64,000 nt of DNA from Nannocystis bainbridge. GTDB taxonomy: Bacteria > Myxococcota_A > Polyangia > Nannocystales > Nannocystaceae. The stretch's first letter is position 1; each line of letters starts with the position of its first letter. The notes beneath the pieces were generated by a model. It saw only the letters and a program-made list of their open reading frames with translations. It was not told where the DNA came from and did not search any database. The translations under genes were made by a program, and so were the position numbers. The stretch is taken from NCBI RefSeq assembly GCF_028368995.1, contig NZ_JAQNDL010000003.1:896001-960000 (forward strand), in the 5' to 3' direction. This document shows, piece after piece, positions 1 through 64,000 of this stretch.

Positions 1-833
1 CCTCGACCTCGACGACCGCGAGCGACACCACGACCTCGACCGGCGAGCTCACCGACACCGGCGTCGGCCCGAGCACTGGCACGACCACCGAAGACCTCAC
101 CACCGGCGACCTCACCACCTCGTCGTCGACTTCGTCGACCGGCGATACCACCACCACGACCGGCTCGACCACCGACGACACCACCACGACCTCGACGACC
201 TCGACCGGTGATGCCACCACCGACGAGCCGGGCCAGCTCGGCGAGCTCTCTGGCGATTGTGGGCTCATCGACGCCATGGAGCTCGAATCACCGGACCCGT
301 TCGTGTTCAGCGGCGCCATCGATTTCGCCATGGTCGGCTACGATTACGACCTGCTGACCCCCGGCGGCCAGCAGATCTACGACGCGGGCAACCTCAACCC
401 CGGCTCGCTGTACTCGGAGATCGTCGCCTACGAGGTGCTCGCGCGCTGCGAGCAGGCCGCGCTGCTCAAGACCGAGGGCACGATCACGTACACCAACCCG
501 ATGGGCAAGAAGACCGACTTCCTGGCCGAGATCGACGGCCTCAAGATCGGGGTCAGCGTCGTGCGAGCCGTCGGCTTCCCCAAGGACGCGCCGTGGACCG
601 TCGCCCAGGCCGAGACGATCCTGAAGGGCAAGCTCTCGGACATCCTCGTCAGCAGCGCCAACGTCGCCCCCGCCGACGCGTGGACCAAACAGATCCTGAG
701 CGTCGTCGCCTACGGACCCATGCACCTCGAGAGCCTGCTCGCCGCCTACGAGGGCCTCGACCCGGCCATCAAGGCCGACACGATCCTCGTCATCACCGTC
801 ACCGACGGTGATGACGCGTTCATCTACAACTGA
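1..833 (+). CDS. 5'-truncated Thr/Ser-rich stalk protein (probable lipoprotein) with C-terminal AAC4-like, PD-(D/E)XK-like domain
   Basis: The frame of ORF 276..833 stays open to the window edge (STSTTASDTTTSTGELT...). The C-terminus has SEIVAYEVL...LLKTE...KTDF...GVSVVRA...KQIL, recalled as resembling the Dictyostelium AAC4-type family. Confidence 0.7.
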   Translation, partial: STSTTASDTTTSTGELTDTGVGPSTGTTTEDLTTGDLTTSSSTSSTGDTTTTTGSTTDDTTTTSTTSTGDATTDEPGQLGELSGDCGLIDAMELESPDPFVFSGAIDFAMVGYDYDLLTPGGQQIYDAGNLNPGSLYSEIVAYEVLARCEQAALLKTEGTITYTNPMGKKTDFLAEIDGLKIGVSVVRAVGFPKDAPWTVAQAETILKGKLSDILVSSANVAPADAWTKQILSVVAYGPMHLESLLAAYEGLDPAIKADTILVITVTDGDDAFIYN

Positions 834-1029
834 CAGCATTGCGGGCGGTCCCCGCGTGGCAATTTCGCGCCGCGCATGTCGGCCGTCGCGGACGGGCACC
901 GGCCCCTCGCGCTCGCATGCGCCCGCGCGGATGAAGCGACCGCGCGCGGGCCTCGGGCCAGGCCCCGATCCTCCCTGCATCGCACTTCTGTTACGGTGTC
1001 GCGGGGCTCGTCCGGCGAGCGTGCCAGCG

Positions 1030-1437
1030 ATGTTCAAGATCCGCGCGGAACAGGCCGATACGCTCGCTGACGACGACCTCGTCCGCCGCATCATCGCCTA
1101 CTTGCAGGTCCGCATGCCGGAGCAGATCGCCAAGCACGACCCGTTCGACCTGCGGGCGGCGGTGCTCCACTGCTTCGAGGTCGCCCGCTCCTACGCCGTG
1201 ACCAGCGAGCGCGGGCTCTTCACCTTCGTCATGGACATGCTGGCCGTCGGCCCGTGCTTCCATTTGCAGCCGAAGATCCAGGCGATCCTCGACCAGCGCG
1301 AGCTCGACGAGCAGGTCCGGCTCGACCGGATCGTCGACGACGTCGACGACGTCGCGTGGGAGGAGGCCGCCGTGGTCACCGATCCGGCGGTCTACTGGGA
1401 CGACGTGCTCAACGAGGCCGACAAAAAGAGGGAGTAG
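1030..1437 (+). CDS. Small helical protein resembling T6SS effector-associated adaptors (DUF4123-associated type)
   Basis: ATG at 1030 gives MFKIRAEQ...ARSYAVTSER...MLAVGPCFH. It ends 3 bp before the DUF2235 gene. Confidence 0.6.
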   Translation: MFKIRAEQADTLADDDLVRRIIAYLQVRMPEQIAKHDPFDLRAAVLHCFEVARSYAVTSERGLFTFVMDMLAVGPCFHLQPKIQAILDQRELDEQVRLDRIVDDVDDVAWEEAAVVTDPAVYWDDVLNEADKKRE

Positions 1438-1440
1438 GCG

Positions 1441-2664
1441 ATGGCGGCGGCACGGGCTACGGCGAGAGGGGTCCAGGGCGAGGCGCAGTCGTTCCCGGCG
1501 ACGCGGCCGGGCGCGACCCGCCCGTGCGATGCCACGGGCCGCAAGCTGCGGGCGGGCGTCTTCTTCGACGGCACCGACAACAACAAGGCCCGCGACGAGC
1601 CGCGCCAGGGCCACACCAACGTGGTCCGGCTCTACAACGTCTACAAGGACACCGCCACTCCGCAGGAGAAGTGGGTCAAGCAGTACATCGTCGGCCTCGG
1701 CTCGATGGACACCGACGCGCGTCAGCGCCAGGCCGAGCGCGAGCGGGCCGAAGTGAAGGACAAGTGGTTCGGCGCCCGCTGGGGCCGGGAGGTGACCAGT
1801 CGTGGCCGGCACCTGGCCGACACCGGGGCCAACGTCGCCGGCCTCGCCGGCGGCCTCGGCGGCCAGGAGCGGCTCAACCGCGCCTACTTCTGGCTGCGCG
1901 ACCGCTGCGGCGAGCTGCCGCTGCAGGCGTGCAAGACCGTCGACGTGTTCGGCTTCTCGCGCGGGGCAGCGCTCGCGCGCACCTTCATCAACCTCGTCAA
2001 CATGGCGCTGCGCCGCAGCCAGCCGCACGTCACGGTCCGCTTCGTCGGCATCTACGACTCCGTCGGCTCGTTCGGCAAGGCCGGCGACGACTCGAACCCC
2101 GGCCAGAACATGTACGTCGACGCCACGGACATGATGGACCTGCGCCACTTCGTCGCCCGCCACGAGTACCGCGAGAACTTCCCGCTGTCGTACATCACCG
2201 GCGTGGACCGCGAGTACCCCGGGGCCCACTCCGACGTCGGCGGCAGCTACCCCCCGCTCGAGAACGGCAAGGTCAACCACCTCGCGTTCATCCCGTTCCG
2301 CGACATGTACCAGGCCGGCATTCGCTGGACCCTGTGGAAGCTGGCCTGGACGACCCAGCTGCACGGCCTGGCCGTCAACGCGGTCCAGCCGCTGAAGGTC
2401 CGCTCGGACCAACTCGCCGGCCCCGCGACCAAGCCGATGACCTCGCACCAGCGCCTCACCGAGCCGCAGCGCGAGTTCTTCAACCGCTACATCCACGAGT
2501 CGGGCGTCCGCCCGCGCGGCCTCGTCGCCGGCGTGTGGAACGACGGCGTCGCCGGTCACGTCACCAACGTCGGCAACCAGATCGATCCCGCCGGCAGGCG
2601 GCGGCGGATCCCCCATCGCCGCCTGCGCCTCACCGCCATGCCCCCGTCGTTCAAGTGGAAGTGA
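1441..2664 (+). CDS. DUF2235 / Tle1-like alpha/beta-hydrolase (phospholipase effector family)
   Basis: Motifs VFFDGTDNN, HTNVVRLY, GFSRGAA (catalytic Ser), GIYDSVGS, PGAHSDVGG. Confidence 0.9.
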   Translation: MAAARATARGVQGEAQSFPATRPGATRPCDATGRKLRAGVFFDGTDNNKARDEPRQGHTNVVRLYNVYKDTATPQEKWVKQYIVGLGSMDTDARQRQAERERAEVKDKWFGARWGREVTSRGRHLADTGANVAGLAGGLGGQERLNRAYFWLRDRCGELPLQACKTVDVFGFSRGAALARTFINLVNMALRRSQPHVTVRFVGIYDSVGSFGKAGDDSNPGQNMYVDATDMMDLRHFVARHEYRENFPLSYITGVDREYPGAHSDVGGSYPPLENGKVNHLAFIPFRDMYQAGIRWTLWKLAWTTQLHGLAVNAVQPLKVRSDQLAGPATKPMTSHQRLTEPQREFFNRYIHESGVRPRGLVAGVWNDGVAGHVTNVGNQIDPAGRRRRIPHRRLRLTAMPPSFKWK

Positions 2665-3685
2665 CGGGCGCATCGACGGCCTCCGCTCGCGCCGCGCGCT
2701 GGGCCGCCAGCCGGCGACGATAAAGGCTGTACCACAGCACGATCGCCCGGTCCGACGGCACGAACCGGCACGCGTGCAGCGGCAGGCCCGAGCGCACCAC
2801 GGCCCGCTGCTGCGCCAGGTCGTCGGGCTGGACGAAGCGCTGCTCGCTCCACACCGCCAGGCGCGCCAGCAGGCCGCCGATCACCGGGGTCGAGAGCGCG
2901 TAGCGGAACACCAGCGCCGTGCGGTTCGCGTCGATCGGCGTCATCGCCACGATGAGTCGCCCGCCGCGGAACTCGCCGAACACCAGCGCCGGGAAATTGC
3001 AGTTCAGCGTGATCGCTAGGCCGCCGCGGCCGTCCCACGCGTGCCCGTCGTCGCGCCGCAGCGTCCCGCTGCTGTACACGAAATCGCCGTCGAGGCGGGC
3101 CTCGTACGGATCGAGCCGATGACCGAGCCCCGGCGTGACGCGGCGGTGGGCGAATGGGGTGTGATGAATGTCGAGGTTGCTCTCGATCGCCAATTGCAGC
3201 GGCACGTCCCATTCGAGCGCGCCGGTGGCGGTGCCGCGGCCCTCGCCCTCGGGCATGCCGGCGGGCCAGAACGGCTCCGGGTAGCGCTCGCGCGGCGCGC
3301 CCCACCACAGCCACACCAGGCCGTGGGCTTCGCGGACCGGATAGGTGCGCACCGCAAGCTCGGCGCCGATCCGGAACTCGCGGCCCTCGCACGGCGCCGC
3401 CACGCAGCGGCCGTCGGCGGCGAAGCGAAAGCCGTGGTACGGGCACTGCAGCGCCCCGTCGACGACGCGACCTTCGCCGAGGTCGGCGCCGCGGTGCGGG
3501 CAGGCCGCGTCGACCGCGGCGATCCTGCCATCGTCGCCGCGGAACAGCGCCAGCGCGCGGCCGAAGCGGCGCAGCGCCAGCGGCCGTCGCCGCGGCAGCG
3601 AGCGCGCGCGTGCGACCGCGTACCACGCGTCCTCGATGAATTCGGCGGCGTCGCGGCGGATGGAGATCAGGGGTTCGTGTCGCAT
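2651..3685 (-). CDS. Rieske 2Fe-2S non-heme iron oxygenase (VanA/KshA-like)
   Basis: Rieske motif CPHRG...CPYHG and mononuclear Fe motif ESNLDIHHTPFAH. Confidence 0.9.
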   Translation of the reverse strand: MRHEPLISIRRDAAEFIEDAWYAVARARSLPRRRPLALRRFGRALALFRGDDGRIAAVDAACPHRGADLGEGRVVDGALQCPYHGFRFAADGRCVAAPCEGREFRIGAELAVRTYPVREAHGLVWLWWGAPRERYPEPFWPAGMPEGEGRGTATGALEWDVPLQLAIESNLDIHHTPFAHRRVTPGLGHRLDPYEARLDGDFVYSSGTLRRDDGHAWDGRGGLAITLNCNFPALVFGEFRGGRLIVAMTPIDANRTALVFRYALSTPVIGGLLARLAVWSEQRFVQPDDLAQQRAVVRSGLPLHACRFVPSDRAIVLWYSLYRRRLAAQRAARAEAVDAPVTST

Positions 3686-3815
3686 CGTCGGCTCCTCGCG
3701 GCCGGGTTATGCTCGGCCCGTCCGCGCCTCAGCGTGGCGCGGCGGGCCCGAGGCCGCACGCATGCACCGCGCCAGATCGACTGACCGAGCGCGCCACCCG
3801 GCGAGCGATGCGACC

Positions 3816-4808
3816 ATGGGCTCGCACCTGCCCGCGCGCCTGTTCGCGTTCGCCGTCGGCCTCGGCCTCGAAGAGACAGGGCTGCGCGCGCGCACCGGCC
3901 TCGGCGCCGCCGCGCTCGCCGATCCCGACGCGCGCGTGCCCCTGTCCGGCGTCTACGAACTGATCGAGGCCGTGTGCGAGCGCCTCGGCGACGTCGCCAG
4001 CCTGCGCTTCATCGCCGGCATCGAGGCCGGCGACCTCGACGCGCTCGGCTTCCTCCTCAACACCTGCCCCGACCTCGGCGTCGCGCTCGCCCGCTTCGTC
4101 GCCTTTCAGGCCCTCTACAACGACGGCGAGCGGTTCGAGGCGATCGACGTCGGCGACGACGCCGTGGCCCTGCGCTACACCCCGTTCGGCCCGCCCCGGC
4201 GCGCGCACGCGTGGATGGCCGAGGTCACCTTCCTCGATTTCCTCGTCAACGGCCCGCGCTGGCTCGGCCGCGATCTCGAGGTGCGCGCAGTCAGGTTGCG
4301 GCGCGTGCCGACCGAGGATCTCGAGCTGCGGCGCGCGCTCGGCCCGGTCGAGTTCGGGGCGCTTTGCGACGAGCTGGTGCTGCCGCGCGCGGCATTGCAG
4401 GTGCGCATGCCGGGCGCAGACCCGGCGATGCAGGCGTTCTTCGAGCGATTCGCCCGCGACCAGCTCGCGCGTCTGCCGAAGGATGGCAGCCTGCGGGCGC
4501 GCGTGCGGGCGCAGGTGGCCGCGCGGCTGCACCAGGGCGCGCCGACCCTGCTCGAGCTCGCGGAAGCCCTCGGGCTGGCCCCGCGGACCCTCCAGCGCAA
4601 GCTGCAGGCCGAGGGCGAGACGCTCGCGGCCCTGGTCGACGCCGTTCGCCGCGAGCGGGCCGCCGCGCTGCTCGCCGGCCCGCAGCCGCTCTCGGAGGTC
4701 TCGTACCGGCTCGGCTTCTCGGCCCCGAGCGCCTTCTTCCGCGCGTTCCGCCGCTGGACCGGCGAGACCCCCGAGGCCTACCGCGTCCGGGTCCGCACAG
4801 GTCCCTGA
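3816..4808 (+). CDS. AraC-family transcriptional regulator, divergent from the Rieske oxygenase
   Basis: C-terminal LAEALGLAPRTLQRKL...LGFSAPSAFFRAFRRWTGETP, with an N-terminal arabinose-binding-2-type domain. Confidence 0.9.
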   Translation: MGSHLPARLFAFAVGLGLEETGLRARTGLGAAALADPDARVPLSGVYELIEAVCERLGDVASLRFIAGIEAGDLDALGFLLNTCPDLGVALARFVAFQALYNDGERFEAIDVGDDAVALRYTPFGPPRRAHAWMAEVTFLDFLVNGPRWLGRDLEVRAVRLRRVPTEDLELRRALGPVEFGALCDELVLPRAALQVRMPGADPAMQAFFERFARDQLARLPKDGSLRARVRAQVAARLHQGAPTLLELAEALGLAPRTLQRKLQAEGETLAALVDAVRRERAAALLAGPQPLSEVSYRLGFSAPSAFFRAFRRWTGETPEAYRVRVRTGP

Positions 4809-4832
4809 GGACATGTCCCTCGGGACCTATCA
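4795..4832. repeat. 14-bp-period palindrome array, 3 units
   Basis: GCACAGGTCC / GGACATGTCC / GGACCTATCA, core C at 4798, 4812, 4826. Spans the araC stop codon. Confidence 0.65.
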
Positions 4833-4851
4833 TCATAGTCTCCGAGCGACC

Positions 4852-4895
4852 AAAAAACGATGACGCGGGCCGGGGTCCGGCGCCCGCGTCATCGT
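4852..4895 (-). terminator. Rho-independent terminator for the minus-strand gene 4934..5200
   Basis: 14-bp inverted repeat ACGATGACGCGGGC / GCCCGCGTCATCGT followed by a T-run on the minus strand. Confidence 0.8.
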
Positions 4896-4933
4896 CGATT
4901 CTTCAGTGAATCAGCGCCCTGGTCCCGTGGGGA

Positions 4934-5200
4934 TCAGGCCCGGGCGGCGAAGCGGCGGATCTCCTCGCGGAACCACGAGTCGGCCTCGTCGGTGAACTTG
5001 TAGTTCTCGCGGATGTACGCCATCGTGTCCTTCTCGACATCGGTGTACTTGCCGCCGTCGGTGACGGCGCCGATCAGCTCCTTGGCGTCGGTGAGGGAGA
5101 TGCGACCGTCGCCCTTGCCGGCGGTGGTCCGCTCGGCGATCTCGAGCATCTGCTTGTCGAACTTCTTGCCTTCGATGATCTTGTAGTACGTCTCGGACAT
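4934..5200 (-). CDS. Conserved small hypothetical protein (88 aa)
   Basis: MSETYYKIIEGKKFD...GKGDGRIS...YTDVEKDTMAYIRENYKFT. Typical coding codon usage, EF-hand-like GDGRIS loop. Confidence 0.8.
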   Translation of the reverse strand: MSETYYKIIEGKKFDKQMLEIAERTTAGKGDGRISLTDAKELIGAVTDGGKYTDVEKDTMAYIRENYKFTDEADSWFREEIRRFAARA

Positions 5201-5245
5201 GGTGCCGGGGACGATACCGAACATGGCGGGCTCATGCATGACCGC

Positions 5246-7294
5246 TCATCGCCGGCGTCGACGGGCGAATGCGAGCAGCACCAGCAGCAGGGCCGCCGGC
5301 GGGCGCGTTGTCGCGCGGCAGCCACAACCCTCGCCTGACCCCTCCGAACCGGCGGTCGCGCCCGAATCGCTCGCACCGCCGGTTTCGCTCGCATCGCCGC
5401 CCGTGAGGCCGCCGGCGGTCGGGTCGTCTCCGGTATTCGCCGTCGTGGTCGGGGCCGAGTCGCCGCCCGAGGGCTCGGGCCCGTCGGTGGGATCGCTACC
5501 GGTGGTCGGCCCGTCGCTCGTCGACCCGTCGCTGGTGCCCGGGCCGTCCGAGGTCTCGCCGTCGCTGGTCTCGCCGCCCGGGTCACCGCATTGCGGCGGC
5601 GGGGTGGTCTCGTCGACGCCCTCCGCCCGCGGGCCGTAATTCGGCGCGTCGCAGCCGGCCTCGAGCGCGCCGAGGTCGGGCGCCGCGCCGAGGAACCCGC
5701 CGTATCCGTGGAGCAGAGCGCCGGCGTCGACCGCGAGCGAGCTCGGGGACAGGCTCACGTCGACCGCCTCGACGACCGGCATGTAGCTGGTGGGCGCGAC
5801 GTAGCCGCTGGCGAAGATGTCGGCGGTGAGCAGGGTGCCGTGGGCCTCGAACACCCCGGCGGCCTGCATCGCCGCGAAGTCGGGGTAATCGCCGACGCCC
5901 TCGAACTCGAACGCGCCGTCGGGCCAGTAGCCGTTGTAGTCGATCACCGCGTTGTCGATCGGCGCGCTCAGCAGCACCGTCTGCCCGCCCTCCGGCTCGG
6001 CGCGGGTGACGTAGAGGTTGTTGACGAGGTGGAAATCGTGGGCGGTGTCGGTGGTCTGGACCTGATTGGCGCGGCTGGGGCTGACGAAGGTGTTGTGAAG
6101 GATCACCGCGCCGACGGTCTCGCCGGTGTCGCTGTTGGCGTGCAGCTTGGTCTGCTCGTCCTTGACGTTGACGACCACGTTGCGCAGCGCGTAGGCCGGG
6201 CCGCCGAAGATCGGCTGGAAGCTGAGCGGCGAATAGGAGTTGAGCAGCAGGTTGCGCATCGCCCGGGTGTTGCCGGCCGAGGCGTCGAGCTCGATCGCGT
6301 TGTCGTAGGCCGAGCGCGAGACGTTGCCGTAGATGTCGATCGCCCGCGCGCCGTCCTGCTCGGTCTTGATCGCGTCGCCCCAGCCGACCAGCTCGTTGTG
6401 ACAGACGACGTGGCCGAAGCCCTGGATGACGATGCCGTCGACGTTGGCGTTGACGCCGCCGTCGTCGGAGTAGACGTTCGGCCACGCCAGCGGGCCGGTG
6501 AGGGTGTTGTCGCAGAGGTAAAAATCGAGCTGGTCCTGACGCGCGCCGATGCCGAGGTTCACGTCCTCGATATGGAGGCGGCGGACGACGTTGCCCTCGG
6601 CGCCGGCGGTCTGGAAGCGAATGGCGCGGTTGGCGTTGCGGATCGTCAGGCGCTCGATGTGCACGTGACTGCCGTAGACCTCGAGCACGTTGCCGCCCGC
6701 GCCCTCGCCGTCGAGGATCGTGCCGGCCGTGCTGGCGCCGCGAACGACGATCGGGTCGTCGGCGGTGCCGCTGGCCTCGATCGACCAGGTGCCGCCATAG
6801 GTCCCCGCGGCCAGCTCGATGACGTCGCCCGGCTGGGCCGCGCCGAGGGCGTCACCGAGGCCGCCGGCGTCGCTGACCTGGATCACCTTGGGCGCGGCCG
6901 GATCGCCCGGCACCGGCCGGGTGCTGGCGGTCACCGTCCACGTCTCGTCGAGGCCGTCAGGGTCGCGGGCGTGCAGCTCGAGCTCGTAGGTGGTGTCGGG
7001 CCGCAGGTCGAACACGCTGCCGGCGAACTGCTGCGGCACCTGCAGGTTCACGACCTCGGGCCGCACGCGGAACAGCGGCGCGCCGACCTGCCACGCGGCC
7101 TCGCCCATGACGCGGTAGCGCAGCTCGATCGCGGCGTCACGATCGTCGTCGCCGGCGATCAGCACCTGCACGCCGAGAGTGACCACCGTGGGCCGGTCGA
7201 GCACGGTCTCGAGGATCTGCAGGTCGTCGGCGGCGCGCGCAGGCGCGGCAGTCGTGACGATGGCAGCAGCAGCGAGGAGCGGGATCGTACGCAT
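5246..7294 (-). CDS. Secreted pectin-lyase-like beta-helix protein with FnIII-like N-domain, Thr/Gly linker and MYXO-CTERM anchor
   Basis: Signal peptide MRTIPLLAAAAIVTTAAPARA, AQPGDVIELAAGTY beta-helix start, C-terminal GCGCRA...LLLVLLAFARRRRR. Confidence 0.85.
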   Translation of the reverse strand: MRTIPLLAAAAIVTTAAPARAADDLQILETVLDRPTVVTLGVQVLIAGDDDRDAAIELRYRVMGEAAWQVGAPLFRVRPEVVNLQVPQQFAGSVFDLRPDTTYELELHARDPDGLDETWTVTASTRPVPGDPAAPKVIQVSDAGGLGDALGAAQPGDVIELAAGTYGGTWSIEASGTADDPIVVRGASTAGTILDGEGAGGNVLEVYGSHVHIERLTIRNANRAIRFQTAGAEGNVVRRLHIEDVNLGIGARQDQLDFYLCDNTLTGPLAWPNVYSDDGGVNANVDGIVIQGFGHVVCHNELVGWGDAIKTEQDGARAIDIYGNVSRSAYDNAIELDASAGNTRAMRNLLLNSYSPLSFQPIFGGPAYALRNVVVNVKDEQTKLHANSDTGETVGAVILHNTFVSPSRANQVQTTDTAHDFHLVNNLYVTRAEPEGGQTVLLSAPIDNAVIDYNGYWPDGAFEFEGVGDYPDFAAMQAAGVFEAHGTLLTADIFASGYVAPTSYMPVVEAVDVSLSPSSLAVDAGALLHGYGGFLGAAPDLGALEAGCDAPNYGPRAEGVDETTPPPQCGDPGGETSDGETSDGPGTSDGSTSDGPTTGSDPTDGPEPSGGDSAPTTTANTGDDPTAGGLTGGDASETGGASDSGATAGSEGSGEGCGCRATTRPPAALLLVLLAFARRRRR

Positions 7295-7380
7295 GCGCCA
7301 GGCAGCGTAGACAAAAACCGCGGGCGGTTGCGCCCGGGGCCGGGCCGGCGGACGTGGGCCAGGCCGGGGCCGCGGGCACA

Positions 7381-9063
7381 CTATTCGACGTCGAGCTCGA
7401 TGGTGTACTGCTGGTCGGCTCCGAGCAGGTAGCGATCGAACAGGGGCGAATAGCTCCGCACGTGCATGGTCTTGCCGTCGGGGAGGAGCTCGAGGAGGCG
7501 CAGGTAGCCCTCGCCGCCGAGCTCGCGCATCTGGTAGTTGGCGAGCATCTGGTGGACCACGTTGCCGCGGTCGTTGATGCTCTCGAGGTGACCGGTGCCG
7601 TCGCCGAGCACGTGGCCGTTGAGGGTCAGCACGAAGCGGTGGCGACGGACGAGCTTCTGCCACAGCTCCTCGCCGTCGTTGACCCCGCCGGGCGTGTTGT
7701 ACTCGTGCGGGTTGAAGTCCTGCGGCGACGTGCTGTCCTTGTGGTCGTAGCGGCGGTCGTTGTTGTTGAGATAGGCGTGGGTGACGAAGATGCCGAGGCG
7801 TTCGGGGTGCTGCTCCATCACCGTGTTGGCCCAGTCGACCACCTCGTCGCGCGGGCCCCACTCGAGCATCATGGCGATCCACTCGTGCCCGCCGGCGGTG
7901 AACAAATGATAGGTGTTGTCGAGCTTGCCCTTCTCGAACGCGCCGCCGAAATTGGGGCTCATCGCGGCGTCGTCGAAATCGAACCATTCGTTCATCTTGG
8001 TGCCGCGCGTCGAAGCGTCGCCCGACGGGCCATAGTCGTGGTTCCCGGGCACGATCCCGTACGGCACGACCCCGTCGAGCAGGCTCATCGAGCCGCTGGC
8101 ACGCTCCCACTCGAGCTCGGTGTTGTTGTTGACGATGTCGCCGAGGTGGAACGCGTAGGCGATGCCGAGCGCCTCGGCGTTGCGGGCGATCCACGCCGTC
8201 TGGGCGTCGAACACCCCGGGGTAGCGCAGCGAATAGACCTGGGTGTCGGGCAGCACCGCGAACACCGTCGAGCCTTCGGTGAACGGCAGCGACTGCGGCG
8301 GCGGCGTCGGCCGGATCGGCAGCGTCTCGCGCACGCACACGCCCTCGACGTGGGCGGCGAGGTTGGCGAAGAAGTTGGTGATGAACGCCTCCTGCTGCAG
8401 GTCCGAGCCCATCGGCGCGTCGAGCGGCAGCGTCGACAGCAAGATCCGCCCCTGGCCGTACGCGCCCTCGAGCAGCGCCCCGTTCGAGCCGTCGCCCGCG
8501 CCCGCTAGCACGATCTCGAAGCCGCCCTGCTCGACGAACGCCTCGCGCCCGAGCTCGCCGCGCCAGGCCAGCCGCCCGCCGTCGATCTCGACCCCCGCGA
8601 GCAGCGGATGGTCGGGCTCCAGCACCTCGAGCTCGACCAGCTTGGCGCGCGCCCGCCGGGCCGTGTGCGTGGTCGGCAAGAACGGCGGCTCGGCCTCGGC
8701 CTCGGCCGACTGCGCCAGCTCGAGCAGGACGTTGGCCTCGTCGACGAAGAAATACAGGTCGTCGGCGTAGCTCTGCATGTACCCGGGGTACTCGGGCAGC
8801 TCGGTGGCGCCCGAGCCGAACACGATCAGCCCGTCGAGGCCCCACGGCGAGCGGTCGAGCGGCAGCGGCTCGACGATGAAGCCGGCGAACTCGAGGCGCT
8901 CGCGCACGCCGTCGTAGTCGGGGGCCATCACCCACGCGCGCGGCTCCCCGTTGCCGCAAGGCAACACCTCGACGACTTCGGGCGGGGGCGCCACCTGGCA
9001 AGCCGCCGACGACACGTATCCACCGAGGAAGAGGCCCGCGCGCACGCTCCGACGAAACGCCAT
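7381..9063 (-). CDS. Calcineurin-like metallophosphoesterase, probable lipoprotein
   Basis: PDTQ, HLGD, GNHD, VTHAY and NGH motifs. Lipobox-like SAAC. Confidence 0.85.
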   Translation of the reverse strand: MAFRRSVRAGLFLGGYVSSAACQVAPPPEVVEVLPCGNGEPRAWVMAPDYDGVRERLEFAGFIVEPLPLDRSPWGLDGLIVFGSGATELPEYPGYMQSYADDLYFFVDEANVLLELAQSAEAEAEPPFLPTTHTARRARAKLVELEVLEPDHPLLAGVEIDGGRLAWRGELGREAFVEQGGFEIVLAGAGDGSNGALLEGAYGQGRILLSTLPLDAPMGSDLQQEAFITNFFANLAAHVEGVCVRETLPIRPTPPPQSLPFTEGSTVFAVLPDTQVYSLRYPGVFDAQTAWIARNAEALGIAYAFHLGDIVNNNTELEWERASGSMSLLDGVVPYGIVPGNHDYGPSGDASTRGTKMNEWFDFDDAAMSPNFGGAFEKGKLDNTYHLFTAGGHEWIAMMLEWGPRDEVVDWANTVMEQHPERLGIFVTHAYLNNNDRRYDHKDSTSPQDFNPHEYNTPGGVNDGEELWQKLVRRHRFVLTLNGHVLGDGTGHLESINDRGNVVHQMLANYQMRELGGEGYLRLLELLPDGKTMHVRSYSPLFDRYLLGADQQYTIELDVE

Positions 9064-9178
9064 GGACCGAGCCTATCAACGTCGTGCATCGGCACGGCGG
9101 AGGCTCTGCAATTTTTCGCCCGCGATTGTCACGACCACGTGCCGGCGGTGCACGCCGGCTCGCGGGTCGACCTTGCGC

Positions 9179-9736
9179 TTATGGAAGGATCGGCTGGGTC
9201 GTGCCCGACGGCGCGCGAATGACCCCACATGCCAGCCGCGCGCCCGAGTTGCCGGCCGGATCGGTGATCAGGTCGTCCGCATCGGCGTGCACCACCATCG
9301 ATCGTCCGAGCACCCCGCGCGGCCCGGCGTCGAGCGTGATGATGTCGGTGGTCATGGCGATCGCGGCCCGCCCGGCGCCGTCGGCCTCGATGTTGCCGAG
9401 GTCGCCGAGGTGGTGATCGGGGCCCTCTGGCCCGCCGTGGTGCTTGTGCTCGGGGTTGAAGTGCGGCCCGGCGCTGCTGCCGTCGGCGGCCGAGCAGTCG
9501 CCGAACTCATGGATGTGAAATCCGTGGGGCCCGGGCGTGAGGCCCTGGATCTGCGCGCGCACCCGCAGGCGATTGGCGGTGACGCGGGTGAACTGGACGG
9601 TCCCGCGCACGCCGCTGCCAGCCAGCGGCTCCAGCGTGGCGATGGCCGCTCCCTCCTCGCCGCTGGTCCAGCAGGCGAGCGACCCCAACAGCGATAGCAG
9701 CGACGAAGCGACGATGAGCGAGGCGAATGGGCGCAT
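9179..9736 (-). CDS. sodC: Cu/Zn superoxide dismutase
   Basis: HGFHIHEFGDC, GPHFNP, HHLGDLGNI, VVH, GNSGARLACGVI, with a signal peptide/lipobox. Confidence 0.95.
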   Translation of the reverse strand: MRPFASLIVASSLLSLLGSLACWTSGEEGAAIATLEPLAGSGVRGTVQFTRVTANRLRVRAQIQGLTPGPHGFHIHEFGDCSAADGSSAGPHFNPEHKHHGGPEGPDHHLGDLGNIEADGAGRAAIAMTTDIITLDAGPRGVLGRSMVVHADADDLITDPAGNSGARLACGVIRAPSGTTQPILP

Positions 9737-10034
9737 GGTGAAATCCTCGATCCGCAAGCGTGGGCCGACCTCCGACACCGGCAACCACGCGCCCCAGCCG
9801 ACCCCCGCGTATCCCCGGTCGTCCGCTCGCCCCACTCCATCGATTCCTGTAGAGACCGTCACGTCCCGCCGGCGGCGGCTCCGCGAGTCCGACGCCGGAG
9901 GGAGGATCTCCGCGAGCCTGCTCGGGCGCAGGCGCGGCCCCCGACACCGCCAAGGCCGCCCGGCCGGCCGCGGAATCTGGCCCTTACCGCGGCGAGCGCC
10001 GCGCCGCGGCATGGCCGCAGGTTTGGGTACAAAA

Positions 10035-10100
10035 GGACATGCTCGTTTGGACATGTCCTCGTGTACATGTTCCTTCAAACATGCCCGATCGGGCATATCT
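10035..10100. repeat. 14-bp-period palindrome array, 5 units
   Basis: Core C at 10038, 10052, 10066, 10080, 10094 (GGACATGCTC, GGACATGTCC, GTACATGTTC, AAACATGCCC, GGGCATATCT). Confidence 0.9.
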
Positions 10101-10177
10101 CCGGCATGGCGCCTCGCGGACGGCGCTCCTGGCGAAGCGGCCCCGGTTCGTCGTCGAGGCGCGGCCGCCTCCGCAGG

Positions 10178-10903
10178 TCAGCCGATGAGTTCGCCCCAGA
10201 ACGGGATCGCGGCGACGGCGTCGAAGTCGGTGGCGGACCGCTCGTATTCGACCCCGACGAAGCCATGCAGCTCGGCGAGCAGATAGTCGCGGAGGTCGTG
10301 GCCGTAGACGATGATGTCGCTCTGCCACACCGACAGCACCAGCGTCGGCCCCTCGGCGAGCACGTGGCGGTGACCGTAGATCGGCAGCAGCCGCGGTGCA
10401 CCGGCCACCAGCGCCGCCACGCGGGCGCGCCGCTGGTCCGCTTCGCCGGGCCGCGGGCCCCAGCTGTCGCGCCACAGCGCATTCGCCTCGACGTCGAATA
10501 CCAGCCCGTCGAGCACCTCGGCGAGCGCTGCCTGAATCGCCGCCTCGTCGCGCTGCCAGTGGTAGAAGCCGGGCTCTTCGCGCGGCACCAGGCGATCGTC
10601 GGCGGCGAACCCCGCGCCTCCCATCCACGGCTCGGTCGCGTGCAGCAGCTGCAAGAACGGGCGATGATCGGCCGGGAAGCGGACCGCGAATCGTCGCTCG
10701 ATCTGCGCCAGCTCGGCGTCGGACAGCCCGCCCGTCCACCGGGTCCCGCGGCGCCAGTGCGAGCCGCCCACGCCCCACGCCTCGTAGTCCGCGAGCGTCG
10801 GCTCCTCTTCCCGGCTCCACGCCTCCTCGGTCGCGGCGCCCAGCCACCGCAGGAACGGCTCGCCGAACTCGCCCGGGACCTCACTGCTGCGACGCTTCGC
10901 CAT
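10178..10903 (-). CDS. SMI1/KNR4 (SUKH) family protein
   Basis: GLSDAELAQIERRFAVRFPADHRPFL and APRLLPIYGHR...DIIVYGHDLRDYL. Confidence 0.8.
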   Translation of the reverse strand: MAKRRSSEVPGEFGEPFLRWLGAATEEAWSREEEPTLADYEAWGVGGSHWRRGTRWTGGLSDAELAQIERRFAVRFPADHRPFLQLLHATEPWMGGAGFAADDRLVPREEPGFYHWQRDEAAIQAALAEVLDGLVFDVEANALWRDSWGPRPGEADQRRARVAALVAGAPRLLPIYGHRHVLAEGPTLVLSVWQSDIIVYGHDLRDYLLAELHGFVGVEYERSATDFDAVAAIPFWGELIG

Positions 10904-11162
10904 CGATCGCTCGGGGGCAGCGTATCACACGGTCATCCGGCCATGATCTGCGGTGCCCCTGCGGGCAGCCGCGCGAGCATCCGCCGCGATGGCGGCGCCG
11001 TCTTTTTTCCAGAAGAGAGTCGATCCGCGGCTGCTCGCGCGGCCGCGCCGGGCACTTCGAGGCCGGCGGCCGCGAGCCACGACACGAGCACGAGGGAGCT
11101 GGCGCGCCTGATGAGCGACGTCTCGCGCCGGCGCGCGGCCCGTCGCAATCGGCCGATCCCGC

Positions 11163-12167
11163 TCAGGCTTTCTCGGCCGCGGCGACCAGCTCGGGCGCGA
11201 ACAGCTGCTGCAGGTCGGAGCCCTCGAGCTTGACGAAGCCGAGCTTCTGCGCGTCCTCGGCGCTGCGCACCAGGGCCTCCGGCACCGGGTCCGACGTGAA
11301 CTCGAGGTTCTGCCACGCGCGGTCGATCGTCGCCGGCGCCAGGGCCTTGCCCGTGACCTTCTTGATCGCCGCGTTGGCGACCTCCCGGGCCTCGCCGGCG
11401 TTCGCCGCGATCCACTTGTTGGCGGCCACGTGGCCGCGCACCAGCGCCTGCAGGGTGGCCCGGCGGGCCTCGATCTGGCCCTTGCGCGCCAGCAGCACCG
11501 TGGTCGTGTAGCGGCGCTCGGGCCACAGGTCGCGCTCGTCGATCAGCACCTTGCCGCCGCCCTCGAGGATCAGGCGGGTCGCCCACGGCTCGGGCACCCA
11601 CGCGCCGGCGATCTCGCCCGACTGGAAGCTCTCGAGCGTCTGTGCGTTCTCCTGCGGGGTGACGCTGACATCGCCGCCGCCGAACTCGTCGACCTTGAAG
11701 CCCTGGCCGATGAGCCATGTCCGGAGGGCCACGTCCTGGGTCCCGCCGAGCTGCGGGGTGCTGACCTTCTTGCCGCGCAGGTCGGCCGCGCCGGCGATCT
11801 CGGGGCGGACGACGAAGAACGCCCCGCCGGTGGCCGCGCCGGCGATCACCTTGACCTCGCCCTTCGACTTGACGAACGCGTTGACGGCCGGGTTGGGGCC
11901 GACGTACGTGGCATCGAGCGCCCCCGACAGCAGCGCCTCGATCGCCGCCGGGCCGGCGTTGAACGTGAACGTCTCCAGCGCCGTGCCCTCGGCCTGCAGC
12001 GCCTCGCGGAACAGCCCGCGCTCGACCCCGACCAGCGCGGTCGCGTGGGTGATGTTGGGGAAGTAGCCGAGCCGCAGCGCCCCGGTGTTCTCGCTCGACG
12101 GGCGACACGCGCCGGCGAGGGCGAGGGCGGGCAGGCTGGCGACGAAGCTGCGGCGGGTCAGGGGCAT
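11163..12167 (-). CDS. SsuA/NitT/TauT-type ABC substrate-binding lipoprotein
   Basis: RR/lipobox leader, LRLGYFPNITHATA, FNAGPAAIEAL, TPQLGGTQDVALR, WVPEPWATRL. Confidence 0.9.
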   Translation of the reverse strand: MPLTRRSFVASLPALALAGACRPSSENTGALRLGYFPNITHATALVGVERGLFREALQAEGTALETFTFNAGPAAIEALLSGALDATYVGPNPAVNAFVKSKGEVKVIAGAATGGAFFVVRPEIAGAADLRGKKVSTPQLGGTQDVALRTWLIGQGFKVDEFGGGDVSVTPQENAQTLESFQSGEIAGAWVPEPWATRLILEGGGKVLIDERDLWPERRYTTTVLLARKGQIEARRATLQALVRGHVAANKWIAANAGEAREVANAAIKKVTGKALAPATIDRAWQNLEFTSDPVPEALVRSAEDAQKLGFVKLEGSDLQQLFAPELVAAAEKA

Positions 12168-12270
12168 GGCGGAAGGAGGTTTACCATAATGGATATTCTC
12201 CAGCATACTGAACAACGTCGCCCTGGCCTTGCGACGCCCTCCTGCGCTACCTCTCGGCCCCCCGCGCGTC

Positions 12271-13506
12271 ATGCTCCAATTGCTCCTGCTCGCCGCGCTC
12301 GCCCCGCCGCCGCCCGCGCCTGCCCCCGATCCGGACCGCTTCTATCCGCCGGCGCGCGAGCACCTGCTGCTCGCCCCGGGCACCGTCGGCGACGGCCCGC
12401 TCAAGTTCACCGCGGGCAAGGGCCTCGAGGTCAAGAGCAAGGACGGCCGCTACGCCCTGTCGCTGAGCCTGCGCACCGGCTTCATGTACAGCGGGCGGCG
12501 CCAGGGCGGGGCGGCCTACGAGCACGCGTTCGAGATCCGGCGCCTGCGCCTGGTCTTCTCCGGCAACGTGTTCAGCAAGAGCATCAAGTACTTCGTGCAG
12601 CTGGCCGTGGCCCCGCGCGAGCTCAACTTCGTCGACGGGGTCGCGCGCGCCGGCCCGCTGCTCGACAACTACGTGGTGTTCGACCGCCTGCGCGACGCCA
12701 ACCTGCGGATCGGCATCTACCGGGTCATGTACACCCGCGAGCGCAACATCGCCGACATCAACCCGCTGCTGGTCGACCGCTCGCTGGCCAACGGCGAGTT
12801 CAACGTCGACCGCGACATCGGCCTCGACGTGCGCTCGGAGGACCTCGGCGGCCTCGGCAAATTGCGCTACTACGCCGGCGTCTTCATGGGCGACGGGCGC
12901 GATCAGAACCGGTTCAGCGACCCGGGCCTGATGTACACCGCGCGCCTCGATTTCCTGCCGTTCGGACTGTTCGACGACTACGAGGCCAGCGACCAGACCC
13001 GCCTGCGAAGGCCGAGGCTCAGCCTCGGGTTCGCCTACGCCTTCAACGACCGCGCCCGCAACAACCGCGGGGTGCTCGGCAGCCCGCCGGCCGACGGCGG
13101 TAGCACCAACTATCACAACCTCACCACCGACATGATGTTCAAGTGGGCCGGCTTCAGCCTCGAGGCCGCGTTCCTGTGGCGCGACGGCCGGCGCAACCCC
13201 GGCGGGGCGGTCGACGACATGGGCGCTCCGCTGCCCGTCGAGGCCGCGCGCAACGGTCGCGGCTGGATGATGCAGGCGGCCTTCCTCATCCCGCGGACCG
13301 GCCTCGAGCCCGCCATCCGCACCAGCGGGATCCGCGGACTCGGCGTGACCTCGATGCCCGACCGCAACGAGCTCGGCGGCGGCCTCAATTATTACTTCGC
13401 GGGTCACAACCTGAAGCTCCAGCTCGACTGGTTCCGCACCTGGGACCGCGGCGCCGCCGATCTGGCCGCCGACCTGGTCCGCCTGCAGCTTCAGGTCGCG
13501 CTGTGA
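12271..13506 (+). CDS. Outer-membrane porin (OprO/OprP phosphate-selective porin-like)
   Basis: FEIRRLRLVFSG, DRDIGL, and C-terminal GGGLNYYFAGHNLKLQLDW...LQLQVAL beta-barrel signature. Confidence 0.8.
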   Translation: MLQLLLLAALAPPPPAPAPDPDRFYPPAREHLLLAPGTVGDGPLKFTAGKGLEVKSKDGRYALSLSLRTGFMYSGRRQGGAAYEHAFEIRRLRLVFSGNVFSKSIKYFVQLAVAPRELNFVDGVARAGPLLDNYVVFDRLRDANLRIGIYRVMYTRERNIADINPLLVDRSLANGEFNVDRDIGLDVRSEDLGGLGKLRYYAGVFMGDGRDQNRFSDPGLMYTARLDFLPFGLFDDYEASDQTRLRRPRLSLGFAYAFNDRARNNRGVLGSPPADGGSTNYHNLTTDMMFKWAGFSLEAAFLWRDGRRNPGGAVDDMGAPLPVEAARNGRGWMMQAAFLIPRTGLEPAIRTSGIRGLGVTSMPDRNELGGGLNYYFAGHNLKLQLDWFRTWDRGAADLAADLVRLQLQVAL

Positions 13507-13651
13507 CCGGCGGCCCATCATCGTTTCGCGGTTCGAGAACGCCGTCAGCCTCGCCGCCCGGGCGCTGACGCGCCTTGACCCGCGCGCAGGTCCTGCCCAT
13601 ACGGCTGACGTGCAGGTGGTGCCGGTGGAGCTGGGCGACCGGTCATTCGCA

Positions 13652-13675
13652 GGACATGTCCCCGAGGACATGTCA
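13652..13675. repeat. 14-bp-period palindrome pair
   Basis: GGACATGTCC CCGA GGACATGTCA, immediately before the probable kinase start. Confidence 0.8.
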
Positions 13676-13678
13676 CGA

Positions 13679-16519
13679 ATGGCGGTCGGCGACTTCCGGG
13701 CCGGGCTCGAGGTCGTCGGCGTGCGCGACCCGACCCTCGTCGCCACCCTCGACAACTGCCCCGAGGGCCGCTCGACCTGGCCGCCGCGCGACCTCCCCCC
13801 GCGCGGCGAGGCCCGCTACGAGTTCGGCGAGGTGTTCGCGTCCGGCGGCCTCGGCGTGGTCCGGCGCGCCGAGGATCGCCGCCTCGGCCGCGTCGTCGCC
13901 ATCAAGGAGCTGCTGCGCGACAGCCCCGACGCCCAGCGTCGGTTCGCCCGCGAGGCCGCGATCACGGCCCGCCTGCAGCACCCGAGCATCGTCCCGCTGT
14001 ACGACCTCGGCCACCGCGCCACCGGCGAGCCGTTCTACTGCATGAAGCTCGTCGACGGCGCCAGCCTCGACGCCAAGATCCAGGAGACCCGCGATCTCGG
14101 CGAGCGCCTGCGTCTGGTCGAGCACGTGATCGCCGTCGCCGACGCGATCGCCTACGCCCACGACCAGCAGGTCCTGCACCGCGACCTCAAGCCGGCCAAC
14201 GTGCTGATCGGTCGGTTCGGCGAGACGGTGGTGATCGACTGGGGCCTGGCCAAGGACCTGGCCGGTCGCAGCGACAGCGAGGCCGAGCAGACCACGCGCT
14301 CGGGCCAGCGCAGCCGCACCGGCGAGGACCTCACCGAGGTCGGGACGATCGTCGGCACGCTGCGCTACATGCCGCCCGAGCAGGCCCGCGGCGAGCCGGT
14401 CGACGCCCGCAGCGACATCTACGCCCTCGGCGCCCTGCTCTACCACGTGCTGTCCGGGCGCCCGCCGTTCGCCGAAGTCACCGGCGACGCCCTCGTCGCG
14501 CGGGTGAAGGCCGCCGATCTCGAGGACCTGCGCGAGCGGGTGCCCGGGGTCCCGCGCGAGCTGGCGGCGATCGCCCACCGGGCCACCGCGGCCCGCCCCG
14601 AGCAGCGCTACCCGACCGCCGCCGGGTTCGCCGAGGACCTGCGGCGGTTCCAGGCCGGGCGCGTGGTCTCGGCCCACAGCTACACCGTCGCCGAGCGGCT
14701 GCAGCGGTGGATGAAGCGCCAGCGGATCTTGCTGGCCTTCGCCGGCCTCGGCGTGGCCGCCAGCTTCTTCGCCTTCAAGGCCCACGAGGCCAGCCTCGAC
14801 CTTTGCAGCGGCGGGGCCGCGGAGATCGCCGCCGCCTGGGACGGGCCGCAGCGGCGGGTCGCGGCCGGCAACTTCGTCGCCGCCGGGGCAGCCTTCGCCA
14901 CCGAGGTGTGGCCACGCGTGGCCAGCTCGCTCGACGCCTACGCCGCCGCCTGGACCGCCCAGCACCACGAGGCGTGCGTCACCCATCGCCGCGGCGAACA
15001 GTCGGATCCGCTGTTCGATCGCCGCATGGCCTGCCTGGGCGAGCGCAAGGCCGCCCTCGCCGAGGCCACGGCCCTGCTCGGCGAGCGCGACCCCGCCGTC
15101 CCGCTGCACGCGCTCGAGCTGGTCGGCGGTCTGCCGGCGCTGAGCCGCTGCAGCGACGTCGCCGCCCTCGACGCCGCCGTCGCCCCGCCCGCCGACCCCG
15201 AGGCCGCGGCTCGCGTCGCCGCCGTGCGTGACGGCCTGGTCAAGCTCGCCGCCATGGGCCGCGTCGCCCGCACCCCGGCCGCGCTCGCGCTGGCCGACCG
15301 GCTCGTGCGCGCCGCCGAGGCCACCGGCCACGCGCCGACCCTCGCCGAGGTCCTGCTGCGCCGCGGCGAGCTGCGCCTCCACGACGACGCCGACGACGCC
15401 GCCGCGCGCCTGCAGCAGGCCCTGCTCACCGCCGTGCGCGCCGGCGCCGACGAGATCGCCGCCGAGGCCGCCGCCCTGCTGGTGTTCGTGCGCGGGCGCC
15501 AGGCCGACGGCACCGCCCGCGGCCTGGCCGAGCTGCCGATGGCCGAGGCCCTGGTCGCTCGCCTGCCGCCCCACGATCGCCTGCGCGGCCTCCTCCTCAA
15601 CAACGCCGCCGTGCTGGCCCGCTCGACCGGCGAGTTCACGAGAGCCCGCGGGTTGCTCGACGAGGCCCTCAAGGTCCAGCGCGCCGCGCCTGGCCCCGCG
15701 CGGGTCGAGGCCGCGTACACGCTGACCAACCTCGCCCTGGCGACCGACGACGCCGCGCCCCGCGAGGCCGCGCTGCGCGAGGCGCTGGCGATCCTCGAGC
15801 GCGAGCTCGGCCCGGCCCACGCGCGGACCATCGAGCTGCGCGTGCTCGCCAGCCTCCACACCCGCGATCCCCGGGTCGCGCACGCCCTGCTGCGCCCTGG
15901 CTGCGACGCCCTGGCCCGCTTCGCCCCCGGCGCCTCGCCGGACCGCGCCCGCTGCCTGGCCCACCTGGCCCACCACGCCGACGAAGCCGGCGACGACGAC
16001 GCCGCCACCGCCCTGCGCAGCGAAGCGCTCGGCCTCGTCGACCCGCATTCCACTCTGGTCGAGGACATCGTCCTGCGCGCCCACCTCGACCTCGCCGGCC
16101 TCGCCCGCAGCGGCCACGGCGACGCCGTCGAGCGCCTGCGCGGCGTGCTCGTCACCGACCTCGCCGGCGACGCCTGGTGGGTGCGCGAGCGCCGGGCCGA
16201 AGTGCTGCTGCTGCTCGGCCTCCACCTGCGCGCCAGCGGCGATCTGGCCGCCGCCCGCACCGCCCTGCAGGGCGCGATCGACGATTTCGTGGCGGTCGCC
16301 GCGATCGCCAGCAGCGTCGTCGCCGATCAACAGCTCGCGCGCGCCCGGGTGGCCCACGCAGAGCTCGCCGCCGCCGCCCCGACCGACCCTGCGTGGCGCG
16401 CCCTGGCCCTGCTCGACCTCGACGCGGCCGACCATTGGTACGCGGGCGCCGGCGAGGCCTACGCGTGGCGCAGGCACCCGCTGCGGGCCCTCCGGCGGCA
16501 ATTGACCGAGCCCGGCTGA
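13679..16519 (+). CDS. Membrane Ser/Thr protein kinase with C-terminal TPR-like region (start uncertain: 13610, 13670 or 13679)
   Basis: GGLGVV, VAIK, HRDLKPAN, DWG, YMPPEQ motifs, a TM segment, and a myxobacterial TPR-type C-terminus. Confidence 0.9.
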   Translation: MAVGDFRAGLEVVGVRDPTLVATLDNCPEGRSTWPPRDLPPRGEARYEFGEVFASGGLGVVRRAEDRRLGRVVAIKELLRDSPDAQRRFAREAAITARLQHPSIVPLYDLGHRATGEPFYCMKLVDGASLDAKIQETRDLGERLRLVEHVIAVADAIAYAHDQQVLHRDLKPANVLIGRFGETVVIDWGLAKDLAGRSDSEAEQTTRSGQRSRTGEDLTEVGTIVGTLRYMPPEQARGEPVDARSDIYALGALLYHVLSGRPPFAEVTGDALVARVKAADLEDLRERVPGVPRELAAIAHRATAARPEQRYPTAAGFAEDLRRFQAGRVVSAHSYTVAERLQRWMKRQRILLAFAGLGVAASFFAFKAHEASLDLCSGGAAEIAAAWDGPQRRVAAGNFVAAGAAFATEVWPRVASSLDAYAAAWTAQHHEACVTHRRGEQSDPLFDRRMACLGERKAALAEATALLGERDPAVPLHALELVGGLPALSRCSDVAALDAAVAPPADPEAAARVAAVRDGLVKLAAMGRVARTPAALALADRLVRAAEATGHAPTLAEVLLRRGELRLHDDADDAAARLQQALLTAVRAGADEIAAEAAALLVFVRGRQADGTARGLAELPMAEALVARLPPHDRLRGLLLNNAAVLARSTGEFTRARGLLDEALKVQRAAPGPARVEAAYTLTNLALATDDAAPREAALREALAILERELGPAHARTIELRVLASLHTRDPRVAHALLRPGCDALARFAPGASPDRARCLAHLAHHADEAGDDDAATALRSEALGLVDPHSTLVEDIVLRAHLDLAGLARSGHGDAVERLRGVLVTDLAGDAWWVRERRAEVLLLLGLHLRASGDLAAARTALQGAIDDFVAVAAIASSVVADQQLARARVAHAELAAAAPTDPAWRALALLDLDAADHWYAGAGEAYAWRRHPLRALRRQLTEPG

Positions 16520-16678
16520 CCGGCCCGATCGTCCGCCGCTCCCGCCTGCCGTTGCCAACTTGCGACTCGGTCCGCGGCCTGGACCGACGGGCCGCATGGG
16601 ACTCGAGCGTGCGCGCGACCATGGGTGGCGCGATCTCCTGGGGCCCGCATGCGCTCCGTACCGCGCGGCTCGTCCTCC

Positions 16679-17326
16679 GACTCGCAATCGCGCCGGATTC
16701 GTCGACTCGCATTCGTCGCGCATCCACCCACGCCCTCGACTCGCATCGGCGCGTGCATCCTCGGGACTCGCACCCGGCTCGCGTCTGCGAACCCCTGACG
16801 CGACTGTGACCCGCACGCCCCGCGTTCTCCTCGACTCGCATTCGCCCCGCGCCTACGAGCGCGTCCCCGACTCGCTCGCGGCTCGCACGCCCGCGCGCTC
16901 TCGACTCGCATTCGCCATGCATCGGCGTGCGTGTCCTCGGGACTCGCATGCGACCCACAGCCACGACTCGTCCCCTCGACACGGCCACGCCTCGGACGGC
17001 GCGGCTATGCCGCCACGGACTCGCATTCGACTCGCATCCACGACGCGGCCCGCCTCGGACGTCTCGGCTACGTGGCCGCGGACTCGCATCCGACCCGCAT
17101 CGACGACCTCGCCCGCGGACTTCCATTCGACCCGCATCGACGACCTCGCCCGCGGACTCGCGTCCGACCCGCCTCGACGACCTCGCCCGCGGACTCGCAT
17201 TCGCTACGCACCCACGACCTCGCCCACGAACTCGCATCCGCTCCGCATCCAGAACGCAACATCGGACGCGCATCGGACCCGAGCGCCGCCGGGCCCGCCG
17301 CGGCCGCACGCGTCGCCGACTCGCAT
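16679..17326 (+). repeat. Intergenic field of GACTCGCA(T) direct repeats including a 37-bp tandem repeat (17080-17245)
   Basis: 12 exact GACTCGCA copies on one strand. 37-bp units start at 17080, 17117, 17154, 17191, 17228. Confidence 0.9.
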
Positions 17327-17564
17327 ATCGCCGCTCCGCCCTCCTCGATCCTCCAGGCTCGTCCGCCGACCCGCGCGCTGCGGGCTCACCGCGACCTGAC
17401 CTTCCGGCCGACGACGCGGGCCCATTCGCCTGAGACCGCTCTGCGCGAACGGGGCCCGCAGACCGCAAATTCCGGGCTTCTGCCGCACAGATCCGCGCTC
17501 GCCGCCGATCTCGGCCACAGGGCCGCCGCCCGGAATAATGATTCGGCGCTATAGTTTGGGCTCG

Positions 17565-18128
17565 ATGACCGCCGCTCGCGTGACGTCCTTCTCCGCCGGT
17601 AGCACTCGCTGGGCGCTGTCCGCCGTCGCCGCGGCCGCGCTCGTGGCCGCGACCTCCGCCGACGCCGCCGCCGACGCGCCGAAAATCTCCACCAAGATCA
17701 CCGCCAAGGGCGAAGTGGTCGCCAGCGTGACCCTCGCCGTCGCGCCGACCGCCGTGCGCGAGGTCCTCGGCAAGGCCGAGCGCTCGCACGGTCTGTCGCC
17801 CTTCACGGTGTCGGCCAAGGCCACCCCGGACGGCAACTGCGAGCGCGTCAAGCTCAAGACCCGCGGGCTGCTGTCCCCCTTCGAGCTCGAGACGCGCCGC
17901 TGCCCGACCGCCCACGGCTGGAAAGAGACGCTGATCGCCTCGGAGCACTTCGTCGAGTACTGGAACGAATGGGTGGTCGAGGACGCCAGCACCGGCGGCA
18001 CGACGGTCACCTTCCGGACCCGCACCATGCCCAACGTGGCGGTCCCCGAGGCGATCATCCAGTCGGAGACCAGGCGCGTGCTGGCCAAGCTGATGCACAA
18101 CCTCTCGGCCGCCGTCGGCGGCGGCTGA
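17565..18128 (+). CDS. Secreted SRPBCC/START-like protein
   Basis: Signal peptide, V.ASVTLAVAPTAVREVL, W.V....GGTTVTF and a C-terminal helix. Confidence 0.65.
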   Translation: MTAARVTSFSAGSTRWALSAVAAAALVAATSADAAADAPKISTKITAKGEVVASVTLAVAPTAVREVLGKAERSHGLSPFTVSAKATPDGNCERVKLKTRGLLSPFELETRRCPTAHGWKETLIASEHFVEYWNEWVVEDASTGGTTVTFRTRTMPNVAVPEAIIQSETRRVLAKLMHNLSAAVGGG

Positions 18129-18154
18129 GCACCGGGGCGGCCGCGCCGCGGTCG

Positions 18155-18248
18155 CCCGATGACTGTTGGGACATGCCCTCCTGGGCATGTCCCAATCATC
18201 ATGTCCCTATCGACATGTCCTTTTGACCATGTCACATGGGGCATCTTC
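18155..18248. repeat. 14-bp-period palindrome array, 7 units, between convergent genes
   Basis: Cores at 18158, 18172, 18186, 18200, 18214, 18228, 18242. Confidence 0.9.
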
Positions 18249-18269
18249 TGGCACCCCATCGACGCCGGC

Positions 18270-18746
18270 TCAGGTCGGCGGCACGAAGAAGCTGCTGAGC
18301 GACTCGCGGATCTTCCACCCGCCCGGCGTCTTCACGTACTTGTCGGCGTAGCCGCCGCAGGTCTCGCTCACCCCGGCCCCGGGCGGGCTCTGCGGCACCG
18401 ACTTGATGAGGAAGTACCACGACCCGGTCGCCGCATGATCGCCGACCTCGAGGATCGGGCTGACGATATAATGGGTGGTCCACCGGGTCGCCTGCGGCAG
18501 AATGTTCTCGCAGGCATTTAATAATTGGGCCCGCCCCTCGTAGCGCCCGAACGGCCCGAGGTCGAGGATCCCGTCGACCGTAAAAAGGTCGGCGAGCGCC
18601 GCGGCGCTGGCCGCCCCCGGATGATTGAACACGGCGTCGGCCTTGCGGGCGTACTCCGCCTTCAACGCCTCGATCTCCGTCCGGCTCACCAGTCGCTTCA
18701 GCCGCTTCTTCTGCTCGTCATCCGCAAGATCCGTCAATTTGTTCAC
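18270..18746 (-). CDS. SnoaL-like / NTF2-fold protein (LinA/BaiE-type)
   Basis: GTG start after AGGAG. EIEALKAEYARKAD, LFTVDG, TTHY, YADKYVKTPGGWKI. Confidence 0.85.
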   Translation of the reverse strand: MNKLTDLADDEQKKRLKRLVSRTEIEALKAEYARKADAVFNHPGAASAAALADLFTVDGILDLGPFGRYEGRAQLLNACENILPQATRWTTHYIVSPILEVGDHAATGSWYFLIKSVPQSPPGAGVSETCGGYADKYVKTPGGWKIRESLSSFFVPPT

Positions 18747-18858
18747 ACTCCTTCGCCACGGTATCACGGGCCCACCGACCGGATCGCCGCACTCGTAAAC
18801 AGCCGTGAGCGCCCGCGTCCGTGGATCGGCGGCTCGCCGGCAGGTACGCTGCGAGCCC

Positions 18859-19368
18859 ATGGCCTCCGAGGACGAGCTGTTCGGCACCTGGATCGAGGAC
18901 CCGCCCGAGCCCGATCTGGATGATGACGACGACGATGTCGACGACTCGATGCAGCTCCACGCGCTCGTGCTCGGCCGCGACGCCGCGGGTCGAGGGCTCG
19001 CGCGCTACGGGCAGATCTACGCCTCCAATCACGGCACCGACGAGCAATACGGCGAGGGCACGTTCCGCTGCGTCCAGGGCGGGCTCGTCGTCGACCTGCC
19101 CGCCCTCGGCGACTGGAGCGACGCCGCGGGCCTCGGCTACGAATCGCGGCGCTCGCAGGTCCGCGCGCGCCGCTTCGAGTTCATGCGCAGCGTCGTCGAC
19201 GGCGAAGCGATCGTGCTGACGAGCCACCTCGACCCCGGCTTCCCAAGAGTCCCGCCGGCGCGCTTCGTGCGAGTGACCGACCCGAGCGCCGAGCTCGCGC
19301 AGCTCGACGCCCTGGCCGAGCGCGCCCGCGTGCGCCAGGGCGGCCTCGCCGACCGCGGCGCCCCATGA
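18859..19368 (+). CDS. Hypothetical protein
   Basis: Coding-like codon usage (MASEDELFGTWIED...). No family recognised. Confidence 0.65.
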   Translation: MASEDELFGTWIEDPPEPDLDDDDDDVDDSMQLHALVLGRDAAGRGLARYGQIYASNHGTDEQYGEGTFRCVQGGLVVDLPALGDWSDAAGLGYESRRSQVRARRFEFMRSVVDGEAIVLTSHLDPGFPRVPPARFVRVTDPSAELAQLDALAERARVRQGGLADRGAP

Positions 19369-19487
19369 TCACATGCCTCTTTAGCCATGTCCGAAGCGAC
19401 ATCTATGTAGAGCCCGGCACGTCCACTCCGCGCGGCCTCGACGCGGCGGCAACATGTCCACGAGGACATGTCTCTTCAGCCATGCAT
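19369..19487. repeat. Two 3-unit 14-bp-period palindrome sub-arrays
   Basis: Cores at 19372/19386/19400 and 19453/19467/19481. Begins directly after the stop at 19368. Confidence 0.8.
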
Positions 19488-19664
19488 TGATTCGGCGGGA
19501 CCTACACGCAGCGCGGCATACCGCACGATGCAAGCCTGTGGATCGGGTCACGCGGCGGATTGCCCGGCGCGCGAGCTGATGAAGAATGGGATAAAGACCG
19601 CGGATATCGGCGCCCGGGGCAGAGCATGCGCCCGGGTGCTCCCTGCCGTCATCGGAGCTGTGCC

Positions 19665-20594
19665 ATGTCGTTATCCAACCACGTATTGCTCACCACCAGC
19701 CTCGTCCTCGCCGTCCCATTCGTCCACGAATGCGACCTCGACATACCCGTCGAACAAGAGACAGTCGACGAGCCCGGCGTGTGCGGGGATGGCCTGCTCG
19801 CCATCGGCGAGCGCTGTGACGACGGCAACCTCGCGGCCGGCGACGGCTGCGACGGGCTGTGCGGGCTCGAGGCCGTCGAGTTCCCGTACACCGGCGCCGT
19901 GCAGAGCTACATCGTCCCGCCCGGGGTCACCCGCCTGCGGCTCGAAGTCTGGGGCGCGGCCGGCGGCACGACGACGTCCGCCGTCTGCGACCCGCCGGAC
20001 ATCGGCGGCCTCGGCGGCCGCGCCGTCGGCGAGCTCGCGGTCGAGCCCGGCCAGACGCTCGCGGTGCGGGTCGGCGGCGCGGGCGGTGCCGGCGACGCCC
20101 CTGGCTACAACGGCGGCGGCGGCAGCTGCCCCACGCTCGCGGTCTGCTCGAGCGGCGGCGGCGCGACCGACATCCGCGCCGGCGACGACAGCCTCGAAGC
20201 TCGCATCATCGTCGGCGGCGGCGGCGGCGGGGCCGAGTTCTCCTGCGGCGGCCACGGCGGCGGCCACGGCGGCGGCCTCGAGGGCACCCCCGGCCTCGGC
20301 GGCGACGAGGTCCTGGCCGACGGCGGCGGCGGCACGCAGGCGAGCGGCGGCGCAGGCGGGGACTCCGACAGCAGCGTCGGCAGCCCCGGCGGCTTCGGCT
20401 TCGGCGGCAAGGGCCCCGAAGTGGTGGGCAACACCCACGGCGGCGGCGGCGGCGGCGGCTGGTACGGCGGCGGCGGCGGCGGCGACGACGGCCACGGCGG
20501 CGGCGGCTCGTCCTACCTCGGCACCCTCGCCGAAGCCGCCACCGAGCCCGGCGCGCGCGCCGGCGACGGCCTGGCCGTGATCACCCCGCTGTGA
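19665..20594 (+). CDS. Secreted protein with myxobacterial Cys-rich repeat (DUF4215-like) and glycine-rich domain
   Basis: CGDGLLAIGERCDDGNLAAGDGC, FPYTGAVQSYIVPPGV...WGAAGG, GGGGGWYGGG. Confidence 0.85.
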   Translation: MSLSNHVLLTTSLVLAVPFVHECDLDIPVEQETVDEPGVCGDGLLAIGERCDDGNLAAGDGCDGLCGLEAVEFPYTGAVQSYIVPPGVTRLRLEVWGAAGGTTTSAVCDPPDIGGLGGRAVGELAVEPGQTLAVRVGGAGGAGDAPGYNGGGGSCPTLAVCSSGGGATDIRAGDDSLEARIIVGGGGGGAEFSCGGHGGGHGGGLEGTPGLGGDEVLADGGGGTQASGGAGGDSDSSVGSPGGFGFGGKGPEVVGNTHGGGGGGGWYGGGGGGDDGHGGGGSSYLGTLAEAATEPGARAGDGLAVITPL

Positions 20595-20605
20595 GCGGTG
20601 CCTTC

Positions 20606-20685
20606 GGGCATGTCCGTTCGGACATGCCCCTCAGAAAATGTTCCGAAGGACATGGCCGTTCGCGCATGTCCTTCAAGCCATCCAG
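20606..20685. repeat. 14-bp-period palindrome array, 6 units, between convergent genes
   Basis: Cores at 20609, 20623, 20637, 20651, 20665, 20679. Confidence 0.9.
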
Positions 20686-20741
20686 CGAACGGACACCAGG
20701 GGCAGCGCCGCGGGGTCCGGCCCCGCGGGCGCTCCGGCTCG

Positions 20742-23261
20742 CTAGCCGCCCTCGCTCGCCTTGCGGGCCGCGTCCTCGATCCGGCGCTGCTCCGCGGCGT
20801 CGATCACCCCGTCGCGCAGCGCCCGGTCGACCTCGCGGCGGACCGCCTCGCCGGCGCGCACGCGAGCGCGCTGGGCTCGCTTGGCCTCCTCGGTCGCGCG
20901 CCGGCTCTCGGCCTGCGCCCGCCGGCCATCGGCCTGCACCCGCCGGGCCTCGGCCTCGACCTGCACCCGCTCGCGGTCGGCGCGACGCTGCTCGCTCAGC
21001 ACCTCGCGCTGGGCCGCCCGCTGCGCCTCGTCGAAGCCGCGCTGGCGCTCACGGTCGGCGCGCTGCAGCTCGCGGGCCGACGCTCGCAGCGAGCGCTCGA
21101 CCTCGCGTTCGACCTCCGCGGTGAGGTCGTCGACGTCGAGGTGCTCGAGCGCGTCGGCCAGGCCGGCGAGGTCGAGGTGCTCCACCTTGCGCTCGACCTC
21201 GGCCGCGATCTGCTCGGCGCGACCGGTCAGCTCGGCCAGCTGCTCCGGGCTCAGCTCGGGCGCGCGGCGGGCCAGCTCGGCCGCGCGGGCCTTGAGCGCC
21301 TCGACCTTGGCCGCGTCGAGCTTGCTCGCCTGCTTGGCGATCGCCGCCGCCGCTCGCTCGAGATCGCGGAGCTGCTTGACGTCGATCACCTTGGCCTGGA
21401 CCGCCAGCTTGCCGCCCTGGCGCAGCAGCTTCTCGGTCGTGCGCGGGACCACCCGCACGTGCGAGCGCGACGGCCCGTGATCGTCGGAGCAGCTGTCGTC
21501 GTGCTCGACCGTCACCGCCAGGCGAACCCCGGGCGGCGTCGGCGGCGTCGGCGGCGTCGGCGGGCGCGGGCTCACCACGATCTTCGGCGGCGTCGGCGGC
21601 GTCGGCGGGCGCGAGCCCACCGCGAACTTCGGCGGCGTCGGCGGCATCGCCATCACCAGCGGTGGCGTCGGCATCCCGCGCATCGCCGGCTCCGGCACGA
21701 ACACGTGCATTGGCGCGCTCGGCCCGCTCTCGTACTGAAGTCGCACCGCCTTGCGCTCATGTCGCTCGGCGCGACGCAGCGCGCGGCGTTGCTTGACCGT
21801 CGGCGACGGCTCGCCCATCGCGCCCGGGGGCGGCGGCGCGGCCACGCCGAGCAGCGACCCCGGCGGCACCGGCGGCGCCGGGGCCACGCCGAGCACCGTC
21901 GTCGGCGCTGCCCCGCTCGTCGCCGCGAACACCGGCTCCGGCATCAGCTCGGGCGGCTCGTCGGGCGCGGGCGGCTCGGGCACCTCGGCGCGCGCGATCG
22001 ACAGCGAAAGACCCGGCGCGCCGAGCCCGACCATCGCCAGCAGCGCCGCGCCCAGCAGCCCGCGCCAGCGCCTGGCCCAGCGGCCGCGGTCGCGCGTGCG
22101 GGCGTCGAGCAGGCGCTCGACCCGACGGACCAGCAGCGAGCTGCGCGCCGCCATCGGGCTGACGAACTTTTCGAACCTGTCCGATCGGCCAGGCCACTGC
22201 GCGACCTCGGTCAGACAGCGAGCCAGGTGCAGCCCCGACCCGGTGTGGCGCACCGCCCAGTCGTCACACAGCTCCTCGGCCGCCTCCTGCATGCCGCGGC
22301 GGGCCACCCGGTTCAGCGGCTGGAAGAACAGCGCCGCCTCGAGCACCGACGCCAGCACCTGCCAGGCCGGATCGCGGCGCAGCACGTGGGCCAGCTCGTG
22401 GGCCAGCATCGCCTCCTGCTGGCGCGGCGCCAGCCCGTGCGCCCGCGCCGGCACCACGATCTCGCGGCTGGCCAGGGCCATCGGCGAACCTACCCGTTCG
22501 GACATGGTCAATCGGACACTGTCCTGAGGGACACGTACGTGCGCCATCAGCCGCGCCAGCCGCTCGCGCAGCGGGCCCTGACGCAGCGGCGTGCGCCCGC
22601 GGAGCCCGCGACGCAGCCGCACCGCGGTCGCCCCGAGCCGGCCGAGCGACAGCGTCGCCCCGAGCCCGAACAGACCGGCGAAGATCCACGCGGCCAGCCC
22701 GGCCTGCGACTCGCCCCCCGCCGCGACCACGGGCCCCGGCGCGAGCGGCGGGGCCGGCGGCACGAACGACGGCGCCGCGAACACCACCGGCTCGAACTCG
22801 CCGATCGTCGCCGACTCGACGAACACGACGTGCTCGACCTGCACGTGCCCCGGCGCGGCCAACATCGCCGTCACCTCCGCGTCGGCGAGCAGCATCCCCG
22901 GCGGCTCGCAGCCGACGCACCCGTGCACCTGCGGCATCGCCACTGCGACCTCCAACGGCGGCGGCGCCATCGCGGTGGCCGACATCGGCGGCGGCCCGGG
23001 CGGCCCCAGCGAGCCCGCCTCGACGTTGACGCTGCCCAGCAGCGGCTCGACCCCGAGCCCGGTCTGCAGCGTCGCCGTGAACAGCCCGCCGACCAGCGAC
23101 ATCTTCCAAAGCAAGCTGCGGGTCAGCGCGTCGAGCGGGAGGAAGCGGGTGAATGCCCACACCCCGCCGACCAGCACCGAGCTGTGCACGAAGTACGTGC
23201 CCAGCCAGCTCACCACCGTGTGCACCGCCGGGTCGGCGAGAGAGGCTGCAGGATCAAGCAT
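20742..23261 (-). CDS. BlaR1/M56-family membrane metallopeptidase with Pro-rich and coiled-coil C-terminus
   Basis: AHELAHVLRRD, FFQPL, EELCDDWA motifs and TM helices. Its start overlaps the blaI-like stop. Confidence 0.9.
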   Translation of the reverse strand: MLDPAASLADPAVHTVVSWLGTYFVHSSVLVGGVWAFTRFLPLDALTRSLLWKMSLVGGLFTATLQTGLGVEPLLGSVNVEAGSLGPPGPPPMSATAMAPPPLEVAVAMPQVHGCVGCEPPGMLLADAEVTAMLAAPGHVQVEHVVFVESATIGEFEPVVFAAPSFVPPAPPLAPGPVVAAGGESQAGLAAWIFAGLFGLGATLSLGRLGATAVRLRRGLRGRTPLRQGPLRERLARLMAHVRVPQDSVRLTMSERVGSPMALASREIVVPARAHGLAPRQQEAMLAHELAHVLRRDPAWQVLASVLEAALFFQPLNRVARRGMQEAAEELCDDWAVRHTGSGLHLARCLTEVAQWPGRSDRFEKFVSPMAARSSLLVRRVERLLDARTRDRGRWARRWRGLLGAALLAMVGLGAPGLSLSIARAEVPEPPAPDEPPELMPEPVFAATSGAAPTTVLGVAPAPPVPPGSLLGVAAPPPPGAMGEPSPTVKQRRALRRAERHERKAVRLQYESGPSAPMHVFVPEPAMRGMPTPPLVMAMPPTPPKFAVGSRPPTPPTPPKIVVSPRPPTPPTPPTPPGVRLAVTVEHDDSCSDDHGPSRSHVRVVPRTTEKLLRQGGKLAVQAKVIDVKQLRDLERAAAAIAKQASKLDAAKVEALKARAAELARRAPELSPEQLAELTGRAEQIAAEVERKVEHLDLAGLADALEHLDVDDLTAEVEREVERSLRASARELQRADRERQRGFDEAQRAAQREVLSEQRRADRERVQVEAEARRVQADGRRAQAESRRATEEAKRAQRARVRAGEAVRREVDRALRDGVIDAAEQRRIEDAARKASEGG

Positions 23262-23655
23262 CGTCGTCGTCCTCCGCTTCGCCGGATCTCGCACCGAGCA
23301 GCTGCTTGAGGCGCGCGACGTCGTCCGGATCGACATCCTTGTCCTCGACCAGATGGCTGACGAGCGCCGACACGTCGCCGCCGAAGAAATAATCGGTGAC
23401 CCGCGACAGCATCGACCGCCGCACCTCGTCCTCGCTGACGAGCGCGCGATAGATGAACTGCCGCCCCTCGACGCGGTGCGTCACGGTGCCCTTCTTCTCG
23501 AGCCGCGACAGCATCGTCGACACCGTGGTCGGCGCGAGCTCGCGATCCTGCTCGAGCAAGGCCGTGTGGACATCGGTCGCGGTCGCCTCGCCGCGGTCCC
23601 ACAAGATCCGCAGCAGGCCGAGCTGCAGATCGCTGAGTTGGTGTGACTCGCTCAT
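23254..23655 (-). CDS. BlaI/MecI/CopY-family repressor
   Basis: LSDLQLGLLRILW, LAPTTVSTMLSRLEKKG, RQFIYRALVS, FFGGDVSALVSHLV. Confidence 0.95.
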   Translation of the reverse strand: MSESHQLSDLQLGLLRILWDRGEATATDVHTALLEQDRELAPTTVSTMLSRLEKKGTVTHRVEGRQFIYRALVSEDEVRRSMLSRVTDYFFGGDVSALVSHLVEDKDVDPDDVARLKQLLGARSGEAEDDDDA

Positions 23656-23667
23656 GAACGACAGCCG

Positions 23668-23695
23668 TAGTACTACACGTGTAGTAAGGGGTCAA
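23668..23695 (-). promoter_or_regulatory. BlaI/CopY-type operator overlapping a sigma70-like promoter of the blaI-like gene
   Basis: Perfect 16-bp palindrome TACTACACGTGTAGTA (23671-23686) containing TACA-NN-TGTA, with TTGACC (-35) just upstream on the minus strand. Confidence 0.85.
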
Positions 23696-24006
23696 GCGAG
23701 GTGCAGCGGTCGCAACGCCCTACCCGGATGCCCGCCCAGGAGGCCCCCCGCGGCCCCTGGTGCCCACCTGCCGCCCGCGCGGAGTCGCGCAGAGCACCCC
23801 ACCTTCCTCGTTCGGACCGCATTGTCCGACCTCGAGTTTCACCCGGCTCGCCTTCCTCTTCATTGCGCGGTCGTCGAAGCACGCACCACACTTCGCGTTC
23901 GATCACCGCTCGCACACGGGCATCGACGAGCGCGCACGAGCCCATACCGCGTCCTGCCGCCCCGCCTCGCTTGTGGGCCTCGCGGCCCGCGGATACGCTG
24001 GCGATC

Positions 24007-25452
24007 GTGAACCCTCCCGGCGTTCCATACGACGATGTGGCTCTCGGGCTCAGGGCGTCCACCGGCCACCGCATCGCCGGCGCGCTGATGATCGTCAACG
24101 CGGCGCTGGTCCTGTGCGAGACCTACATGATGCCCGCGTCGACCCGCGGTGATCTGCTGACCGGCAGCTTCCCGATCGCCGCCCTCATCGACGTCGCGCT
24201 CGGCGTCAGCCTGCTGAGCGGCAGCACTGGCGCAGTCACCCTCAGCATCGTGCGCGTCGGCCTCGGCCTCGTCCTGTTCACCTTGCTCCGCGCGCTCACT
24301 GGCGAGTGGCTGGCCGCCGGCATGCAGGTCGGGGTCAGCCTCGCCTTTTTGCTGCTGCTCGTCGGTCACGCCAAGCGCGTGCGCATCGGCCTCGCCGCGC
24401 TGCTGTTCGGCCTCTACCTCGCGCTCGAGAGCTTCGGCCTCTACATCCTCGTCACCGGCCAGAACCCGCTCGCCCACGCCGTGATGAGCGCGCGCGGCGA
24501 GCTGACCGGCGAGCCGGCCGGCGACGTCGTCGGCGGGCTCGTCGACTACCGCCTGCGCGCCCCCTCGGACCGCTGGTATCTGCGCACCGACGAGGCCGCC
24601 CGGCGCGACAACCCGCTCGCCGATCGCTGGCTCGTCCGCCCCGACCTCGACGCCCACATCCTCATCATCGCCGAGCGCGTGCCCGACACCATGGTCCCGC
24701 TGGCGCCGTTCGTCGACACCGTCGTCGGCAACATGCGCAGCGCCGCCAGCAACTTCGAGCTGATCGACAGCGCGCCGCTGCCCGGTCACCTCGACACCGG
24801 CAAGCTGCTGCACATGCGCGCGAGCGTCGACGGCCAGGACGTCGAGTACCTCGCCGGCCTCGTCACCGCCTACGGCTCGGCCTTCCAGCTGATCGGCTTC
24901 ACCGGCGCGCGCAACTTCGCCGCCGTCGAGCCCGAGCTGCGCGCCGCGATCGAGTCGTTCGTCCTGCCCGCCAGCGCTGCCCTGCCGCAGGGGGCCGGGC
25001 GCGTGGTCGGCAGCGCCGCGCCGTACGCCGTCACCGCCCCCGACGCGCGCTGGATCACCGCCTCGCCCGAGATGCTGGCCCAGCAGAACCCCGACAGCGA
25101 CCGCTGGCTGGTGCGGCCCGACGTCGACGCCCACGTCACCGTCATGCTCGAGCCGCTCGGCGAGGAGACCGCCGTCGACGCGCTGATGCAGCAGCTGCCC
25201 GAGCGCCTGCGCAGCACCTGGCCGACGGCCACCCTGCAGCCCGCCGAGCCGCTCGCCGGCGACCACGCCCAGGGCCAGGTCCTGCACGCCAGCGTCGCCG
25301 GGGCCGCCGGCGCGTTCGAGATCGACTACGCGATCTACGTCGTCGGCCTGCGCGCTTTCCACCTCCTCGCCACCGCCCCCGCCCCCGCCTACCCCGGCGT
25401 GCAGGGCCAGCTGCGCCAGGTCCTGCGCTCCTTCGAGCCGCCCGGCGATTGA
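24007..25452 (+). CDS. Membrane protein with two tandem soluble PsbP-like domains (start uncertain)
   Basis: About 5 TM helices, then a duplicated AP..RW...NP..DRWLVRPD.DAH motif. Confidence 0.7.
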   Translation: MNPPGVPYDDVALGLRASTGHRIAGALMIVNAALVLCETYMMPASTRGDLLTGSFPIAALIDVALGVSLLSGSTGAVTLSIVRVGLGLVLFTLLRALTGEWLAAGMQVGVSLAFLLLLVGHAKRVRIGLAALLFGLYLALESFGLYILVTGQNPLAHAVMSARGELTGEPAGDVVGGLVDYRLRAPSDRWYLRTDEAARRDNPLADRWLVRPDLDAHILIIAERVPDTMVPLAPFVDTVVGNMRSAASNFELIDSAPLPGHLDTGKLLHMRASVDGQDVEYLAGLVTAYGSAFQLIGFTGARNFAAVEPELRAAIESFVLPASAALPQGAGRVVGSAAPYAVTAPDARWITASPEMLAQQNPDSDRWLVRPDVDAHVTVMLEPLGEETAVDALMQQLPERLRSTWPTATLQPAEPLAGDHAQGQVLHASVAGAAGAFEIDYAIYVVGLRAFHLLATAPAPAYPGVQGQLRQVLRSFEPPGD

Positions 25453-25455
25453 CCC

Positions 25456-25535
25456 GCGCATGTCCGCTCGAACATGCCCTCGAGGACATGCTCGATCGAG
25501 CATGTCCTCCAAGACATGCCCTTTAAACCATGCGC
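25456..25535. repeat. 14-bp-period palindrome array, 6 units
   Basis: Cores at 25459, 25473, 25487, 25501, 25515, 25529. Starts 3 bp after the stop at 25452. Confidence 0.92.
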
Positions 25536-25610
25536 GATCGGGACCCGCGGACGTCTGCGGCCGCGGGCGTGAGGCTTGAATTCGTGTGCGCTTTCGAGTA
25601 CCCCGGAGGC

Positions 25611-26669
25611 ATGCAGGTCCGCCCGCGTCCGTGGCTCGCGCTCGTCGTCTTCAGCACCGCTTGCGCCTCGGGGGGCGAGCCCCAGTCGACCGACTCCGCC
25701 AGCTCCCCGTTCCTCACCGACGGGTTCGAGGACAGCGACAGCACCAGCGGCGGCTTCGACTCCGACACGACGACCACCACCGGCCTGCCCGACCCGACTT
25801 CGACCACCACCAGCACCACCGACCCGGGCGAGTTCACCACCACCACCGGCCCCGAGCCGACCGGCCCCGGGCTGACGACCAGCGGCCCCGACACCACCGA
25901 CGGCACCACCGGCGAGCCGCTCGACCCGTGCCCGCAGATCCGCATCGAAACGCCGGGCGACGTGCTCAACGTCCGCCCGACCCCTTCGACAGCGATGGCC
26001 GCGATCGCCACCGTGGCCGACGGCTCGGTCCACGACGTGGTGGCGATCGTGGCCGGCGAGAGCATCGACGGCGTCGACACCTGGTACCAGATCGCCGGCG
26101 ATTGGCCGGCCGGCTACGTGTTCGCCAACTTCGTCCAGTGCATCCCCGAGCAGGAGCCGCCCGACGAAAACGGGTTCTTCCTGCCGCTGCAGTGCGGCAC
26201 CACCACCACCGTCACGCAGGGAAACAACGGCGACTTCAGCCACAGCGGCAATTCGGCCTACGCGTTCGACTTCTCGCTGTCGACCGGAACCCCGCTGGTG
26301 GCGATCGCCAAGGGCACGGTGTCCAAGCTGTTCGGCGACACCAAGCCCGGCGACCCCTGTTACAACGGCGGCGGCGAGGAGTGCAAGTCGGCCGCCAATT
26401 ACGTGATCCTCCAGCACGAAGACGGCACCGGCTCGGTGTACGCACATTTGAGCGCCGTGCAGGTCAGCGTCGGTCAGGTCGTCGAGCGCGGCGGCGTGGT
26501 CGGACTGACCGGCTCGACCGGCTGGTCGACCGGCCCGCACGCGCACGTCGCCCGCCAGGAGGCCTGCGACTTCGGCTTCTGCCAGTCGATCCCGGTCTCG
26601 TTCGAGGACGTGCCCGACGACGGCGTGCCGGTGACCGGCGAGATGGTCACCTCGCAGAACTGCCCGTGA
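25611..26669 (+). CDS. Lipoprotein: Thr-rich stalk, SH3b domain, M23 peptidase
   Basis: Lipobox STAC, LNVRPTPST...WYQI (SH3b), HSG...AFDF, YAHL, STGPHAH. Confidence 0.9.
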   Translation: MQVRPRPWLALVVFSTACASGGEPQSTDSASSPFLTDGFEDSDSTSGGFDSDTTTTTGLPDPTSTTTSTTDPGEFTTTTGPEPTGPGLTTSGPDTTDGTTGEPLDPCPQIRIETPGDVLNVRPTPSTAMAAIATVADGSVHDVVAIVAGESIDGVDTWYQIAGDWPAGYVFANFVQCIPEQEPPDENGFFLPLQCGTTTTVTQGNNGDFSHSGNSAYAFDFSLSTGTPLVAIAKGTVSKLFGDTKPGDPCYNGGGEECKSAANYVILQHEDGTGSVYAHLSAVQVSVGQVVERGGVVGLTGSTGWSTGPHAHVARQEACDFGFCQSIPVSFEDVPDDGVPVTGEMVTSQNCP

Positions 26670-26757
26670 CCGCCTCCTGGACCCGCTCGCGCCGTTTCAA
26701 TCGCCGGACCGCGCCAAGCTGCGCGCGGTGACGCGGGCCTGGCCGCTGGCCACGCCG

Positions 26758-26930
26758 CGCGGCACGGTTCGGTGTCGCATGAATGTGATGCCTACACAGG
26801 GCGGGTCGCCACGGCTCGCGCTGTGGGACGCGGCACAGGCCGGCGGTGCACCGATATCAATACCTACACCGGGTATGTCGTTCGGGCCGGGCCGCGCATA
26901 TCGTGGGACGCGGCACAGGTCGGTGGCGCA
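26758..26930 (+). repeat. Three degenerate 22-bp direct repeats within ~75-bp units
   Basis: CGCGGCACGGTTCGGTGTCGCA (26758), CGCGGCACAGGCCGGCGGTGCA (26829), CGCGGCACAGGTCGGTGGCGCA (26909). Copies 1 and 2 are each followed by CCTACAC. Confidence 0.7.
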
Positions 26931-27130
26931 GGGACGCCAGCGCCGGCGGCTCGATCGCCTGGCGCAGGTCGGCGCTGGGCCCACGCATTCGCGCCGATCC
27001 ATCGGCCTCGGCGCTCGCCCGTGACGCCTCCCGGCGTTCTACCGGGGCTCTCGCCGGCTCTCGGCGCGGATCGCCTGGCCCGCCGCTCGTGCGGTGTGGC
27101 GAGCCGCGGTGACCGGATTAACTTCGGGAC

Positions 27131-27937
27131 ATGACCGATCGCGGCTCGAGACCTCGGCGTCGGCTCGTCGCCGGGCGCGTCCTGCGATTCGTCGTGTTCG
27201 CCCTCGTCGGCGCGGGCGCCCGGTCGGCCGCCGCTTCCGATGGGTTCTGTGACGCCTGGCTCGCGCACGTGAGCGACCACGCCGCCGCGCGCGGCTACCT
27301 GCTCACCCCCACCGAGGGCGGCCTCACCGGCCTCGACGGCCAGCAGAACGCGCTCCAGGCCGGTTGTGCGGCCGAGCGTGCGGTCATGACATTCACCGGG
27401 CCCGACGCCACGGTCGACGTCACGTGGACCGCCACCGGCCTCGTCGTGCGCGGCGAATTCCTCGGCCTCGGTCGCGTCGAGCAGCGCTGGAGCGGCGTCG
27501 AGTCCGAGCAGCGCCTGCGTCACACCGCCGAGCACGACGCTGCCGCTGCCTGCGTCGAGTTCGATCCGTCCACCGGCGGCTGGAGCGTCGAAGGCGACCC
27601 CGACCTCCTCAACGCCGACTTCGCGCCGGTCCTGGCGGGCTCGGCTCCGTGGCGCGACGCCTACTTCGTGATCCACGCCGTCACTGGCGTGTGGGACAGC
27701 GGCCTGCAGCGCGACGAGGAGGCTCTGGAGGTCGCGTCGAGCCTGGCCCTGCCGCCGAACGTCTGCCACGACGTCGACAAGGGCGGCGTGAAGAAGGACT
27801 GCGGCGCGACTCTCGGCATCTGCGCGGTCGCCTATTTCTGGAAACCGCTCACCGGCGCCTGCGTCGCCGCCGGGGCCAAGTGCCTGGCGGCCTTCAAGTG
27901 CTGGAAGAGCGACTGCTCGGGAGACGGGAAGTCATGA
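27131..27937 (+). CDS. Secreted hypothetical protein with Cys-rich cationic C-terminal peptide
   Basis: Signal-like N-terminus. Ends ...DKGG-VKKDCGATLGICAVAYFWKPLTGACVAAGAKCLAAFKCWKSDCSGDGKS. Confidence 0.7.
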   Translation: MTDRGSRPRRRLVAGRVLRFVVFALVGAGARSAAASDGFCDAWLAHVSDHAAARGYLLTPTEGGLTGLDGQQNALQAGCAAERAVMTFTGPDATVDVTWTATGLVVRGEFLGLGRVEQRWSGVESEQRLRHTAEHDAAAACVEFDPSTGGWSVEGDPDLLNADFAPVLAGSAPWRDAYFVIHAVTGVWDSGLQRDEEALEVASSLALPPNVCHDVDKGGVKKDCGATLGICAVAYFWKPLTGACVAAGAKCLAAFKCWKSDCSGDGKS

Positions 27938-28512
27938 CCGACCTGCCTGCTCCGCGATCCTTGCTCGACCGCCCGCAGCGGCTCGGCGTCGTGCCCACCT
28001 GGTGGTTCTGGAACGACGCCGGCCGGCAATGGCTGCTGCTCCCGCTCGTGCTCACCACGGCCGTGCCGCTGGCGCTCACCGTGCAACTGGTGGGACTGCG
28101 GCACCCGGCGCTGGCGTGGCCGCTGCTGCTGCTGGTCGCGCTCTATCCGCTGCTGTTGATGGGCCTCGTCGAGCGCCACGTCCGCCGGCGAATGCTCGCA
28201 CCCGGGCCCTCGCCCGCGGTGACCCGGGCCCCACCGCCGGCGCTGGCGCGCACCGTCCCGCTGGGGGTCGCTGCGCTGTGCGCCCTGCTGCTCGCGCTGG
28301 CCAGCTCGGAGAGCCACACCGCGCTGCTGGTCGCCGCCGTGGTCGCCGGCTCGCTCGCGGTCGCCCTGGTCCCGCACACCTGGCGGGCGCTCGCCAGCAC
28401 CGGCCACGGACGCCCGTCGCTGCCGGCGAATCGCCAGCCCTGTTCGCCGACGATCGCAGCGCATCAATGCCGCGATCCGCTCGCAAGCAAACCATCACGA
28501 CCTCACGCATGA
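27934..28512 (+). CDS. Small multi-pass membrane protein, translationally coupled to the upstream gene
   Basis: ATGA overlap at 27934-27937 and about 4 hydrophobic segments. Confidence 0.7.
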   Translation: MTDLPAPRSLLDRPQRLGVVPTWWFWNDAGRQWLLLPLVLTTAVPLALTVQLVGLRHPALAWPLLLLVALYPLLLMGLVERHVRRRMLAPGPSPAVTRAPPPALARTVPLGVAALCALLLALASSESHTALLVAAVVAGSLAVALVPHTWRALASTGHGRPSLPANRQPCSPTIAAHQCRDPLASKPSRPHA

Positions 28513-28567
28513 CGCCACGAACGAACACGAGCCCACGGACTCACCCACCGGCGCGTGAATCATCGCC

Positions 28568-29881
28568 TCAATGGGCGTGATCGGTGCTCGAGTAGCGCGG
28601 ATTGATCGCCAGCATCAATTCCGTCTGCTGCTCGGCCGCCGCGGCCTGGCCGAGCGCGGTGTGGGCCTTCGCCGCGACGTCGTGCAGCCGCGCCGTGCGG
28701 TACGGCGATCCGAGGGCCTGCTCGACGAGCGCCAGCGCCTCCGCGGCCTGCCCCGCGCCCAGATAGGCCTGTGCCAGCGCCACCTTCGCGTCGCCGCCCG
28801 GGCGGACCGCGTGGTTGGCGATGGCCAGCTCCAGCGCCCGCTCCTGCGGCCCGAACTGTTGATAGTGCTGCAGCGCGTGGCCCATCGCCGCCTCGGGGAA
28901 GCGCGCCAGCTGCTGCTCCCATCGCGCGGCCGAGCGCGCGATCCACTCGTCGGCCCGCTCGGCCGCGCCCGTGTGCCGGTAGAGGCCCGCGAGCGCGTCC
29001 ATGTGTTGCGGCAGATCGGCCGTGCGGACCAGGTCCTCGAAGATCGCGATCGCCTCGGCGTGCTGATCGCGGCGGTGGTGGATCTCCGCGATGTGTTCGC
29101 GCACCAGCCACCAGCCCGCGAGCTCCGCGTCGGCCGCGTGCAGGTGCTTCAGCGCCGACTGCAGCTCGCCGCGCTCCATCGCCACGATCCCGTGCTGCAG
29201 CTCGATCCACGCCCGCCGCCGCGCGTCTTTGGGGCCGGTCGCCTGCAGCGCCTGCTCGAGCAAGATCTCCGCCTCGCCCGGCTTGCCCGTCTTCGCGTGC
29301 AGGAGCGCGAGCTCGGCGGTCGCGACCATCGGCTCGGCCGCGGCGATCGCCGTCAGCTCGGCCATCGCGGTCTCGTACTGACCGCGCTGCGCGGCGATCT
29401 CCGCCCGCAACACGCGCGCGAGCGTCTGATCGTCGCGGCGCGGCACGGCGCGGCGATCGACGATGTCGAGGTACTTCTCGGCCTCGCCCAGGCGGTGGAT
29501 CGCAAAGTTGAAGCGGGCTGCCACCAGGACTGGGCCGCTGCCTGGCGGCGCGATCGCAAACGCCTCGTCGAGCACCGCCTGCACGCGCGCGAAGTCGTCG
29601 AGCTGATTCGTCAGACCCGCGCGCTCGAGCAGCGCCGAGCCGAGGTGCATGCGCGTCAGCCAGTCGCCCGGGCGCTTGTCGGCGCGCGCACGCAGCCCCT
29701 GGATGGTCTGGTCGAGCTCGGCGAGCAGCGACGCATAGTCGGCGCCTGCTGCCGCCGGCGCGACCGGTTTTGCCGCGACGACCGGAGGCGGCGTCGGCTG
29801 GCCGCGGAACACGACCTGCGAGACGAACGCCGACAGGCCGAACGCGACGACGGCCGCGACGAGAGTGGTCTTTCGGTCCAT
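28568..29881 (-). CDS. TPR protein of the DUF4331 operon type (alternative start 29932)
   Basis: N-terminal TM segment and repeated TPR-like helices. Lies downstream of the DUF4331 genes. Confidence 0.85.
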   Translation of the reverse strand: MDRKTTLVAAVVAFGLSAFVSQVVFRGQPTPPPVVAAKPVAPAAAGADYASLLAELDQTIQGLRARADKRPGDWLTRMHLGSALLERAGLTNQLDDFARVQAVLDEAFAIAPPGSGPVLVAARFNFAIHRLGEAEKYLDIVDRRAVPRRDDQTLARVLRAEIAAQRGQYETAMAELTAIAAAEPMVATAELALLHAKTGKPGEAEILLEQALQATGPKDARRRAWIELQHGIVAMERGELQSALKHLHAADAELAGWWLVREHIAEIHHRRDQHAEAIAIFEDLVRTADLPQHMDALAGLYRHTGAAERADEWIARSAARWEQQLARFPEAAMGHALQHYQQFGPQERALELAIANHAVRPGGDAKVALAQAYLGAGQAAEALALVEQALGSPYRTARLHDVAAKAHTALGQAAAAEQQTELMLAINPRYSSTDHAH

Positions 29882-29960
29882 GACGGTCGGCGCGAGGGCC
29901 TTGAAAAGATACAGCTCCCCGGAGCTCGTCACTCCGGGGAGCTGCGCGCGAATTCGTCGA

Positions 29961-30767
29961 TCAGGGCGCGTGCGGCGGCGCCAGGAACGGGAACTCGGTC
30001 AGGAACGGCACGTCGTTCGCGGGCGGGTTCAGCGGAAGGTCCGCGAAGAACGTCAGCGGCTGACCCGGGCCGAGCTTGAGCAGCACGGCGGCGAGGGTGA
30101 TGTCGACCACCGGGTCGGTCAGCTTGCGGCCGTTCGGGTACGAGGTCGGCATGCTCGGATCGTACTTGATCGTGTCGGGCACGATGACGGGCCCGGCCTG
30201 ATCCACGGTCTCGTCGAGGGTCGCGGGGACGAGCCCCAGGCCGATGATGTCGTCGTCGAACGCGTCGTGGAAGAACGTGATGCTCTCGACGATCTCCGGC
30301 AGCCACATGCCCGCGGCGTCGTCGGCCGGGTTGCTGGCGTTGTAGTCGTCGCGGATCGAGATGTCCGAGCCCATGTTGAAGCCCAGGCCCTGCGCCGCGG
30401 CGATGCCCGCCGTCCCGGCCTCGACTGCGCCGTGGCGATCGATCTGCACGTACGCGTCGAACGGGTCGGTCGGGAACACGAAGCCGTCGTCACCGCCGGT
30501 GTCGGTGGTGCTGCTGGTCGTGGGCGTGACCGTCGTCGCGTCCGTCGTGGTCGGCGTGACCGTCGTCGCCGTCGTCCCGTCGGTCGTCGTCGTCCCGTCG
30601 GTCGTCGCCGTCCCGTCGGTCGTCGCCGTCCCGTCGGTCGTCCCGGGCTCCGTGGTCGCCGCGGTCGAGTCCGTGTCGGTGGTGCGGCCGCCGTTGTCGC
30701 CGCACGCGACGAACGAGGCGAGCAGCGCCGCGCCGAGGATGCTGTGAATGGATGCGTACTTCGTCAT
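29961..30767 (-). CDS. Lipoprotein: Thr-rich stalk plus C-terminal half of DUF4331
   Basis: Lipobox FVAC, QIDRHG, PDTIKYD, YPNGRKLTDPVVDITL, FPFLAPPH. Confidence 0.85.
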   Translation of the reverse strand: MTKYASIHSILGAALLASFVACGDNGGRTTDTDSTAATTEPGTTDGTATTDGTATTDGTTTTDGTTATTVTPTTTDATTVTPTTSSTTDTGGDDGFVFPTDPFDAYVQIDRHGAVEAGTAGIAAAQGLGFNMGSDISIRDDYNASNPADDAAGMWLPEIVESITFFHDAFDDDIIGLGLVPATLDETVDQAGPVIVPDTIKYDPSMPTSYPNGRKLTDPVVDITLAAVLLKLGPGQPLTFFADLPLNPPANDVPFLTEFPFLAPPHAP

Positions 30768-30776
30768 GGCGACCTC

Positions 30777-31421
30777 CTACCCCTTCCTCGCGGAGGTGGC
30801 CCACACCTGGATGGGGTTGCCGCCGGTCAGCACGTCCGTGTCGATCTCGATCGCCGCGGCGGTGACGTTGAGGCCGGCCAGGAAATCGCGGTTGCTCATG
30901 AACGACACCGTCTGGGTGTCGAGCCCTTCCAGGTAACCCTGGGCGTCGAAGAAGAACGGATCGTCGGCGTGGCCCGCCCACACGCGGGCGAACGTGCCGG
31001 CGTCGAAGACCGTCTCCACCGGGCCCGCCACCGCCGGATCGGCGCCGGGGATGCCCGACCACTGGATGCCGATCTCGTCCTTGGCGTTGGTCCCGAAGCG
31101 CCAGTAGAGCTTCAGGTCGGACTCGTTGTCGCCATCGTTGTCGACGTGGATGGTGTAGAGGGCGTTGCCGTCATACACCCCCGACTTCGTCGGCTTGTCC
31201 AGGCTGTCGTTGAAGCCCGCCCAACAGACGATGATCGTGGTCTTGTTCGGTCCGCTCTCGAACACGTAGACATCGGTGATGTCCTGCGCGCCGTCGGCCT
31301 TGACGAGCGGTGCCTCGTCATGGTCCGACGCGCGGACGTCCGAGGTCCACCAGCTCCCCCCGCAGATCGCAGCCACGGCGACCACCGCCAACCCAGTTTT
31401 CGCTCTCAAGTTCTTGTACAT
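30777..31421 (-). CDS. Secreted N-terminal half of DUF4331
   Basis: SDHDEAP, DITDVYVF, DDPFFFD, DFLAGLNV, VWATS. Confidence 0.85.
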   Translation of the reverse strand: MYKNLRAKTGLAVVAVAAICGGSWWTSDVRASDHDEAPLVKADGAQDITDVYVFESGPNKTTIIVCWAGFNDSLDKPTKSGVYDGNALYTIHVDNDGDNESDLKLYWRFGTNAKDEIGIQWSGIPGADPAVAGPVETVFDAGTFARVWAGHADDPFFFDAQGYLEGLDTQTVSFMSNRDFLAGLNVTAAAIEIDTDVLTGGNPIQVWATSARKG

Positions 31422-31482
31422 CGCGCCTCCTCGTCCGGCCGGGCAACGAGCGCCGCGACCAGTCGTCGTGTCAATCCCATCC

Positions 31483-31508
31483 TACTCCACCGTGAGGCCG
31501 ATGGATCT
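31483..31508 (-). promoter_or_regulatory. Possible ECF (SigK-like) promoter for the DUF4331 operon
   Basis: Minus strand reads AGATCC-N16-AGTA about 60 bp upstream of the ATG. Consensus similarity only. Confidence 0.3.
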
Positions 31509-31842
31509 ACGGCCGAGCGAGCACAGGCGGAATTCTTGGGGCGGCGATGAAGTCGCGCCTATTGTCGCCAATCGTCCCCACAATCGTCTGCGTTCGCGTG
31601 CCCGCGACTTCCGCACGGCCGATAAGGGGCGATTGGTCGGTACGAACCAGGCGAGCCGACGGATCGGGCAGACGCAGCGATTTTTTCTCGCGCCGCGCAC
31701 CGGCCGAATACGAGCACTCACTCGCACACCTGTGAATCCTCGGTCGCGCCACCGCGCGGCCCGGCGGCCGGCGTGAAGCCTGTAACATCGGCCGCGCAGT
31801 TACGATATCCTCCCCGACCGAACCCTGCGAAGGATGCTTCTG

Positions 31843-32610
31843 ATGCGTAAAGCAGCTTGGATTTTCACCGCTCCGCTGTTGATTCTCGGCCTCGCCGCCT
31901 GCGGCGACAGCGGGAACTCGACCACCGAGTCGACCACCGACAACGCGACGCAAGCCACCACCACCGGCACCGACACCGACGAGACGACGACGACGGGCAC
32001 GGCGACCGAGACGACGGCCGCCACTGACACGACGACGACCTCGCCGACGACCACGACCTCGCCGACGACCACGTCGACGACCGACGACTCGACCACCACG
32101 TCCGACACGACGACCACCGGCGACGAGGTCACCTGCGAGGCCTATTGCGGGATCTACCTCGATGCCTGCACCGACTTCGCCGAGTACGACAACATGCAGG
32201 CGTGCCTCGACCAGTGCGGCCAGTGGCCGGTCGGCAGCTCCGCCGACACCGCCGGTGACACGCTCGGCTGCCGCCTCTACCACGTGACCGTCGCCAGCAC
32301 GGTCGACGCCAACGAGCACTGCCCGCACGCCAGCCCCAACGGCTCCGGCGTGTGTGTCGACGCCGCGGCCCCGGCCTGCGCCGATTACTGCACCACGTAC
32401 TTCGCCAACTGCGAGAACGACCTCAACCTCTACAACGACGAGGCCGACTGCCTCGACCAGTGCGGCCACTGGTACCCCGGCACCGAGGCCGACGTCGACG
32501 GCGACTCCGTCGGCTGCCGCCTCTACCACGCCGGCGTCGCGCAGACCGACGACGTGACCCACTGCCCGCACGCGGGCCCGGGCGGCGCCGGTGTGTGCGT
32601 GATCCAGTGA
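31843..32610 (+). CDS. Lipoprotein: Thr-rich stalk plus two tandem Cys/His-rich domains
   Basis: Lipobox LAAC and two copies of C..YC......C...Y.....CLDQC..W..G...GD..GCRLYH...HCPHA...G.C. Confidence 0.85.
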   Translation: MRKAAWIFTAPLLILGLAACGDSGNSTTESTTDNATQATTTGTDTDETTTTGTATETTAATDTTTTSPTTTTSPTTTSTTDDSTTTSDTTTTGDEVTCEAYCGIYLDACTDFAEYDNMQACLDQCGQWPVGSSADTAGDTLGCRLYHVTVASTVDANEHCPHASPNGSGVCVDAAAPACADYCTTYFANCENDLNLYNDEADCLDQCGHWYPGTEADVDGDSVGCRLYHAGVAQTDDVTHCPHAGPGGAGVCVIQ

Positions 32611-32755
32611 TCGGCGGCCGCGCGGGCCACCCGCGCGGCGCTGACGAATGACCACAGAGCGCGACGGCCTGGCCGTCGCGCTCTTTCGTCATTGTGAAGA
32701 CTTCAGACCCCGATGCTTCGCCGGCCAATCACGGCACGGCGCGCCGCGCCCTGGC

Positions 32756-33037
32756 TCAGCCCTCGCGCGGGATGAAGGCCGTGTCGGCCATGTCGCCCTC
32801 TTCGAAGCCGAAGAAGATCCGCATCTGCTTCTCGAGGAAGTCGCGGCCCTCCTTCGACTGCAGGTCGAGGCGGTACGTGTTGATGAACTTGGGCGACTCG
32901 CGGATCCACATCTGCCACGCCTGGAGGCTGATGCTGTCGTAGAGCAGCTGGCCGAACTCGTTGGGGAACGGCTTGAAAGGCAGGGCCGGCAGGTCCTGCT
33001 TGAGCTTCTTGCAGTGGACGGTGCGGGGCGTGTTCAT
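32756..33037 (-). CDS. yggX: Fe(II)-trafficking / oxidative damage protection protein
   Basis: RTVHCKKL...P.P.E.G..LY..IS..AW..W......IN..RL...R.FL..QM..FF. ATGA overlap with the glycyl-tRNA synthetase stop. Confidence 0.9.
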   Translation of the reverse strand: MNTPRTVHCKKLKQDLPALPFKPFPNEFGQLLYDSISLQAWQMWIRESPKFINTYRLDLQSKEGRDFLEKQMRIFFGFEEGDMADTAFIPREG

Positions 33038-34617
33038 GGCGTCTCCGTCAGTGCCTTGCGGACGGTGTCGACCGCATCGGCGATCTTGATGCGCTCCTGG
33101 CGGCGGTCGTCGCGGTAGCGGATCGTGACCGTGTCGTCTTGCAGCGTCTGGGTGTCGACGGTCAGGCAGTAGGGCGTGCCGACCTCGTCGTGGCGGGCGT
33201 AGCGGCGGCCGATCGCGTGCTGCTCGTCGTACTTGGCGTTGACGCCGGCGGTGAAGAACGCGTCGACGACCTTGCGCGCGACCTCGGGCATGCCGTCCTT
33301 CTTGACCAGCGGCAGCACCCCGACCTTGATCGGCGACAGGCGCGGGTGCAGGCGCAGCACCGTGCGCGCGCCCTTGCCCTCGGCGTCGGCGGGCTCCTCG
33401 TCGTAGGCGTCGCACAGCGCGGCCAGGACCCCGCGCGTGGCCCCTGCGGCCGGCTCGACCACGTGCGGCACGTAGTGGCGGCCGGGCTTGCCGGTCGCGG
33501 GGTCGACGGCCTCGGGGTCGAAGTAGGTCAGCTTCTTGCCCGAGCCGGCGGAGTGGGCCTTGAGGTCGAAGTCGGTGCGGCTGGCGATGCCCTCGAGCTC
33601 GTCCCAGCCCCACGGGAACTTGTACTCGACGTCGTAGCAACCATCCGAGTAGTGGGCGAGCTCGTCGTCGTCGTGCTTGCGGAAGCGGAGGCTGTCCTCC
33701 TTGATGCCGATCGACTTCCACCACTTCATGCGCTCGCCCATCCAGTACTCGAGGTACTTCGGGCCCTCGCCCGGCGGCACGAAGAACTCGCACTCCATCT
33801 GCTCGAACTCGCAGGAGCGGAAGATGAAGTGCTCGGCGGTGACCTCGTTGCGGAAGCTCTTGCCCATCTGGGCGATGCCGAACGGGACCTTGAGCGACAG
33901 GCTCTGCTGCACGTTCATGAACTGCACGAACATCGCCTGGGCCGTCTCGGGCCGCAGGTACACCGACGACGCCGCCAGCGCGCCCTCGACTCTGGCCCGC
34001 AGCGCCTTGTCGTCGGCGCCCTCGGCCATGGCCTTGCGGACGATGTCGACCACGTCGCCGATCGGGTCGACCGGGCCGAGGCTGGTGCGGAACATCAGGT
34101 TGAAGCGGCGCTCGTCGCTCATGAACGGCGAGCCGCAGTTGGGGCACACGTAGCCGGCCGCGCCCGCCTTGGCGCCCGTCAGCGTGGCGCCCTCGCGGTG
34201 CAGCTTGACGCCGGCCTCGGTCAGCTTGTCCTGGGCCGCCTTGGCCCGGCTCTTGTCGAGGGTGATCGGCGCGTCCTCGCCCTCGGCCTTGCGCGGGGCC
34301 TTGTCGGCCCGGAAGCGCTCGCCGCAGACCTTGCAGTCGACCAGCGGGTCCGAGAAGTTGGCGAGGTGGCCGCTCGACTGCCACACCTCCGGCCGCATGA
34401 TGATCGACGCGTCGATGCCGACCACGTCCTCGCGGCTGTGGACCATGAAGCGCCACCACTCGCTCATCAGGTTGCGCTTCAGCTCCGCGCCCATCGGACC
34501 GTAGTCGTAGGCGGAGCGCAGGCCGCCGTAGATCTCGGAGCTCTGGAACACGAAGCCCCGTCGCTTGCAGAGCGACACGATCTTGTCCATCAGGTCCGGC
34601 TTTTGGCTGTCTTCCAT
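33034..34617 (-). CDS. glyQS: Glycine--tRNA ligase (alpha2, eukaryote/archaea-type)
   Basis: CKRRGFVFQSSEIYGG, YLRPETAQ, GKSFRNE, EFEQME, ELEGIASRTDFDL, VVEPAAG, IGRRYARHDEVGTP. Confidence 0.97.
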   Translation of the reverse strand: MEDSQKPDLMDKIVSLCKRRGFVFQSSEIYGGLRSAYDYGPMGAELKRNLMSEWWRFMVHSREDVVGIDASIIMRPEVWQSSGHLANFSDPLVDCKVCGERFRADKAPRKAEGEDAPITLDKSRAKAAQDKLTEAGVKLHREGATLTGAKAGAAGYVCPNCGSPFMSDERRFNLMFRTSLGPVDPIGDVVDIVRKAMAEGADDKALRARVEGALAASSVYLRPETAQAMFVQFMNVQQSLSLKVPFGIAQMGKSFRNEVTAEHFIFRSCEFEQMECEFFVPPGEGPKYLEYWMGERMKWWKSIGIKEDSLRFRKHDDDELAHYSDGCYDVEYKFPWGWDELEGIASRTDFDLKAHSAGSGKKLTYFDPEAVDPATGKPGRHYVPHVVEPAAGATRGVLAALCDAYDEEPADAEGKGARTVLRLHPRLSPIKVGVLPLVKKDGMPEVARKVVDAFFTAGVNAKYDEQHAIGRRYARHDEVGTPYCLTVDTQTLQDDTVTIRYRDDRRQERIKIADAVDTVRKALTETP

Positions 34618-34655
34618 GGCGGCCGCGAGGTGTAGCACAGGGCTCCGGCCAGGCG

Positions 34656-36521
34656 CTACGGCCCGCCCGGGACCTCGCCGGGGCTGTCCGCGGCGGCGGC
34701 GGCCTGGCGGGCGACCAGCCTTGCGTAGACGCCGCCCCGCGCCAGCAGCTCGGCGTGGCGCCCGGTCTCGGCGATCCGGCCGTGGTCGAGGACGACGATC
34801 CGGTCGGCGTCGCGGATCGTGCTGAGGCGGTGGGCGATGACGAGGGTGGTGCGCCCGCGCTGCAGCACCTCGAGCGCGCCCTGGACCAGGTGCTCGCTCT
34901 CGGCGTCGAGCGCCGAGGTGGCCTCGTCGAGGATCAGCACCTTGGGGTCGCGCAGCAGCGCGCGCGCGATCGAGACCCGCTGCCGCTGCCCGCCCGACAA
35001 CTTGACCCCGCGCTCGCCGACCAGCGTGTCGTAGCCGAGAGGGAACTCGCGGATGAACCGGTCGGCGTTGGCCGCCCGCGCCGCGGCCTCGATCTCCGCG
35101 TCGCTGGCCTCGAGCCGGCCGTAGCGGATGTTGTCGCGGATCGTGCCGCTGAACAGCACCGGGTCCTGCGAGACCATCGCCATCGCCCCGCGCAGGTCGG
35201 CCAGCCGCAGCGCCCGCAGGTCGTGGCCGTCGAGCAGGATCGCCCCGGTCGACGGGTCCCAGAAGCGCAGCACCAGCCGCCCCAGCGTCGTCTTGCCCGA
35301 GCCCGACGAGCCGACCAGGGCGCAGACTTCACCTGGCCGAATGTGCAGGTCGATGTCGCGGACGACGGCGACGTCGCGGTCGCCGTAGGTGAAGGAGACG
35401 CCGACGAAGCGGATCTCGCCGGCCAGCGCGGGCTCGGCGACCGGGGCCGGCGGATCGGCGATCTCGGGCGTGGTGTCGAGGATCTCGAAGATCCGGGCGG
35501 TCGCGCCGAAGGTCGACTGCAACCCGCCGAGCAGCTCGGCGAGCGCCCCGACCGAGCCGGCCACCATCAGCGTGTAGAAGATGAAGCTGGTCAGCTCGGC
35601 GGCCGTGATCTCGCCCTCGATGACCATCGAGCCGCCGAGCCAGAACAGCCCGGCGATCGCGGCGAAGGCGAAGAAGCTGATCACCGCCGAGAACCAGCTG
35701 CGAGCGATCGCCCGCTTGATGAAAAGGCCGAAGGTCGTCTCGATCGCGCCGCCGTAGCGCCGGACCTCGAAGTCCTCGCGCGTGAACGCCTGGACCGTCT
35801 CGATCGCCGCGAGCCCCTCCTGCAGCGCCCCGCTGGCGGTCGCCAGCTCGTCCTGGGCCTTGCGGCTGAGCTCGCGGATGATGCGGCTCCAATAGTTGGC
35901 CGCGATCATCAACGCCGGCACCACCGCCAGCATCGCCGCGGTCAGCTTCCAGTTCATCCAGAACAGCACCGCGATCCCGCCGACCAGGGTCAGCACGTTG
36001 CGCAGGAAGATGCTGAGGTCCTGGCCGACGGTGCTCTGCAGGCGCGTGACGTCGTCGGAGAGGCGCGACAACAGCTCGCCGCTGCGCGTGCGGTGGAAGT
36101 AGCTCTGCGGCATGATCGCCAGGTGGCGATACAGCCCGACCCGCAGGTCCGCGACGACCCGCTCGCCGAGCCAGGTCATCCAGTAATGGCGGAAGAACAC
36201 GAACACCGCCTGCGCCAGGAACACCGCCAGCAGCAGCACGGTGTTGTCGCCGAGCTCGGCGTACGCGGCCTCGCTGTCGGCCGCGGCCGCGTTGGTGAAC
36301 GCCGCCTCGGCCAGCGCCCCGAAGTAGTACGGGTACACGAGCCCGAGGCCCGACGCGATCACGAGGCACACCAGCGCGGCGATCAGCCGGCCGGTGTACG
36401 GGCGCGTGTACGAGAACACCCGTCGCAGGCGCTCGACGGGCTTGATCTGTCGTTCGGGTGCGAGCTCGCCCGCGGCCGCGGACGGCTGGAGCTCGGGCGC
36501 GGGGCGCGTCGGCTGGGCCAT
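34656..36521 (-). CDS. ABC exporter, fused TMD-NBD (MsbA/ABCB10-like)
   Basis: GSSGSGKT, LSGGQRQR, LILDEATSALD, IAHRLST and six TM helices. Confidence 0.95.
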   Translation of the reverse strand: MAQPTRPAPELQPSAAAGELAPERQIKPVERLRRVFSYTRPYTGRLIAALVCLVIASGLGLVYPYYFGALAEAAFTNAAAADSEAAYAELGDNTVLLLAVFLAQAVFVFFRHYWMTWLGERVVADLRVGLYRHLAIMPQSYFHRTRSGELLSRLSDDVTRLQSTVGQDLSIFLRNVLTLVGGIAVLFWMNWKLTAAMLAVVPALMIAANYWSRIIRELSRKAQDELATASGALQEGLAAIETVQAFTREDFEVRRYGGAIETTFGLFIKRAIARSWFSAVISFFAFAAIAGLFWLGGSMVIEGEITAAELTSFIFYTLMVAGSVGALAELLGGLQSTFGATARIFEILDTTPEIADPPAPVAEPALAGEIRFVGVSFTYGDRDVAVVRDIDLHIRPGEVCALVGSSGSGKTTLGRLVLRFWDPSTGAILLDGHDLRALRLADLRGAMAMVSQDPVLFSGTIRDNIRYGRLEASDAEIEAAARAANADRFIREFPLGYDTLVGERGVKLSGGQRQRVSIARALLRDPKVLILDEATSALDAESEHLVQGALEVLQRGRTTLVIAHRLSTIRDADRIVVLDHGRIAETGRHAELLARGGVYARLVARQAAAAADSPGEVPGGP

Positions 36522-36589
36522 GGGCGGCCGGAGCCTAACACGTCACGGCCACGCGCCTGACGGGACTCGTGCCCGCGCGGGGCCGCCCG

Positions 36590-37585
36590 TCACTGGCGCA
36601 GGCGCAGCTTGCCGGTGAGGCCGCTCAGCGTGATCTGCAGGCCGCCCATGGTCTCCTGCTGGAAGACGGTGTGGCCGTCGTCGTCGAAGTCGACGGTGAC
36701 CTGCCCCGTCGCGTTGTCGACGGTCACCGTGCCCGCCGGGAACGAGCCCGGCACGTCCATGAGCGGCGACTCGCCCGGCATCGCGATCCCCTCGTTCGAC
36801 GACTCCTGCACGTCCAGGATCGCGTTGACGACGATGTTGTGGATCGCGGACATCAGGCCCGTGATCGTGCCGCTGTCGTGGTCGGGGACGGTGAACGGGA
36901 AGGTGACCGCGAACGGCTCCGGACCGGTGATCACCAGGCTCTTGATGACCAGCTTGACGTTGACGATGAGCGGGATGTCGCACTCGAGCTGCGGCGTGTC
37001 GGCCATGTTGACCGACGCGGCGAAGACCCGGCCGGTGCCCACGTCGTCGAGCGTGACCTCGATCTGCCCACCGGTGGCCACCAGCGTGACCGGGAACTGG
37101 CACATGGCGATGAACTGCGACGCGGTCGCCTGGCTCTGCAGCGCGTTGAACTCGGGCGGCGCGCCGTCGGCGATGGTGAACTTCAGCGGCTCGTCACACA
37201 CGTTGCCGACGCTGTTGCCGTCGAAATCGAGCTGGTTCGGGTTGGCGTCGCAGCGGCAGTTGTCGTCCTTGTTGGCGATCGCATCGCCGTCCTCGTCGGC
37301 GTCGTCGGCCGGGGCCGCGCAGTCGCCCGGCATCACCCCCGTGGTCGTGCTCGTCGTCGGGTCGGTCGTCGTCGGATCGGTCGACGTCGTCGTCGTCGTC
37401 TCGTCGATGGTGGTCGTCGTGGTCGGGTCGTCCGTCGTCGTCGTCGTCGTCGTCGGATCGGTCGACGTCGGCGTCTCCGTCGTGCTCGTCGAAGTTTCGG
37501 TCGCCGAGGTGTTGCCGTCGTCGCCGCAGGCGGCCCCGACGAGGATCAACGAGGAAAGCAAGGAGGTATGCAGACGGGAGAGCAT
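36590..37585 (-). CDS. Lipoprotein: Thr-rich stalk, thrombospondin type-3 (Ca-binding) repeat, unknown beta domain
   Basis: Lipobox GAAC and DEDGDAIANKDDNC..DANPNQLDFDGNSVGNVCD. Confidence 0.85.
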   Translation of the reverse strand: MLSRLHTSLLSSLILVGAACGDDGNTSATETSTSTTETPTSTDPTTTTTTTDDPTTTTTIDETTTTTSTDPTTTDPTTSTTTGVMPGDCAAPADDADEDGDAIANKDDNCRCDANPNQLDFDGNSVGNVCDEPLKFTIADGAPPEFNALQSQATASQFIAMCQFPVTLVATGGQIEVTLDDVGTGRVFAASVNMADTPQLECDIPLIVNVKLVIKSLVITGPEPFAVTFPFTVPDHDSGTITGLMSAIHNIVVNAILDVQESSNEGIAMPGESPLMDVPGSFPAGTVTVDNATGQVTVDFDDDGHTVFQQETMGGLQITLSGLTGKLRLRQ

Positions 37586-38195
37586 TCCTGCCTTTTATCA
37601 CAAGCCCGCCGCGCGCGAAATTTCTCCAGGCCCGCCCCGGCCCCGCCAAAAGCTGCACCAGCCGGCCCTGGCGAGGTCTCCCGCGGGCTCTCGGCGGGGG
37701 GCCGGCGGGCTCCACGAGCAAACTGCCGCGCCGCGTCGGGCATCGGCGCACGATCGGCGGGGGTTCCTCGGGTGCGTCCGCCGGTCGACCTTCGCGGGCT
37801 CGGGCCGACCACTTGCCCCTCCACCGTCGCCGCGGCCGTCAAGGGTTGCGCCGATCTCCCTGAGCGCGGCCCGCCGACATCGGCGTGGCGACCACGCCGC
37901 CGCGCCGATCGATGGCCCCTCGTAGCGCGGTTCGACGAGCCCGGCGCGCGCACCTGCGTGGCGGGTGACGCGGTGGAGGTTTCATTCGCCGCGTGCGGCC
38001 GCATACTTTCATGGCATCGCGCGCAGGCCGGGCCGAAGCGCTCGCGGCGCGGGTAACGGTCCTGGTGAAGATCGAAGCTTTGTGGTTCTCGGGCCCACTG
38101 GCCATGGCCGATGCGGTCGCCAGCAACTCGAGTAGCCACTTCTCCTGCCGCTCTTCACAACACATGTAATTTCGAAACGTTGACGGTCGCGAAAC

Positions 38196-38212
38196 CTGGC
38201 ACATGCTTCGCT
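38196..38212 (+). promoter_or_regulatory. Sigma54 (-24/-12) promoter
   Basis: CTGGCACATGCTTCGCT: GG at 38198-99, exactly 10 nt, then GC at 38210-11, in an AT-rich context. Confidence 0.75.
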
Positions 38213-38237
38213 AGTCGAAGAGACAAGGAGCCCTAAC

Positions 38238-38381
38238 ATGGACGCACTCGCTTTTATCGCCCTCTTCGGCCTCATCCTCCCCGCGGTCGCGGCCGCGACC
38301 AGCGAGGTCCGCGACCGGATCGAGAGCAACCGGCTCCACCGCGAGGTGCTGCGCACCTTCGCGGTCGCGAAGACCGATTGA
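38238..38381 (+). CDS. 47-aa small membrane/secreted protein (not in the ORF track)
   Basis: RBS AAGGAG 7 nt before the ATG. MDALAFIALFGLILPAVAAATSEVRDRIESNRLHREVLRTFAVAKTD*, followed by a T-run. Confidence 0.7.
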   Translation: MDALAFIALFGLILPAVAAATSEVRDRIESNRLHREVLRTFAVAKTD

Positions 38382-38633
38382 GACCGAAGCTTTTTTTCAC
38401 CCCGCACGCGTGACGTTCGTCCCCCCCTGAGCGTCCCGTGCACAACCCGACGCCCGCGCGCCTCACGGCTCGCGGGCGTCGCCCTTTAATCCGTCCCGAT
38501 GTGTCATCGTGCCACCCGCCGCGCATCGTGACACGCCTCGCGCTCGGCCCGGGCGATGATTGTCAGGTCGCCGCAATCCTGTGCACCGATTCGGAATCCC
38601 CTCGCACGACGCGCGAGGGTTCGCCGCGGTGGC

Positions 38634-39602
38634 TCAACCTTGCGTATCGAGGCCCAGCGTCGGGGGACCGCCGGGCGGCGACTCTGCAGCATCGGCAGCA
38701 CCCAGCGCCTCGCGCACCCAGCGTCCCACGTCACCGGGGCTCACGGGAGGGAGCGCGCGACGGGCCTCGTGCAGATGCAGGGACAGCGCCGTGAGATCGG
38801 CGAACCGCTCTCCGGGTGACTTCGCCATGCTGCGTCGGAGCAGCGCGGGCAGCGGGCTCGGCAGCGCCGCGAGCTCGGGGTCGTCGGGCAGCGGCATGGA
38901 GCGGATGTTCTCCGTCGTCGCCAGCGGCCCCGTGCCGTCGAACGGTCGCCGACCCAGCAGCAGCTCGTGGAGCGTCACCCCGAGCGCGAACTGATCCGAC
39001 GCGGCGGTGACGGCCTCGCCCGCGACCTGCTCGGGCGACATGTACGCGAACTTGCCCTTGACCATCCGGCCCCAGGTCACGTTGCGCAGCGCCGTCGCCT
39101 TGGCGATGCCGAAGTCTGCCAGCTTGATGTCACCTGTCCGAGAGACCAGGATGTTGCCGGGGCTCACGTCGCGGTGCACGAGCCCCAGCGGTCGGCCGAG
39201 CTCGTCCGTCAGCGCGTGCACGTGCACCAGCGCGTGCGCCACCTGCTCCGCCAGCCACAGCGCCAGCGCCAGCGGCAGCGCCCGGCGGGCCAGCAGCGCC
39301 GCCAGATCGGCCCCGTCGACGTAGTCCATGACCACGAAGTAGGCCCCGAAGTGCAGCCCGAGATCGTGCACGTGCACCAGCCCCGGGTGACTGAAGCGCG
39401 CGCCGATCTTCGCCTCCGCGATCAGCAGCCGCTCGATCTCCGGGCGGCCGCGGTGCTCCGGCCGCAGCAGCTTGAGCGCCACCGGCTTCTCGAACCCGCT
39501 CGCCCCGTAGCGCAGCCCCAGCAGCACCTCCGCCATCCCGCCGCGGCCGAGCCGGCGCACGACGCGATACGGCCCGAGGGTCGCGGGGAGCGGCTCGCTC
39601 AC
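38634..39602 (-). CDS. Cytoplasmic Ser/Thr protein kinase
   Basis: GTG start, LGRGGMAEV, VALK, HRDVSPGN, DFGIAK, YMSPEQ. Confidence 0.92.
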   Translation of the reverse strand: MSEPLPATLGPYRVVRRLGRGGMAEVLLGLRYGASGFEKPVALKLLRPEHRGRPEIERLLIAEAKIGARFSHPGLVHVHDLGLHFGAYFVVMDYVDGADLAALLARRALPLALALWLAEQVAHALVHVHALTDELGRPLGLVHRDVSPGNILVSRTGDIKLADFGIAKATALRNVTWGRMVKGKFAYMSPEQVAGEAVTAASDQFALGVTLHELLLGRRPFDGTGPLATTENIRSMPLPDDPELAALPSPLPALLRRSMAKSPGERFADLTALSLHLHEARRALPPVSPGDVGRWVREALGAADAAESPPGGPPTLGLDTQG

Positions 39603-39677
39603 GAGGAACCAGCCTACGCGATGTCGCCCGGCCTGTCTCGTCCGCGTTTTTGCGCCGGAGGCCGCTATGCTGCCCGC

Positions 39678-41036
<1,359 letters not shown>

Positions 41037-41141
41037 CGGTCCATTCGCACGGACAAGTGAATCCATCGAGTGACCCCGGCGACTCGCACCATTGCGCGCC
41101 GTCGCGCCCGCAACAATCACGACCCTCGCCCCTGCCATCAT

Positions 41142-41909
41142 TCACGCTCGCGCCGTCACCGCGACGACGATCGCCGTGATGTTGTCGCGCGACCCGGCGA
41201 GGAATGCCTCGTGCACCAGCCGCTCGCACACCTCCTCGACCGGCCCGGCCGCCAGCAGCGCCGCGATCGTCTCCTCGGAGAGCGGCCCCGTCAGCCCGTC
41301 GGTGCACAGCAGCAGGCGATCGCCCGCGCGCAGCTCGACCCGGTGCAGCTCCGGTCGCTCCTCCTCGTGGGGCCCCAGCGCCCGCGTGATCACGTTCGCG
41401 TAGCCGAACTCCGCCAGCGGCCCGACCGCGACCCCGCCGTCGCGCAGCTGCTCGTACAGCGAGTGATCGCGCGTCAGCTGCACGAGCGACGGGCCACCTG
41501 TCTCTTCGCGCAGGCGGTACACCCGGCTGTCGCCCAGGTGGGCCACGATCGCCGAGCTCCCCAGCAGCGACACCAGCGCGATCGTCGAGCCCATGTCGCG
41601 CAGCGAGCCCTGGCGGCTCCCGCAGATCCGCCGGTTCGCCAGGCGGATCGCCGCGTCGACCCGGTTCTCCGCCATCGTGAGCGATGGGTCGAGCCCGTAC
41701 GGCCAGGTCGCCTCGGCGTCGGTCGTCACGTGCTGGAAGAACTCCGCCAGCGACTCGACCGCCAGCCGGCTCGCCACCTCCCCGCCCGCGTAGCCGCCCA
41801 TGCCGTCGGCGACGGCGAACACGCCCTCCACCGGCGCGAGCAGATACGCGTCCTCGTTGTGGTGGCGACGACCGACGAACGTGTGCGCGCTGGCGACGAA
41901 GGCATGCAT
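41142..41909 (-). CDS. PP2C-family Ser/Thr phosphatase (Pph1-like)
   Basis: RBS AGGAGG, NED, VADGMGG, HLGDSRVY, LCTDGL, DNIT. Confidence 0.95.
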   Translation of the reverse strand: MHAFVASAHTFVGRRHHNEDAYLLAPVEGVFAVADGMGGYAGGEVASRLAVESLAEFFQHVTTDAEATWPYGLDPSLTMAENRVDAAIRLANRRICGSRQGSLRDMGSTIALVSLLGSSAIVAHLGDSRVYRLREETGGPSLVQLTRDHSLYEQLRDGGVAVGPLAEFGYANVITRALGPHEEERPELHRVELRAGDRLLLCTDGLTGPLSEETIAALLAAGPVEEVCERLVHEAFLAGSRDNITAIVVAVTARA

Positions 41910-42156
41910 GCCCACCTCCTTCCAAGCCGCGCGCCGCGGCCAAGCCCGCGACAATTCACGCACCCCTGGCGACCGCACACCCCACCCGTCGGGCCCCTCC
42001 CCAGGAGGGGTGGAGACTCGCCACCTCAGCGCGGAGGACGCAGCGCCAGCTCGCGCGCCTTCCCGTCACTCCCACCATTGGCCCGCGCATTCGCGGACGA
42101 TCGGGGAGCCCGCCGCCTCGCGTGTGACGCTCACGTCGCGAGGACCTGGCCCGTCG

Positions 42157-43254
42157 ATGTTATCCTCGCTGCCCGTGGCTTCACCGCGCATCCTCCTCGC
42201 CGCCGCGTCCCTCGTGCTCGCCTGCAACGACGCTGGACCCGCCGGCGCGTCCGCGAGCGCCACCACCGGCGAACTCACCACCTCCACGACCTCGACCGAC
42301 ACCAGCACTGGGGGTCCGCTCACCACCGGCGGATCGCTCACCACCGGCGACAGCGAAGACGGCACCACCACCACGACCACCACGGGTGACCCGCTCCCGA
42401 CCTCGACCTCGACGACCACCGGCGACGACACCACCACCGGCGGCCTCACGCGCTGCCCCGTCGTCGCACCGGCGGCGCAGGTCTCGATCGTCGCCGACGA
42501 CGACATCCACGAGACCTCCGGCCTGATCGCCAGCCGCACCCAGACGGACGTGTTCTGGCTGCACAACGACTCTGGCGACGGCCCGCGCTTCTTCGCCATC
42601 GACCCGACCGGCGCGCGCCTCGGCGCCTTCGAGGTCGACGGCGCCCAGGCCGTCGATTGGGAGGATATGTCCTCCGGGCCAGGTCCTACCGCCGGCGAAT
42701 GGCTGTACTTCGGCGACATCGGCGACAACCCCGAGTCGCGGCAGTCGATCACCGTCTACCGCGTGCCCGAGCCCGACGCCGCCGCTGCCGGCGGGGAGAC
42801 CGTCACCATCGAGGGCGTCGAGGCCATCGAGCTCACCTACCCGGACGAGCCGCACAACGCCGAGACCTTGCTGGTCGACCCGCAGACCGGGGACCTGGTG
42901 ATCGTGGCCAAGGGCGACCCGACCCGGATCTTCCGCCTCCCCGGCCCGGTCGCGGCGGGCGGCCCCTACGTGCTCGAGGAGGTCGCGCCGATCCAGTTCC
43001 CGGCCGTCGTCGCCACTGGCGGCGACATCTCGCCCGCCGGCGACTTCATCGCCGTCCGCACCTACGGCCAGGCGTTCCTGTGGCTGCGCCTGCCCGGTGA
43101 CTCCATCGCCGACGCCTTTGCCGGCGAGCCTTGCACGATCCCCCTCGCCATCGAGACCCAGGGCGAGACCCTCGCCATCGCCCCCGACGCCTCCGGCTAT
43201 TACACCATGAGCGAAGGCGACGCCGTCCCGCTGTGGTGGTACGGCTTCAATTGA
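42157..43254 (+). CDS. Lipoprotein: Thr-rich stalk plus beta-propeller (esterase/phytase-like)
   Basis: Lipobox VLAC, ETSGL, WLHNDSG, DWEDM, GDIGDN, NAETL, VRTY, QGE. Confidence 0.85.
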   Translation: MLSSLPVASPRILLAAASLVLACNDAGPAGASASATTGELTTSTTSTDTSTGGPLTTGGSLTTGDSEDGTTTTTTTGDPLPTSTSTTTGDDTTTGGLTRCPVVAPAAQVSIVADDDIHETSGLIASRTQTDVFWLHNDSGDGPRFFAIDPTGARLGAFEVDGAQAVDWEDMSSGPGPTAGEWLYFGDIGDNPESRQSITVYRVPEPDAAAAGGETVTIEGVEAIELTYPDEPHNAETLLVDPQTGDLVIVAKGDPTRIFRLPGPVAAGGPYVLEEVAPIQFPAVVATGGDISPAGDFIAVRTYGQAFLWLRLPGDSIADAFAGEPCTIPLAIETQGETLAIAPDASGYYTMSEGDAVPLWWYGFN

Positions 43255-43291
43255 GTCGACCCCGCCGCGCTGCCAGCGGGCGCGGCGTCGT

Positions 43292-43834
43292 TCATTCGCG
43301 CGTGAGCACGAAGATCCGGTCGACGCACGCCTCGCCGCGCCAGATCGTCTCCACCGCCGCCTCCTCGATCATCCCCAGGCGGCGCGCCAGCGCCAGCGAG
43401 CGCAGGTTGCGGTCGTCGATCGTCACCTGGATCCGCGTCACCCCCAGCTGCGCGAACGCGTAAGTAAACACCGCGCGGACCGCCTCGCTGGCCAGCCCCC
43501 GGCCCTGCTGCGCCGTCATCAGCGTATAGCCGATCTCCACCGTCGTCGGCTCGCCTGCCATCACGCGCAGGCCGATGTCTCCGATCAGCGCGCCGTCGGC
43601 GTGCAGCGCCAGGGCGAACTGGTACCACACGCCCGGCACCCCGGGCCGGGCGCCCTGCAGCCCGGCGATGAAATCACGCGCCTGCGCCTCGTCGAATTGT
43701 GACCACCCCTGATAGCGGGCCACCTCCGGGTCGGCGCGATAGGCCACCAGGATCGGCGCATCCGCCTCGCGGAACGCCCGGATCTGCAGCCGCGGCGTGG
43801 TGATGAAGCAACCTGTCTCTTCAAACATACTCAC
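43292..43834 (-). CDS. GNAT acetyltransferase (RimJ/RimL family)
   Basis: TPRLQIR, YRADPEVARYQGW, EIGYTL, QGRGLASEA, NLRSLALARRLGM. Confidence 0.92.
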   Translation of the reverse strand: MSMFEETGCFITTPRLQIRAFREADAPILVAYRADPEVARYQGWSQFDEAQARDFIAGLQGARPGVPGVWYQFALALHADGALIGDIGLRVMAGEPTTVEIGYTLMTAQQGRGLASEAVRAVFTYAFAQLGVTRIQVTIDDRNLRSLALARRLGMIEEAAVETIWRGEACVDRIFVLTRE

Positions 43835-46340
43835 CAGCCCCGGAGAAGAACAGCCCCGCCCCGCGCAGCAGCCGCGGCGCCTCGGCGGTCGTGGCGATCG
43901 CGTGCGCGCTCGCTTCGTCGGTCGGCGCCGGCAGCCGCGCGTCGCGGCCGATCGCCAGCAGCGCCCCGTCGAAGCTCTGCGCGAGGCGGGCCGCCGCCAC
44001 GCAGGCGTCCCCCCGCAGGTGCGTCGCCAGCCGCGCCACGCTCGCCGCGTCCGCGCGCCAGCTCTGCAGCTGCTCCGCGAGCTGGCCCCGCCGCGCCGCC
44101 GTGAAGCGCTCCGGCGTCACCCCGCGCTTGTGCCAGAGGCGCACGATCGTCTGCGCCCCCGGCAATGTCGGCACCTGCGCCGGCTCACCCAGCCACGCCA
44201 TCGCTGCCAGCAATTCGTGGAGCGACGCCCCGGCCGGATCGAGCACGATCGCCAGGCCGCCGCGGATCAGCTCCGCCGCCAGCGCCAGGCGGAATCGCCG
44301 CTCGCGTGGGTCCTGGCGCACGATCGGCGGATACACCACGATCGTCGGCTCGCGCTCGTTGCGAATGCCCACACCGCCCTCGGGTCCGCCGCGGCCGACG
44401 CGGACCTGCAGCCGCGATCCCGTGCGCGCGCGCAGCCACGCCAGCGTCGGCTCGACCTGCGCCAGCACCTGCGCCGTCACCTCCGCGTCCGCCGGCACCA
44501 GCTCGCGCGCGGCACGGATCCCCGCCGTCGCCGCCGTCAACGCCTGCAAGCTCCCGCGGATCGCCTCACGCGGCTCGCCGACGTCCTCGCTCGCCGCCGT
44601 CGGCGTCTCCTCGCCCGCCTCACCGACCTCGATCTCGACCCCTGCGATCGCGCACCCTGGCAGCAGGAAACTCGCCACCTGTCGCAGCGCTCGCGCGCGC
44701 CCCGGCTCACCTGTCTCTTCGACCATCTCTGCCAGCGCCAGCACCGCGCCCGGCTCGAGCGAGCGGGCCGCCCGCGCTTGCAGCTCCGTGCGCACCCGCC
44801 TGCGATCCGCGCGCCCCGGGCCACCCGCGATCGCCTCGCCTGGCAGCCCCTCGCGCGCCCGGTGCAGCGCCGCAGCCGCGATCTCGCTCGCCGCTCGCTC
44901 CGCCTCGGCTACGTCGCGCCCGCAGCGGCGGCCCGCCGCGGCCACCCGCGCCTGCAGCTCGGCCGGCTCGCACCACGCTCGCTCGCACCGCTCATCTGCC
45001 GCCAGCGCCGCGTCGACGGCCGCCTCGACCTGCTCGCTCGCCACCTGCGGATCGCCGGCCCGCGCGATCGCCAGCGCTCGCCACGCCGCCGCCTGCGCCG
45101 CCGGCCCCCCGCTCCACGCCATGTCCTCGACGCCCGATCGCGCTCGCCCGCCCCACGACATGTCCTCGAGGACAGCCCGCGCACGACCTCCGGCCCCCAG
45201 CAGCTCCGCCTCGGCCAGCGCTCGCGCCACCCGCCGCCGCGACCGCGCCGCCGGCGGGCCCGGCATTCGCTCGAGCGTCGTCAGCCCGCGCACCACCGCC
45301 TCCGCCTCGCCGGCGCGCGCCTGGGCCACGATCACCCGCCACCACGCCTCCGGGTCGTCGGGCGCCGCCGCCAGCCACGCCCGCACCGCCGCTCCTGCCC
45401 CCGCGCGGTCGCGGAAGCGCAGCAGCTCCGCCTGCACCTGCGCCAGCGCCCGCGTCAGCCGCCGCGCCCCCGGGTGCGTCGGCGCCGGCGCGTAGCTCAG
45501 GGCCGCCAGCGCCGCCGCGCGATCACCTGCCCGCAGCGCCGCCCGCAGCTCGGCCAGCGGATCGTCCAGTCCTTCGGACATGTCTTCTCGCGCATGTCCC
45601 TCGGGAAATGTCCGAAAGGGCATGTCCTCACGAACATGTCCTTGTGGACCTGACCCATGGGCCACGTCCGCCAGCACCACCCGCAGCCCGCGGCCTTCCC
45701 CGCGCACCCGCGTCACCGCCAGCCCGAGCGTGCGCGGCGGGCTCGTCCCGGCCGCGCGGAACGCCCGGCGCAGCAGCCACTCCGGCCGGACCCGCAGCGT
45801 GTCCGCCGCGACCGTCACCACCCCCTCGCGCCCGAGCGCCAGCCCGCGGGCCACCGCCGACCACAGGGCCGTCCCCGAGGGCGCCAGCGGTCCGGTCGCC
45901 CACACGCGACGGGCGCGCACGCAGATCTCTCCTGCCTCCGCCGTCGCCGTGAGCTCGATCTGGGCCAGCGCCGGCCAGCCGTCGTCGCGCGGCCCGCTCA
46001 GCGTCAGCACCGCCGCCTCGCCGGCGAGATCTACGCCGACCTGCTCGATCGGCCAGCCGCCGATCGGCAGCCCGCGCAGCGACTGCGCCGCCGCCGCGAG
46101 CGCCTCCGCGGTCACCTCCAGGCGGGCCTCGAGCGCGCGCCAGCGGCCGTCCCGCAGCCCCGCCGTCGCGCCCTGCGGCTCGCCGATCGGCTCGGCGATC
46201 AGGCCCGTCAGGCGCAGCCCGGGCGCCAGGTCGGCCGGGCCGGCGTGGAGCCGGACCCGCGGGCCACCTGGCCCCTGGGCCAGCTCGAGGCGGAGGCCGA
46301 GGCCGCTCGCCTGTCCGTCACGACCGGTCGCGGACGCCAT
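43821..46340 (-). CDS. Large Ala/Arg-rich hypothetical protein with TPR-like helices, carrying an in-frame repeat array
   Basis: Fills the gap between the co-oriented ppiD-like and GNAT genes. TPR-like helical segments. Confidence 0.65.
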   Translation of the reverse strand: MASATGRDGQASGLGLRLELAQGPGGPRVRLHAGPADLAPGLRLTGLIAEPIGEPQGATAGLRDGRWRALEARLEVTAEALAAAAQSLRGLPIGGWPIEQVGVDLAGEAAVLTLSGPRDDGWPALAQIELTATAEAGEICVRARRVWATGPLAPSGTALWSAVARGLALGREGVVTVAADTLRVRPEWLLRRAFRAAGTSPPRTLGLAVTRVRGEGRGLRVVLADVAHGSGPQGHVREDMPFRTFPEGHAREDMSEGLDDPLAELRAALRAGDRAAALAALSYAPAPTHPGARRLTRALAQVQAELLRFRDRAGAGAAVRAWLAAAPDDPEAWWRVIVAQARAGEAEAVVRGLTTLERMPGPPAARSRRRVARALAEAELLGAGGRARAVLEDMSWGGRARSGVEDMAWSGGPAAQAAAWRALAIARAGDPQVASEQVEAAVDAALAADERCERAWCEPAELQARVAAAGRRCGRDVAEAERAASEIAAAALHRAREGLPGEAIAGGPGRADRRRVRTELQARAARSLEPGAVLALAEMVEETGEPGRARALRQVASFLLPGCAIAGVEIEVGEAGEETPTAASEDVGEPREAIRGSLQALTAATAGIRAARELVPADAEVTAQVLAQVEPTLAWLRARTGSRLQVRVGRGGPEGGVGIRNEREPTIVVYPPIVRQDPRERRFRLALAAELIRGGLAIVLDPAGASLHELLAAMAWLGEPAQVPTLPGAQTIVRLWHKRGVTPERFTAARRGQLAEQLQSWRADAASVARLATHLRGDACVAAARLAQSFDGALLAIGRDARLPAPTDEASAHAIATTAEAPRLLRGAGLFFSGAGEYV
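45576..45669. repeat. 14-bp-period palindrome array, 7 units, inside ORF 43821..46340
   Basis: Cores at 45579, 45593, 45607, 45621, 45635, 45649, 45663. Translates as GPQGHVREDMPFRTFPEGHAREDMSE. Confidence 0.9.
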
Positions 46341-46367
46341 GGGTCTGCGACCTGTCCCTTCAGTCAG

Positions 46368-48179
46368 CTAGCGGCCACCGCCGCCGGTCAGCGCTGCCAG
46401 GTTGAGCATGCCGCCGCGGTTACCGACGCGGTCGCACATCACGTACGGCCGCAGCACCCGGTTGCCCTTGTCGTCGAAGGCTTCCTTGCTGTCGTAGGTC
46501 ATCTTCTCCTGCACGCGCTGCTCATACGGGACGATGTCGCCGCGGGCCTTGTCGCCGAGGCAGGTGTGGTAGGCGAAGCGGGCCGTGACCTTGGCCGCCT
46601 TGGCCTCGGACAGCTCGCGGTAGAGGCCCGCGCGGGCGGCCGCGAAGCCCTCGTCGGTGGCCGTCTCCTTGCGCTCGACCGCCGCCAGGATGAAGCCGTC
46701 GGGCGTCTCGAACACCTGGTCGATGAACTCGGCCTTCGGATCGGCCGACCACGCGGCCTTCGTGATCTCGGGGTTCACGCCGAGGCCGGGGATCGGCTTC
46801 TCCTTGCTGAACAGACCGGTGACTCGCAGTTCGGGCTTGTCGTCGCCCGGCTTCGGCGCCGGCGGCGGCTCGGTCGGCACCTCGAGCTGATCGATCCCCC
46901 CGGCCGTCGGCCCGCCGAGCGCGTCGGGCGAGCGGAACAGCTGCTTCATCGTCGACCCGTCCTTGAGCGCCTGCAGCGCCTCGGCCGCGGCCTGCTTCGC
47001 CAGCGCCTTGCCGCGCTCGCGCATCAGCGCCTCCTCCGCCAGGTCGACGATCGCCTCGTCCTGGGCCACGTCGCCCTCGCGCTGGCCCTCGACCTTGACG
47101 ACGTAGAACGCCTCGTCGCTCTCGACCACGTCGGAGCGCTCGCCGACTTGCAGCTTGCGCGCCGCCTCGTCGACCGCCGGGTCGAGCCCGGTGCCGGTGC
47201 CCTCGAGCGTCACCCACCCGTAGTCACCGCCGCGCCGGGCCGTGTCGCCGTCCTCCGAGGTCGCCCGCGCCACCGCGCGGAAGTCCTCGCCGGCCTGCAG
47301 CTTGGCCAGCGCCCCGTCGATCTTGGCGCGCGTCGCCGCCAGGTCGCTGGCGTACTTCTGCTGCGTCGCCTTGTCCGCGTCGACCGCCGGCGGCTGCGGC
47401 TTGCCGACCTCGATGAAGCGCAGGCGGATCTGCTTGGGCAGCTTGAGGAAGCGCGTGCCCTGCGACTCGAACTGCTTGACCAGCTCGTCCTTGTGGGCCG
47501 CCACGTACGCGTCGAGGTCGGCGCGCGACGAGTCGACCAGGTCGGCGAACCGCCCGGCCTCGAAGCGGGCGTAACGCAGCGACAGCTGGTTCTGGCGCCC
47601 GTCGTAGGCCGCCCGGACCTCGGCCTCGGACACCGTGATCACGCTCGCCAGCACGTCGCGCACGGTGCGGGCCAGCACCTCTTCGCGCTGGTAGTCGAGG
47701 TAGCGGCGCTCGCCGACGGCGAAGCGAGGCAGCCAGTTGCGCTCGAACGCCGCGTAGTTGAAGGTCTGCCCGGCCAGCCAGTCCCAGGTCTTGCCGAGCA
47801 CGATGAAGTGGCCGTCGGCCGTGAGATCTTCGGCGTCGCCGAGGTCGGCCACCAGGCCCATGCGCCGGCCGATCTCGCCGAGCACGCGGCGCTCGATGAT
47901 CGCGTCGAGCACCTCCTCGTAGAGGCCCAGCATCTCCTGCATCTTCGCGTCCTCGGGGATCCGCGTGGTCAAGGAGATGGCCCGGGCTTCGTACTGGAAG
48001 TCCTCGTCGACCACGTTCGCGCCGTAGGTCTTGGCGATCGGCTGGAGCCCGCACGTGATCGCTTCGGTCGGCAGGCCGAAGCTCAGCCCGAAGGCGAGCG
48101 CCAGCATCCCGAGCAGGATCCACGCGCCGATGGTCTTCATCGCGGTGCCACGTGGGGCCGCGTCCGTCTCGTCCGTCAT
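46368..48179 (-). CDS. PpiD/SurA-like membrane-anchored periplasmic chaperone/PPIase (start may be 48140)
   Basis: N-terminal TM, SurA-N-like region, parvulin motif GEDFRAVARATSED..TARRGGDYGW...SDVVES...FYVVKV. Divergent from mreB. Confidence 0.85.
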   Translation of the reverse strand: MTDETDAAPRGTAMKTIGAWILLGMLALAFGLSFGLPTEAITCGLQPIAKTYGANVVDEDFQYEARAISLTTRIPEDAKMQEMLGLYEEVLDAIIERRVLGEIGRRMGLVADLGDAEDLTADGHFIVLGKTWDWLAGQTFNYAAFERNWLPRFAVGERRYLDYQREEVLARTVRDVLASVITVSEAEVRAAYDGRQNQLSLRYARFEAGRFADLVDSSRADLDAYVAAHKDELVKQFESQGTRFLKLPKQIRLRFIEVGKPQPPAVDADKATQQKYASDLAATRAKIDGALAKLQAGEDFRAVARATSEDGDTARRGGDYGWVTLEGTGTGLDPAVDEAARKLQVGERSDVVESDEAFYVVKVEGQREGDVAQDEAIVDLAEEALMRERGKALAKQAAAEALQALKDGSTMKQLFRSPDALGGPTAGGIDQLEVPTEPPPAPKPGDDKPELRVTGLFSKEKPIPGLGVNPEITKAAWSADPKAEFIDQVFETPDGFILAAVERKETATDEGFAAARAGLYRELSEAKAAKVTARFAYHTCLGDKARGDIVPYEQRVQEKMTYDSKEAFDDKGNRVLRPYVMCDRVGNRGGMLNLAALTGGGGR

Positions 48180-48412
48180 GTCCCGGCGAAGCTAGCGGTA
48201 AGACGGCCCCTGGGAAACTCCGGACCGCCTGCGGGCCCGCGGAATACGCCGGCCGGGTGCCGCGTTGGCCGCCGCGGAGCCGGCGCTCCGCGCTCCTGGG
48301 CCCGAAGCCGGCGGACGCTCGTCGGTTGTGAGAAAAGCCGCAAGCCTCACGCACAACGCCGCTGACTTGCCGCCGACGACTTCGGCGGGTACACCCGAAC
48401 GCCGCGCGCAGC

Positions 48413-49444
48413 ATGCTCTTTGACTGGGTATACGGCCTGTTCTCCAACGACATGGCCATCGACCTCGGGACCGCCACCACCCTGACGTACGTCAAGGGTA
48501 GGGGGATCGTCGCCCACGAGCCCAGCGTGGTGGCCGTGCAAAAGAAGGGCAGCACCAAGCGGGTCGTCGCCGTCGGCAAGGAGGCCAAGGAGATGCTGGG
48601 GCGCACGCCCGGCAGCATCACCGCCATCCGGCCGATGAAGGACGGCGTCATCGCCGACTTCGAGGTCACCGAGGCGATGATGCGGCACTTCATCAACCGG
48701 GCCCACAACCGCCAGACCCTGGTCAAGCCGCGGATCGTCATCTGCGTGCCCTCGGGCATCACCGAGGTCGAGAAGCGGGCGGTCAAGGACTCGGCGCTGG
48801 CGGCCGGGGCGCGCGAGGTGTTCCTCATCGAGGAGCCGATGGCCGCGGCGATCGGCGCCGGCCTGCCGATCACCGAGCCGGGCGGCAACATGGTCGTCGA
48901 CATCGGCGGCGGCACGGCCGAGGTCGCGGTGATCTCCCTCGCCGGGATCGTCGCCTGCAAGAGCATCCGCGTCGGCGGCGACAAGATCGACGAGGCGATC
49001 GTCCAGCACGTCAAGCGCAAGTACAACCTCCTGATCGGCGAGCGGACCGCCGAGCGCATCAAGATCCAGATCGGCACCGCCGCGCCGATGCGCAACTTCA
49101 TGACGATGGAGGTCAAGGGCCGCGACCTGGTCGGCGGGATCCCCAAGACCATCGTCGTCGACAGCGAGGAGATCCGCGAGGCCGTCAGCGAGCCGGTCGC
49201 GGCGATCGTCGAGGCCGTGCGCATGGTGCTCGAGGCCGCCCCGCCCGAGCTGTGCGCCGACATCGTCGACAAGGGCATCGTCCTCACCGGCGGCGGCTCG
49301 CAGCTGCGCAACCTCGACGTCCTCCTGTCCGAAGAGACAGGCCTGCCGTGCTTCGTGTGCGACGAGCCCGAGTTCGCGGTCGTGCTCGGCACCGGCGCGG
49401 TCCTCGACGAGCTCGACCTCCTCCGCGAGGTCGCGCTCCAGTAG
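48413..49444 (+). CDS. mreB: Rod shape-determining protein MreB
   Basis: [46 protein letters not shown]. Confidence 0.98.
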
Positions 49445-49457
49445 GGAGCCCCGGAGG

Positions 49458-50336
49458 ATGGCCGGCCTCCGCAGCGCCAAGAACGCGGTCCTGGTCGCGA
49501 TCCTGCTCGGGATCCCGGCGCTCCTGCTGCGCTCGAGCTTGCAGGACCCACGCGCGCTCGGCGGCTTCGACCGCATGGCCGTCAAGATCGGCGCCCCGCT
49601 CGAGGCCGGCATCAGCTACGCCGCCGGCAACGCCGGCCGGTTCTTCGAGCGCTGGCTGCTGCAGGCCCGCCTGCAGGACGACAACGAGACGCTCGCGGCC
49701 GAGAACCGCAAGCTCCGGCTCGACCTGCGCGGCCTGCTGCAAGTGGAGGAAGAGAACCGCGAGCTGCGGCGTTCGCTGCAGATGCGCGACAAGGTCGCCG
49801 AGGACATGCTCGCCGCCGAGGTCGCGGGCGTCGAGCAGTCGCCGTTCTTCCGCGTCGTCAAGCTGCGGCTCGACCGCGGCGACCGGGTCGTGCGCCCCGG
49901 CATGGCCGTGATCGCCGACGCCGGCGTGGTCGGCCGCATCGACCGCGCCGCCGGCGACCACAGCGAGGTCATGCTGATCACCGACCCACGCAGCAAGGTC
50001 GCGGTCGAGATCGCCAGCACCCGCGCGCCCGGAATCCTCGAGGGCATCGGCGAGGACCGCTGCGTCGTCCACGTCGCCGCCGACCTCGGCGTCAGCGTCG
50101 GCGACCTGGTCCAGACCTCCGGCGTCGACGAGCTGTTCCCCCGCGGCCAGCCGGTCGGCCAGGTCGTGCGCGTCGACGACGTCGTCGGCGCCCAGCAGCG
50201 CGTCCACGTCATCCCCGCCGTCCGCTTCGACCGCCTCGACATGGTGTGGGTGGTCCTCGCCAGCGCCCCCGCCCCCGACCCCGAGGGCGCCAACCGCCCG
50301 CCCGCCGCCGCCTACGGCCTCGGCCCGCTGCAGTGA
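49458..50336 (+). CDS. mreC: Rod shape-determining protein MreC
   Basis: TM, coiled coil (EEENRELRR), GMAVI...GVVGRI, LITD, TSG...FPRG, and position after mreB. Confidence 0.95.
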   Translation: MAGLRSAKNAVLVAILLGIPALLLRSSLQDPRALGGFDRMAVKIGAPLEAGISYAAGNAGRFFERWLLQARLQDDNETLAAENRKLRLDLRGLLQVEEENRELRRSLQMRDKVAEDMLAAEVAGVEQSPFFRVVKLRLDRGDRVVRPGMAVIADAGVVGRIDRAAGDHSEVMLITDPRSKVAVEIASTRAPGILEGIGEDRCVVHVAADLGVSVGDLVQTSGVDELFPRGQPVGQVVRVDDVVGAQQRVHVIPAVRFDRLDMVWVVLASAPAPDPEGANRPPAAAYGLGPLQ

Positions 50337-50387
50337 TGCCCATGCCCATGCCCATGCCCACGCCGACCGCCGCCGCCCGCATCACCG

Positions 50388-50467
50388 CGACATGTCCGCA
50401 AGGACATGTCCATGAGGACAGCGCTGATCGTACATGTCTCTTCGGACATGGCCCTTCGAGCATCCTC
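50388..50467. repeat. 14-bp-period palindrome array, 6 units, between mreC and mreD, preceded by (ATGCCC)x4
   Basis: Cores at 50391, 50405, 50419, 50433, 50447, 50461. Hexamer run at about 50336-50359. Confidence 0.88.
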
Positions 50468-50496
50468 GGACATCAAGGTCCCATGCCCCACGGCTC

Positions 50497-51096
50497 ATGC
50501 GCCCCCTGATCTACATCGCCCTCGGCTGGCTGCTCCTGGCCGCCGTCGGCGGCCTCGGGCAGACGCTCGGGCTCACGATCATGCTGCCGGCCACCTCGGC
50601 CGCGCTGGTCGCCCACGTCGTGTTCGGGCGCGAGCTCTCGCTGCCGAGCGGCCTGCTGGTCGCCGTCAGCCTCGGCTACCTCGAGGACCTGGCCCAGGGG
50701 ACGCCCATCGGCCTGCTGTCGCTGGCCTATGGCCTGTCGTGCTGCGCCCTCGTGTGGTCGAGCCGGCGCCTCGCCGTCGAGGGCCCGATCGCGCGCGCCC
50801 TCGCGGCCGGGGTCGCCGCCGCCCTCGTCGACCTCGTCACCTTCGCCCTCCTCTTCTCCGTCCGCTTCCGCCTCGGCGTCGACACCGAGGCCCTCGTCAC
50901 CGGCCTCCTGCAGGCCCGCTGGCACGCCCTCGCCACCGTGCTCGCCGCCCCTGGCGTGTTCGTGCTCGCCGAGCTGGCCCTCGGCGCCTGGGACCGCGCC
51001 TTCGGCCGCCGGCCCCGCCCCGCTCGCCGCTCGCCGCTGCAGGCGCGCAGCGCCGGCTCCACCCTCGAGGGCGACGGCCCGTCCGATTGGACATGA
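50497..51096 (+). CDS. mreD: Rod shape-determining protein MreD
   Basis: Hydrophobic protein with LGYLEDLAQGTPIG, located between mreC and mrdA. Confidence 0.85.
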   Translation: MRPLIYIALGWLLLAAVGGLGQTLGLTIMLPATSAALVAHVVFGRELSLPSGLLVAVSLGYLEDLAQGTPIGLLSLAYGLSCCALVWSSRRLAVEGPIARALAAGVAAALVDLVTFALLFSVRFRLGVDTEALVTGLLQARWHALATVLAAPGVFVLAELALGAWDRAFGRRPRPARRSPLQARSAGSTLEGDGPSDWT

Positions 51097-51100
51097 CCCG

Positions 51101-53347
51101 ATGACCAGCCTACGCGAGCCCGACGACCTCCGCGCCCTGCGGCCCCGGCTGCAGGCGATGGTGCTCGTGGTCCTGCTCGCGCTGATGGTCCTGCTCGGGC
51201 GCCTGTGCCAGCTGCAGGTGCTCGAGGGCGAGCACTACGTGCGTCGGGCCGAGCGCAACTTCATCGACACCATCGAGGCCCCGGCCCTGCGCGGGCGGAT
51301 CTTCGACGCCCAGGGCCGGCCGCTCGCCGCCAACCGCCCGGCCTACACCCTCTACGTCACCCCGCGGCCGCGCATCGTCGTCGAGACCGACGACCCGCGC
51401 GCGCGCACCCAGACCGGCTCGCGCGTGCCGCTGTCCGACGCCCAGATCGACGCCCTCGCCGACCTCGTCGATTTCGTCGACGCCGCCGACCGCGAGCAGT
51501 TCACCGCCGCGATCGTGCGCCGGCGCGACCGCGACGAGGGCATCTATCCGTTCGCCGTGCGCGGCAACCTGACCTGGCAGGAGTTCGCGCGGATCCAGAC
51601 CCGCAAGGACGCCCTCGGCGACTGGCTCGAGATCCGCGAGAGCGCCCGCCGCTTCTATCCTGCCGGCGAGCTCACCGCTTTCGTCACCGGCTACGTCGGC
51701 GAGATCACCCCCGAGGGCCTCGCCAACTCCGCCGGCTCCTACCGCCCTGGCGACCGCGTCGGCAAGACCGGCATGGAGCGGCAGTGGGAGAACTACCTGC
51801 GCGGCCGCCCTGGCAAGCGCTCGCGCGTCGTCGACGTCCACCATCACCCGGTCAAGGACCCGCCGCGCGACGCCCTCGCCGCCTTGCCGCCTGACGAGGA
51901 CCCGATCCCCGGCCAGGACGTCTACCTCACCCTCGACCTCGACCTGCAGCGCGTCGCCGCCGAGGCGTTCGCCGACAAGCCCGCCGGGGCGCTCGTCGCC
52001 ATCGAGCCTGACACCGGCCGGATCGTCGCCATGATCAGCGTGCCGGCGATCGATCCCAACCGCTGGCAGCAGCCGATCGGCCGCGACCAGTACAAGGCCT
52101 GGTCCGAGAGCCTGCTCAAGCCCTTCATCGACCGCACCGTCCAGGAGCACTACTTCCCCGGCTCGACCTACAAGGTCGTCTCGGCCCTGTCCGCGCTCGA
52201 CGACCCGACCTTCGACCCCGAGAAGACGATCACCTGCGACGGCTACGTCAACTACGGCGGCCGCCGCTTCAAGTGCACGCACAAGCACGGCCCCGTCAAC
52301 CTCGAGCAGGCGATCGTGCAGTCGTGCAACGTGTACTTCTACACGCTGGCGATCGACACCGTGCTCAGCCTCGAGCGCATGGAGCTGTTCGCTCGCCGGC
52401 TCGGCCTCGGCGAGCGCACCGGCATCGGCATCAACAGCGAGGCCAAGGGTCGCATCCCGACCGAGGCCTTCGAGGCCCGCGAGGGCACCTACCAGCGCGG
52501 CGTCCGCCTCAACAGCGCCATCGGCCAGGGCAACGTCACCGCCACCGTCTTGCAGGTCGCCGTGCTCTACGCCGCGATCGCCAACGGCGGCCGCGTCATG
52601 ACCCCTTACATCGTCGACCGCATCGAGACCCCCGACCGTCGGCTCGTGCTGCAGAACAAGCCGCAGGTGCGCCGCGACCTCGAGCCGGTCCTGCCCGCCG
52701 ACCGCGACCGGATCCACGCTGGCCTCACCGGCGTCGTCAACAACGAGCTCGGCACCGCCTACAGCGAGCGGCTCGGCAGCGTCGTCGTCGCCGGCAAGAC
52801 CGGCACCGCCCAGGTCGGCGCCCTCGACAAGAAGAACAAGAACCCCAAGCCCGGCCCGATCCCCGGCTTCGACTTCAACCAGGACCACGCCTGGTTCGCC
52901 GGCTACGCCCCCGCCGACGCGCCCAAGATCGTCGTCGTCGCCTTCGTCGAGCACGGCGGCGTCGGTGCCGACGCGGCCGCGCCGATCGTCATGAAGGTCG
53001 TCGAGAGCTACCTCGGCAGCCGCTCCGAGACCCCCCAGCCGCGGCGCCCCGGCGGCGTCCCGCCGCCGCTGCCCGGCAAGCGCGGCCAGCAGGAGCTGCT
53101 CGGCGACAGCAACGCCACGCCCGACCGCGCCGTCGCCCTCACCGGCGCCCGCCTGCCCGGCGACCGCCCGCTCGGCCCGCCGCCGCCCAAGACCGAAGAG
53201 ACAGGTCTTTCCGGACATGTCGCAAAGGCCAGCTCGTTCGCGGGCTCGAGCCAGCCCGCCAAGAAGAAGAAGCAGCCCGGCCACAAGCCCGCCGCGCCCA
53301 AGCAATCGAAGAAGAAGAAGTCCGCCGCCAAGGAGCTCCTGCCGTGA
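51101..53347 (+). CDS. mrdA: Penicillin-binding protein 2
   Basis: RGRIFD, GKTGMER, PGSTYK (SxxK), SCN, KTGTAQ, DHAWF, with a Pro/Lys-rich tail. Confidence 0.96.
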   Translation: MTSLREPDDLRALRPRLQAMVLVVLLALMVLLGRLCQLQVLEGEHYVRRAERNFIDTIEAPALRGRIFDAQGRPLAANRPAYTLYVTPRPRIVVETDDPRARTQTGSRVPLSDAQIDALADLVDFVDAADREQFTAAIVRRRDRDEGIYPFAVRGNLTWQEFARIQTRKDALGDWLEIRESARRFYPAGELTAFVTGYVGEITPEGLANSAGSYRPGDRVGKTGMERQWENYLRGRPGKRSRVVDVHHHPVKDPPRDALAALPPDEDPIPGQDVYLTLDLDLQRVAAEAFADKPAGALVAIEPDTGRIVAMISVPAIDPNRWQQPIGRDQYKAWSESLLKPFIDRTVQEHYFPGSTYKVVSALSALDDPTFDPEKTITCDGYVNYGGRRFKCTHKHGPVNLEQAIVQSCNVYFYTLAIDTVLSLERMELFARRLGLGERTGIGINSEAKGRIPTEAFEAREGTYQRGVRLNSAIGQGNVTATVLQVAVLYAAIANGGRVMTPYIVDRIETPDRRLVLQNKPQVRRDLEPVLPADRDRIHAGLTGVVNNELGTAYSERLGSVVVAGKTGTAQVGALDKKNKNPKPGPIPGFDFNQDHAWFAGYAPADAPKIVVVAFVEHGGVGADAAAPIVMKVVESYLGSRSETPQPRRPGGVPPPLPGKRGQQELLGDSNATPDRAVALTGARLPGDRPLGPPPPKTEETGLSGHVAKASSFAGSSQPAKKKKQPGHKPAAPKQSKKKKSAAKELLP

Positions 53348-53402
53348 CGCTCACCCGCCGCCTCGACCTCGCCATCGCCTCGCCCGCGCAGGAGCTCCGG
53401 CG

Positions 53403-54521
53403 ATGAGCTCGATCGGCCGTCCGCGCTCGCTGCTGCGCCGGGTCGTGCAGAACATCGACTGGGTGCTCGTCACCCTCGTCGGCGGCATCATCGCGCTCGC
53501 GCTGATCAACCTCAACAGCGCCGGCAGCGGCGACTGGAGCGGCAAGATCCAGGTCCAGATGCGCTGGCTCGGCCTCGGCACGATCGCCGCCGTCATCGTC
53601 GCCACCCTCGACTACCGCGTCCTGCACCGCATGGCCTACGCCGCCTACCTCGGCGGCCTCGGCCTGCTCGGCCTCGTCCCGCTGATCGGCGTCATGCGCA
53701 ACGACGCCCGCCGCTGGCTCGAGCTCGGCGACTACCAGTTCCAGCCCTCGGAGCTGATGAAGATCCTCCTGATCTCCGCGCTCGCGCGCTACCTCAGCGA
53801 TCGGCCGAGCAAGGCCCCGCGCAAGGTCCGGCACCTCATCGTCCCGTTCATCATGTTCCTCGTGCCGGTGGCGCTGATCGTCAATCAGCCCGACCTCAGC
53901 ACCGGCATCATCTGCAGCCTGGTCGCGCTGACGATCCTCGCCCTGACCGAGCTCAGCCTCAAGAGCATCCTCGCCCTCATGACCACGGGCGTCACCCTGT
54001 TCATGCTCGGCTGGGCCTTCTTCATGCACAAGTACCAGCGCTCGCGCATCGACGTGTGGCTCAACCCCGAGGCCTACGCCGACGACGAGGGTTATCAGAC
54101 CATCCAGGCCATGATCGGCGTCGGCAACGGCGGCTTCTTCGGCCGCGGCGTCCGCCAGGGCACCCAGAACACCCTCGATTTCCTGCCCTACGGCGACACC
54201 GACTTCCCGTTCGCCGTCTACGCCGAGGAGTGGGGCTTCCTCGGCGCCGCCACCGTCCTGATCATGTTCGTCGCCCTGGTGCTGTGGGGCCTCGGCCTCG
54301 CCTCCCAGGCCCGCGACCGCTTCGGCGCCCTGCTGTGCGTCGGCGTCTCGTCGCTGTTCTTCTTCCACCTCATCATCAACGTCGGCATGGTCCTGCAGCT
54401 CCTGCCCGTCACCGGCATCACGATCCCCTTCTTCAGCGTCGGCGGCTCCAACGCCCTGGCGATGATGCTCGGCATCGGCATCCTCATGAGCGTCAGCCGC
54501 TCGCGACACCAGCGCGGCTGA
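53403..54521 (+). CDS. rodA: Peptidoglycan glycosyltransferase RodA
   Basis: QPSELMK, QPDL, GYQTIQAMIGVGNGG, TDFPF, EEWGFLG, LLPVTGITIPFFS.GGS. Confidence 0.96.
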   Translation: MSSIGRPRSLLRRVVQNIDWVLVTLVGGIIALALINLNSAGSGDWSGKIQVQMRWLGLGTIAAVIVATLDYRVLHRMAYAAYLGGLGLLGLVPLIGVMRNDARRWLELGDYQFQPSELMKILLISALARYLSDRPSKAPRKVRHLIVPFIMFLVPVALIVNQPDLSTGIICSLVALTILALTELSLKSILALMTTGVTLFMLGWAFFMHKYQRSRIDVWLNPEAYADDEGYQTIQAMIGVGNGGFFGRGVRQGTQNTLDFLPYGDTDFPFAVYAEEWGFLGAATVLIMFVALVLWGLGLASQARDRFGALLCVGVSSLFFFHLIINVGMVLQLLPVTGITIPFFSVGGSNALAMMLGIGILMSVSRSRHQRG

Positions 54522-54587
54522 CCGCTGCTTGTCCCTTCCGGGGTCGCGGCGCCGCGACTCGACCCGAGGGACATGTCCTTCGGGCCA

Positions 54588-54955
54588 TCATGTCTCGCAC
54601 CCAGTGTCGCTGATCTCGCTGCAGTAGATGACGATGGTGCCGTCTTCTGCCAGTTCGGCGCCCTCGAGGTCGGCCAGGTAGCAGATAGACTCGTACTCGA
54701 TGCATCGGTCGAGGGCCTTCGCGTCGCACCTGGACGGGTAAGCGAGCACGCCGCGCAGCTCTCGGGGATCGGCTCGCAACCGCGGCAGTTGCAATTCGGG
54801 TCGTCGCCGGTCGACAGGGTACAGAACTCCCCCCCGGCGCACGAATCGCAGGGATTCGCCCCTCCGGCTGCGATCGCCGAGGGGCCTCTTCGACCCGGAC
54901 AACCTGGGATCAGCACGGCGAGCAGCGCGACGATCGAGATCCGGCAAATCAACAT
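54588..54955 (-). pseudogene. Apparently frameshifted small Cys-rich lipoprotein
   Basis: MLICRISIVALLAVLIPGC...CEPIPESCA is in one frame and YPSRCDAKALDRCIEYESICYLAD...GCET* is in another. The shift is near 54740-54755. Confidence 0.55.
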
Positions 54956-55320
54956 AACCCCCCCAGACTACACAGACGCGCGCAGCGAAGACAGTCAAGG
55001 ACGGCGACCCGGGCCACGCCTTGTCACCAGCGGTCGTTACGCCAGTAAGTCGTGTCCTTCGTGGACGACGTAGCGTCCGCCGCTCGCTACACCAGCGCGG
55101 CCGACCGCTCCTGACGCCCTGGCTCGCCCGCCGCCCCGCGGCACACCGTGCTCGCGGCCTCGGTCCACCCGACGCCGACCTCCCGCACAGCCCTCCGACC
55201 GCGCAGAACGACGCCCCACGCGGCAGCGCCCGGTCGCTTTTTAAAAGCGAAATCAACCTGTCCCCGGGGACATCCCCGCGAAATTGGCGCTCCCTCCTCG
55301 CAGCGAGTACACCCCTGCCC

Positions 55321-56133
55321 ATGCTCCCCCGCCTCGCCTTCGCCGCCTTGCTCGTCAGCGCCTGCACCGCCCCCGACGCTCCGCAGGCCGCACCGCCGGC
55401 GACCCCGCGCGCCGAGGCGCCTGCGCCCGCGCCCGAGTCGCCGAAGACGCTCGGCGCCGCGTTCGAGCAGCCGGGAGATCCGCGCCAGCAGATCGATCGA
55501 CTCACCGTCTGGGGTTGGTCCCGCGACGGCCGCTATTTCGCGTTCGAGACCTTCGACGCCGGCCCGGGCGCTGCCACCTGCGAGGGCGCGGCGCGGCTGT
55601 TCGTGGTCGACGCCGACAGCGACACCTTCGTGCCCGACGGCGTCGTCGAGGTCCGCCCCAACAGCCCTGACGCCCAGCCGTGCGACCCGCCCGACCTGCG
55701 GGCCGCCCTGGCACCCAAGCGCACCGCCCTGCTGCAGAAGCACGGCATCGAGGTCGGCCACCTGCTGGCCCCCACCGAGCCGAAGCCGGCCGCCGCCGCG
55801 CGTCCCGGCGCCAAGACGTACTCGATCGCCCTGCCGCCCGCTCGGGAGGCGCTCGCCACGATCGAGGTCCTCGGCGGCGACCGCGAGCACGCCCACGAGG
55901 GCAAGGGCGCCGCCTTCAAGCTCGCGCTCGAGCTCGCCGATCACACCGCGCTTCAGCTCGAGCCCGGCGTGCGGCGGCGGCCTTACATCTGGAACTACGA
56001 CCTCGACCGCGGCCTCGTGTTCACCAGCCCCGACGGCACGCACATGGCGGTCCTCACCGCCACCACCGAGCTGAGCTTCGAGGGCGACCGCACCTCGTGG
56101 ATGACGAACGCGTTCCGCCTGCCGCCCGCTTGA
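55321..56133 (+). CDS. Lipoprotein, DUF2259-like secreted protein
   Basis: Lipobox VSAC and WGWSRDGRYFAFE motif. Confidence 0.75.
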   Translation: MLPRLAFAALLVSACTAPDAPQAAPPATPRAEAPAPAPESPKTLGAAFEQPGDPRQQIDRLTVWGWSRDGRYFAFETFDAGPGAATCEGAARLFVVDADSDTFVPDGVVEVRPNSPDAQPCDPPDLRAALAPKRTALLQKHGIEVGHLLAPTEPKPAAAARPGAKTYSIALPPAREALATIEVLGGDREHAHEGKGAAFKLALELADHTALQLEPGVRRRPYIWNYDLDRGLVFTSPDGTHMAVLTATTELSFEGDRTSWMTNAFRLPPA

Positions 56134-56294
56134 GCGAATCATACGACCGCGGGAATGATCCTACCCGCCGGTTGCTCGCCTGATTCGGCCCCGTTCGCCC
56201 GCCCGGGCCAATCATGCCAGTCGGCCGGAGCACGGCGGCTCGCTCGTCTCGACGAGCGAAGCGCGGGTGCTATCGCTGCGGCGGAGGCCCGGCC

Positions 56295-58190
56295 ATGCAT
56301 CGCCTCGTCCCGCTCGCCGCCATCACCGTCGCCCTGCTCTCCTGCAGCTTCAGCTATCGTTCGGGCAGCACCCCGCAGTCGGAGCCCGGGCGGCCGACGG
56401 CGGGCAAGCCCGCCAGACCGTCCCGGGGCAAGCCTGCGCGGCCGGTGAGCAGCACCACCAAGCCCGCCGAACCGGTCGCCCGCCGGCCCACCACCACCTC
56501 GCCGAAGCCACCGACCCGCCCGGTCGAGTCGATCACCGCCGCCGACCGCGTGTTCTTCGGCGGCCCCGTGATCACCATGCGCGTCGACGATGCCGGCAAC
56601 CCGATCGTCGCCGAGGCCCTCGCCGTGCGCGACGGCGAGATCGTCGCTGTCGGCGACCGCACCGAAGTCTTTAAAAAGTTCGCCGACGCCGACACGGAGC
56701 GCATCGACCTCGCCGGCAAGGCCCTGTTGCCCGGCTTCATCGACGGCCACGGCCACCTCGCCGCCGTCGCCGAGCGCAGCGACCAGGTCCAGCTGGGCGC
56801 GCCGCCGATCGGCGGCGTGCGATCGATCGCCGATGTCCAGCGGCTCCTGCGCGCCGACATCAAGCAGCGCAAGCTCGCCGGCGGGCAATGGGTCCTCGGC
56901 TGGAACTACGACGATTCACGGCTCCGCGAGGCGCGGGCGCCCACGCGCGCCGACCTCGACGCCGTCTCGACCATGCACCCGATCGCCGTCTTTCACGCCT
57001 CGGGGTTAGTCGCCGTCGTCAACACCGCGGCGCTGCGCCAGCTCGGGATCGACGCTGCCACCGCCGACCCGGCCGGCGGGCAGATCGTGCGTCAGCCGCG
57101 GTCGCGCGAGCCGAGCGGCGTGCTCGCGGACAGCGCCGTCTTCCTCGTCACGCGCGCCCTGCCGCGGCAGGACGACGACGAACGGGCCGCGCAGCTCGTC
57201 CAGGCCGAGCGGCAGTATGCGCGCCGCGGCTTCACCACCGTGCAGACCGGCGTCGCCTCGCCCGACGAGCTCGACGCCTTGCGCCGGCTGGCCCGCGCCG
57301 ACAAGCACGAGGTCGACCTCGTCGCCTATCCGGTCGTCGCCAGCATGGCCGACGCCGAGCGCCTCGTCGGTCAGCGCTTCGGCGCCTGGGAGCGCGGCCT
57401 CAAGCTCGGCGGCATCGAGCTCGTGCTCGACGGCCCGCTGTTCGCGCGCGCCGCCTGGCTCAGCGCCGCCTACACGTCGCTGCCCCCCGGCAAGCCTCGC
57501 GGCTGGCGCGGCGCGGCCCGCATGCCCGCGACCGACGTCGAGCAGATCCTCGAGCTCGCGGTCGACCAGGGCTGGCAGGTCCTCGCCCACGCCGACGGCG
57601 ACGCCGCGGCCGAGCAGTACCTCGACGCCTGGGAGCGCGCGCTCGAGGGCCGCCGCGTGATCGAGCGCCGGCCCGTCCTGCTGCGCGCCCAGACCGTGCG
57701 CGAGGACCAGCTCGATCGCCTGCGCGAGCTCGGCATGGTGCCCTCGTTCGCCAGCGCCGAGCTGTTCTACTGGGGCGACTGGTACCGCGACACCGCGCTC
57801 GGCCCGGCCCGCGCCGCGCGGCTCGACCCGGCCCAGTCGGCGCTCGCGCGCGGCCTGCTGTTCACCCTGCAGACCGACGCCCCGACGGTCCCCGCCGACC
57901 CGATGCTGCTGCTCGCCAGCGCCGTCGGCCGCACCACCCGCAGCGGCAAGGTCCTCGGCCCGACCCAGCGGATCCCCGTGTTCGACGGCCTGCGCGGCCT
58001 CACCAGCAGCGGCGCCCACCAGAGCTTCGACAGCGAGCGCAAGGGCGAGCTCGTCGTCGGCCGCGCCGCCGACCTCGTGATCTTGGGCCGCAACCCGCTG
58101 ACCGTGCGCACGGACGAGCTCCGGTCCCTGCGCGCCCTCGCCACCTACCGCCGGGGCGCCCCGGTCTTCCAGGCCCGGCCGCCGCGCTGA
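56295..58190 (+). CDS. Amidohydrolase-3 (YtcJ-like) lipoprotein with degenerate metal site
   Basis: DLAGKALLPGFIDGHGH, HADGD, GELVVGRAADLVIL, lipobox LLSC. Confidence 0.88.
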   Translation: MHRLVPLAAITVALLSCSFSYRSGSTPQSEPGRPTAGKPARPSRGKPARPVSSTTKPAEPVARRPTTTSPKPPTRPVESITAADRVFFGGPVITMRVDDAGNPIVAEALAVRDGEIVAVGDRTEVFKKFADADTERIDLAGKALLPGFIDGHGHLAAVAERSDQVQLGAPPIGGVRSIADVQRLLRADIKQRKLAGGQWVLGWNYDDSRLREARAPTRADLDAVSTMHPIAVFHASGLVAVVNTAALRQLGIDAATADPAGGQIVRQPRSREPSGVLADSAVFLVTRALPRQDDDERAAQLVQAERQYARRGFTTVQTGVASPDELDALRRLARADKHEVDLVAYPVVASMADAERLVGQRFGAWERGLKLGGIELVLDGPLFARAAWLSAAYTSLPPGKPRGWRGAARMPATDVEQILELAVDQGWQVLAHADGDAAAEQYLDAWERALEGRRVIERRPVLLRAQTVREDQLDRLRELGMVPSFASAELFYWGDWYRDTALGPARAARLDPAQSALARGLLFTLQTDAPTVPADPMLLLASAVGRTTRSGKVLGPTQRIPVFDGLRGLTSSGAHQSFDSERKGELVVGRAADLVILGRNPLTVRTDELRSLRALATYRRGAPVFQARPPR

Positions 58191-58205
58191 CAGCCCGAAG
58201 ATTTT

Positions 58206-58327
58206 TCAAATGTCCCTTGAGACATGCTCCCACGAACATGTCCTCTACGACATTTCCTGTTCAACATGTCCTCACAGACATGTCTTGTCCAGCGCTCTGT
58301 CTCGGACATGTCCCGCAAGACATGCCC
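58206..58327. repeat. 14-bp-period palindrome array, 9 units, between convergent genes
   Basis: Cores at 58209, 58223, 58237, 58251, 58265, 58279, (58293 degenerate), 58307, 58321. Confidence 0.93.
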
Positions 58328-58336
58328 GACCAGCCT

Positions 58337-58714
58337 CTACCCTGCCAGCAGCCGCCCGATCCGCGACCCCAGCGCCACCATCAGCGCCCCGCCGCCGACG
58401 TGCAGCCCCAGCTGCCACGCCAGCGGCGCCCAGCGGGCCTCGCCGGCCAGCTCGACCGTCAGCAGCGCGAACGAGCTGTAGGTCGTGAACCCGCCGAGCA
58501 GCCCCGCCACCGCGATCGCCCGCGCCGGGCCTTGCGGCAGGATTGGCGCCAGCACCCCGATCGCCAGGCAGCCGATCAGGTTGACCGCCAGCGTGCCCGC
58601 GTACGGCAGCGTCGCCTCGGCCCAGCGGTCGACCCGCAGGGCCAGCACGAACCGCAGGCACACCCCGCAGCCGCCGGCCGCGAACAGCCCCGCCCACTGC
58701 CACGCGCTCGTCAT
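58337..58714 (-). CDS. crcB: Fluoride efflux channel CrcB/FluC
   Basis: GG.G..LRF, GTLAVNLIGC, GLLGGFTTYSSF. Confidence 0.93.
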   Translation of the reverse strand: MTSAWQWAGLFAAGGCGVCLRFVLALRVDRWAEATLPYAGTLAVNLIGCLAIGVLAPILPQGPARAIAVAGLLGGFTTYSSFALLTVELAGEARWAPLAWQLGLHVGGGALMVALGSRIGRLLAG

Positions 58715-58716
58715 CC

Positions 58717-59835
58717 TCAGCCGGCCTTGCCGCTCGCGCCCACGGCCCCCGTCACCGACGCGCTGGCCTTGAACGACACGTTGATGCTGACCGACGCCGT
58801 CGCCACCGCCGACGCCGCCGCCGTCACGCACGCGATCGCTTGCTCGCCCGCGCCCTGCAGCTTGCCGCGCAGCTCGCCGCCGAGGCGGACCAGCGTCTGC
58901 ACCTCGCCGCCGATCTCCCGCCCCAGCTTGACCTGCGCCGCGATCAACACCGGCAGGTTGGCCGACAGCGACGCCACCAGCTTGCCCAGCGCCTGCGCCT
59001 CGCTCGAGGTCTTCACCGAGAGCTTCGGCTGCGAGCAGCGGGCCGAGAACTTCACGCTCGCCTCGCAGCTCGCCTTGCAGTCGGCGTCGACCTTCGGCGG
59101 CGTCACCCGGCCCTCGCACTTCGGCGCCTGCCAGGTGCCCTGGCACGACGCGTGGCACGTCGCGTCGCACTGGCCGGTGCACGTCCCCTCGCACTTGCCG
59201 GCGCAGCGGCCCTGCGCGTCCTTGACCGCGCACTCGCCCTGGCACTGGCCCGAGCAGCGGCCGTCGCACTGGCCCTTGCACGTGCCCTGGCAGCGGCCCG
59301 ACAGCTTGGCCGGCGTGCACTGGGCCACGATCTCGCCGGGGTCGACGTCGACCTTGCAGCGGCCGTCGCAGCGGGCCCGCGCCGACGCGTCGACGTCGCA
59401 CTTCGGCGGCGTGTAGTCGGCCTCGATCTTGACCCCGCCCTTCAGCATCCCCTGCACCCGGGCCGACACCGCCCCGCACGCCGCCTGCGACGCCGTCGAG
59501 TTCTGGTTCGGCTGCATCGCCGCCGGGTTGACGCCGATGTCGCCGCCGATCCTGCGGCAGGCGGAGGTGACCTCGCTGTCCCACTGCATCGCCAGCCGCT
59601 GCAGATCCTTGGCCGCCTGCACGAACGCCCCGACCTTGGCGTTGAGCTCGGCCTTGGCGGTGTACTTGACCCCGAGCGCGTCACCGCCGCTCGCCAGCGC
59701 CGGGCAGGCCACCGCGCCGGCGACGTTGGCGATGTTGGAGGTCGTCTGACCTGTCCCCGAGGACAGGAAGTTGCACGCGCCGGCGACGGCGGCCGCGGCG
59801 AAGATCACGAGGGCGGCCCGCGAGGTCTGCGACAT
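58717..59835 (-). CDS. Myxobacterial Cys-rich lipoprotein with CxGxC repeats and helical flanks
   Basis: Lipobox AGAC and CQGTCKGQCDGRCSGQCQGEC...CAGKCEGTCTGQC. Confidence 0.85.
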   Translation of the reverse strand: MSQTSRAALVIFAAAAVAGACNFLSSGTGQTTSNIANVAGAVACPALASGGDALGVKYTAKAELNAKVGAFVQAAKDLQRLAMQWDSEVTSACRRIGGDIGVNPAAMQPNQNSTASQAACGAVSARVQGMLKGGVKIEADYTPPKCDVDASARARCDGRCKVDVDPGEIVAQCTPAKLSGRCQGTCKGQCDGRCSGQCQGECAVKDAQGRCAGKCEGTCTGQCDATCHASCQGTWQAPKCEGRVTPPKVDADCKASCEASVKFSARCSQPKLSVKTSSEAQALGKLVASLSANLPVLIAAQVKLGREIGGEVQTLVRLGGELRGKLQGAGEQAIACVTAAASAVATASVSINVSFKASASVTGAVGASGKAG

Positions 59836-59903
59836 GGCCGCGAGTGTCCCAGGTCGGCCCGAGCGGCGCAATCGCGCCGCCCTCGTTCACGGCGTTCCGC
59901 GGG

Positions 59904-60392
59904 TCAGCACGAGCCGACCGGGCAGCTGAAGCGCCCGCCGCCGCAGTCCGACGCCGCCACCGAGCTGCCGTCGGCCGCGGCGCAGCGGACATCGCAGTTG
60001 CCGACCGACTCGCAGGTGACCTCGCCGCTGACCATCACGACCTCGCAGTTCGAGAGGTTGCTGCAGTCGACCGCGCAGTCGGTCCCGCAGGCCACGTCGC
60101 AGTTGCTCACCGCATCGCAGTCGACCGAGCAGCCGTCGCCACACTCGAGGTCGCAGTTGGAGTTGTTGTGACACGACAGCTCGCAGAGGTCGCCGCAGCC
60201 GGCGTCGCAGTTGCTGACGTCGTGGCACTCGGCCGCGCAGCCCTCGGCGGGGCAATCGAGCAGGCAGTTGTCGCCGCCGCTGCAGCCGCAGGTCGTCCCG
60301 GCGCAGTAGCCCGGGGCCGGCGGCGGACCGCAAGAGCCGAGGGCCATCGACGAGACGAACAGGAACAGCCCGAGGAGCGACGTGCCGCGCAT
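59904..60392 (-). CDS. Small Cys-repeat lipoprotein
   Basis: Lipobox LGSC and about 18-aa repeats C...C..(S)NC...CG. Confidence 0.8.
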   Translation of the reverse strand: MRGTSLLGLFLFVSSMALGSCGPPPAPGYCAGTTCGCSGGDNCLLDCPAEGCAAECHDVSNCDAGCGDLCELSCHNNSNCDLECGDGCSVDCDAVSNCDVACGTDCAVDCSNLSNCEVVMVSGEVTCESVGNCDVRCAAADGSSVAASDCGGGRFSCPVGSC

Positions 60393-60703
60393 GCGGCGGA
60401 CCCTACCACGACCGTTCCGGCGCGCACGCCCGGGTTCGCTCGCGTCGCGCCGGCCCCGCGTCGCCGCCAGCGTGCGCGCCGTGAGAGGCTCGCCGACCCG
60501 CTGCCGCCCGTGACCCCCGACCTGCTCGCCGGCCCGCTGCGGAGCGCCCTGAGCCACGCCGCGCGCGTGCGAGCCGGGCCGCCCGGACCCCGCGCCCCAC
60601 GGCGGCGACGAGGCCTGGAATCCGCCGCCGCGGCTCGCGATGCCCGCCGCTTGCACGACCCCGGCCCGGCCGCCACAGAGCCGGCGTCTCGCCGGTGATT
60701 CGC

Positions 60704-60727
60704 CGACATGTCCCTTCGGACATCTCG
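60704..60727. repeat. 14-bp-period palindrome pair upstream of the lectin gene
   Basis: CGACATGTCC CTTC GGACATCTCG. Confidence 0.65.
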
Positions 60728-60755
60728 CCGATCGCCGACCTCAGGAGGTTCCACC

Positions 60756-61967
60756 ATGGCCCATCGGTTCGGGGTCGGCGCGCTCGCCGGCCTGATGTTC
60801 CCGCTCTCCGCCGCGCCCGCGGCCCACGCCGCCAGCTTCGCCGCGCCCGAGCCGTGGCTCGACGACTTCGGGGTCGCCGCGGGCTGGCGCGTCGAGAGGC
60901 ACCCGCGGCTGCTGGGCGACGTCGACGGCGACGGGCGCGACGACATCGTCGGCTTCGGCGAGCAGGGCGTCCTGGTCGCGCTGTCGAACGGCGACCGCTT
61001 CGGCGAGCCGGAGCCGTGGGTCGACAACTACTCCTACAGCAACGGCTGGCGGGTCGACAAACACCCGCGCTTCCTCGTCGACATGAACGCCGACGACAGG
61101 GCCGACATCGTCGGCTTCGGCGCCGGCGGGGTGTTCGTGTCGCTGTCGACCGGCAGCGCGTTCCTCCCGCCCAAGCTGTGGATCGATCAATTCACGATCA
61201 CCCGCGGCTGGCGGATCGATCGTCACCCGCGCTTCCTCGCCGATGTCGACGCCGACGACCGCCCCGACATCGTCGGCTTCGGCAACGGCGGCGTGCACGT
61301 CGCCCGCTCGACCGGCGCCGCGTTCGAGCCGTCCGCGCTGTGGCTCGACGATCTCGGCTACGAGCAGGGCTGGCGGGTCGATCGCAACCCGCGGCAGGTC
61401 GCCGATGTCGATGCCGACGGTCGCGCCGACGTCATCGGCTTCGGCGACGACGGGGTGTTCGTCGCCCGCGCGGCCGACGATCGCTTCACCGCGGCAGCGC
61501 TGTGGCTGACCGACTTCGGCAACGACCAGGGCTGGCGCCCCGACCAGCACCTCCGCCTGCTCGGCGACGTCGACGGCGACGACCGGCCCGACATCGTCGG
61601 CTTCGGCGCGAGCAGCACCCTGCTGTCCTTCGCGCGCAGCGGCCGGTTCACCGGGGCGACGCGGGCCCTCGACGAATTCGCCCCGGCTCAGGGCTGGCAG
61701 CTCGATCGCCACCCGCGGCTGCTCGGCGACATCGACGGCGACGGGCGGATCGACATCGTCGGCTTCGGCCAGTCGGCGGTGATCGTCGCCCCTTCGAAGC
61801 AGAACGACTTTCACGCGCCGACGCCGGTCCTCGCCGAGTTCACTTACGACCAGGGCTGGCGCGTCGGCGTGCACGTGCGCACCCTCGCCGACGTCGACGG
61901 CGACGGCCGGCGCGACATCGTCGGCTTCGGCGACGCCGGCGTGCTCGTCGCGCTCGCCGCGGACTGA
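60756..61967 (+). CDS. Secreted seven-bladed FG-GAP/VCBS beta-propeller, PVL-type lectin-like
   Basis: RBS AGGAGG, signal peptide, and 7 repeats of GWR...HPR.L.DVDGD...DIVGFG..GV.V. Confidence 0.88.
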   Translation: MAHRFGVGALAGLMFPLSAAPAAHAASFAAPEPWLDDFGVAAGWRVERHPRLLGDVDGDGRDDIVGFGEQGVLVALSNGDRFGEPEPWVDNYSYSNGWRVDKHPRFLVDMNADDRADIVGFGAGGVFVSLSTGSAFLPPKLWIDQFTITRGWRIDRHPRFLADVDADDRPDIVGFGNGGVHVARSTGAAFEPSALWLDDLGYEQGWRVDRNPRQVADVDADGRADVIGFGDDGVFVARAADDRFTAAALWLTDFGNDQGWRPDQHLRLLGDVDGDDRPDIVGFGASSTLLSFARSGRFTGATRALDEFAPAQGWQLDRHPRLLGDIDGDGRIDIVGFGQSAVIVAPSKQNDFHAPTPVLAEFTYDQGWRVGVHVRTLADVDGDGRRDIVGFGDAGVLVALAAD

Positions 61968-61974
61968 ACCGCGC

Positions 61975-63855
61975 TCAGCCCTGCGACCACGCGATCAGCA
62001 GGTCGGCGAACTGGTCGACGAGGCTCGCCATGTCGGGCCCGAGCGAGTTGGTCTCCTCGTAGTGATTGCCCTCGGCCTCGTTGATCCACGGCATCGTCTC
62101 GGCCAGCTGGAAGTCGTACTCGGGGATGATGTAGCCGAGCTCGTCGTTGCCCAGGCCGATGATCCAGCGGTAGGTCAGGCCCATGCGATCCTCGAGGTAC
62201 GGCCCCTTCGGCGCCGCCTCGAGGTCCGGCGGGTTGACGTTCTCCGGCTTGATGAGCGGGACCCCGTCGGCCTTGATCTGCGAGCCGTCGTAGCCGCCGA
62301 GCGCCAGCTCGGGCAGCAGCTCGCCGGGCACCGTCAACATCTGGATCGGCCCCAGCTCGACCAGCGCCATCTCGGTCTCGATCTCCTCCTTGCCCGGCAT
62401 GTCGGCGTTGAACACCTCGCGCTCGAGCACCTCGATGTCGAAGAACAGCTTGAAGTTGGTGTTGCGGACCCCGGCGCGGAACCGCTTGGCCGCGAAGCGC
62501 AGCGCCGGCCCCGTGATCTCCTCGCCCATCGCCACCGCGTCGAGCGCCATCTCGCCGAGCATCTGCCCGACCGAGTCGGCCTTCTCGAAGCTGGCCGCCT
62601 GGTAGGTCTCGCCGTCGGGGTTCTCGACGTTGACGCCGAGCGTCGTCATCATCCCGCCGACGGCCCCGTTGATGTAGATCGCCGGCCCGCCGAGCCCGGG
62701 CTTGCCCGGCGCCGTCTGCCACTCCGAGCCGGTCTCGACCGTGCGCCGCAGCGCGTGCACGAAGTCCGAGGTCACCAGGAAGTTGTCGTTCGCCAGCGTC
62801 TCCGGGTGGCACGAGTAGTTGACGATCGTGGCGATCGGCACGCCCTCGGTGTCGACCAGGTGGGCCGCCGAGATGGTCTCGTCGACGACCCACGGGTCCC
62901 GTGAGTCGCGGATCAGGTTGGCCATGCCGCGCGGGTGATACGTCGAGACGTCGACCTCGCCGACCTTCATCGACGCGACCTCGCGCAAGTCTTCAAAGCT
63001 GTCGGTGATCGCCGCGGCGATGGTATCGCGGACCTGCTGGCGGTACGCCGGCGTGTAGCCCGAGGTGAACAGGTCGACGCCCCACAGCCCCATCGTGTCG
63101 GGCCCCTCGTGGTTGTGCGTCGCGTGCACGATCAGGTAGTCGAGGTCGACGCCCTGCTCCGCCAGCATCGCGCGGATCGCCTCGACGTCGTTGTTGAAGA
63201 GGCCGACGGTGTCGATCGCCACGATCGCCAGCGTCGACTCGCCCTGGCGAAACACCACCGCGCGGGCCCACAGACCGTCGCCCGCGCCGACCAGCCCGTG
63301 GCTCGCGTCGCGCACCCCGTAGGCCGGGCGGTCATGGCCGAACCCGGCCATGTAGAGCGGCTGCAGCTTGCCGTCGCCCTCGCCCTCGTCGGCCGCGACA
63401 TAACCAGGGTCGCCGGGGCACTTCTGGTCGCAGCCGCAGTCGAGCAGCATGTCGTCGGCCGGCTTCCACGTGTTGTCCATGTCGACGTCGACCCACTTCT
63501 CCCAGCAGTTCGGCACCAGCGACAGCACCGCCGCGCCGGCCTCGAGCGGCGCGCCCGGCTGAGCCGCGCAGCCGCCTTGCGGGCCGTCGGGACAGAATAG
63601 ATCGGGCGGGTCGGCTGGCGGATCGCCGGTCGTGCCGGCGGTCGGGTCGGGCTCACCCGTCGAAGTCGACGCCGTCGTATCGCTGGTCGTGGTCGGCGCG
63701 ACGGTCGAGGGCGCCGCGGTATCAGACGAATCGGTGGTGACCGGGGCCGTCGCGGCGGTCGCCGAGGCGTCGTCGCCGCCGGCGGCGGGGTCGAGGCAGC
63801 CGCCGAGAGCGAGGCTTGCGAGGGCGAGAATTCGGCTGCTTCCACGCGGTGTCAT
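61975..63855 (-). CDS. Lipoprotein: Thr-rich stalk plus neutral/alkaline ceramidase-like domain
   Basis: Lipobox LGGC, LWARAVV, HATHNHEGPDT, NYSCHPE, PGELLPE, NDELGY, YEET.SLG. Confidence 0.85.
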   Translation of the reverse strand: MTPRGSSRILALASLALGGCLDPAAGGDDASATAATAPVTTDSSDTAAPSTVAPTTTSDTTASTSTGEPDPTAGTTGDPPADPPDLFCPDGPQGGCAAQPGAPLEAGAAVLSLVPNCWEKWVDVDMDNTWKPADDMLLDCGCDQKCPGDPGYVAADEGEGDGKLQPLYMAGFGHDRPAYGVRDASHGLVGAGDGLWARAVVFRQGESTLAIVAIDTVGLFNNDVEAIRAMLAEQGVDLDYLIVHATHNHEGPDTMGLWGVDLFTSGYTPAYRQQVRDTIAAAITDSFEDLREVASMKVGEVDVSTYHPRGMANLIRDSRDPWVVDETISAAHLVDTEGVPIATIVNYSCHPETLANDNFLVTSDFVHALRRTVETGSEWQTAPGKPGLGGPAIYINGAVGGMMTTLGVNVENPDGETYQAASFEKADSVGQMLGEMALDAVAMGEEITGPALRFAAKRFRAGVRNTNFKLFFDIEVLEREVFNADMPGKEEIETEMALVELGPIQMLTVPGELLPELALGGYDGSQIKADGVPLIKPENVNPPDLEAAPKGPYLEDRMGLTYRWIIGLGNDELGYIIPEYDFQLAETMPWINEAEGNHYEETNSLGPDMASLVDQFADLLIAWSQG

Positions 63856-63922
63856 GGGCGCTCCAGAGCGATCGTCGCCAGGGTACAACAAGCGCGGGCG
63901 GCCGTGCTAAGGTCCGCGCCGC

Positions 63923-64000
63923 ATGGCGACGCGGCACTACGGCTACACCGACGTCGGCCGGGTGCGCAGCCGCAACGAGGACGCCTTCCTCGCCGACGCG
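63923..64000 (+). CDS. 3'-truncated PP2C-family phosphatase
   Basis: MATRHYGYTDVGRVRSRNEDAFLAD matches the PP2C N-terminal TDVG..R..NED motif. Confidence 0.8.
   Translation, partial: MATRHYGYTDVGRVRSRNEDAFLADA

Follow-up and report, generated by a model that had tools for sequence, protein, structure and literature searches.

REP elements are imperfect palindromes of 20-40 bp that form one stem-loop and carry GTAG/CGTC at one end, and REPIN-RAYT systems include a single-copy Y1 (IS200/IS605-type) RAYT transposase. In BIME-2, palindromic units stand in tandem at fixed spacing and are bound and cut by DNA gyrase; both gyrase and IHF act on BIMEs. Tandem short boxes with an exact step are also known from the MetJ met-boxes and the ParR/omega iterons, where cooperative dimers touch along the helix. 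Rickettsia palindromic elements (RPE) are single elements of 100-150 bp that can lie in frame within protein-coding genes, the p53 response element consists of RRRCWWGYYY twice with a spacer of 0-13 bp, and the STRR heptamers of cyanobacteria are short repeats abundant in intergenic regions. MITEs have terminal inverted repeats that match an IS element, together with a target-site duplication. The TAACTGA heptamers of Beggiatoaceae are described as abundant intergenic short direct repeats, and a post-transcriptional action has been proposed for heptamers of this type (PMC4679880). REP elements number hundreds to thousands per genome and occur almost only behind genes, next to convergent or co-directional ORFs and rarely inside genes; REPs and REPINs are inherited vertically, with lineage-specific sequence and abundance (PMC3733652).

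The DNA analyzed here (the window) is a stretch of 64,000 nt of the soil bacterium Nannocystis bainbridge (GCF_028368995.1 NZ_JAQNDL010000003.1:896001-960000), whose whole genome comprises 11 Mb. A preceding sequence-only reading had proposed that a CATG-centered 10-bp palindrome forms dispersed arrays with an exact 14-bp period. These arrays are real. All eight long arrays it had listed are present where it had placed them (Table 1), and a fully degenerate unit (cagcgctctg, ~58290) indeed stays in phase within the longest of them. The nine short pairs or triplets fared less well: the doublet at 13652 has two exact CATG cores, those at 4795, 53199, 54569 and 60704 combine one exact core with a decayed in-phase neighbor (CAGG, CATC or CCTA replacing CATG), and those at 39889, 42663, 55254 and 59747 contain no exact CATG and are individually indistinguishable from chance.

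Table 1. CATG arrays and shorter relics in the window, with their surroundings and their counterparts in related genomes.
Coordinates	Feature	Gene context	Further observations
4795..4832	relic, 3 units (gcacaggtcc / GGACATGTCC / ggacctatca)	first spacer holds TGA stop of + gene ending 4808	
10035..10100	array, ~5 units in phase		4/5 relatives have 2-3 in-phase CATG at the orthologous position
13652..13675	doublet GGACATGTCC-ccga-GGACATGTCA		
18155..18248	array, 5 units with exact core and decayed ones at the ends	convergent stops 18128 (+), 18270 (-)	perfect 13-bp inverted repeat formed by units 1 and 2; missing behind the left-gene ortholog in 5/5 relatives, with a synteny break at the site
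19369..19487	two short sub-arrays separated by 81 bp and mutually out of phase (2 and 3 exact cores)		
20606..20685	array, good-good-decayed-good-good	convergent stops 20594 (+), 20742 (-)	array at the equivalent place in 4/5 relatives
25456..25535	array, 6 consecutive exact-core units	3 bp past stop 25452, between two + genes	positional ortholog in 5/5 relatives, each with 2-4 exact cores
45576..45669	array, 6 unit slots	in frame within ORF 43821-46340 (-)	reading frame open through the array in 6/6 genomes; one relative 42 bp shorter (3 units, 14 codons)
50388..50467	array, good-good-decayed-good-good	between mreC (Pfam MreC, stop 50336) and start of a conserved ORF	real array in 3/5 relatives
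54569..54592	one perfect unit plus decayed neighbor		
58206..58327	array, 9 unit slots, 6 exact cores	fills 147-bp gap; convergent stops 58190 (+), ~58338 (-)	relatives have 1-2 additional genes at the site and only 0-4 units
60704..60727	doublet CGACATGTCC-cttc-ggacatctcg		

The window contains 26 occurrences of CATG-N10-CATG, as compared to 0.48±0.67 (largest value 3) in 100 dinucleotide-preserving shuffles, and RRRCATGYYY matches 25 times versus 2.56±1.56. Pairs of CATG are separated by 14 bp in these 26 cases, by 28 bp in 17 and by 42 bp in 18, while adjacent distances are represented by 0-2 pairs. The sharp 14-bp peak expected for a dispersed family is present genome-wide, with 3736 pairs at 14 bp (background ~100), 2073 at 28 bp and 1586 at 42 bp; the counts at 13 bp (72) and 15 bp (262) are both background. 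The family amounts to 988 arrays with ~4,900 units of the consensus GGRCATGYCC, each followed by a free 4-bp spacer. Units are joined head to tail at a step of exactly 14 bp, usually 3-7 per array and at most 21. The spacer sequence is nearly free, 224 of the 256 possible 4-mers being used, and positions outside the 10-mer are nearly without information. The CATG core is much more conserved than flanks and spacers, whether units of this genome or different species are compared. Unit and spacer statistics are strand-symmetric and show no orientation relative to the gene. Array ends are ragged and decaying, and long arrays contain 42- and 70-bp higher-order repeats; together with the 42-bp length difference between orthologous copies, these repeats indicate that arrays gain and lose length by duplication or loss of 14n-bp blocks. 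Plain perfect 14-bp tandem repeats are also found as single loci in unrelated genomes.

The arrays lie at the 3' ends of genes. The claim that long arrays start shortly past a stop codon and frequently lie between convergent genes is true genome-wide: of the 988 arrays, 428 are located in convergent, 305 in tandem and 35 in divergent gaps, which corresponds to occupied fractions of 428/1237 for convergent versus 35/1120 for divergent gaps. They begin 0-20 bp past the stop codon, with a median distance of 15 bp, and 593 of the 989 arrays beginning at most 300 bp from a gene end start at -13 to +25 bp of the stop; in tandem gaps, the next start lies a median of 252 bp away. Arrays in convergent gaps are not longer than those in tandem gaps (5.26 versus ~4.9 units), and copies within ORFs are rare (at most 48/988). 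Intrinsic terminators consist of a GC-rich hairpin followed by a U-tract, and this class was rejected, as a T-run is absent from the array consensus. Among gene ends with an array, 87 of 1373 are followed by terminator-like sites, as are 125 of 3816 other ends, and only 4 of 102 tRNA genes are followed by an array, canonical hairpin-plus-T terminators being located behind many of them. Since arrays are found within a likely operon (between mreC and the following ORF) and also, in frame, inside an ORF conserved in six species, they are not strong terminators. CRISPR arrays, which combine 23-50-bp repeats and unique 26-72-bp spacers with a leader and cas genes, were likewise rejected on account of the 10-bp repeat, the 4-bp spacer and the ~1,000 loci.

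A search of 430 genomes from other genera did not detect the family, which is seen in Nannocystis only. The four-core pattern has 869 occurrences in the source genome and 409-527 in each of five large congeners, whereas a 9.1-Mb congener (contigs up to 1 Mb) contains only 13 such patterns and 22 doublets, so that the copy number varies ~60-fold among good Nannocystis assemblies. The doublets of this congener are near-perfect; of 20 fetched loci, 12 lie at most 100 bp from an ORF end and six between convergent ORF ends. Many arrays are positional orthologs between species, and a comparison of orthologous loci for presence and absence, as had been proposed, showed arrays kept at some sites and gained or lost at others, some of them at rearrangement junctions. 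Across 30 ordered genome pairs, the identity of orthologous arrays is 0.89 in the core, 0.70 in the flank triplets, 0.54 in the spacer and 0.76 in the flanking 30 bp. At three orthologous loci (5-6 genomes) the register is kept without indels, one 42-bp difference excepted.

Any two neighboring units can pair on either strand, because the unit is self-complementary; the folded doublet (24 bp) has a stem of 10-13 bp and a 4-nt loop formed by the spacer. All seven folds calculated gave z-scores of -3.9 to -6.0. Signals of such hairpins are weak but specific. An excess of Watson-Crick matches between units is observed at lag 1 only (z = 3.1-4.4 at four of six variable positions; none at lags 2-4), and neighbors complementary at 10/10 positions make up 3.9% of cases versus 1.4% of random unit pairs. 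The hairpin-forming potential is mostly low: on average, neighbors would form ~7/10 Watson-Crick pairs, only ~13% would reach at least 9, and no pairing register between them was seen. The complementarity continues outward into the spacers (0.479 versus 0.279, z = 10), which could have arisen by template-switch correction of quasi-palindromes rather than by selection. On the sense strand, G.U combinations outnumber A.C (1199 versus 886) in both the ++ and -- contexts against the convergent baseline; this bias is absent in spacers and control gaps, and transcription-linked mutation could partly cause it. In addition, the T/A skew reverses from one half of convergent arrays to the other. Hairpins alone do not explain why 13- and 15-bp steps are totally missing, since a hairpin would hardly be destabilized by 3- or 5-nt loops.

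The sequence-only reading had also argued from helical phase for a dimeric binding protein. The phase argument gained some support, as unit quality correlates at lag 3, i.e., 42 bp (r = 0.23-0.26), and not at lag 2 (~0), and the order good-good-bad-good-good is found in 34 arrays versus 7 and 12 for its permutations; for the dimeric binder, no candidate protein was found. Roles as nucleoid organiser or segregation site are without support. With regard to families already described, Rfam gave no matches at gathering score in the 64-kb window, the REP tag is missing, and the RAYT/Y1 transposase domain PF01797 had no match in the source genome (90.5% complete), while the control search was positive in 6 of 14 reference genomes. 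We found no description of the Nannocystis arrays in print.

We consider it about an even bet (probability roughly 0.5) that the arrays are a new, strictly periodic, genus-restricted REP/BIME-like 3'-end element, a transcribed hairpin stack probably read by a sequence-specific factor. Arrays would be transcribed from either side as the 3' untranslated end, and the resulting bidirectional hairpin stack may mark or protect transcript ends. The invariant CATG core, the strict 14-bp step and the 42-bp superperiod, corresponding to four helical turns, suggest an added layer in which a sequence-specific, probably dimeric host factor would read each unit in a phase-sensitive manner, as gyrase and IHF do on BIMEs.

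It is possible, if doubtful, that the arrays function at the level of DNA alone, with genus-specific protein dimers occupying each palindrome 14 bp apart and touching each other in a spiral of three units per four turns. Such a spiral would block transcription or serve as a boundary or topological site (e.g., a gyrase target) between convergent genes, and RNA hairpins would be incidental. The palindromic and unoriented unit, the step without excess at 13 or 15 bp, the superperiod and the far better conservation of CATG cores, which are retained even within an ORF, all agree with this explanation, as does the placement between convergent genes, where positive supercoils accumulate. However, sites of a host chromatin or termination protein would not normally differ ~60-fold in copy number between congeners, the search for a candidate protein found none, and neither the spacer complementarity around doublets nor the lag-1 complementarity of units nor the sense-strand G.U bias is predicted; a boundary would also not need to start 0-20 bp past a stop codon. 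That the arrays are cooperative landing pads on which Nannocystis-specific dimers, one per CATG palindrome, polymerise at the 14-bp step with three dimers per four turns appears unlikely. If true, a protein sheath would lie behind about one-fifth of the genes, insulating convergent units by stopping RNA polymerase or trapping supercoils, and this would represent a type of chromatin boundary in bacteria and a terminator needing neither U-tract nor Rho.

Rather unlikely, too, is an origin as selfish or neutral repeats, in which a hairpin-forming doublet spread in an ancestor of the large-genome Nannocystis, grows by slippage and survives at 3' ends, where it does little harm. The variable copy number within the genus, gain and loss at orthologous sites including rearrangement junctions, the 42- and 70-bp duplications and the rare in-frame copies within ORFs are in line with such an origin, and purifying selection alone would deplete divergent gaps. 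Neutral decay, however, would affect core and spacer equally, yet their identities differ (0.89 versus 0.54), and the 14-bp register persists without single-base indels although spacers are near saturation. Moreover, no REP-type transposase was found, and the arrays hug the upstream stop instead of spreading over the long tandem gaps. Recent slippage is rare in any case: identical spacers account for 3.6-3.9% of within-array pairs at lags 1-3 versus 1.2% between arrays, which bears out the view that phase is kept while sequence diverges. Slippage minisatellites have units that are near-identical, inter-unit bases included. We therefore rejected ordinary minisatellites, in which a 14-bp unit would have multiplied by recent replication slippage, a highly improbable explanation for which single-locus perfect repeats in unrelated genomes and recent block duplications in a few Nannocystis arrays speak. 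It is already contradicted by positional orthology between species and by spacer divergence, per-base spacer identity being almost as low within arrays (0.31-0.32) as between them (0.27), and one consensus is common to ~1,000 loci and several species.

Comparison with the known systems agrees best with a REP/BIME-like 3'-end element. The doublet GGACATGTCC-N4-GGACATGTCC formally fits the p53 response element, but the Nannocystis arrays are bacterial, lie at 3' ends and contain up to 21 units; no p53 domain was found, although control genomes were silent too, and the likeness, rightly regarded before as formal only, is a convergence of a flexible CATG palindrome. Like RPE, the array at 45576-45669 lies in frame inside an ORF, whereas in-ORF copies are otherwise rare and the arrays consist of short units. 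Tandem short palindromes at an exact step are shared with MetJ, ParR and omega sites, which serve one or few promoters or centromeres, while the arrays are found at the 3' ends of ~1,000 genes and avoid promoter gaps. With the heptamers of Beggiatoaceae and of cyanobacteria they share the dispersal of a very short unit in many intergenic arrays within one lineage; those heptamers are abutting, spacerless and non-palindromic, in contrast to the palindromic unit with a variable spacer at gene ends. Unlike REP, the Nannocystis unit measures 10 bp and forms a perfect palindrome by itself, so that orientation is meaningless, the period is a strict 14 bp head to tail with a free 4-bp spacer, the GTAG/CGTC end tag was not found in the arrays, and, unlike in REPIN-RAYT systems, the search of the genome found no RAYT. 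Nevertheless, the arrays resemble REP as many vertically inherited, lineage-specific short palindromes behind convergent and co-directional genes and seldom inside them, REPIN doublets in that neighboring units may fold into a hairpin, and BIME-2 in their clustering at fixed spacing. The REP/BIME-like alternative, secondary in the sequence-only reading, thus outperforms its headline of an undescribed DNA-organising or regulatory system: the copy-number range, the lag-1 complementarity reaching into spacers and the excess of G.U over A.C place the element nearer to the known REP-like repeats at 3' ends than to a system of an entirely new category.

All eight long arrays of in-phase CATG palindromes described in the sequence-only reading were found at their reported positions, and the sequences given for 58206-58327 and 18155-18248 were confirmed by direct reading. 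The nine short sites held up in part: site 13652 has two exact cores, and the other eight are weaker, four having one exact core with a decayed in-phase neighbor and four lacking an exact CATG. The expected sharp 14-bp peak in CATG spacing is present both in the window and genome-wide. Within the window, 26 pairs of CATG are separated by 14 bp, 17 by 28 bp and 18 by 42 bp, with 0-2 pairs at adjacent distances; CATG-N10-CATG occurs 26 times versus 0.48 ± 0.67 times in 100 dinucleotide-preserving shuffles, and RRRCATGYYY 25 times versus 2.56 ± 1.56. The assembly holding the window (11.05 Mb, five contigs, 71.5% G+C) contains 3736 pairs at 14 bp, 2073 at 28, 1586 at 42 and 751 at 56, the background being ∼100 at ordinary distances and ∼290 at multiples of three; the counts at 13 bp (72) and 15 bp (262) are both at background level. 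Minor genome-wide excesses at 6-8, 20-22 and 34-36 bp, also at 7, 21, 35 and 49 bp, arise because half-shifted units overlap, as in GGACATGTCCATGAGG (window 50402-50417). The full palindrome GGRCATGYCC was counted 1771 times, compared with ∼117 expected from base composition. Chains of in-phase cores number 2338 with at least two cores and 988 with at least three; extension of these 988 arrays by a position weight matrix resulted in 4932 unit slots, 4758 of them above the 99th background percentile. Array lengths are mainly five (263 arrays), four (249), six (199) and three units (152), with a maximum of 21.

The unit consensus is G-G-R-C-A-T-G-Y-C-C, with a nearly invariant core and flanks conserved to ∼70%, followed by an almost free 4-bp spacer (224 of the 256 possible 4-mers were seen, A at the first and T at the last position being mildly avoided). 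All unit and spacer statistics are strand-symmetric, and a genome-wide search found no orientation of arrays relative to the upstream gene. On the plus strand ACATGC is in excess over GCATGT, with a sign that switches with replication GC skew along the contigs, and this bias is therefore mutational. The skew itself changes sign (about ±0.08) near 1.5 Mb on contig C3 and near 4.4-4.5 Mb on contig C1, which are likely positions of a replication origin or terminus. Genome-wide, CATG has most commonly decayed to CAGG or CCTG, which fits AT-to-GC pressure in a genome of ∼72% G+C.

Genes were called with a crude script of our own (GC3, ORFs of at least 90 codons, first start codon), giving 6386 genes that cover 77% of the genome, with exact stops, over-extended starts and short genes missed. 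By these calls, 428 of the 988 arrays lie in convergent, 305 in co-directional and 35 in divergent gaps, two at contig ends and 218 inside called ORFs, many of the latter probably reflecting over-extended starts. The proportion of occupied gaps is 428/1237 for convergent, 305/3418 for tandem and 35/1120 for divergent gene pairs. The earlier statement that arrays begin soon after stop codons, often between convergent genes, thus applies genome-wide, the array edge being a median of 15 bp from the upstream stop (quartiles 6-45); in tandem gaps, the median distance to the next start is 252 bp. Roughly 15% of the genes (989/6386) have an array of at least three in-phase cores starting within 300 bp past the stop, and 593 of these 989 arrays begin at -13 to +25 bp from it, the first unit often including TGA. 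When arrays of at least two units within 150 bp are counted, roughly one in four evaluated gene ends (1373/5189) carries one. Of the arrays between convergent genes, 78% have one or both stops no farther than 25 bp away, and 23% have both stops this close; a genome-wide comparison did not find them to be twice as long as tandem-gap arrays. Arrays in divergent gaps mostly occupy long stretches without called genes, where the caller probably missed genes, and inspection of 36 cases yielded no candidate for a neighboring cognate gene. A preference of in-ORF arrays for multiples of three units was rejected, residues 0/1/2 being represented 20/18/10 times (48 of the 988 arrays).

To follow the arrays at orthologous loci, 80 kb syntenic with the window was compared from each of five congeners.

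Features of the window and of contig C2, with their state in five congeners where compared
Feature	Position	Observation
Array	10035	Same place in 4/5 relatives
Tandem repeats	16977-17249	63 bp x 2.1 copies and 37 bp x 4.7 copies (CCGCGGACTCGCATCCGACCCGCATCGACGACCTCGC), within 16520-17537, a stretch without called gene (own caller); unrelated to CATG arrays
Segment of 2.6 kb	18130-20742	SnoaL-like gene (-), ALK/LTK glycine-rich-domain gene (+); missing from the syntenic place in five congeners, SnoaL-like gene elsewhere in four of these; flanked by the arrays at 18155-18248 and 20606-20685
Array	18155-18248 (18169)	Absent in 5/5 relatives; gene order changes exactly there
Two arrays	19369-19487	Inside the 2.6-kb segment
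Array	20606-20685	Same place in 4/5 relatives
Array	25456	Same place in 5/5 relatives
Decayed cores	39889, 55254, 59747	CAGG or CCTG for CATG
ORF	43821-46340 (-)	Long, without Pfam match
Array	45576-45669	Same place in 5/5 relatives; encodes a linker such as GHVREDMPFRTFPEGHAREDMSEG
Intergenic region	50336-50500	Array with mreC (Pfam MreC) on one side and a conserved ORF start (ATGCGCCCCCTGATCTAC...) on the other; PBP2-type gene next
Array	50388	Same place in 3/5 relatives
Array	58206-58327	Nine units; relatives have 1-2 extra genes plus 0-4 units instead
tRNA cluster	C2:2556665-2559233 (outside the window)	∼26 tRNA genes in 2.6 kb predicted by aragorn; linkers A+T-richer than the genome

MAFFT alignments of three loci from 5-6 genomes retained the 14-bp register without an indel inside arrays, except for a single 42-bp (three-unit) difference, and spacers differed at most positions. 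Between genomes (30 ordered pairs, not independent), identity was 0.889 for cores (n = 1948), 0.699 for flank triplets (n = 2905), 0.541 for spacers (n = 1493), 0.764 for 30 bp of sequence flanking the arrays and 0.883 for the remainder. The 1-bp gaps in pairwise BLAST alignments occurred inside and outside arrays alike, resulting from lenient penalties in diverged stretches. These comparisons indicate that cores and phase are constrained and that spacers drift. Arrays may also mark rearrangement junctions.

The array at 45576-45669 lies in frame within a long ORF on the minus strand, the frame is open across it in all six genomes, and the CATG cores persist; one relative is shorter there by exactly 42 bp, corresponding to three units or 14 codons. 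The array behind mreC precedes an ORF that is followed by a PBP2-type gene and is therefore probably located inside a cell-shape operon.

Four in-phase cores were found 869 times in the genome of the window, 409-527 times in five large congeners and 1-13 times in five with smaller genomes. For four of the latter, the low counts may stem partly from fragmented assembly, since several contigs of four DNA runs from soil metagenomes, aligned with window 8000-27000 (short pieces only, with no listed indel inside arrays), stop at arrays. A practical consequence is that arrays break short-read assemblies. The pattern was absent from 30 genomes representing 30 other genera of the family and class. Of 400 additional genomes sampled from the phylum, 15 had 1-5 four-core matches; those listed were plain simple tandem repeats and one AT-rich chance match, and none of them combined GGR/YCC flanks with varied spacers. 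When one genome per prokaryote species was searched, the four-unit pattern occurred at no fewer than 79 loci, 75 of those listed being titled as Nannocystis species or MAG and the other four listed being perfect tandem repeats with identical spacers. The arrays mark the genus Nannocystis. In one 9.1-Mb congener, whose contigs reach 1.07 Mb, only 22 doublets were counted, nearly perfect GGACATGTCC-N4-GGACATGTCC; among the 20 loci fetched, the doublet is at most 100 bp from a GC3-supported ORF end in 12 and between convergent ORF ends in 6. The likely older state is therefore a hairpin-capable doublet present in few copies at the ends of genes, from which expansion in the species with large genomes led to thousands of units.

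As an alternative to protein binding, the sequence-only reading had proposed that neighboring units pair as hairpins, and this proposal is borne out in part. Of the six variable positions, four show more Watson-Crick complementarity between adjacent units than expected (z = 3.1-4.4), with no excess at unit distances of 2, 3 or 4, and self-complementarity of the -1/+4 pair within units is below expectation (z = -8.6). Fully complementary neighbors account for 3.9% of adjacent pairs compared with 1.4% of random unit pairs. Where neighbors are at least 9/10 complementary, complementarity extends into their outer spacers (0.479 versus 0.279; z = 10) and to the next bases (0.413, 0.402), and the effect fades at the fourth base. 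Seven RNA folds were predicted from four array-bearing stretches between genes, three of them on both strands; the folds contain doublet hairpins, with z-scores of -3.9 to -6.0. However, the pairing signals are weak, with a mean of ∼7/10 pairs between neighbors, and no even/odd pairing register was found along arrays. In co-directional gaps, G.U exceeds A.C in gene orientation (1199 versus 886), and the plus-strand G.U/A.C ratio is 1.08 in ++ and 0.58 in -- contexts, the convergent baseline being 0.85; this bias therefore follows transcription and not replication. The sense-strand skew of G over C is positive in flank triplets (+0.039) and negative in spacers (-0.022) and in 3' gaps free of arrays (-0.027), and T/A skew is opposite in the two halves of convergent arrays (+0.042 versus -0.054).

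Hairpins alone probably do not explain the arrays, as signaled by the strict 14-bp step, a 42-bp superperiod and the cores kept inside the ORF array. A 10-bp stem would tolerate a loop of 3 or 5 nt at little cost, yet 13- and 15-bp steps are not found among the 3736 links. Unit quality is correlated at a distance of three units (r = 0.23-0.26) and ∼0 at two, and the order good-good-bad-good-good is seen in 34 arrays versus 7 and 12 for its permutations. Since 42 bp correspond to four helical turns, the superperiod points to reading on duplex DNA.

Canonical hairpin-plus-T terminators are present after many tRNA genes, and arrays follow 4 of the 102 predicted tRNAs. Behind protein genes such terminators are rare (3-6% of gene ends evaluated), with terminator-like sites at 125/3816 array-free and 87/1373 array-bearing gene ends. 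The terminators after many single tRNAs share the tail hairpin-TTTGGTC(G)C (e.g., cttcttgttttggtcgc, ttcttgctttggtcc), suggesting a conserved motif of terminator tails; the tRNA cluster on contig C2 is a tRNA gene array of possibly mobile origin. The array consensus contains no U-tract, and a role in Rho loading (rut sites) was discarded, the sense strand of the units being as rich in G as in C. No Rfam family was detected in the 64-kb window, and a search for a p53-like domain found none, its control being likewise silent.

Taken together, we give a probability of roughly 0.5 to the arrays being a REP/BIME-like element at the 3' ends of genes that forms hairpin stacks on transcript ends and is additionally recognized by a phase-sensitive reader. 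An array transcribed from either side would offer stacks of alternative hairpins acting on transcript ends, and a sequence-specific, phase-sensitive reader would explain the constancy of the CATG core and of the 14-bp step. A purely DNA-level protein spiral on the arrays, to be weighed with the superperiod on one side and the transcription-following G.U bias on the other, seems rather unlikely to us. Selfish DNA without function, for which the expansion in large genomes and the constraint on cores have to be set side by side, is slightly less likely; we infer in any case some route by which arrays came to new loci. Higher-order repeats of 42 or 70 bp in some long arrays indicate array growth by blocks of 14n bp. 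Plain slippage is highly improbable as an explanation, since only 3.6-3.9% of spacers one to three units apart within an array are identical, versus 1.2% between arrays, and recent slippage must therefore be rare.

The organism of the window is a high-GC producer of natural products. With canonical terminators so rare behind its protein genes, the arrays are the obvious candidate for how transcripts end here. The exact 14-bp step and the invariant core persist across species and imply a putative reader molecule; congeners differ widely in the number of arrays, which provides a way to find it. In the engineering of myxobacteria, the arrays could be used as compact insulators that work in both directions.

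No description of these arrays was found in the literature searched, which included few subscription journals and had the genome papers of the genus outside its scope, and myxobacteria are unmentioned in the main text of a REP survey (PMC3733652). REPs as surveyed there resemble the arrays in placement and population behavior (PMC3733652). Two defining features of REPs are missing in this family, as the array consensus has no GTAG or CGTC tag and no Y1/RAYT transposase was found in the genome by a search with a positive control. The arrays differ from REPs further in their self-palindromic 10-mer, their strict 14-bp step and their free spacers.

Follow-up and report, generated by a model that had tools for sequence, protein, structure and literature searches.

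A genus-specific 14-bp dyad word in Nannocystis, found in phased arrays at gene ends and within genes against codon choice

[quoted passage not shown] The uptake sequences of Pasteurellaceae (USS) and Neisseriaceae (DUS) are, in the sections of PMC2817400 used, genus- or family-specific words of hundreds to thousands of copies, many of them intragenic and in preferred frames so that the encoded peptides are inflated, but few of them in genes that have no homologue in relatives. REP/BIME elements and the REPINs of RAYT transposases appear in the consulted portions of PMC3733652 and PMC3116915 as lineage-specific short palindromic repeats in regular clusters, mostly extragenic and at gene 3′ ends. 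These three systems are the closest analogues of a 14-bp word, TGTC-N6-GACA, which Nannocystis keeps thousands of times, lined up in phase where genes end and, against codon choice, inside them, and which resembles each of them in the features just named. A further likeness is to dimeric helix-turn-helix operators with TGT-N8-ACA geometry (lux-box/CviR-type CTG-N10-CAG, PadR-type ATGT-N8-ACAT, LexA-type CTGT-N8-ACAG), with which the word shares dyad symmetry, an outer TG...CA as its most constant letters and half-sites one helical turn apart.

The word differs from all four. HIP1, for which a link to methyltransferases has been proposed, is a contiguous 8-mer, whereas here 4-5 + 4-5 letters flank a strict 6-letter (4-letter inner) spacer, and units abut in arrays with a 14-bp phase, which gather at the 3′ ends of genes. 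Uptake sequences, of which uptake bias is the defining property, are asymmetric and contiguous and are not known to form phased tandem arrays. Unlike REP elements and REPINs, copies of the word share arms and spacing only rather than a whole sequence, the unit consensus has neither a GTAG nor a CGTC tag, 37% of units overlap with gene calls, where codon choice retains them, and a search for PF01797 (RAYT) found no such gene in this genome, the same search being positive in 6/14 control genomes. The operators number in the tens and sit in promoters, whereas the word occurs in thousands, is depleted in divergent (promoter) regions, and forms gene-end arrays as well as intragenic copies.

A sequence-only reading of the window (the whole 64-kb stretch of DNA analysed) had picked out an 11-mer, GAAGAGACAGG, in the sense frame of six genes, and its coordinates, strands and frames were all correct (Table 1). 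Dinucleotide-preserving shuffles gave a mean of 0.01 copies, and six were reached in 0/100. The window is also the densest cluster in the genome, with 6 per 64 kb where 90 copies in 11.05 Mb would on average give 0.52; the runner-up has 5. From ORF reading, all six copies are read GAA GAG ACA GG, i.e. Glu-Glu-Thr-Gly (EETG). Five of the six gene names given were confirmed by Pfam, namely AraC-type (PF12625/PF12833), PP2C (PF13672), GNAT (PF13302), MreB (PF06723) and PBP2-type transpeptidase (PF00905/PF03717); the sixth, "hypothetical", is an 839-aa ORF for which the Pfam search returned no family. The contrast drawn with EET followed by a residue other than Gly, said to be GAG GAG AC(C/G), held at all four sites checked (25162, 41276, 44612 and 62058; GAGGAGAC(C/G)). 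That other ETG sites use ACC was right for four of five xETG sites in the window, the exception being GAGACAGGT at 39888.

Table 1. Copies of the 11-mer and of the 14-bp word in the window.
Feature	Position	Strand	Detail	In relatives
GAAGAGACAGG in AraC-family gene (3816-4805)	3870..3880	+	reads L-E-E-T-G; no left arm	absent from aligned relatives
Intergenic core pair	13653..13674		shares unit at 13657	arms preserved in 5/5; spacers differ (CCCGAG, CGGGGG, CTCGGG, CCTGAG)
Intergenic units	19388..19477		units 19388, 19455; CATGTCTCTTC at 19467-19477	
Single perfect unit within gene	22520..22533			identical in 5/5
Single perfect unit within gene	40802..40815			identical in 5/5
GAAGAGACAGG in PP2C phosphatase gene	41497..41507	-	context CTGCGC-GAAGAGACAGG-T	identical in 4/5; remaining one GAAGGGACAGG
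GAAGAGACAGG at GNAT gene N-terminus	43812..43822	-	ATGTTT-GAAGAGACAGG-T = M-F-E-E-T-G	10 or 11 of 11 bases preserved in 5/5
GAAGAGACAGG in 839-aa ORF	44710..44720	-	ATGGTC-GAAGAGACAGG-T	unchanged in 5/5
Single perfect unit within gene	45161..45174			identical in 4/5; G003 aligns right arm only
Perfect unit TGTCCGAAGAGACA + GG in mreB	49326..49341	+	GAAGAGACAGG starts at 49331; conserved L-S-E-E-T-G-L-P motif	close relatives TGTCCGACGAGACAGG (Asp) in 4/5, ACC in 1/5; more distant congeners CTC..ACC
Array between mreC (end 50333) and next gene (start 50497)	50389..50448		units 50393, 50407, 50435; CATGTCTCTTC at 50433	
GAAGAGACAGG then GACATGTC in PBP2 (mrdA) C-terminal tail	53195..53221	+	14-bp phase: GACAGGTC at 53200, GACATGTC at 53214	11-mer unchanged in 5/5
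Single intergenic unit	55259..55272			arms preserved, spacer variable
Array filling convergent intergenic region (gene ends 58187 +, 58340 -)	58211..58322		14-bp-phased; four perfect units plus degenerate ones	
Single intergenic unit	60709..60722			arms preserved, spacer variable

The proposal that every EETG is spelled by the 11-mer stands within the window and fails genome-wide, where 34 of 71 are so spelled. This is still far above the 0.12 expected from codon usage, and the genome total is 90 copies against about 2-5 expected. In confident gene interiors 22 copies were found against 0.23 in shuffles keeping each protein and its codon usage, the gene calls behind this and all other coding counts coming from our own ad hoc caller. 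The encodings therefore do not follow ordinary codon bias, and a DNA-level signal overriding it, as had been suggested, is borne out. An origin in codon-pair bias, a shared peptide, a paralogous gene family or chance has a negligible probability, being already contradicted by these counts. Some protein contexts do recur: EETG of MreB, three copies in one repeat protein (contig C3, 715.6-715.8 kb) and two copies in REL.EETG motifs, which we take to be Nudix-box-like. However, 34 of the 90 copies are intergenic, their flanks are unrelated to each other, EETG is never spelled GAGGAGACAGG anywhere in the genome, and CTG or ATG stands two codons upstream in 30/34 motif-encoded EETG but in 7/37 others. 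Moreover, an override specific to EETG is too narrow, since the same is seen at EGTG (39/115), RETG (13/58), EETC (6/10) and RGTG. A TG-N8-GACA context surrounds 1399 of 3648 ACA codons, or ~38% of all occurrences of this rare codon, and is shared by 57% of G+ACA against 10% of G+ACC.

The 11-mer is no separate element but the dyad word in one of the spellings that coding allows; the frame that fits it is (Leu/Met)-x-Glu-Glu-Thr-Gly. Its description as a single-site version of an array motif was thus correct as to kinship, but the signal is TGTC-N6-GACA rather than the 11-mer or EETG itself. TG is found at -5/-4 in 77/90 copies (context consensus [CA]TG[GT]CC-11mer-T) and the left-arm TGTC in 24/90; in the window the left arm is perfect only in mreB. 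The fuller word is [A/C]TGTCC-YNNR-GGACA[T/G], with the outer TG...CA most constant. Its spacer is strictly 6, with genome counts of 3663 at N6 (about one per 3 kb), 78 at N5 and 120 at N7. Among the ten commonest unit spellings is TGTCCGAAGAGACA (79 copies), and fully palindromic 14-mers also rank at the top (spacer CCCGGG, 81 copies; CTCGAG, 66). Across 6129 gene interiors, 899 units compare with 57.5 +/- 6.6 in 60 codon-preserving shuffles (~15-fold), whilst the spacing controls gave 28 vs 11 for N5 and 85 vs 64 for N7. Single units persist inside genes through the choice of codons, which is synonymous and now and then alters the residue.

Units join head to tail with shared ACATGT junctions, giving arrays phased at exactly 14 bp and up to 7 units long: a core-to-core distance of 14 occurs in 1759 cases, 13 in 8 and 15 in 13. 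The sequence-only reading had rightly placed CATGTCTCTTC in two array regions and the mrdA copy in 14-bp phase with its neighbour. Arrays cluster just 3′ of genes, most of all between convergent ones. At least one unit is present in 42% of the intergenic regions between convergent genes, in 18-22% of tandem ones and in 12% of divergent ones, with a median distance in tandem regions of 73 nt from the upstream stop against 191 nt from the next start. Arrays of four or more units number 107 in convergent and 2 in divergent regions. In some arrays the sequence itself truly repeats in tandem, with a period of 14 or 28 bp. Arrays on both sides were found for 41 genes; the 25 inspected were of many kinds, none an obvious regulator or transposase.

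We place roughly even confidence in the reading that appears most likely, namely that the 11-mer is a copy of a genus-specific word serving as the site of a putative dimeric protein. Each unit would be bound as double-stranded DNA in a sequence-specific manner, with half-site centres 10 bp apart, about one helical turn. At the 3′ ends of genes, arrays would line up such dimers in phase, with an insulating, terminating or chromosome-structuring role, and intragenic units would be weaker sites for the same putative protein, retained by selection. Arrays can also form hairpins, as RNA or as single-stranded DNA, and in this way may act like terminators as well. An unlikely alternative, yet one to be reckoned with, is that the units act, REP-like, through their inverted repeats, which would fold when the DNA is single-stranded or transcribed into RNA. 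At gene 3′ ends they would terminate transcription in both directions or stabilise mRNA. Arrays would then lengthen through slippage in steps of 14 or 28 bp, as the true tandem repeats suggest, and intragenic copies would be by-products. The 3′-end and convergent location weakens the case for duplex binding, as does strong array folding (z = -4.97 for the array at 58211..58322 and -2.87 for a second), since both are typical of hairpin elements and terminators. So do two signals in the arms: in tandem regions, single-transition variants tend to be of the form whose transcript from the upstream gene keeps G.U rather than C.A (odds ratios 0.18-0.66; p < 0.01 in three of four strata), and compensated doubles are about 2-fold over independence (67 vs 33). 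The want of an obvious regulator among the inspected array-flanked genes is a further weakness. However, the 67 compensated doubles are far fewer than the single changes (198 + 129, i.e. 327), spacer orientation is independent of transcription direction (a UUCG-type loop shows no transcribed-strand preference, 28 vs 36), and the leading spellings include fully palindromic 14-mers; all of this argues for recognition of the duplex. The same follows from the six window 11-mers, which fold no better in context than shuffles (z -0.99 to +1.35) and of which only the mreB copy can pair arm to arm, yet four are conserved; genome-wide, too, most copies lack a complementary left arm. Moreover, a loop of exactly 6 is not a requirement of hairpins, no T-run was found after the right arm, and spacers vary from copy to copy, so copies are not replicas of one master element, which along with the missing PF01797 gene speaks against a REP-like origin.

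Conservation agrees with the claim of a selected site. Rare third-position A's in the 11-mer are preserved in all five relatives at 8/10 positions against 105/542 (19%) generally, the five relatives not being independent. Between genes, identity to the five relatives is 0.88 in the arms, but 0.59 in the inner spacer and 0.58 in flanking sequence, in BLAST alignments possibly anchored by the motif itself; at orthologous sites arms and spacing stay while spacer letters turn over. The mreB site was bettered in steps: the clade changed ACC to ACA, and this genome then replaced GAC (Asp) by GAA (Glu). The two-core pattern is present in 10/10 congeneric genomes, 1/8 from other genera of the family (2 hits) and 0/12 from other families, and the word is genus-specific.

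Such conservation would fit selection and persistent drive alike. We regard as unlikely, a little more so than the hairpin reading, a molecular drive without cellular function, by which some machinery (for instance an uptake receptor of the USS/DUS kind, or a repair or short-patch conversion system with a bias) might favour the word and spread it to any position that coding permits. Genus specificity and abundance would suit it, as would the scarcity of units in low-GC, skew-less 100-kb bins at 1.1-1.3 Mb of contig C1 (4 per bin vs a mean of 33), as expected of recently acquired DNA. The PP2C copy lies in a 4-residue insertion, its loop being longer than in two distant congeners and in 5/6 other-genus homologues. 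DUS and USS have paired copies at gene ends, to which the pairs and arrays here may be likened. The known uptake sequences are, to our knowledge, asymmetric contiguous words and not bipartite dyads, and they lack strictly phased arrays. The frame preference in genes, where roughly one EETG in two and one EGTG in three are motif-encoded, parallels the peptide inflation reported in the part of PMC2817400 used. On the other hand, orthologous conservation with spacer turnover is the argument by which, in the portion of PMC5861425 drawn on, HIP1 was ascribed to selection over replenishment.

Finally, the 11-mer had been held not to be replichore-polarised, which is so in the window (3:3) but not genome-wide, where the G-rich strand carries 74/90 copies, compared with a ratio of 1.8:1 (5098:2838, 64%) for composition-matched 11-mers, the preference reversing with GC skew inside contig C3. 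A replichore-polar signal like KOPS or Chi, with an asymmetric 11-mer read one way relative to replication, would account for this, but we consider it very improbable; the parent word is dyad-symmetric. The bias seems to reflect a family-wide G-over-C asymmetry of the variable positions rather than such a function. All spacers of the word family obey the same rule of about 2-fold per net G, and CCGAAG and CTTCGG, equal in G and C, have a strand ratio of 1.0, so that polarity follows composition and not a specific word.

Six copies of the 11-mer GAAGAGACAGG are present in the 64-kb window, where an earlier sequence-only reading had placed them and on the same strands, and dinucleotide-preserving shuffles contained a mean of 0.01 copies, with 0 of 100 reaching six. 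Such an A-rich 11-mer is unexpected because the window is 70-74% G+C. All six copies are read in frame as Glu-Glu-Thr-Gly (EETG; GAA GAG ACA GG) within ORFs of our own gene calls, for which Pfam supported AraC-type, PP2C, GNAT, MreB and PBP2-type products; the sixth carrier, an 839-aa ORF, matched no Pfam family. The codon contrast drawn by that reading was also found, with GAGGAGAC(C/G) in the four cases of EET followed by a residue other than Gly and ACC in most other xETG cases. Likewise, its CATGTCTCTTC sites at 19467 and 50433 are present and the copy at 53195 lies in 14-bp phase with GACATGTC at 53214. Its claim that every EETG is encoded by the 11-mer is true of the window (6/6) but not of the genome, where 34 of the 71 EETG in called genes are spelled this way. 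Codon usage (GAA 8.8% of Glu codons, ACA 2.2% of Thr codons) would predict 0.12. The rare codon GGT continues 24 of these 34, and GAGGAGACAGG is never used among the 71.

The whole assembly (11.05 Mb, 5 contigs, 71.5% G+C), of which the window is G000:C2:896001-960000, contains 90 copies of the 11-mer, compared to 1.8-4.7 expected under Markov models of orders 0-5, ranking it 57th by observed/expected among the 114,018 11-mers with at least 40 copies. The words ranked above it are nearly all overlapping pieces of one pattern (e.g. GTCCGAAGGGA, TGTCCGAAAGG, AAGGGACAGGT). A maximal-order Markov model gave 81 expected against 90 observed, a test that is uninformative because the sub-words of the 11-mer are enriched too. 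By gene calls, 34 copies are intergenic, 34 lie in the sense frame GAA GAG ACA GG, 17 lie in the antisense frame sharing third positions (possibly including strand errors of our own gene caller) and 5 lie elsewhere. The window contains the densest cluster in the genome. The second densest, outside the window on contig C3 (G000:C3:715637-717123), has four copies in 1.5 kb, three of which fall in near-repeats of one coding segment, D/E-L-A/V-E-E-T-G.

The context common to the 90 copies is [C/A]TG[G/T]CC before and T after, with nothing shared further out; TG is found at -5/-4 in 77 of them and a full TGTC in 24. The 11-mer represents one instance of a dyad word, TGTC-N6-GACA, a 14-bp unit of left arm, spacer and right arm. 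This unit is present 3663 times in the genome, compared to 78 times with N5 and 120 times with N7. At the remaining spacings up to 30 there are 29-189 copies, save at N20 (984), where the right arm belongs to the next unit in an array. Spellings of the unit are the most frequent 14-mers of the whole genome, and TGTCCGAAGAGACA, containing ten letters of the 11-mer, is a top-ten spelling with 79 copies. The position profile reads (G)(G)AC[A/C]TGTCC..GGACA[T/G]GT(C)(C). Copies share only the arms and their spacing; the spacers are highly diverse yet constrained, preferring C first and G last, with CG, GA/TC and AA/TT favoured and TA, AG/CT and AC/GT avoided at the centre. These central preferences account for GAA instead of GAG in the 11-mer. 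The palindromic junction between abutting units, GACATGTC, has 2237 genomic copies (73% intergenic), and distances from one such core to another fall at 14 (1759 cases), 28 (736), 42 (605), 56 (286), 70 (109) and 84 bp (57), with 8 at 13 bp and 13 at 15 bp. The proposal made from sequence is right in taking the signal to act at the level of DNA, over codon bias, and to belong with the arrays, but the 11-mer and EETG were too narrow a definition, being one spelling of the dyad word.

The word is imposed on coding sequence. In the interiors of 6129 confidently called genes (7.11 Mb in all, after removal of 60 nt at each end), TGTC-N6-GACA was observed 899 times, whereas 60 shuffles permuting synonymous codons within each gene gave 57.5 +/- 6.6, a 15.6-fold excess; the N5 and N7 controls were observed 28 and 85 times against 11 and 64. 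The extended form CTGTC-N6-GACAG was found 265 times (shuffles 4.9), the reverse complement of the 11-mer 13 times (0.67) and the 11-mer itself 22 times (0.23), this last bearing out, together with the EETG spelling, a DNA-level signal acting over codon bias. Intragenic units are distributed 72/379/448 by frame. Codon choice is overridden for other peptides besides EETG. EGTG appears as GAAGGGACAGG 39 times out of 115 (0.04 expected), RETG as CGAGAGACAGG in 13 of 58, RGTG as CGAGGGACAGG in 9 of 71, EETC as GAAGAGACATG in 6 of 10 and PGTG as CCGGGGACAGG in 14 of 108; a motif-type spelling of EDTG, which would break the right arm, is seen in 0 of 30. Of 3648 in-frame ACA codons, 2446 are preceded by G and 1399 of these have TG at the left-arm position (57%, compared to 10% for G+ACC and 11% for G+ACG); the word therefore accounts for approximately 38% of the uses of this rare codon. 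CTG or ATG stands two codons upstream of 30/34 motif-encoded EETG and of 7/37 other EETG. The signal is thus a DNA word and not a peptide. Another intragenic use of rare ACA with GGT outside EETG is seen at window positions 39888-39899, where L-E-T-G, read as CTC GAG ACA GGT CCC, holds a variant core, GACAGGTC.

The word is found throughout the genus. GACATGTC-N6-GACATGTC is present in 10/10 other Nannocystis genomes, with 90-147 copies each way in five genomes of 12-13 Mb and 1-24 in five that are smaller or fragmented. Beyond the genus, one of 8 further genera in the family carries it, with 2 hits, and 0/12 other families do; the reversed control gave 0 everywhere. For the 11-mer, the counts are 76-110 in the five large genomes and 9-12 in the five others (reversed control 0-5). 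We also aligned the window with syntenic stretches of approximately 80 kb, one from each of five congeners (alignable length 42-52 kb, identity 85-88%), and four of the six window 11-mers are ancestral (see table). At 41497 the fifth congener carries the most frequent sister spelling, for which a Glu has been exchanged for Gly. Third-position A or T is conserved in all five relatives at 8/10 positions inside 11-mers, compared to 105/542 (19%) generally (binomial probability of at least 8/10 approximately 6e-5, the relatives not being independent). Among intergenic units, identity is 0.88 in the arms, 0.59 in the inner spacer and 0.58 in the outer flanks, values for which the relatives are again non-independent and the motif itself may anchor alignments.

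Positions of 11-mers, units and arrays of the dyad word in the window, and their state in the five aligned congeners
Feature	Window position	State in congeners
11-mer	3870	specific to this genome
11-mer (PP2C)	41497	identical in 4/5; fifth is GAAGGGACAGG
11-mer	43812	10-11 of 11 letters kept in 5/5
11-mer	44710	identical in 5/5
11-mer	49331	specific to this genome
11-mer	53195	identical in 5/5
Unit	13657	spacer turned over, arms and spacing kept
Unit	55259	spacer turned over, arms and spacing kept
Unit	60709	spacer turned over, arms and spacing kept
Array	50389-50448	
Array	58211-58322	

Two copies bear on how the word comes about in genes. At the mreB site, two distant congeners read CTC TCC GAC GAG ACC GGC, and four of the five close congeners already hold a perfect unit, CTG TCC GAC GAG ACA GG, the fifth retaining ACC. 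GAA is seen in this genome alone, changing Asp to Glu in a conserved motif and yielding the favoured spacer. The mreB copy thus arose by point mutation. In the PP2C gene (41145-41915, minus strand), the loop carrying EETG (41497-41507) exceeds that of two distant congeners by four residues, and likewise that of 5/6 homologues from other genera, although paralogues may be among those compared and the gap could be placed in more than one way. This copy might have come in as an insertion of 12 nt bearing the motif.

Outside genes the word is concentrated at gene ends. Of the 3663 units, 2312 are intergenic, and cores in phase form arrays of up to 7 units, the phase persisting across degenerate units. 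The 169 arrays with at least 4 units comprise 107 in convergent, 50 in tandem and 2 in divergent intergenic regions, with 10 in gene calls. At least one perfect unit is found in 42% of convergent regions (3.5 per kb), 18-22% of tandem regions and 12% of divergent regions (0.5 per kb); in tandem regions the median distance of a unit is 73 nt to the upstream stop, compared to 191 nt to the next start. Within the window, 15 of the 21 perfect units are intergenic. A short run of approximately four CCCATG repeats in tandem extends from the end of mreC (stop at 50333) into the start of the intergenic region (50335-50365), some 25 nt upstream of the array starting at 50389. Some arrays are literal tandem repeats of 14 or 28 bp, and arrays can therefore expand by slippage. 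Outside the window, such repeats were seen at G000:C3:1085869, C3:160213 and C3:1206250, with a unit of 14 bp (eight near-identical GAGGTCATG[T/C]CCCT) or 28 bp.

The word might be read either as duplex DNA or as hairpins, and the location of units at 3′ ends and between convergent genes speaks for a hairpin role. The spacing is strictly N6, half-site centres are 10 bp apart and fully palindromic 14-mers rank among the commonest spellings, all of which argue for the duplex. So does the finding that the six window 11-mer contexts fold like shuffles (z -0.99 to +1.35), the mreB copy alone forming an arm-to-arm hairpin, yet four are conserved. Neither spacer purine content, which had no effect relative to transcription direction once the GC-skew strand was fixed, nor UUCG/GNRA-type loops, which showed no orientation preference, favour the transcribed strand. 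Covariation was counted in phased arrays, loosely defined sites being swamped by background, and single arm changes (198 + 129) far exceed compensated changes (67). These 67 pairs are nonetheless approximately 2-fold more than the 33 expected under independence, in favour of a hairpin role, and arrays do fold strongly (z -4.97 and -2.87). Moreover, arm variants in tandem intergenic regions, stratified by skew, favour the form keeping G.U in the upstream transcript (odds ratios 0.38, 0.18, 0.35 and 0.66, the first three p<0.01), although a transcription-linked mutation bias could mimic this. A search of sequencing runs returned only contigs from metagenomic runs, each with at most 0.20 of the sampled words, and such contigs show neither RNA ends nor strand. 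From these sequence patterns we conclude that recognition is probably of duplex DNA, with a possible additional hairpin role of the arrays. The T-run that follows the G+C-rich hairpin of an intrinsic terminator was not found, the right arm being followed by T/G, G, T, C of the next unit.

The sequence-only reading had held that the 11-mer is not replichore-polarised. The copies are indeed 3:3 in the window, but genome-wide they lie 74:16 on the G-rich strand, compared to 5098:2838 (1.8:1) for composition-matched 11-mers. GC skew is approximately +/-0.08, with sign flips near 1.5 Mb of contig C3 and near 4.4 Mb of contig C1 (near the contig end), which are candidate positions of the replication origin or terminus. 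Called genes have no bias relative to the skew strand (3224 vs 3125; 901 vs 898). All spacers of the family obey one strand rule of approximately 2-fold per net G: CCGAAG and CTTCGG, with equal G and C, are at 97:96, and single-letter arm variants have a like asymmetry (642:337 and 110:257). The variable positions of the units thus have G over C at approximately 2:1 per net G on the G-rich strand, well exceeding the asymmetry of intergenic sites (skew 0.083) and of third codon positions (0.141). We read the polarity of the 11-mer as probably compositional rather than KOPS- or Chi-like.

Lastly, the word was compared with known systems. Rfam at the gathering threshold gave no family anywhere in the window. 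The units resemble REP/BIME elements in being mostly extragenic, at 3′ ends and in regular clusters. REP palindromes, according to PMC3733652, end on one side in a conserved tag, GTAG or CGTC. Neither tag is found in the position profile of the unit, and a search for the RAYT gene (Y1 transposase, PF01797) gave 0 matches in this genome (90.5% complete) where the same search matched 6/14 control genomes. On these counts the word does not fit REP/RAYT elements, and nor are its copies replicas of a whole 20-40-bp element. The closest in kind is HIP1 of cyanobacteria, which PMC5861425 describes as 15- to 300-fold over-represented, conserved within and between ORFs and having no peptide, RNA or regulatory role. 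HIP1 differs in being contiguous, and phased arrays are not reported for it in that text (PMC5861425). Like HIP1, the Nannocystis word is palindromic and hyper-abundant (3663 copies vs approximately 80-120 at neighbouring spacings; 15.6-fold in genes), and its sites are conserved within and between ORFs between the window and five congeners. Cognate orphan methyltransferases have reportedly been proposed to act on HIP1. Uptake sequences (USS/DUS) are defined by preferential uptake, by competent cells, of the DNA that bears them and have an asymmetric, contiguous core of 9-12 nt, whereas the Nannocystis word is dyad-symmetric and bipartite with a variable spacer. Uptake sequences are lineage-specific, prefer certain frames and inflate the encoded peptides, as set out in PMC2817400. 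The Nannocystis word shares these traits (72/379/448 by frame; EETG 34/71, EGTG 39/115). Its dyad geometry resembles the operators of dimeric helix-turn-helix regulators of the lux-box/CviR, PadR and LexA types. No description of TGTC-N6-GACA was found in the myxobacterial and Nannocystis repeat literature searched, and a prior description is possible in subscription journals and supplements, which lay outside the search.

The word is a genus-wide, strictly spaced dyad with phased arrays at gene ends and conserved copies in genes, and we class it with the hyper-abundant, lineage-specific short palindromes. We only tentatively suggest, regarding it as rather unlikely, that a dimeric protein or a dyad-specific uptake or repair machine reads TGTC-N6-GACA across the genus, phased at many gene 3′ ends and imposed on coding. 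Were this so, the word would dictate over a third of the uses of one rare codon, alter conserved proteins (Asp to Glu in the EETG motif of MreB, Glu to Gly in PP2C) and possibly seed short in-frame insertions, and it would amount to a new kind of code for chromosome structuring or transcription insulation, unlike HIP1, REP and uptake sequences. A non-coding constraint at thousands of sites shapes codon choice and even protein sequence, and models of codon usage, dN/dS and gene prediction for the genus must allow for it. From the strict phasing at 14 bp and the dyad geometry, one would predict a single binding protein, offering a handle on the purpose of HIP1- and REP-like palindromes. A role in termination, insulation or supercoil management is suggested by the gathering of units where convergent genes end, in the setting of a very large (11-13 Mb), 71% G+C genome without gene-strand bias.

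A search for a "master gene" picked out 41 genes having 3 or more cores within 250 bp on each side, and no such gene emerged from the 25 inspected, which are diverse and include lipoproteins, kinases and a sigma-54 activator. The density of units, 33 per 100 kb on average, is over-dispersed (variance 162). The lowest density, 4 units per bin, is found in two adjacent 100-kb bins outside the window (G000:C1:1100000-1300000). These have a G+C content of 68.6-69.2% and almost no GC skew, and may be acquired or otherwise atypical DNA; the scarcity of units there would follow from a slow build-up of units in resident DNA.
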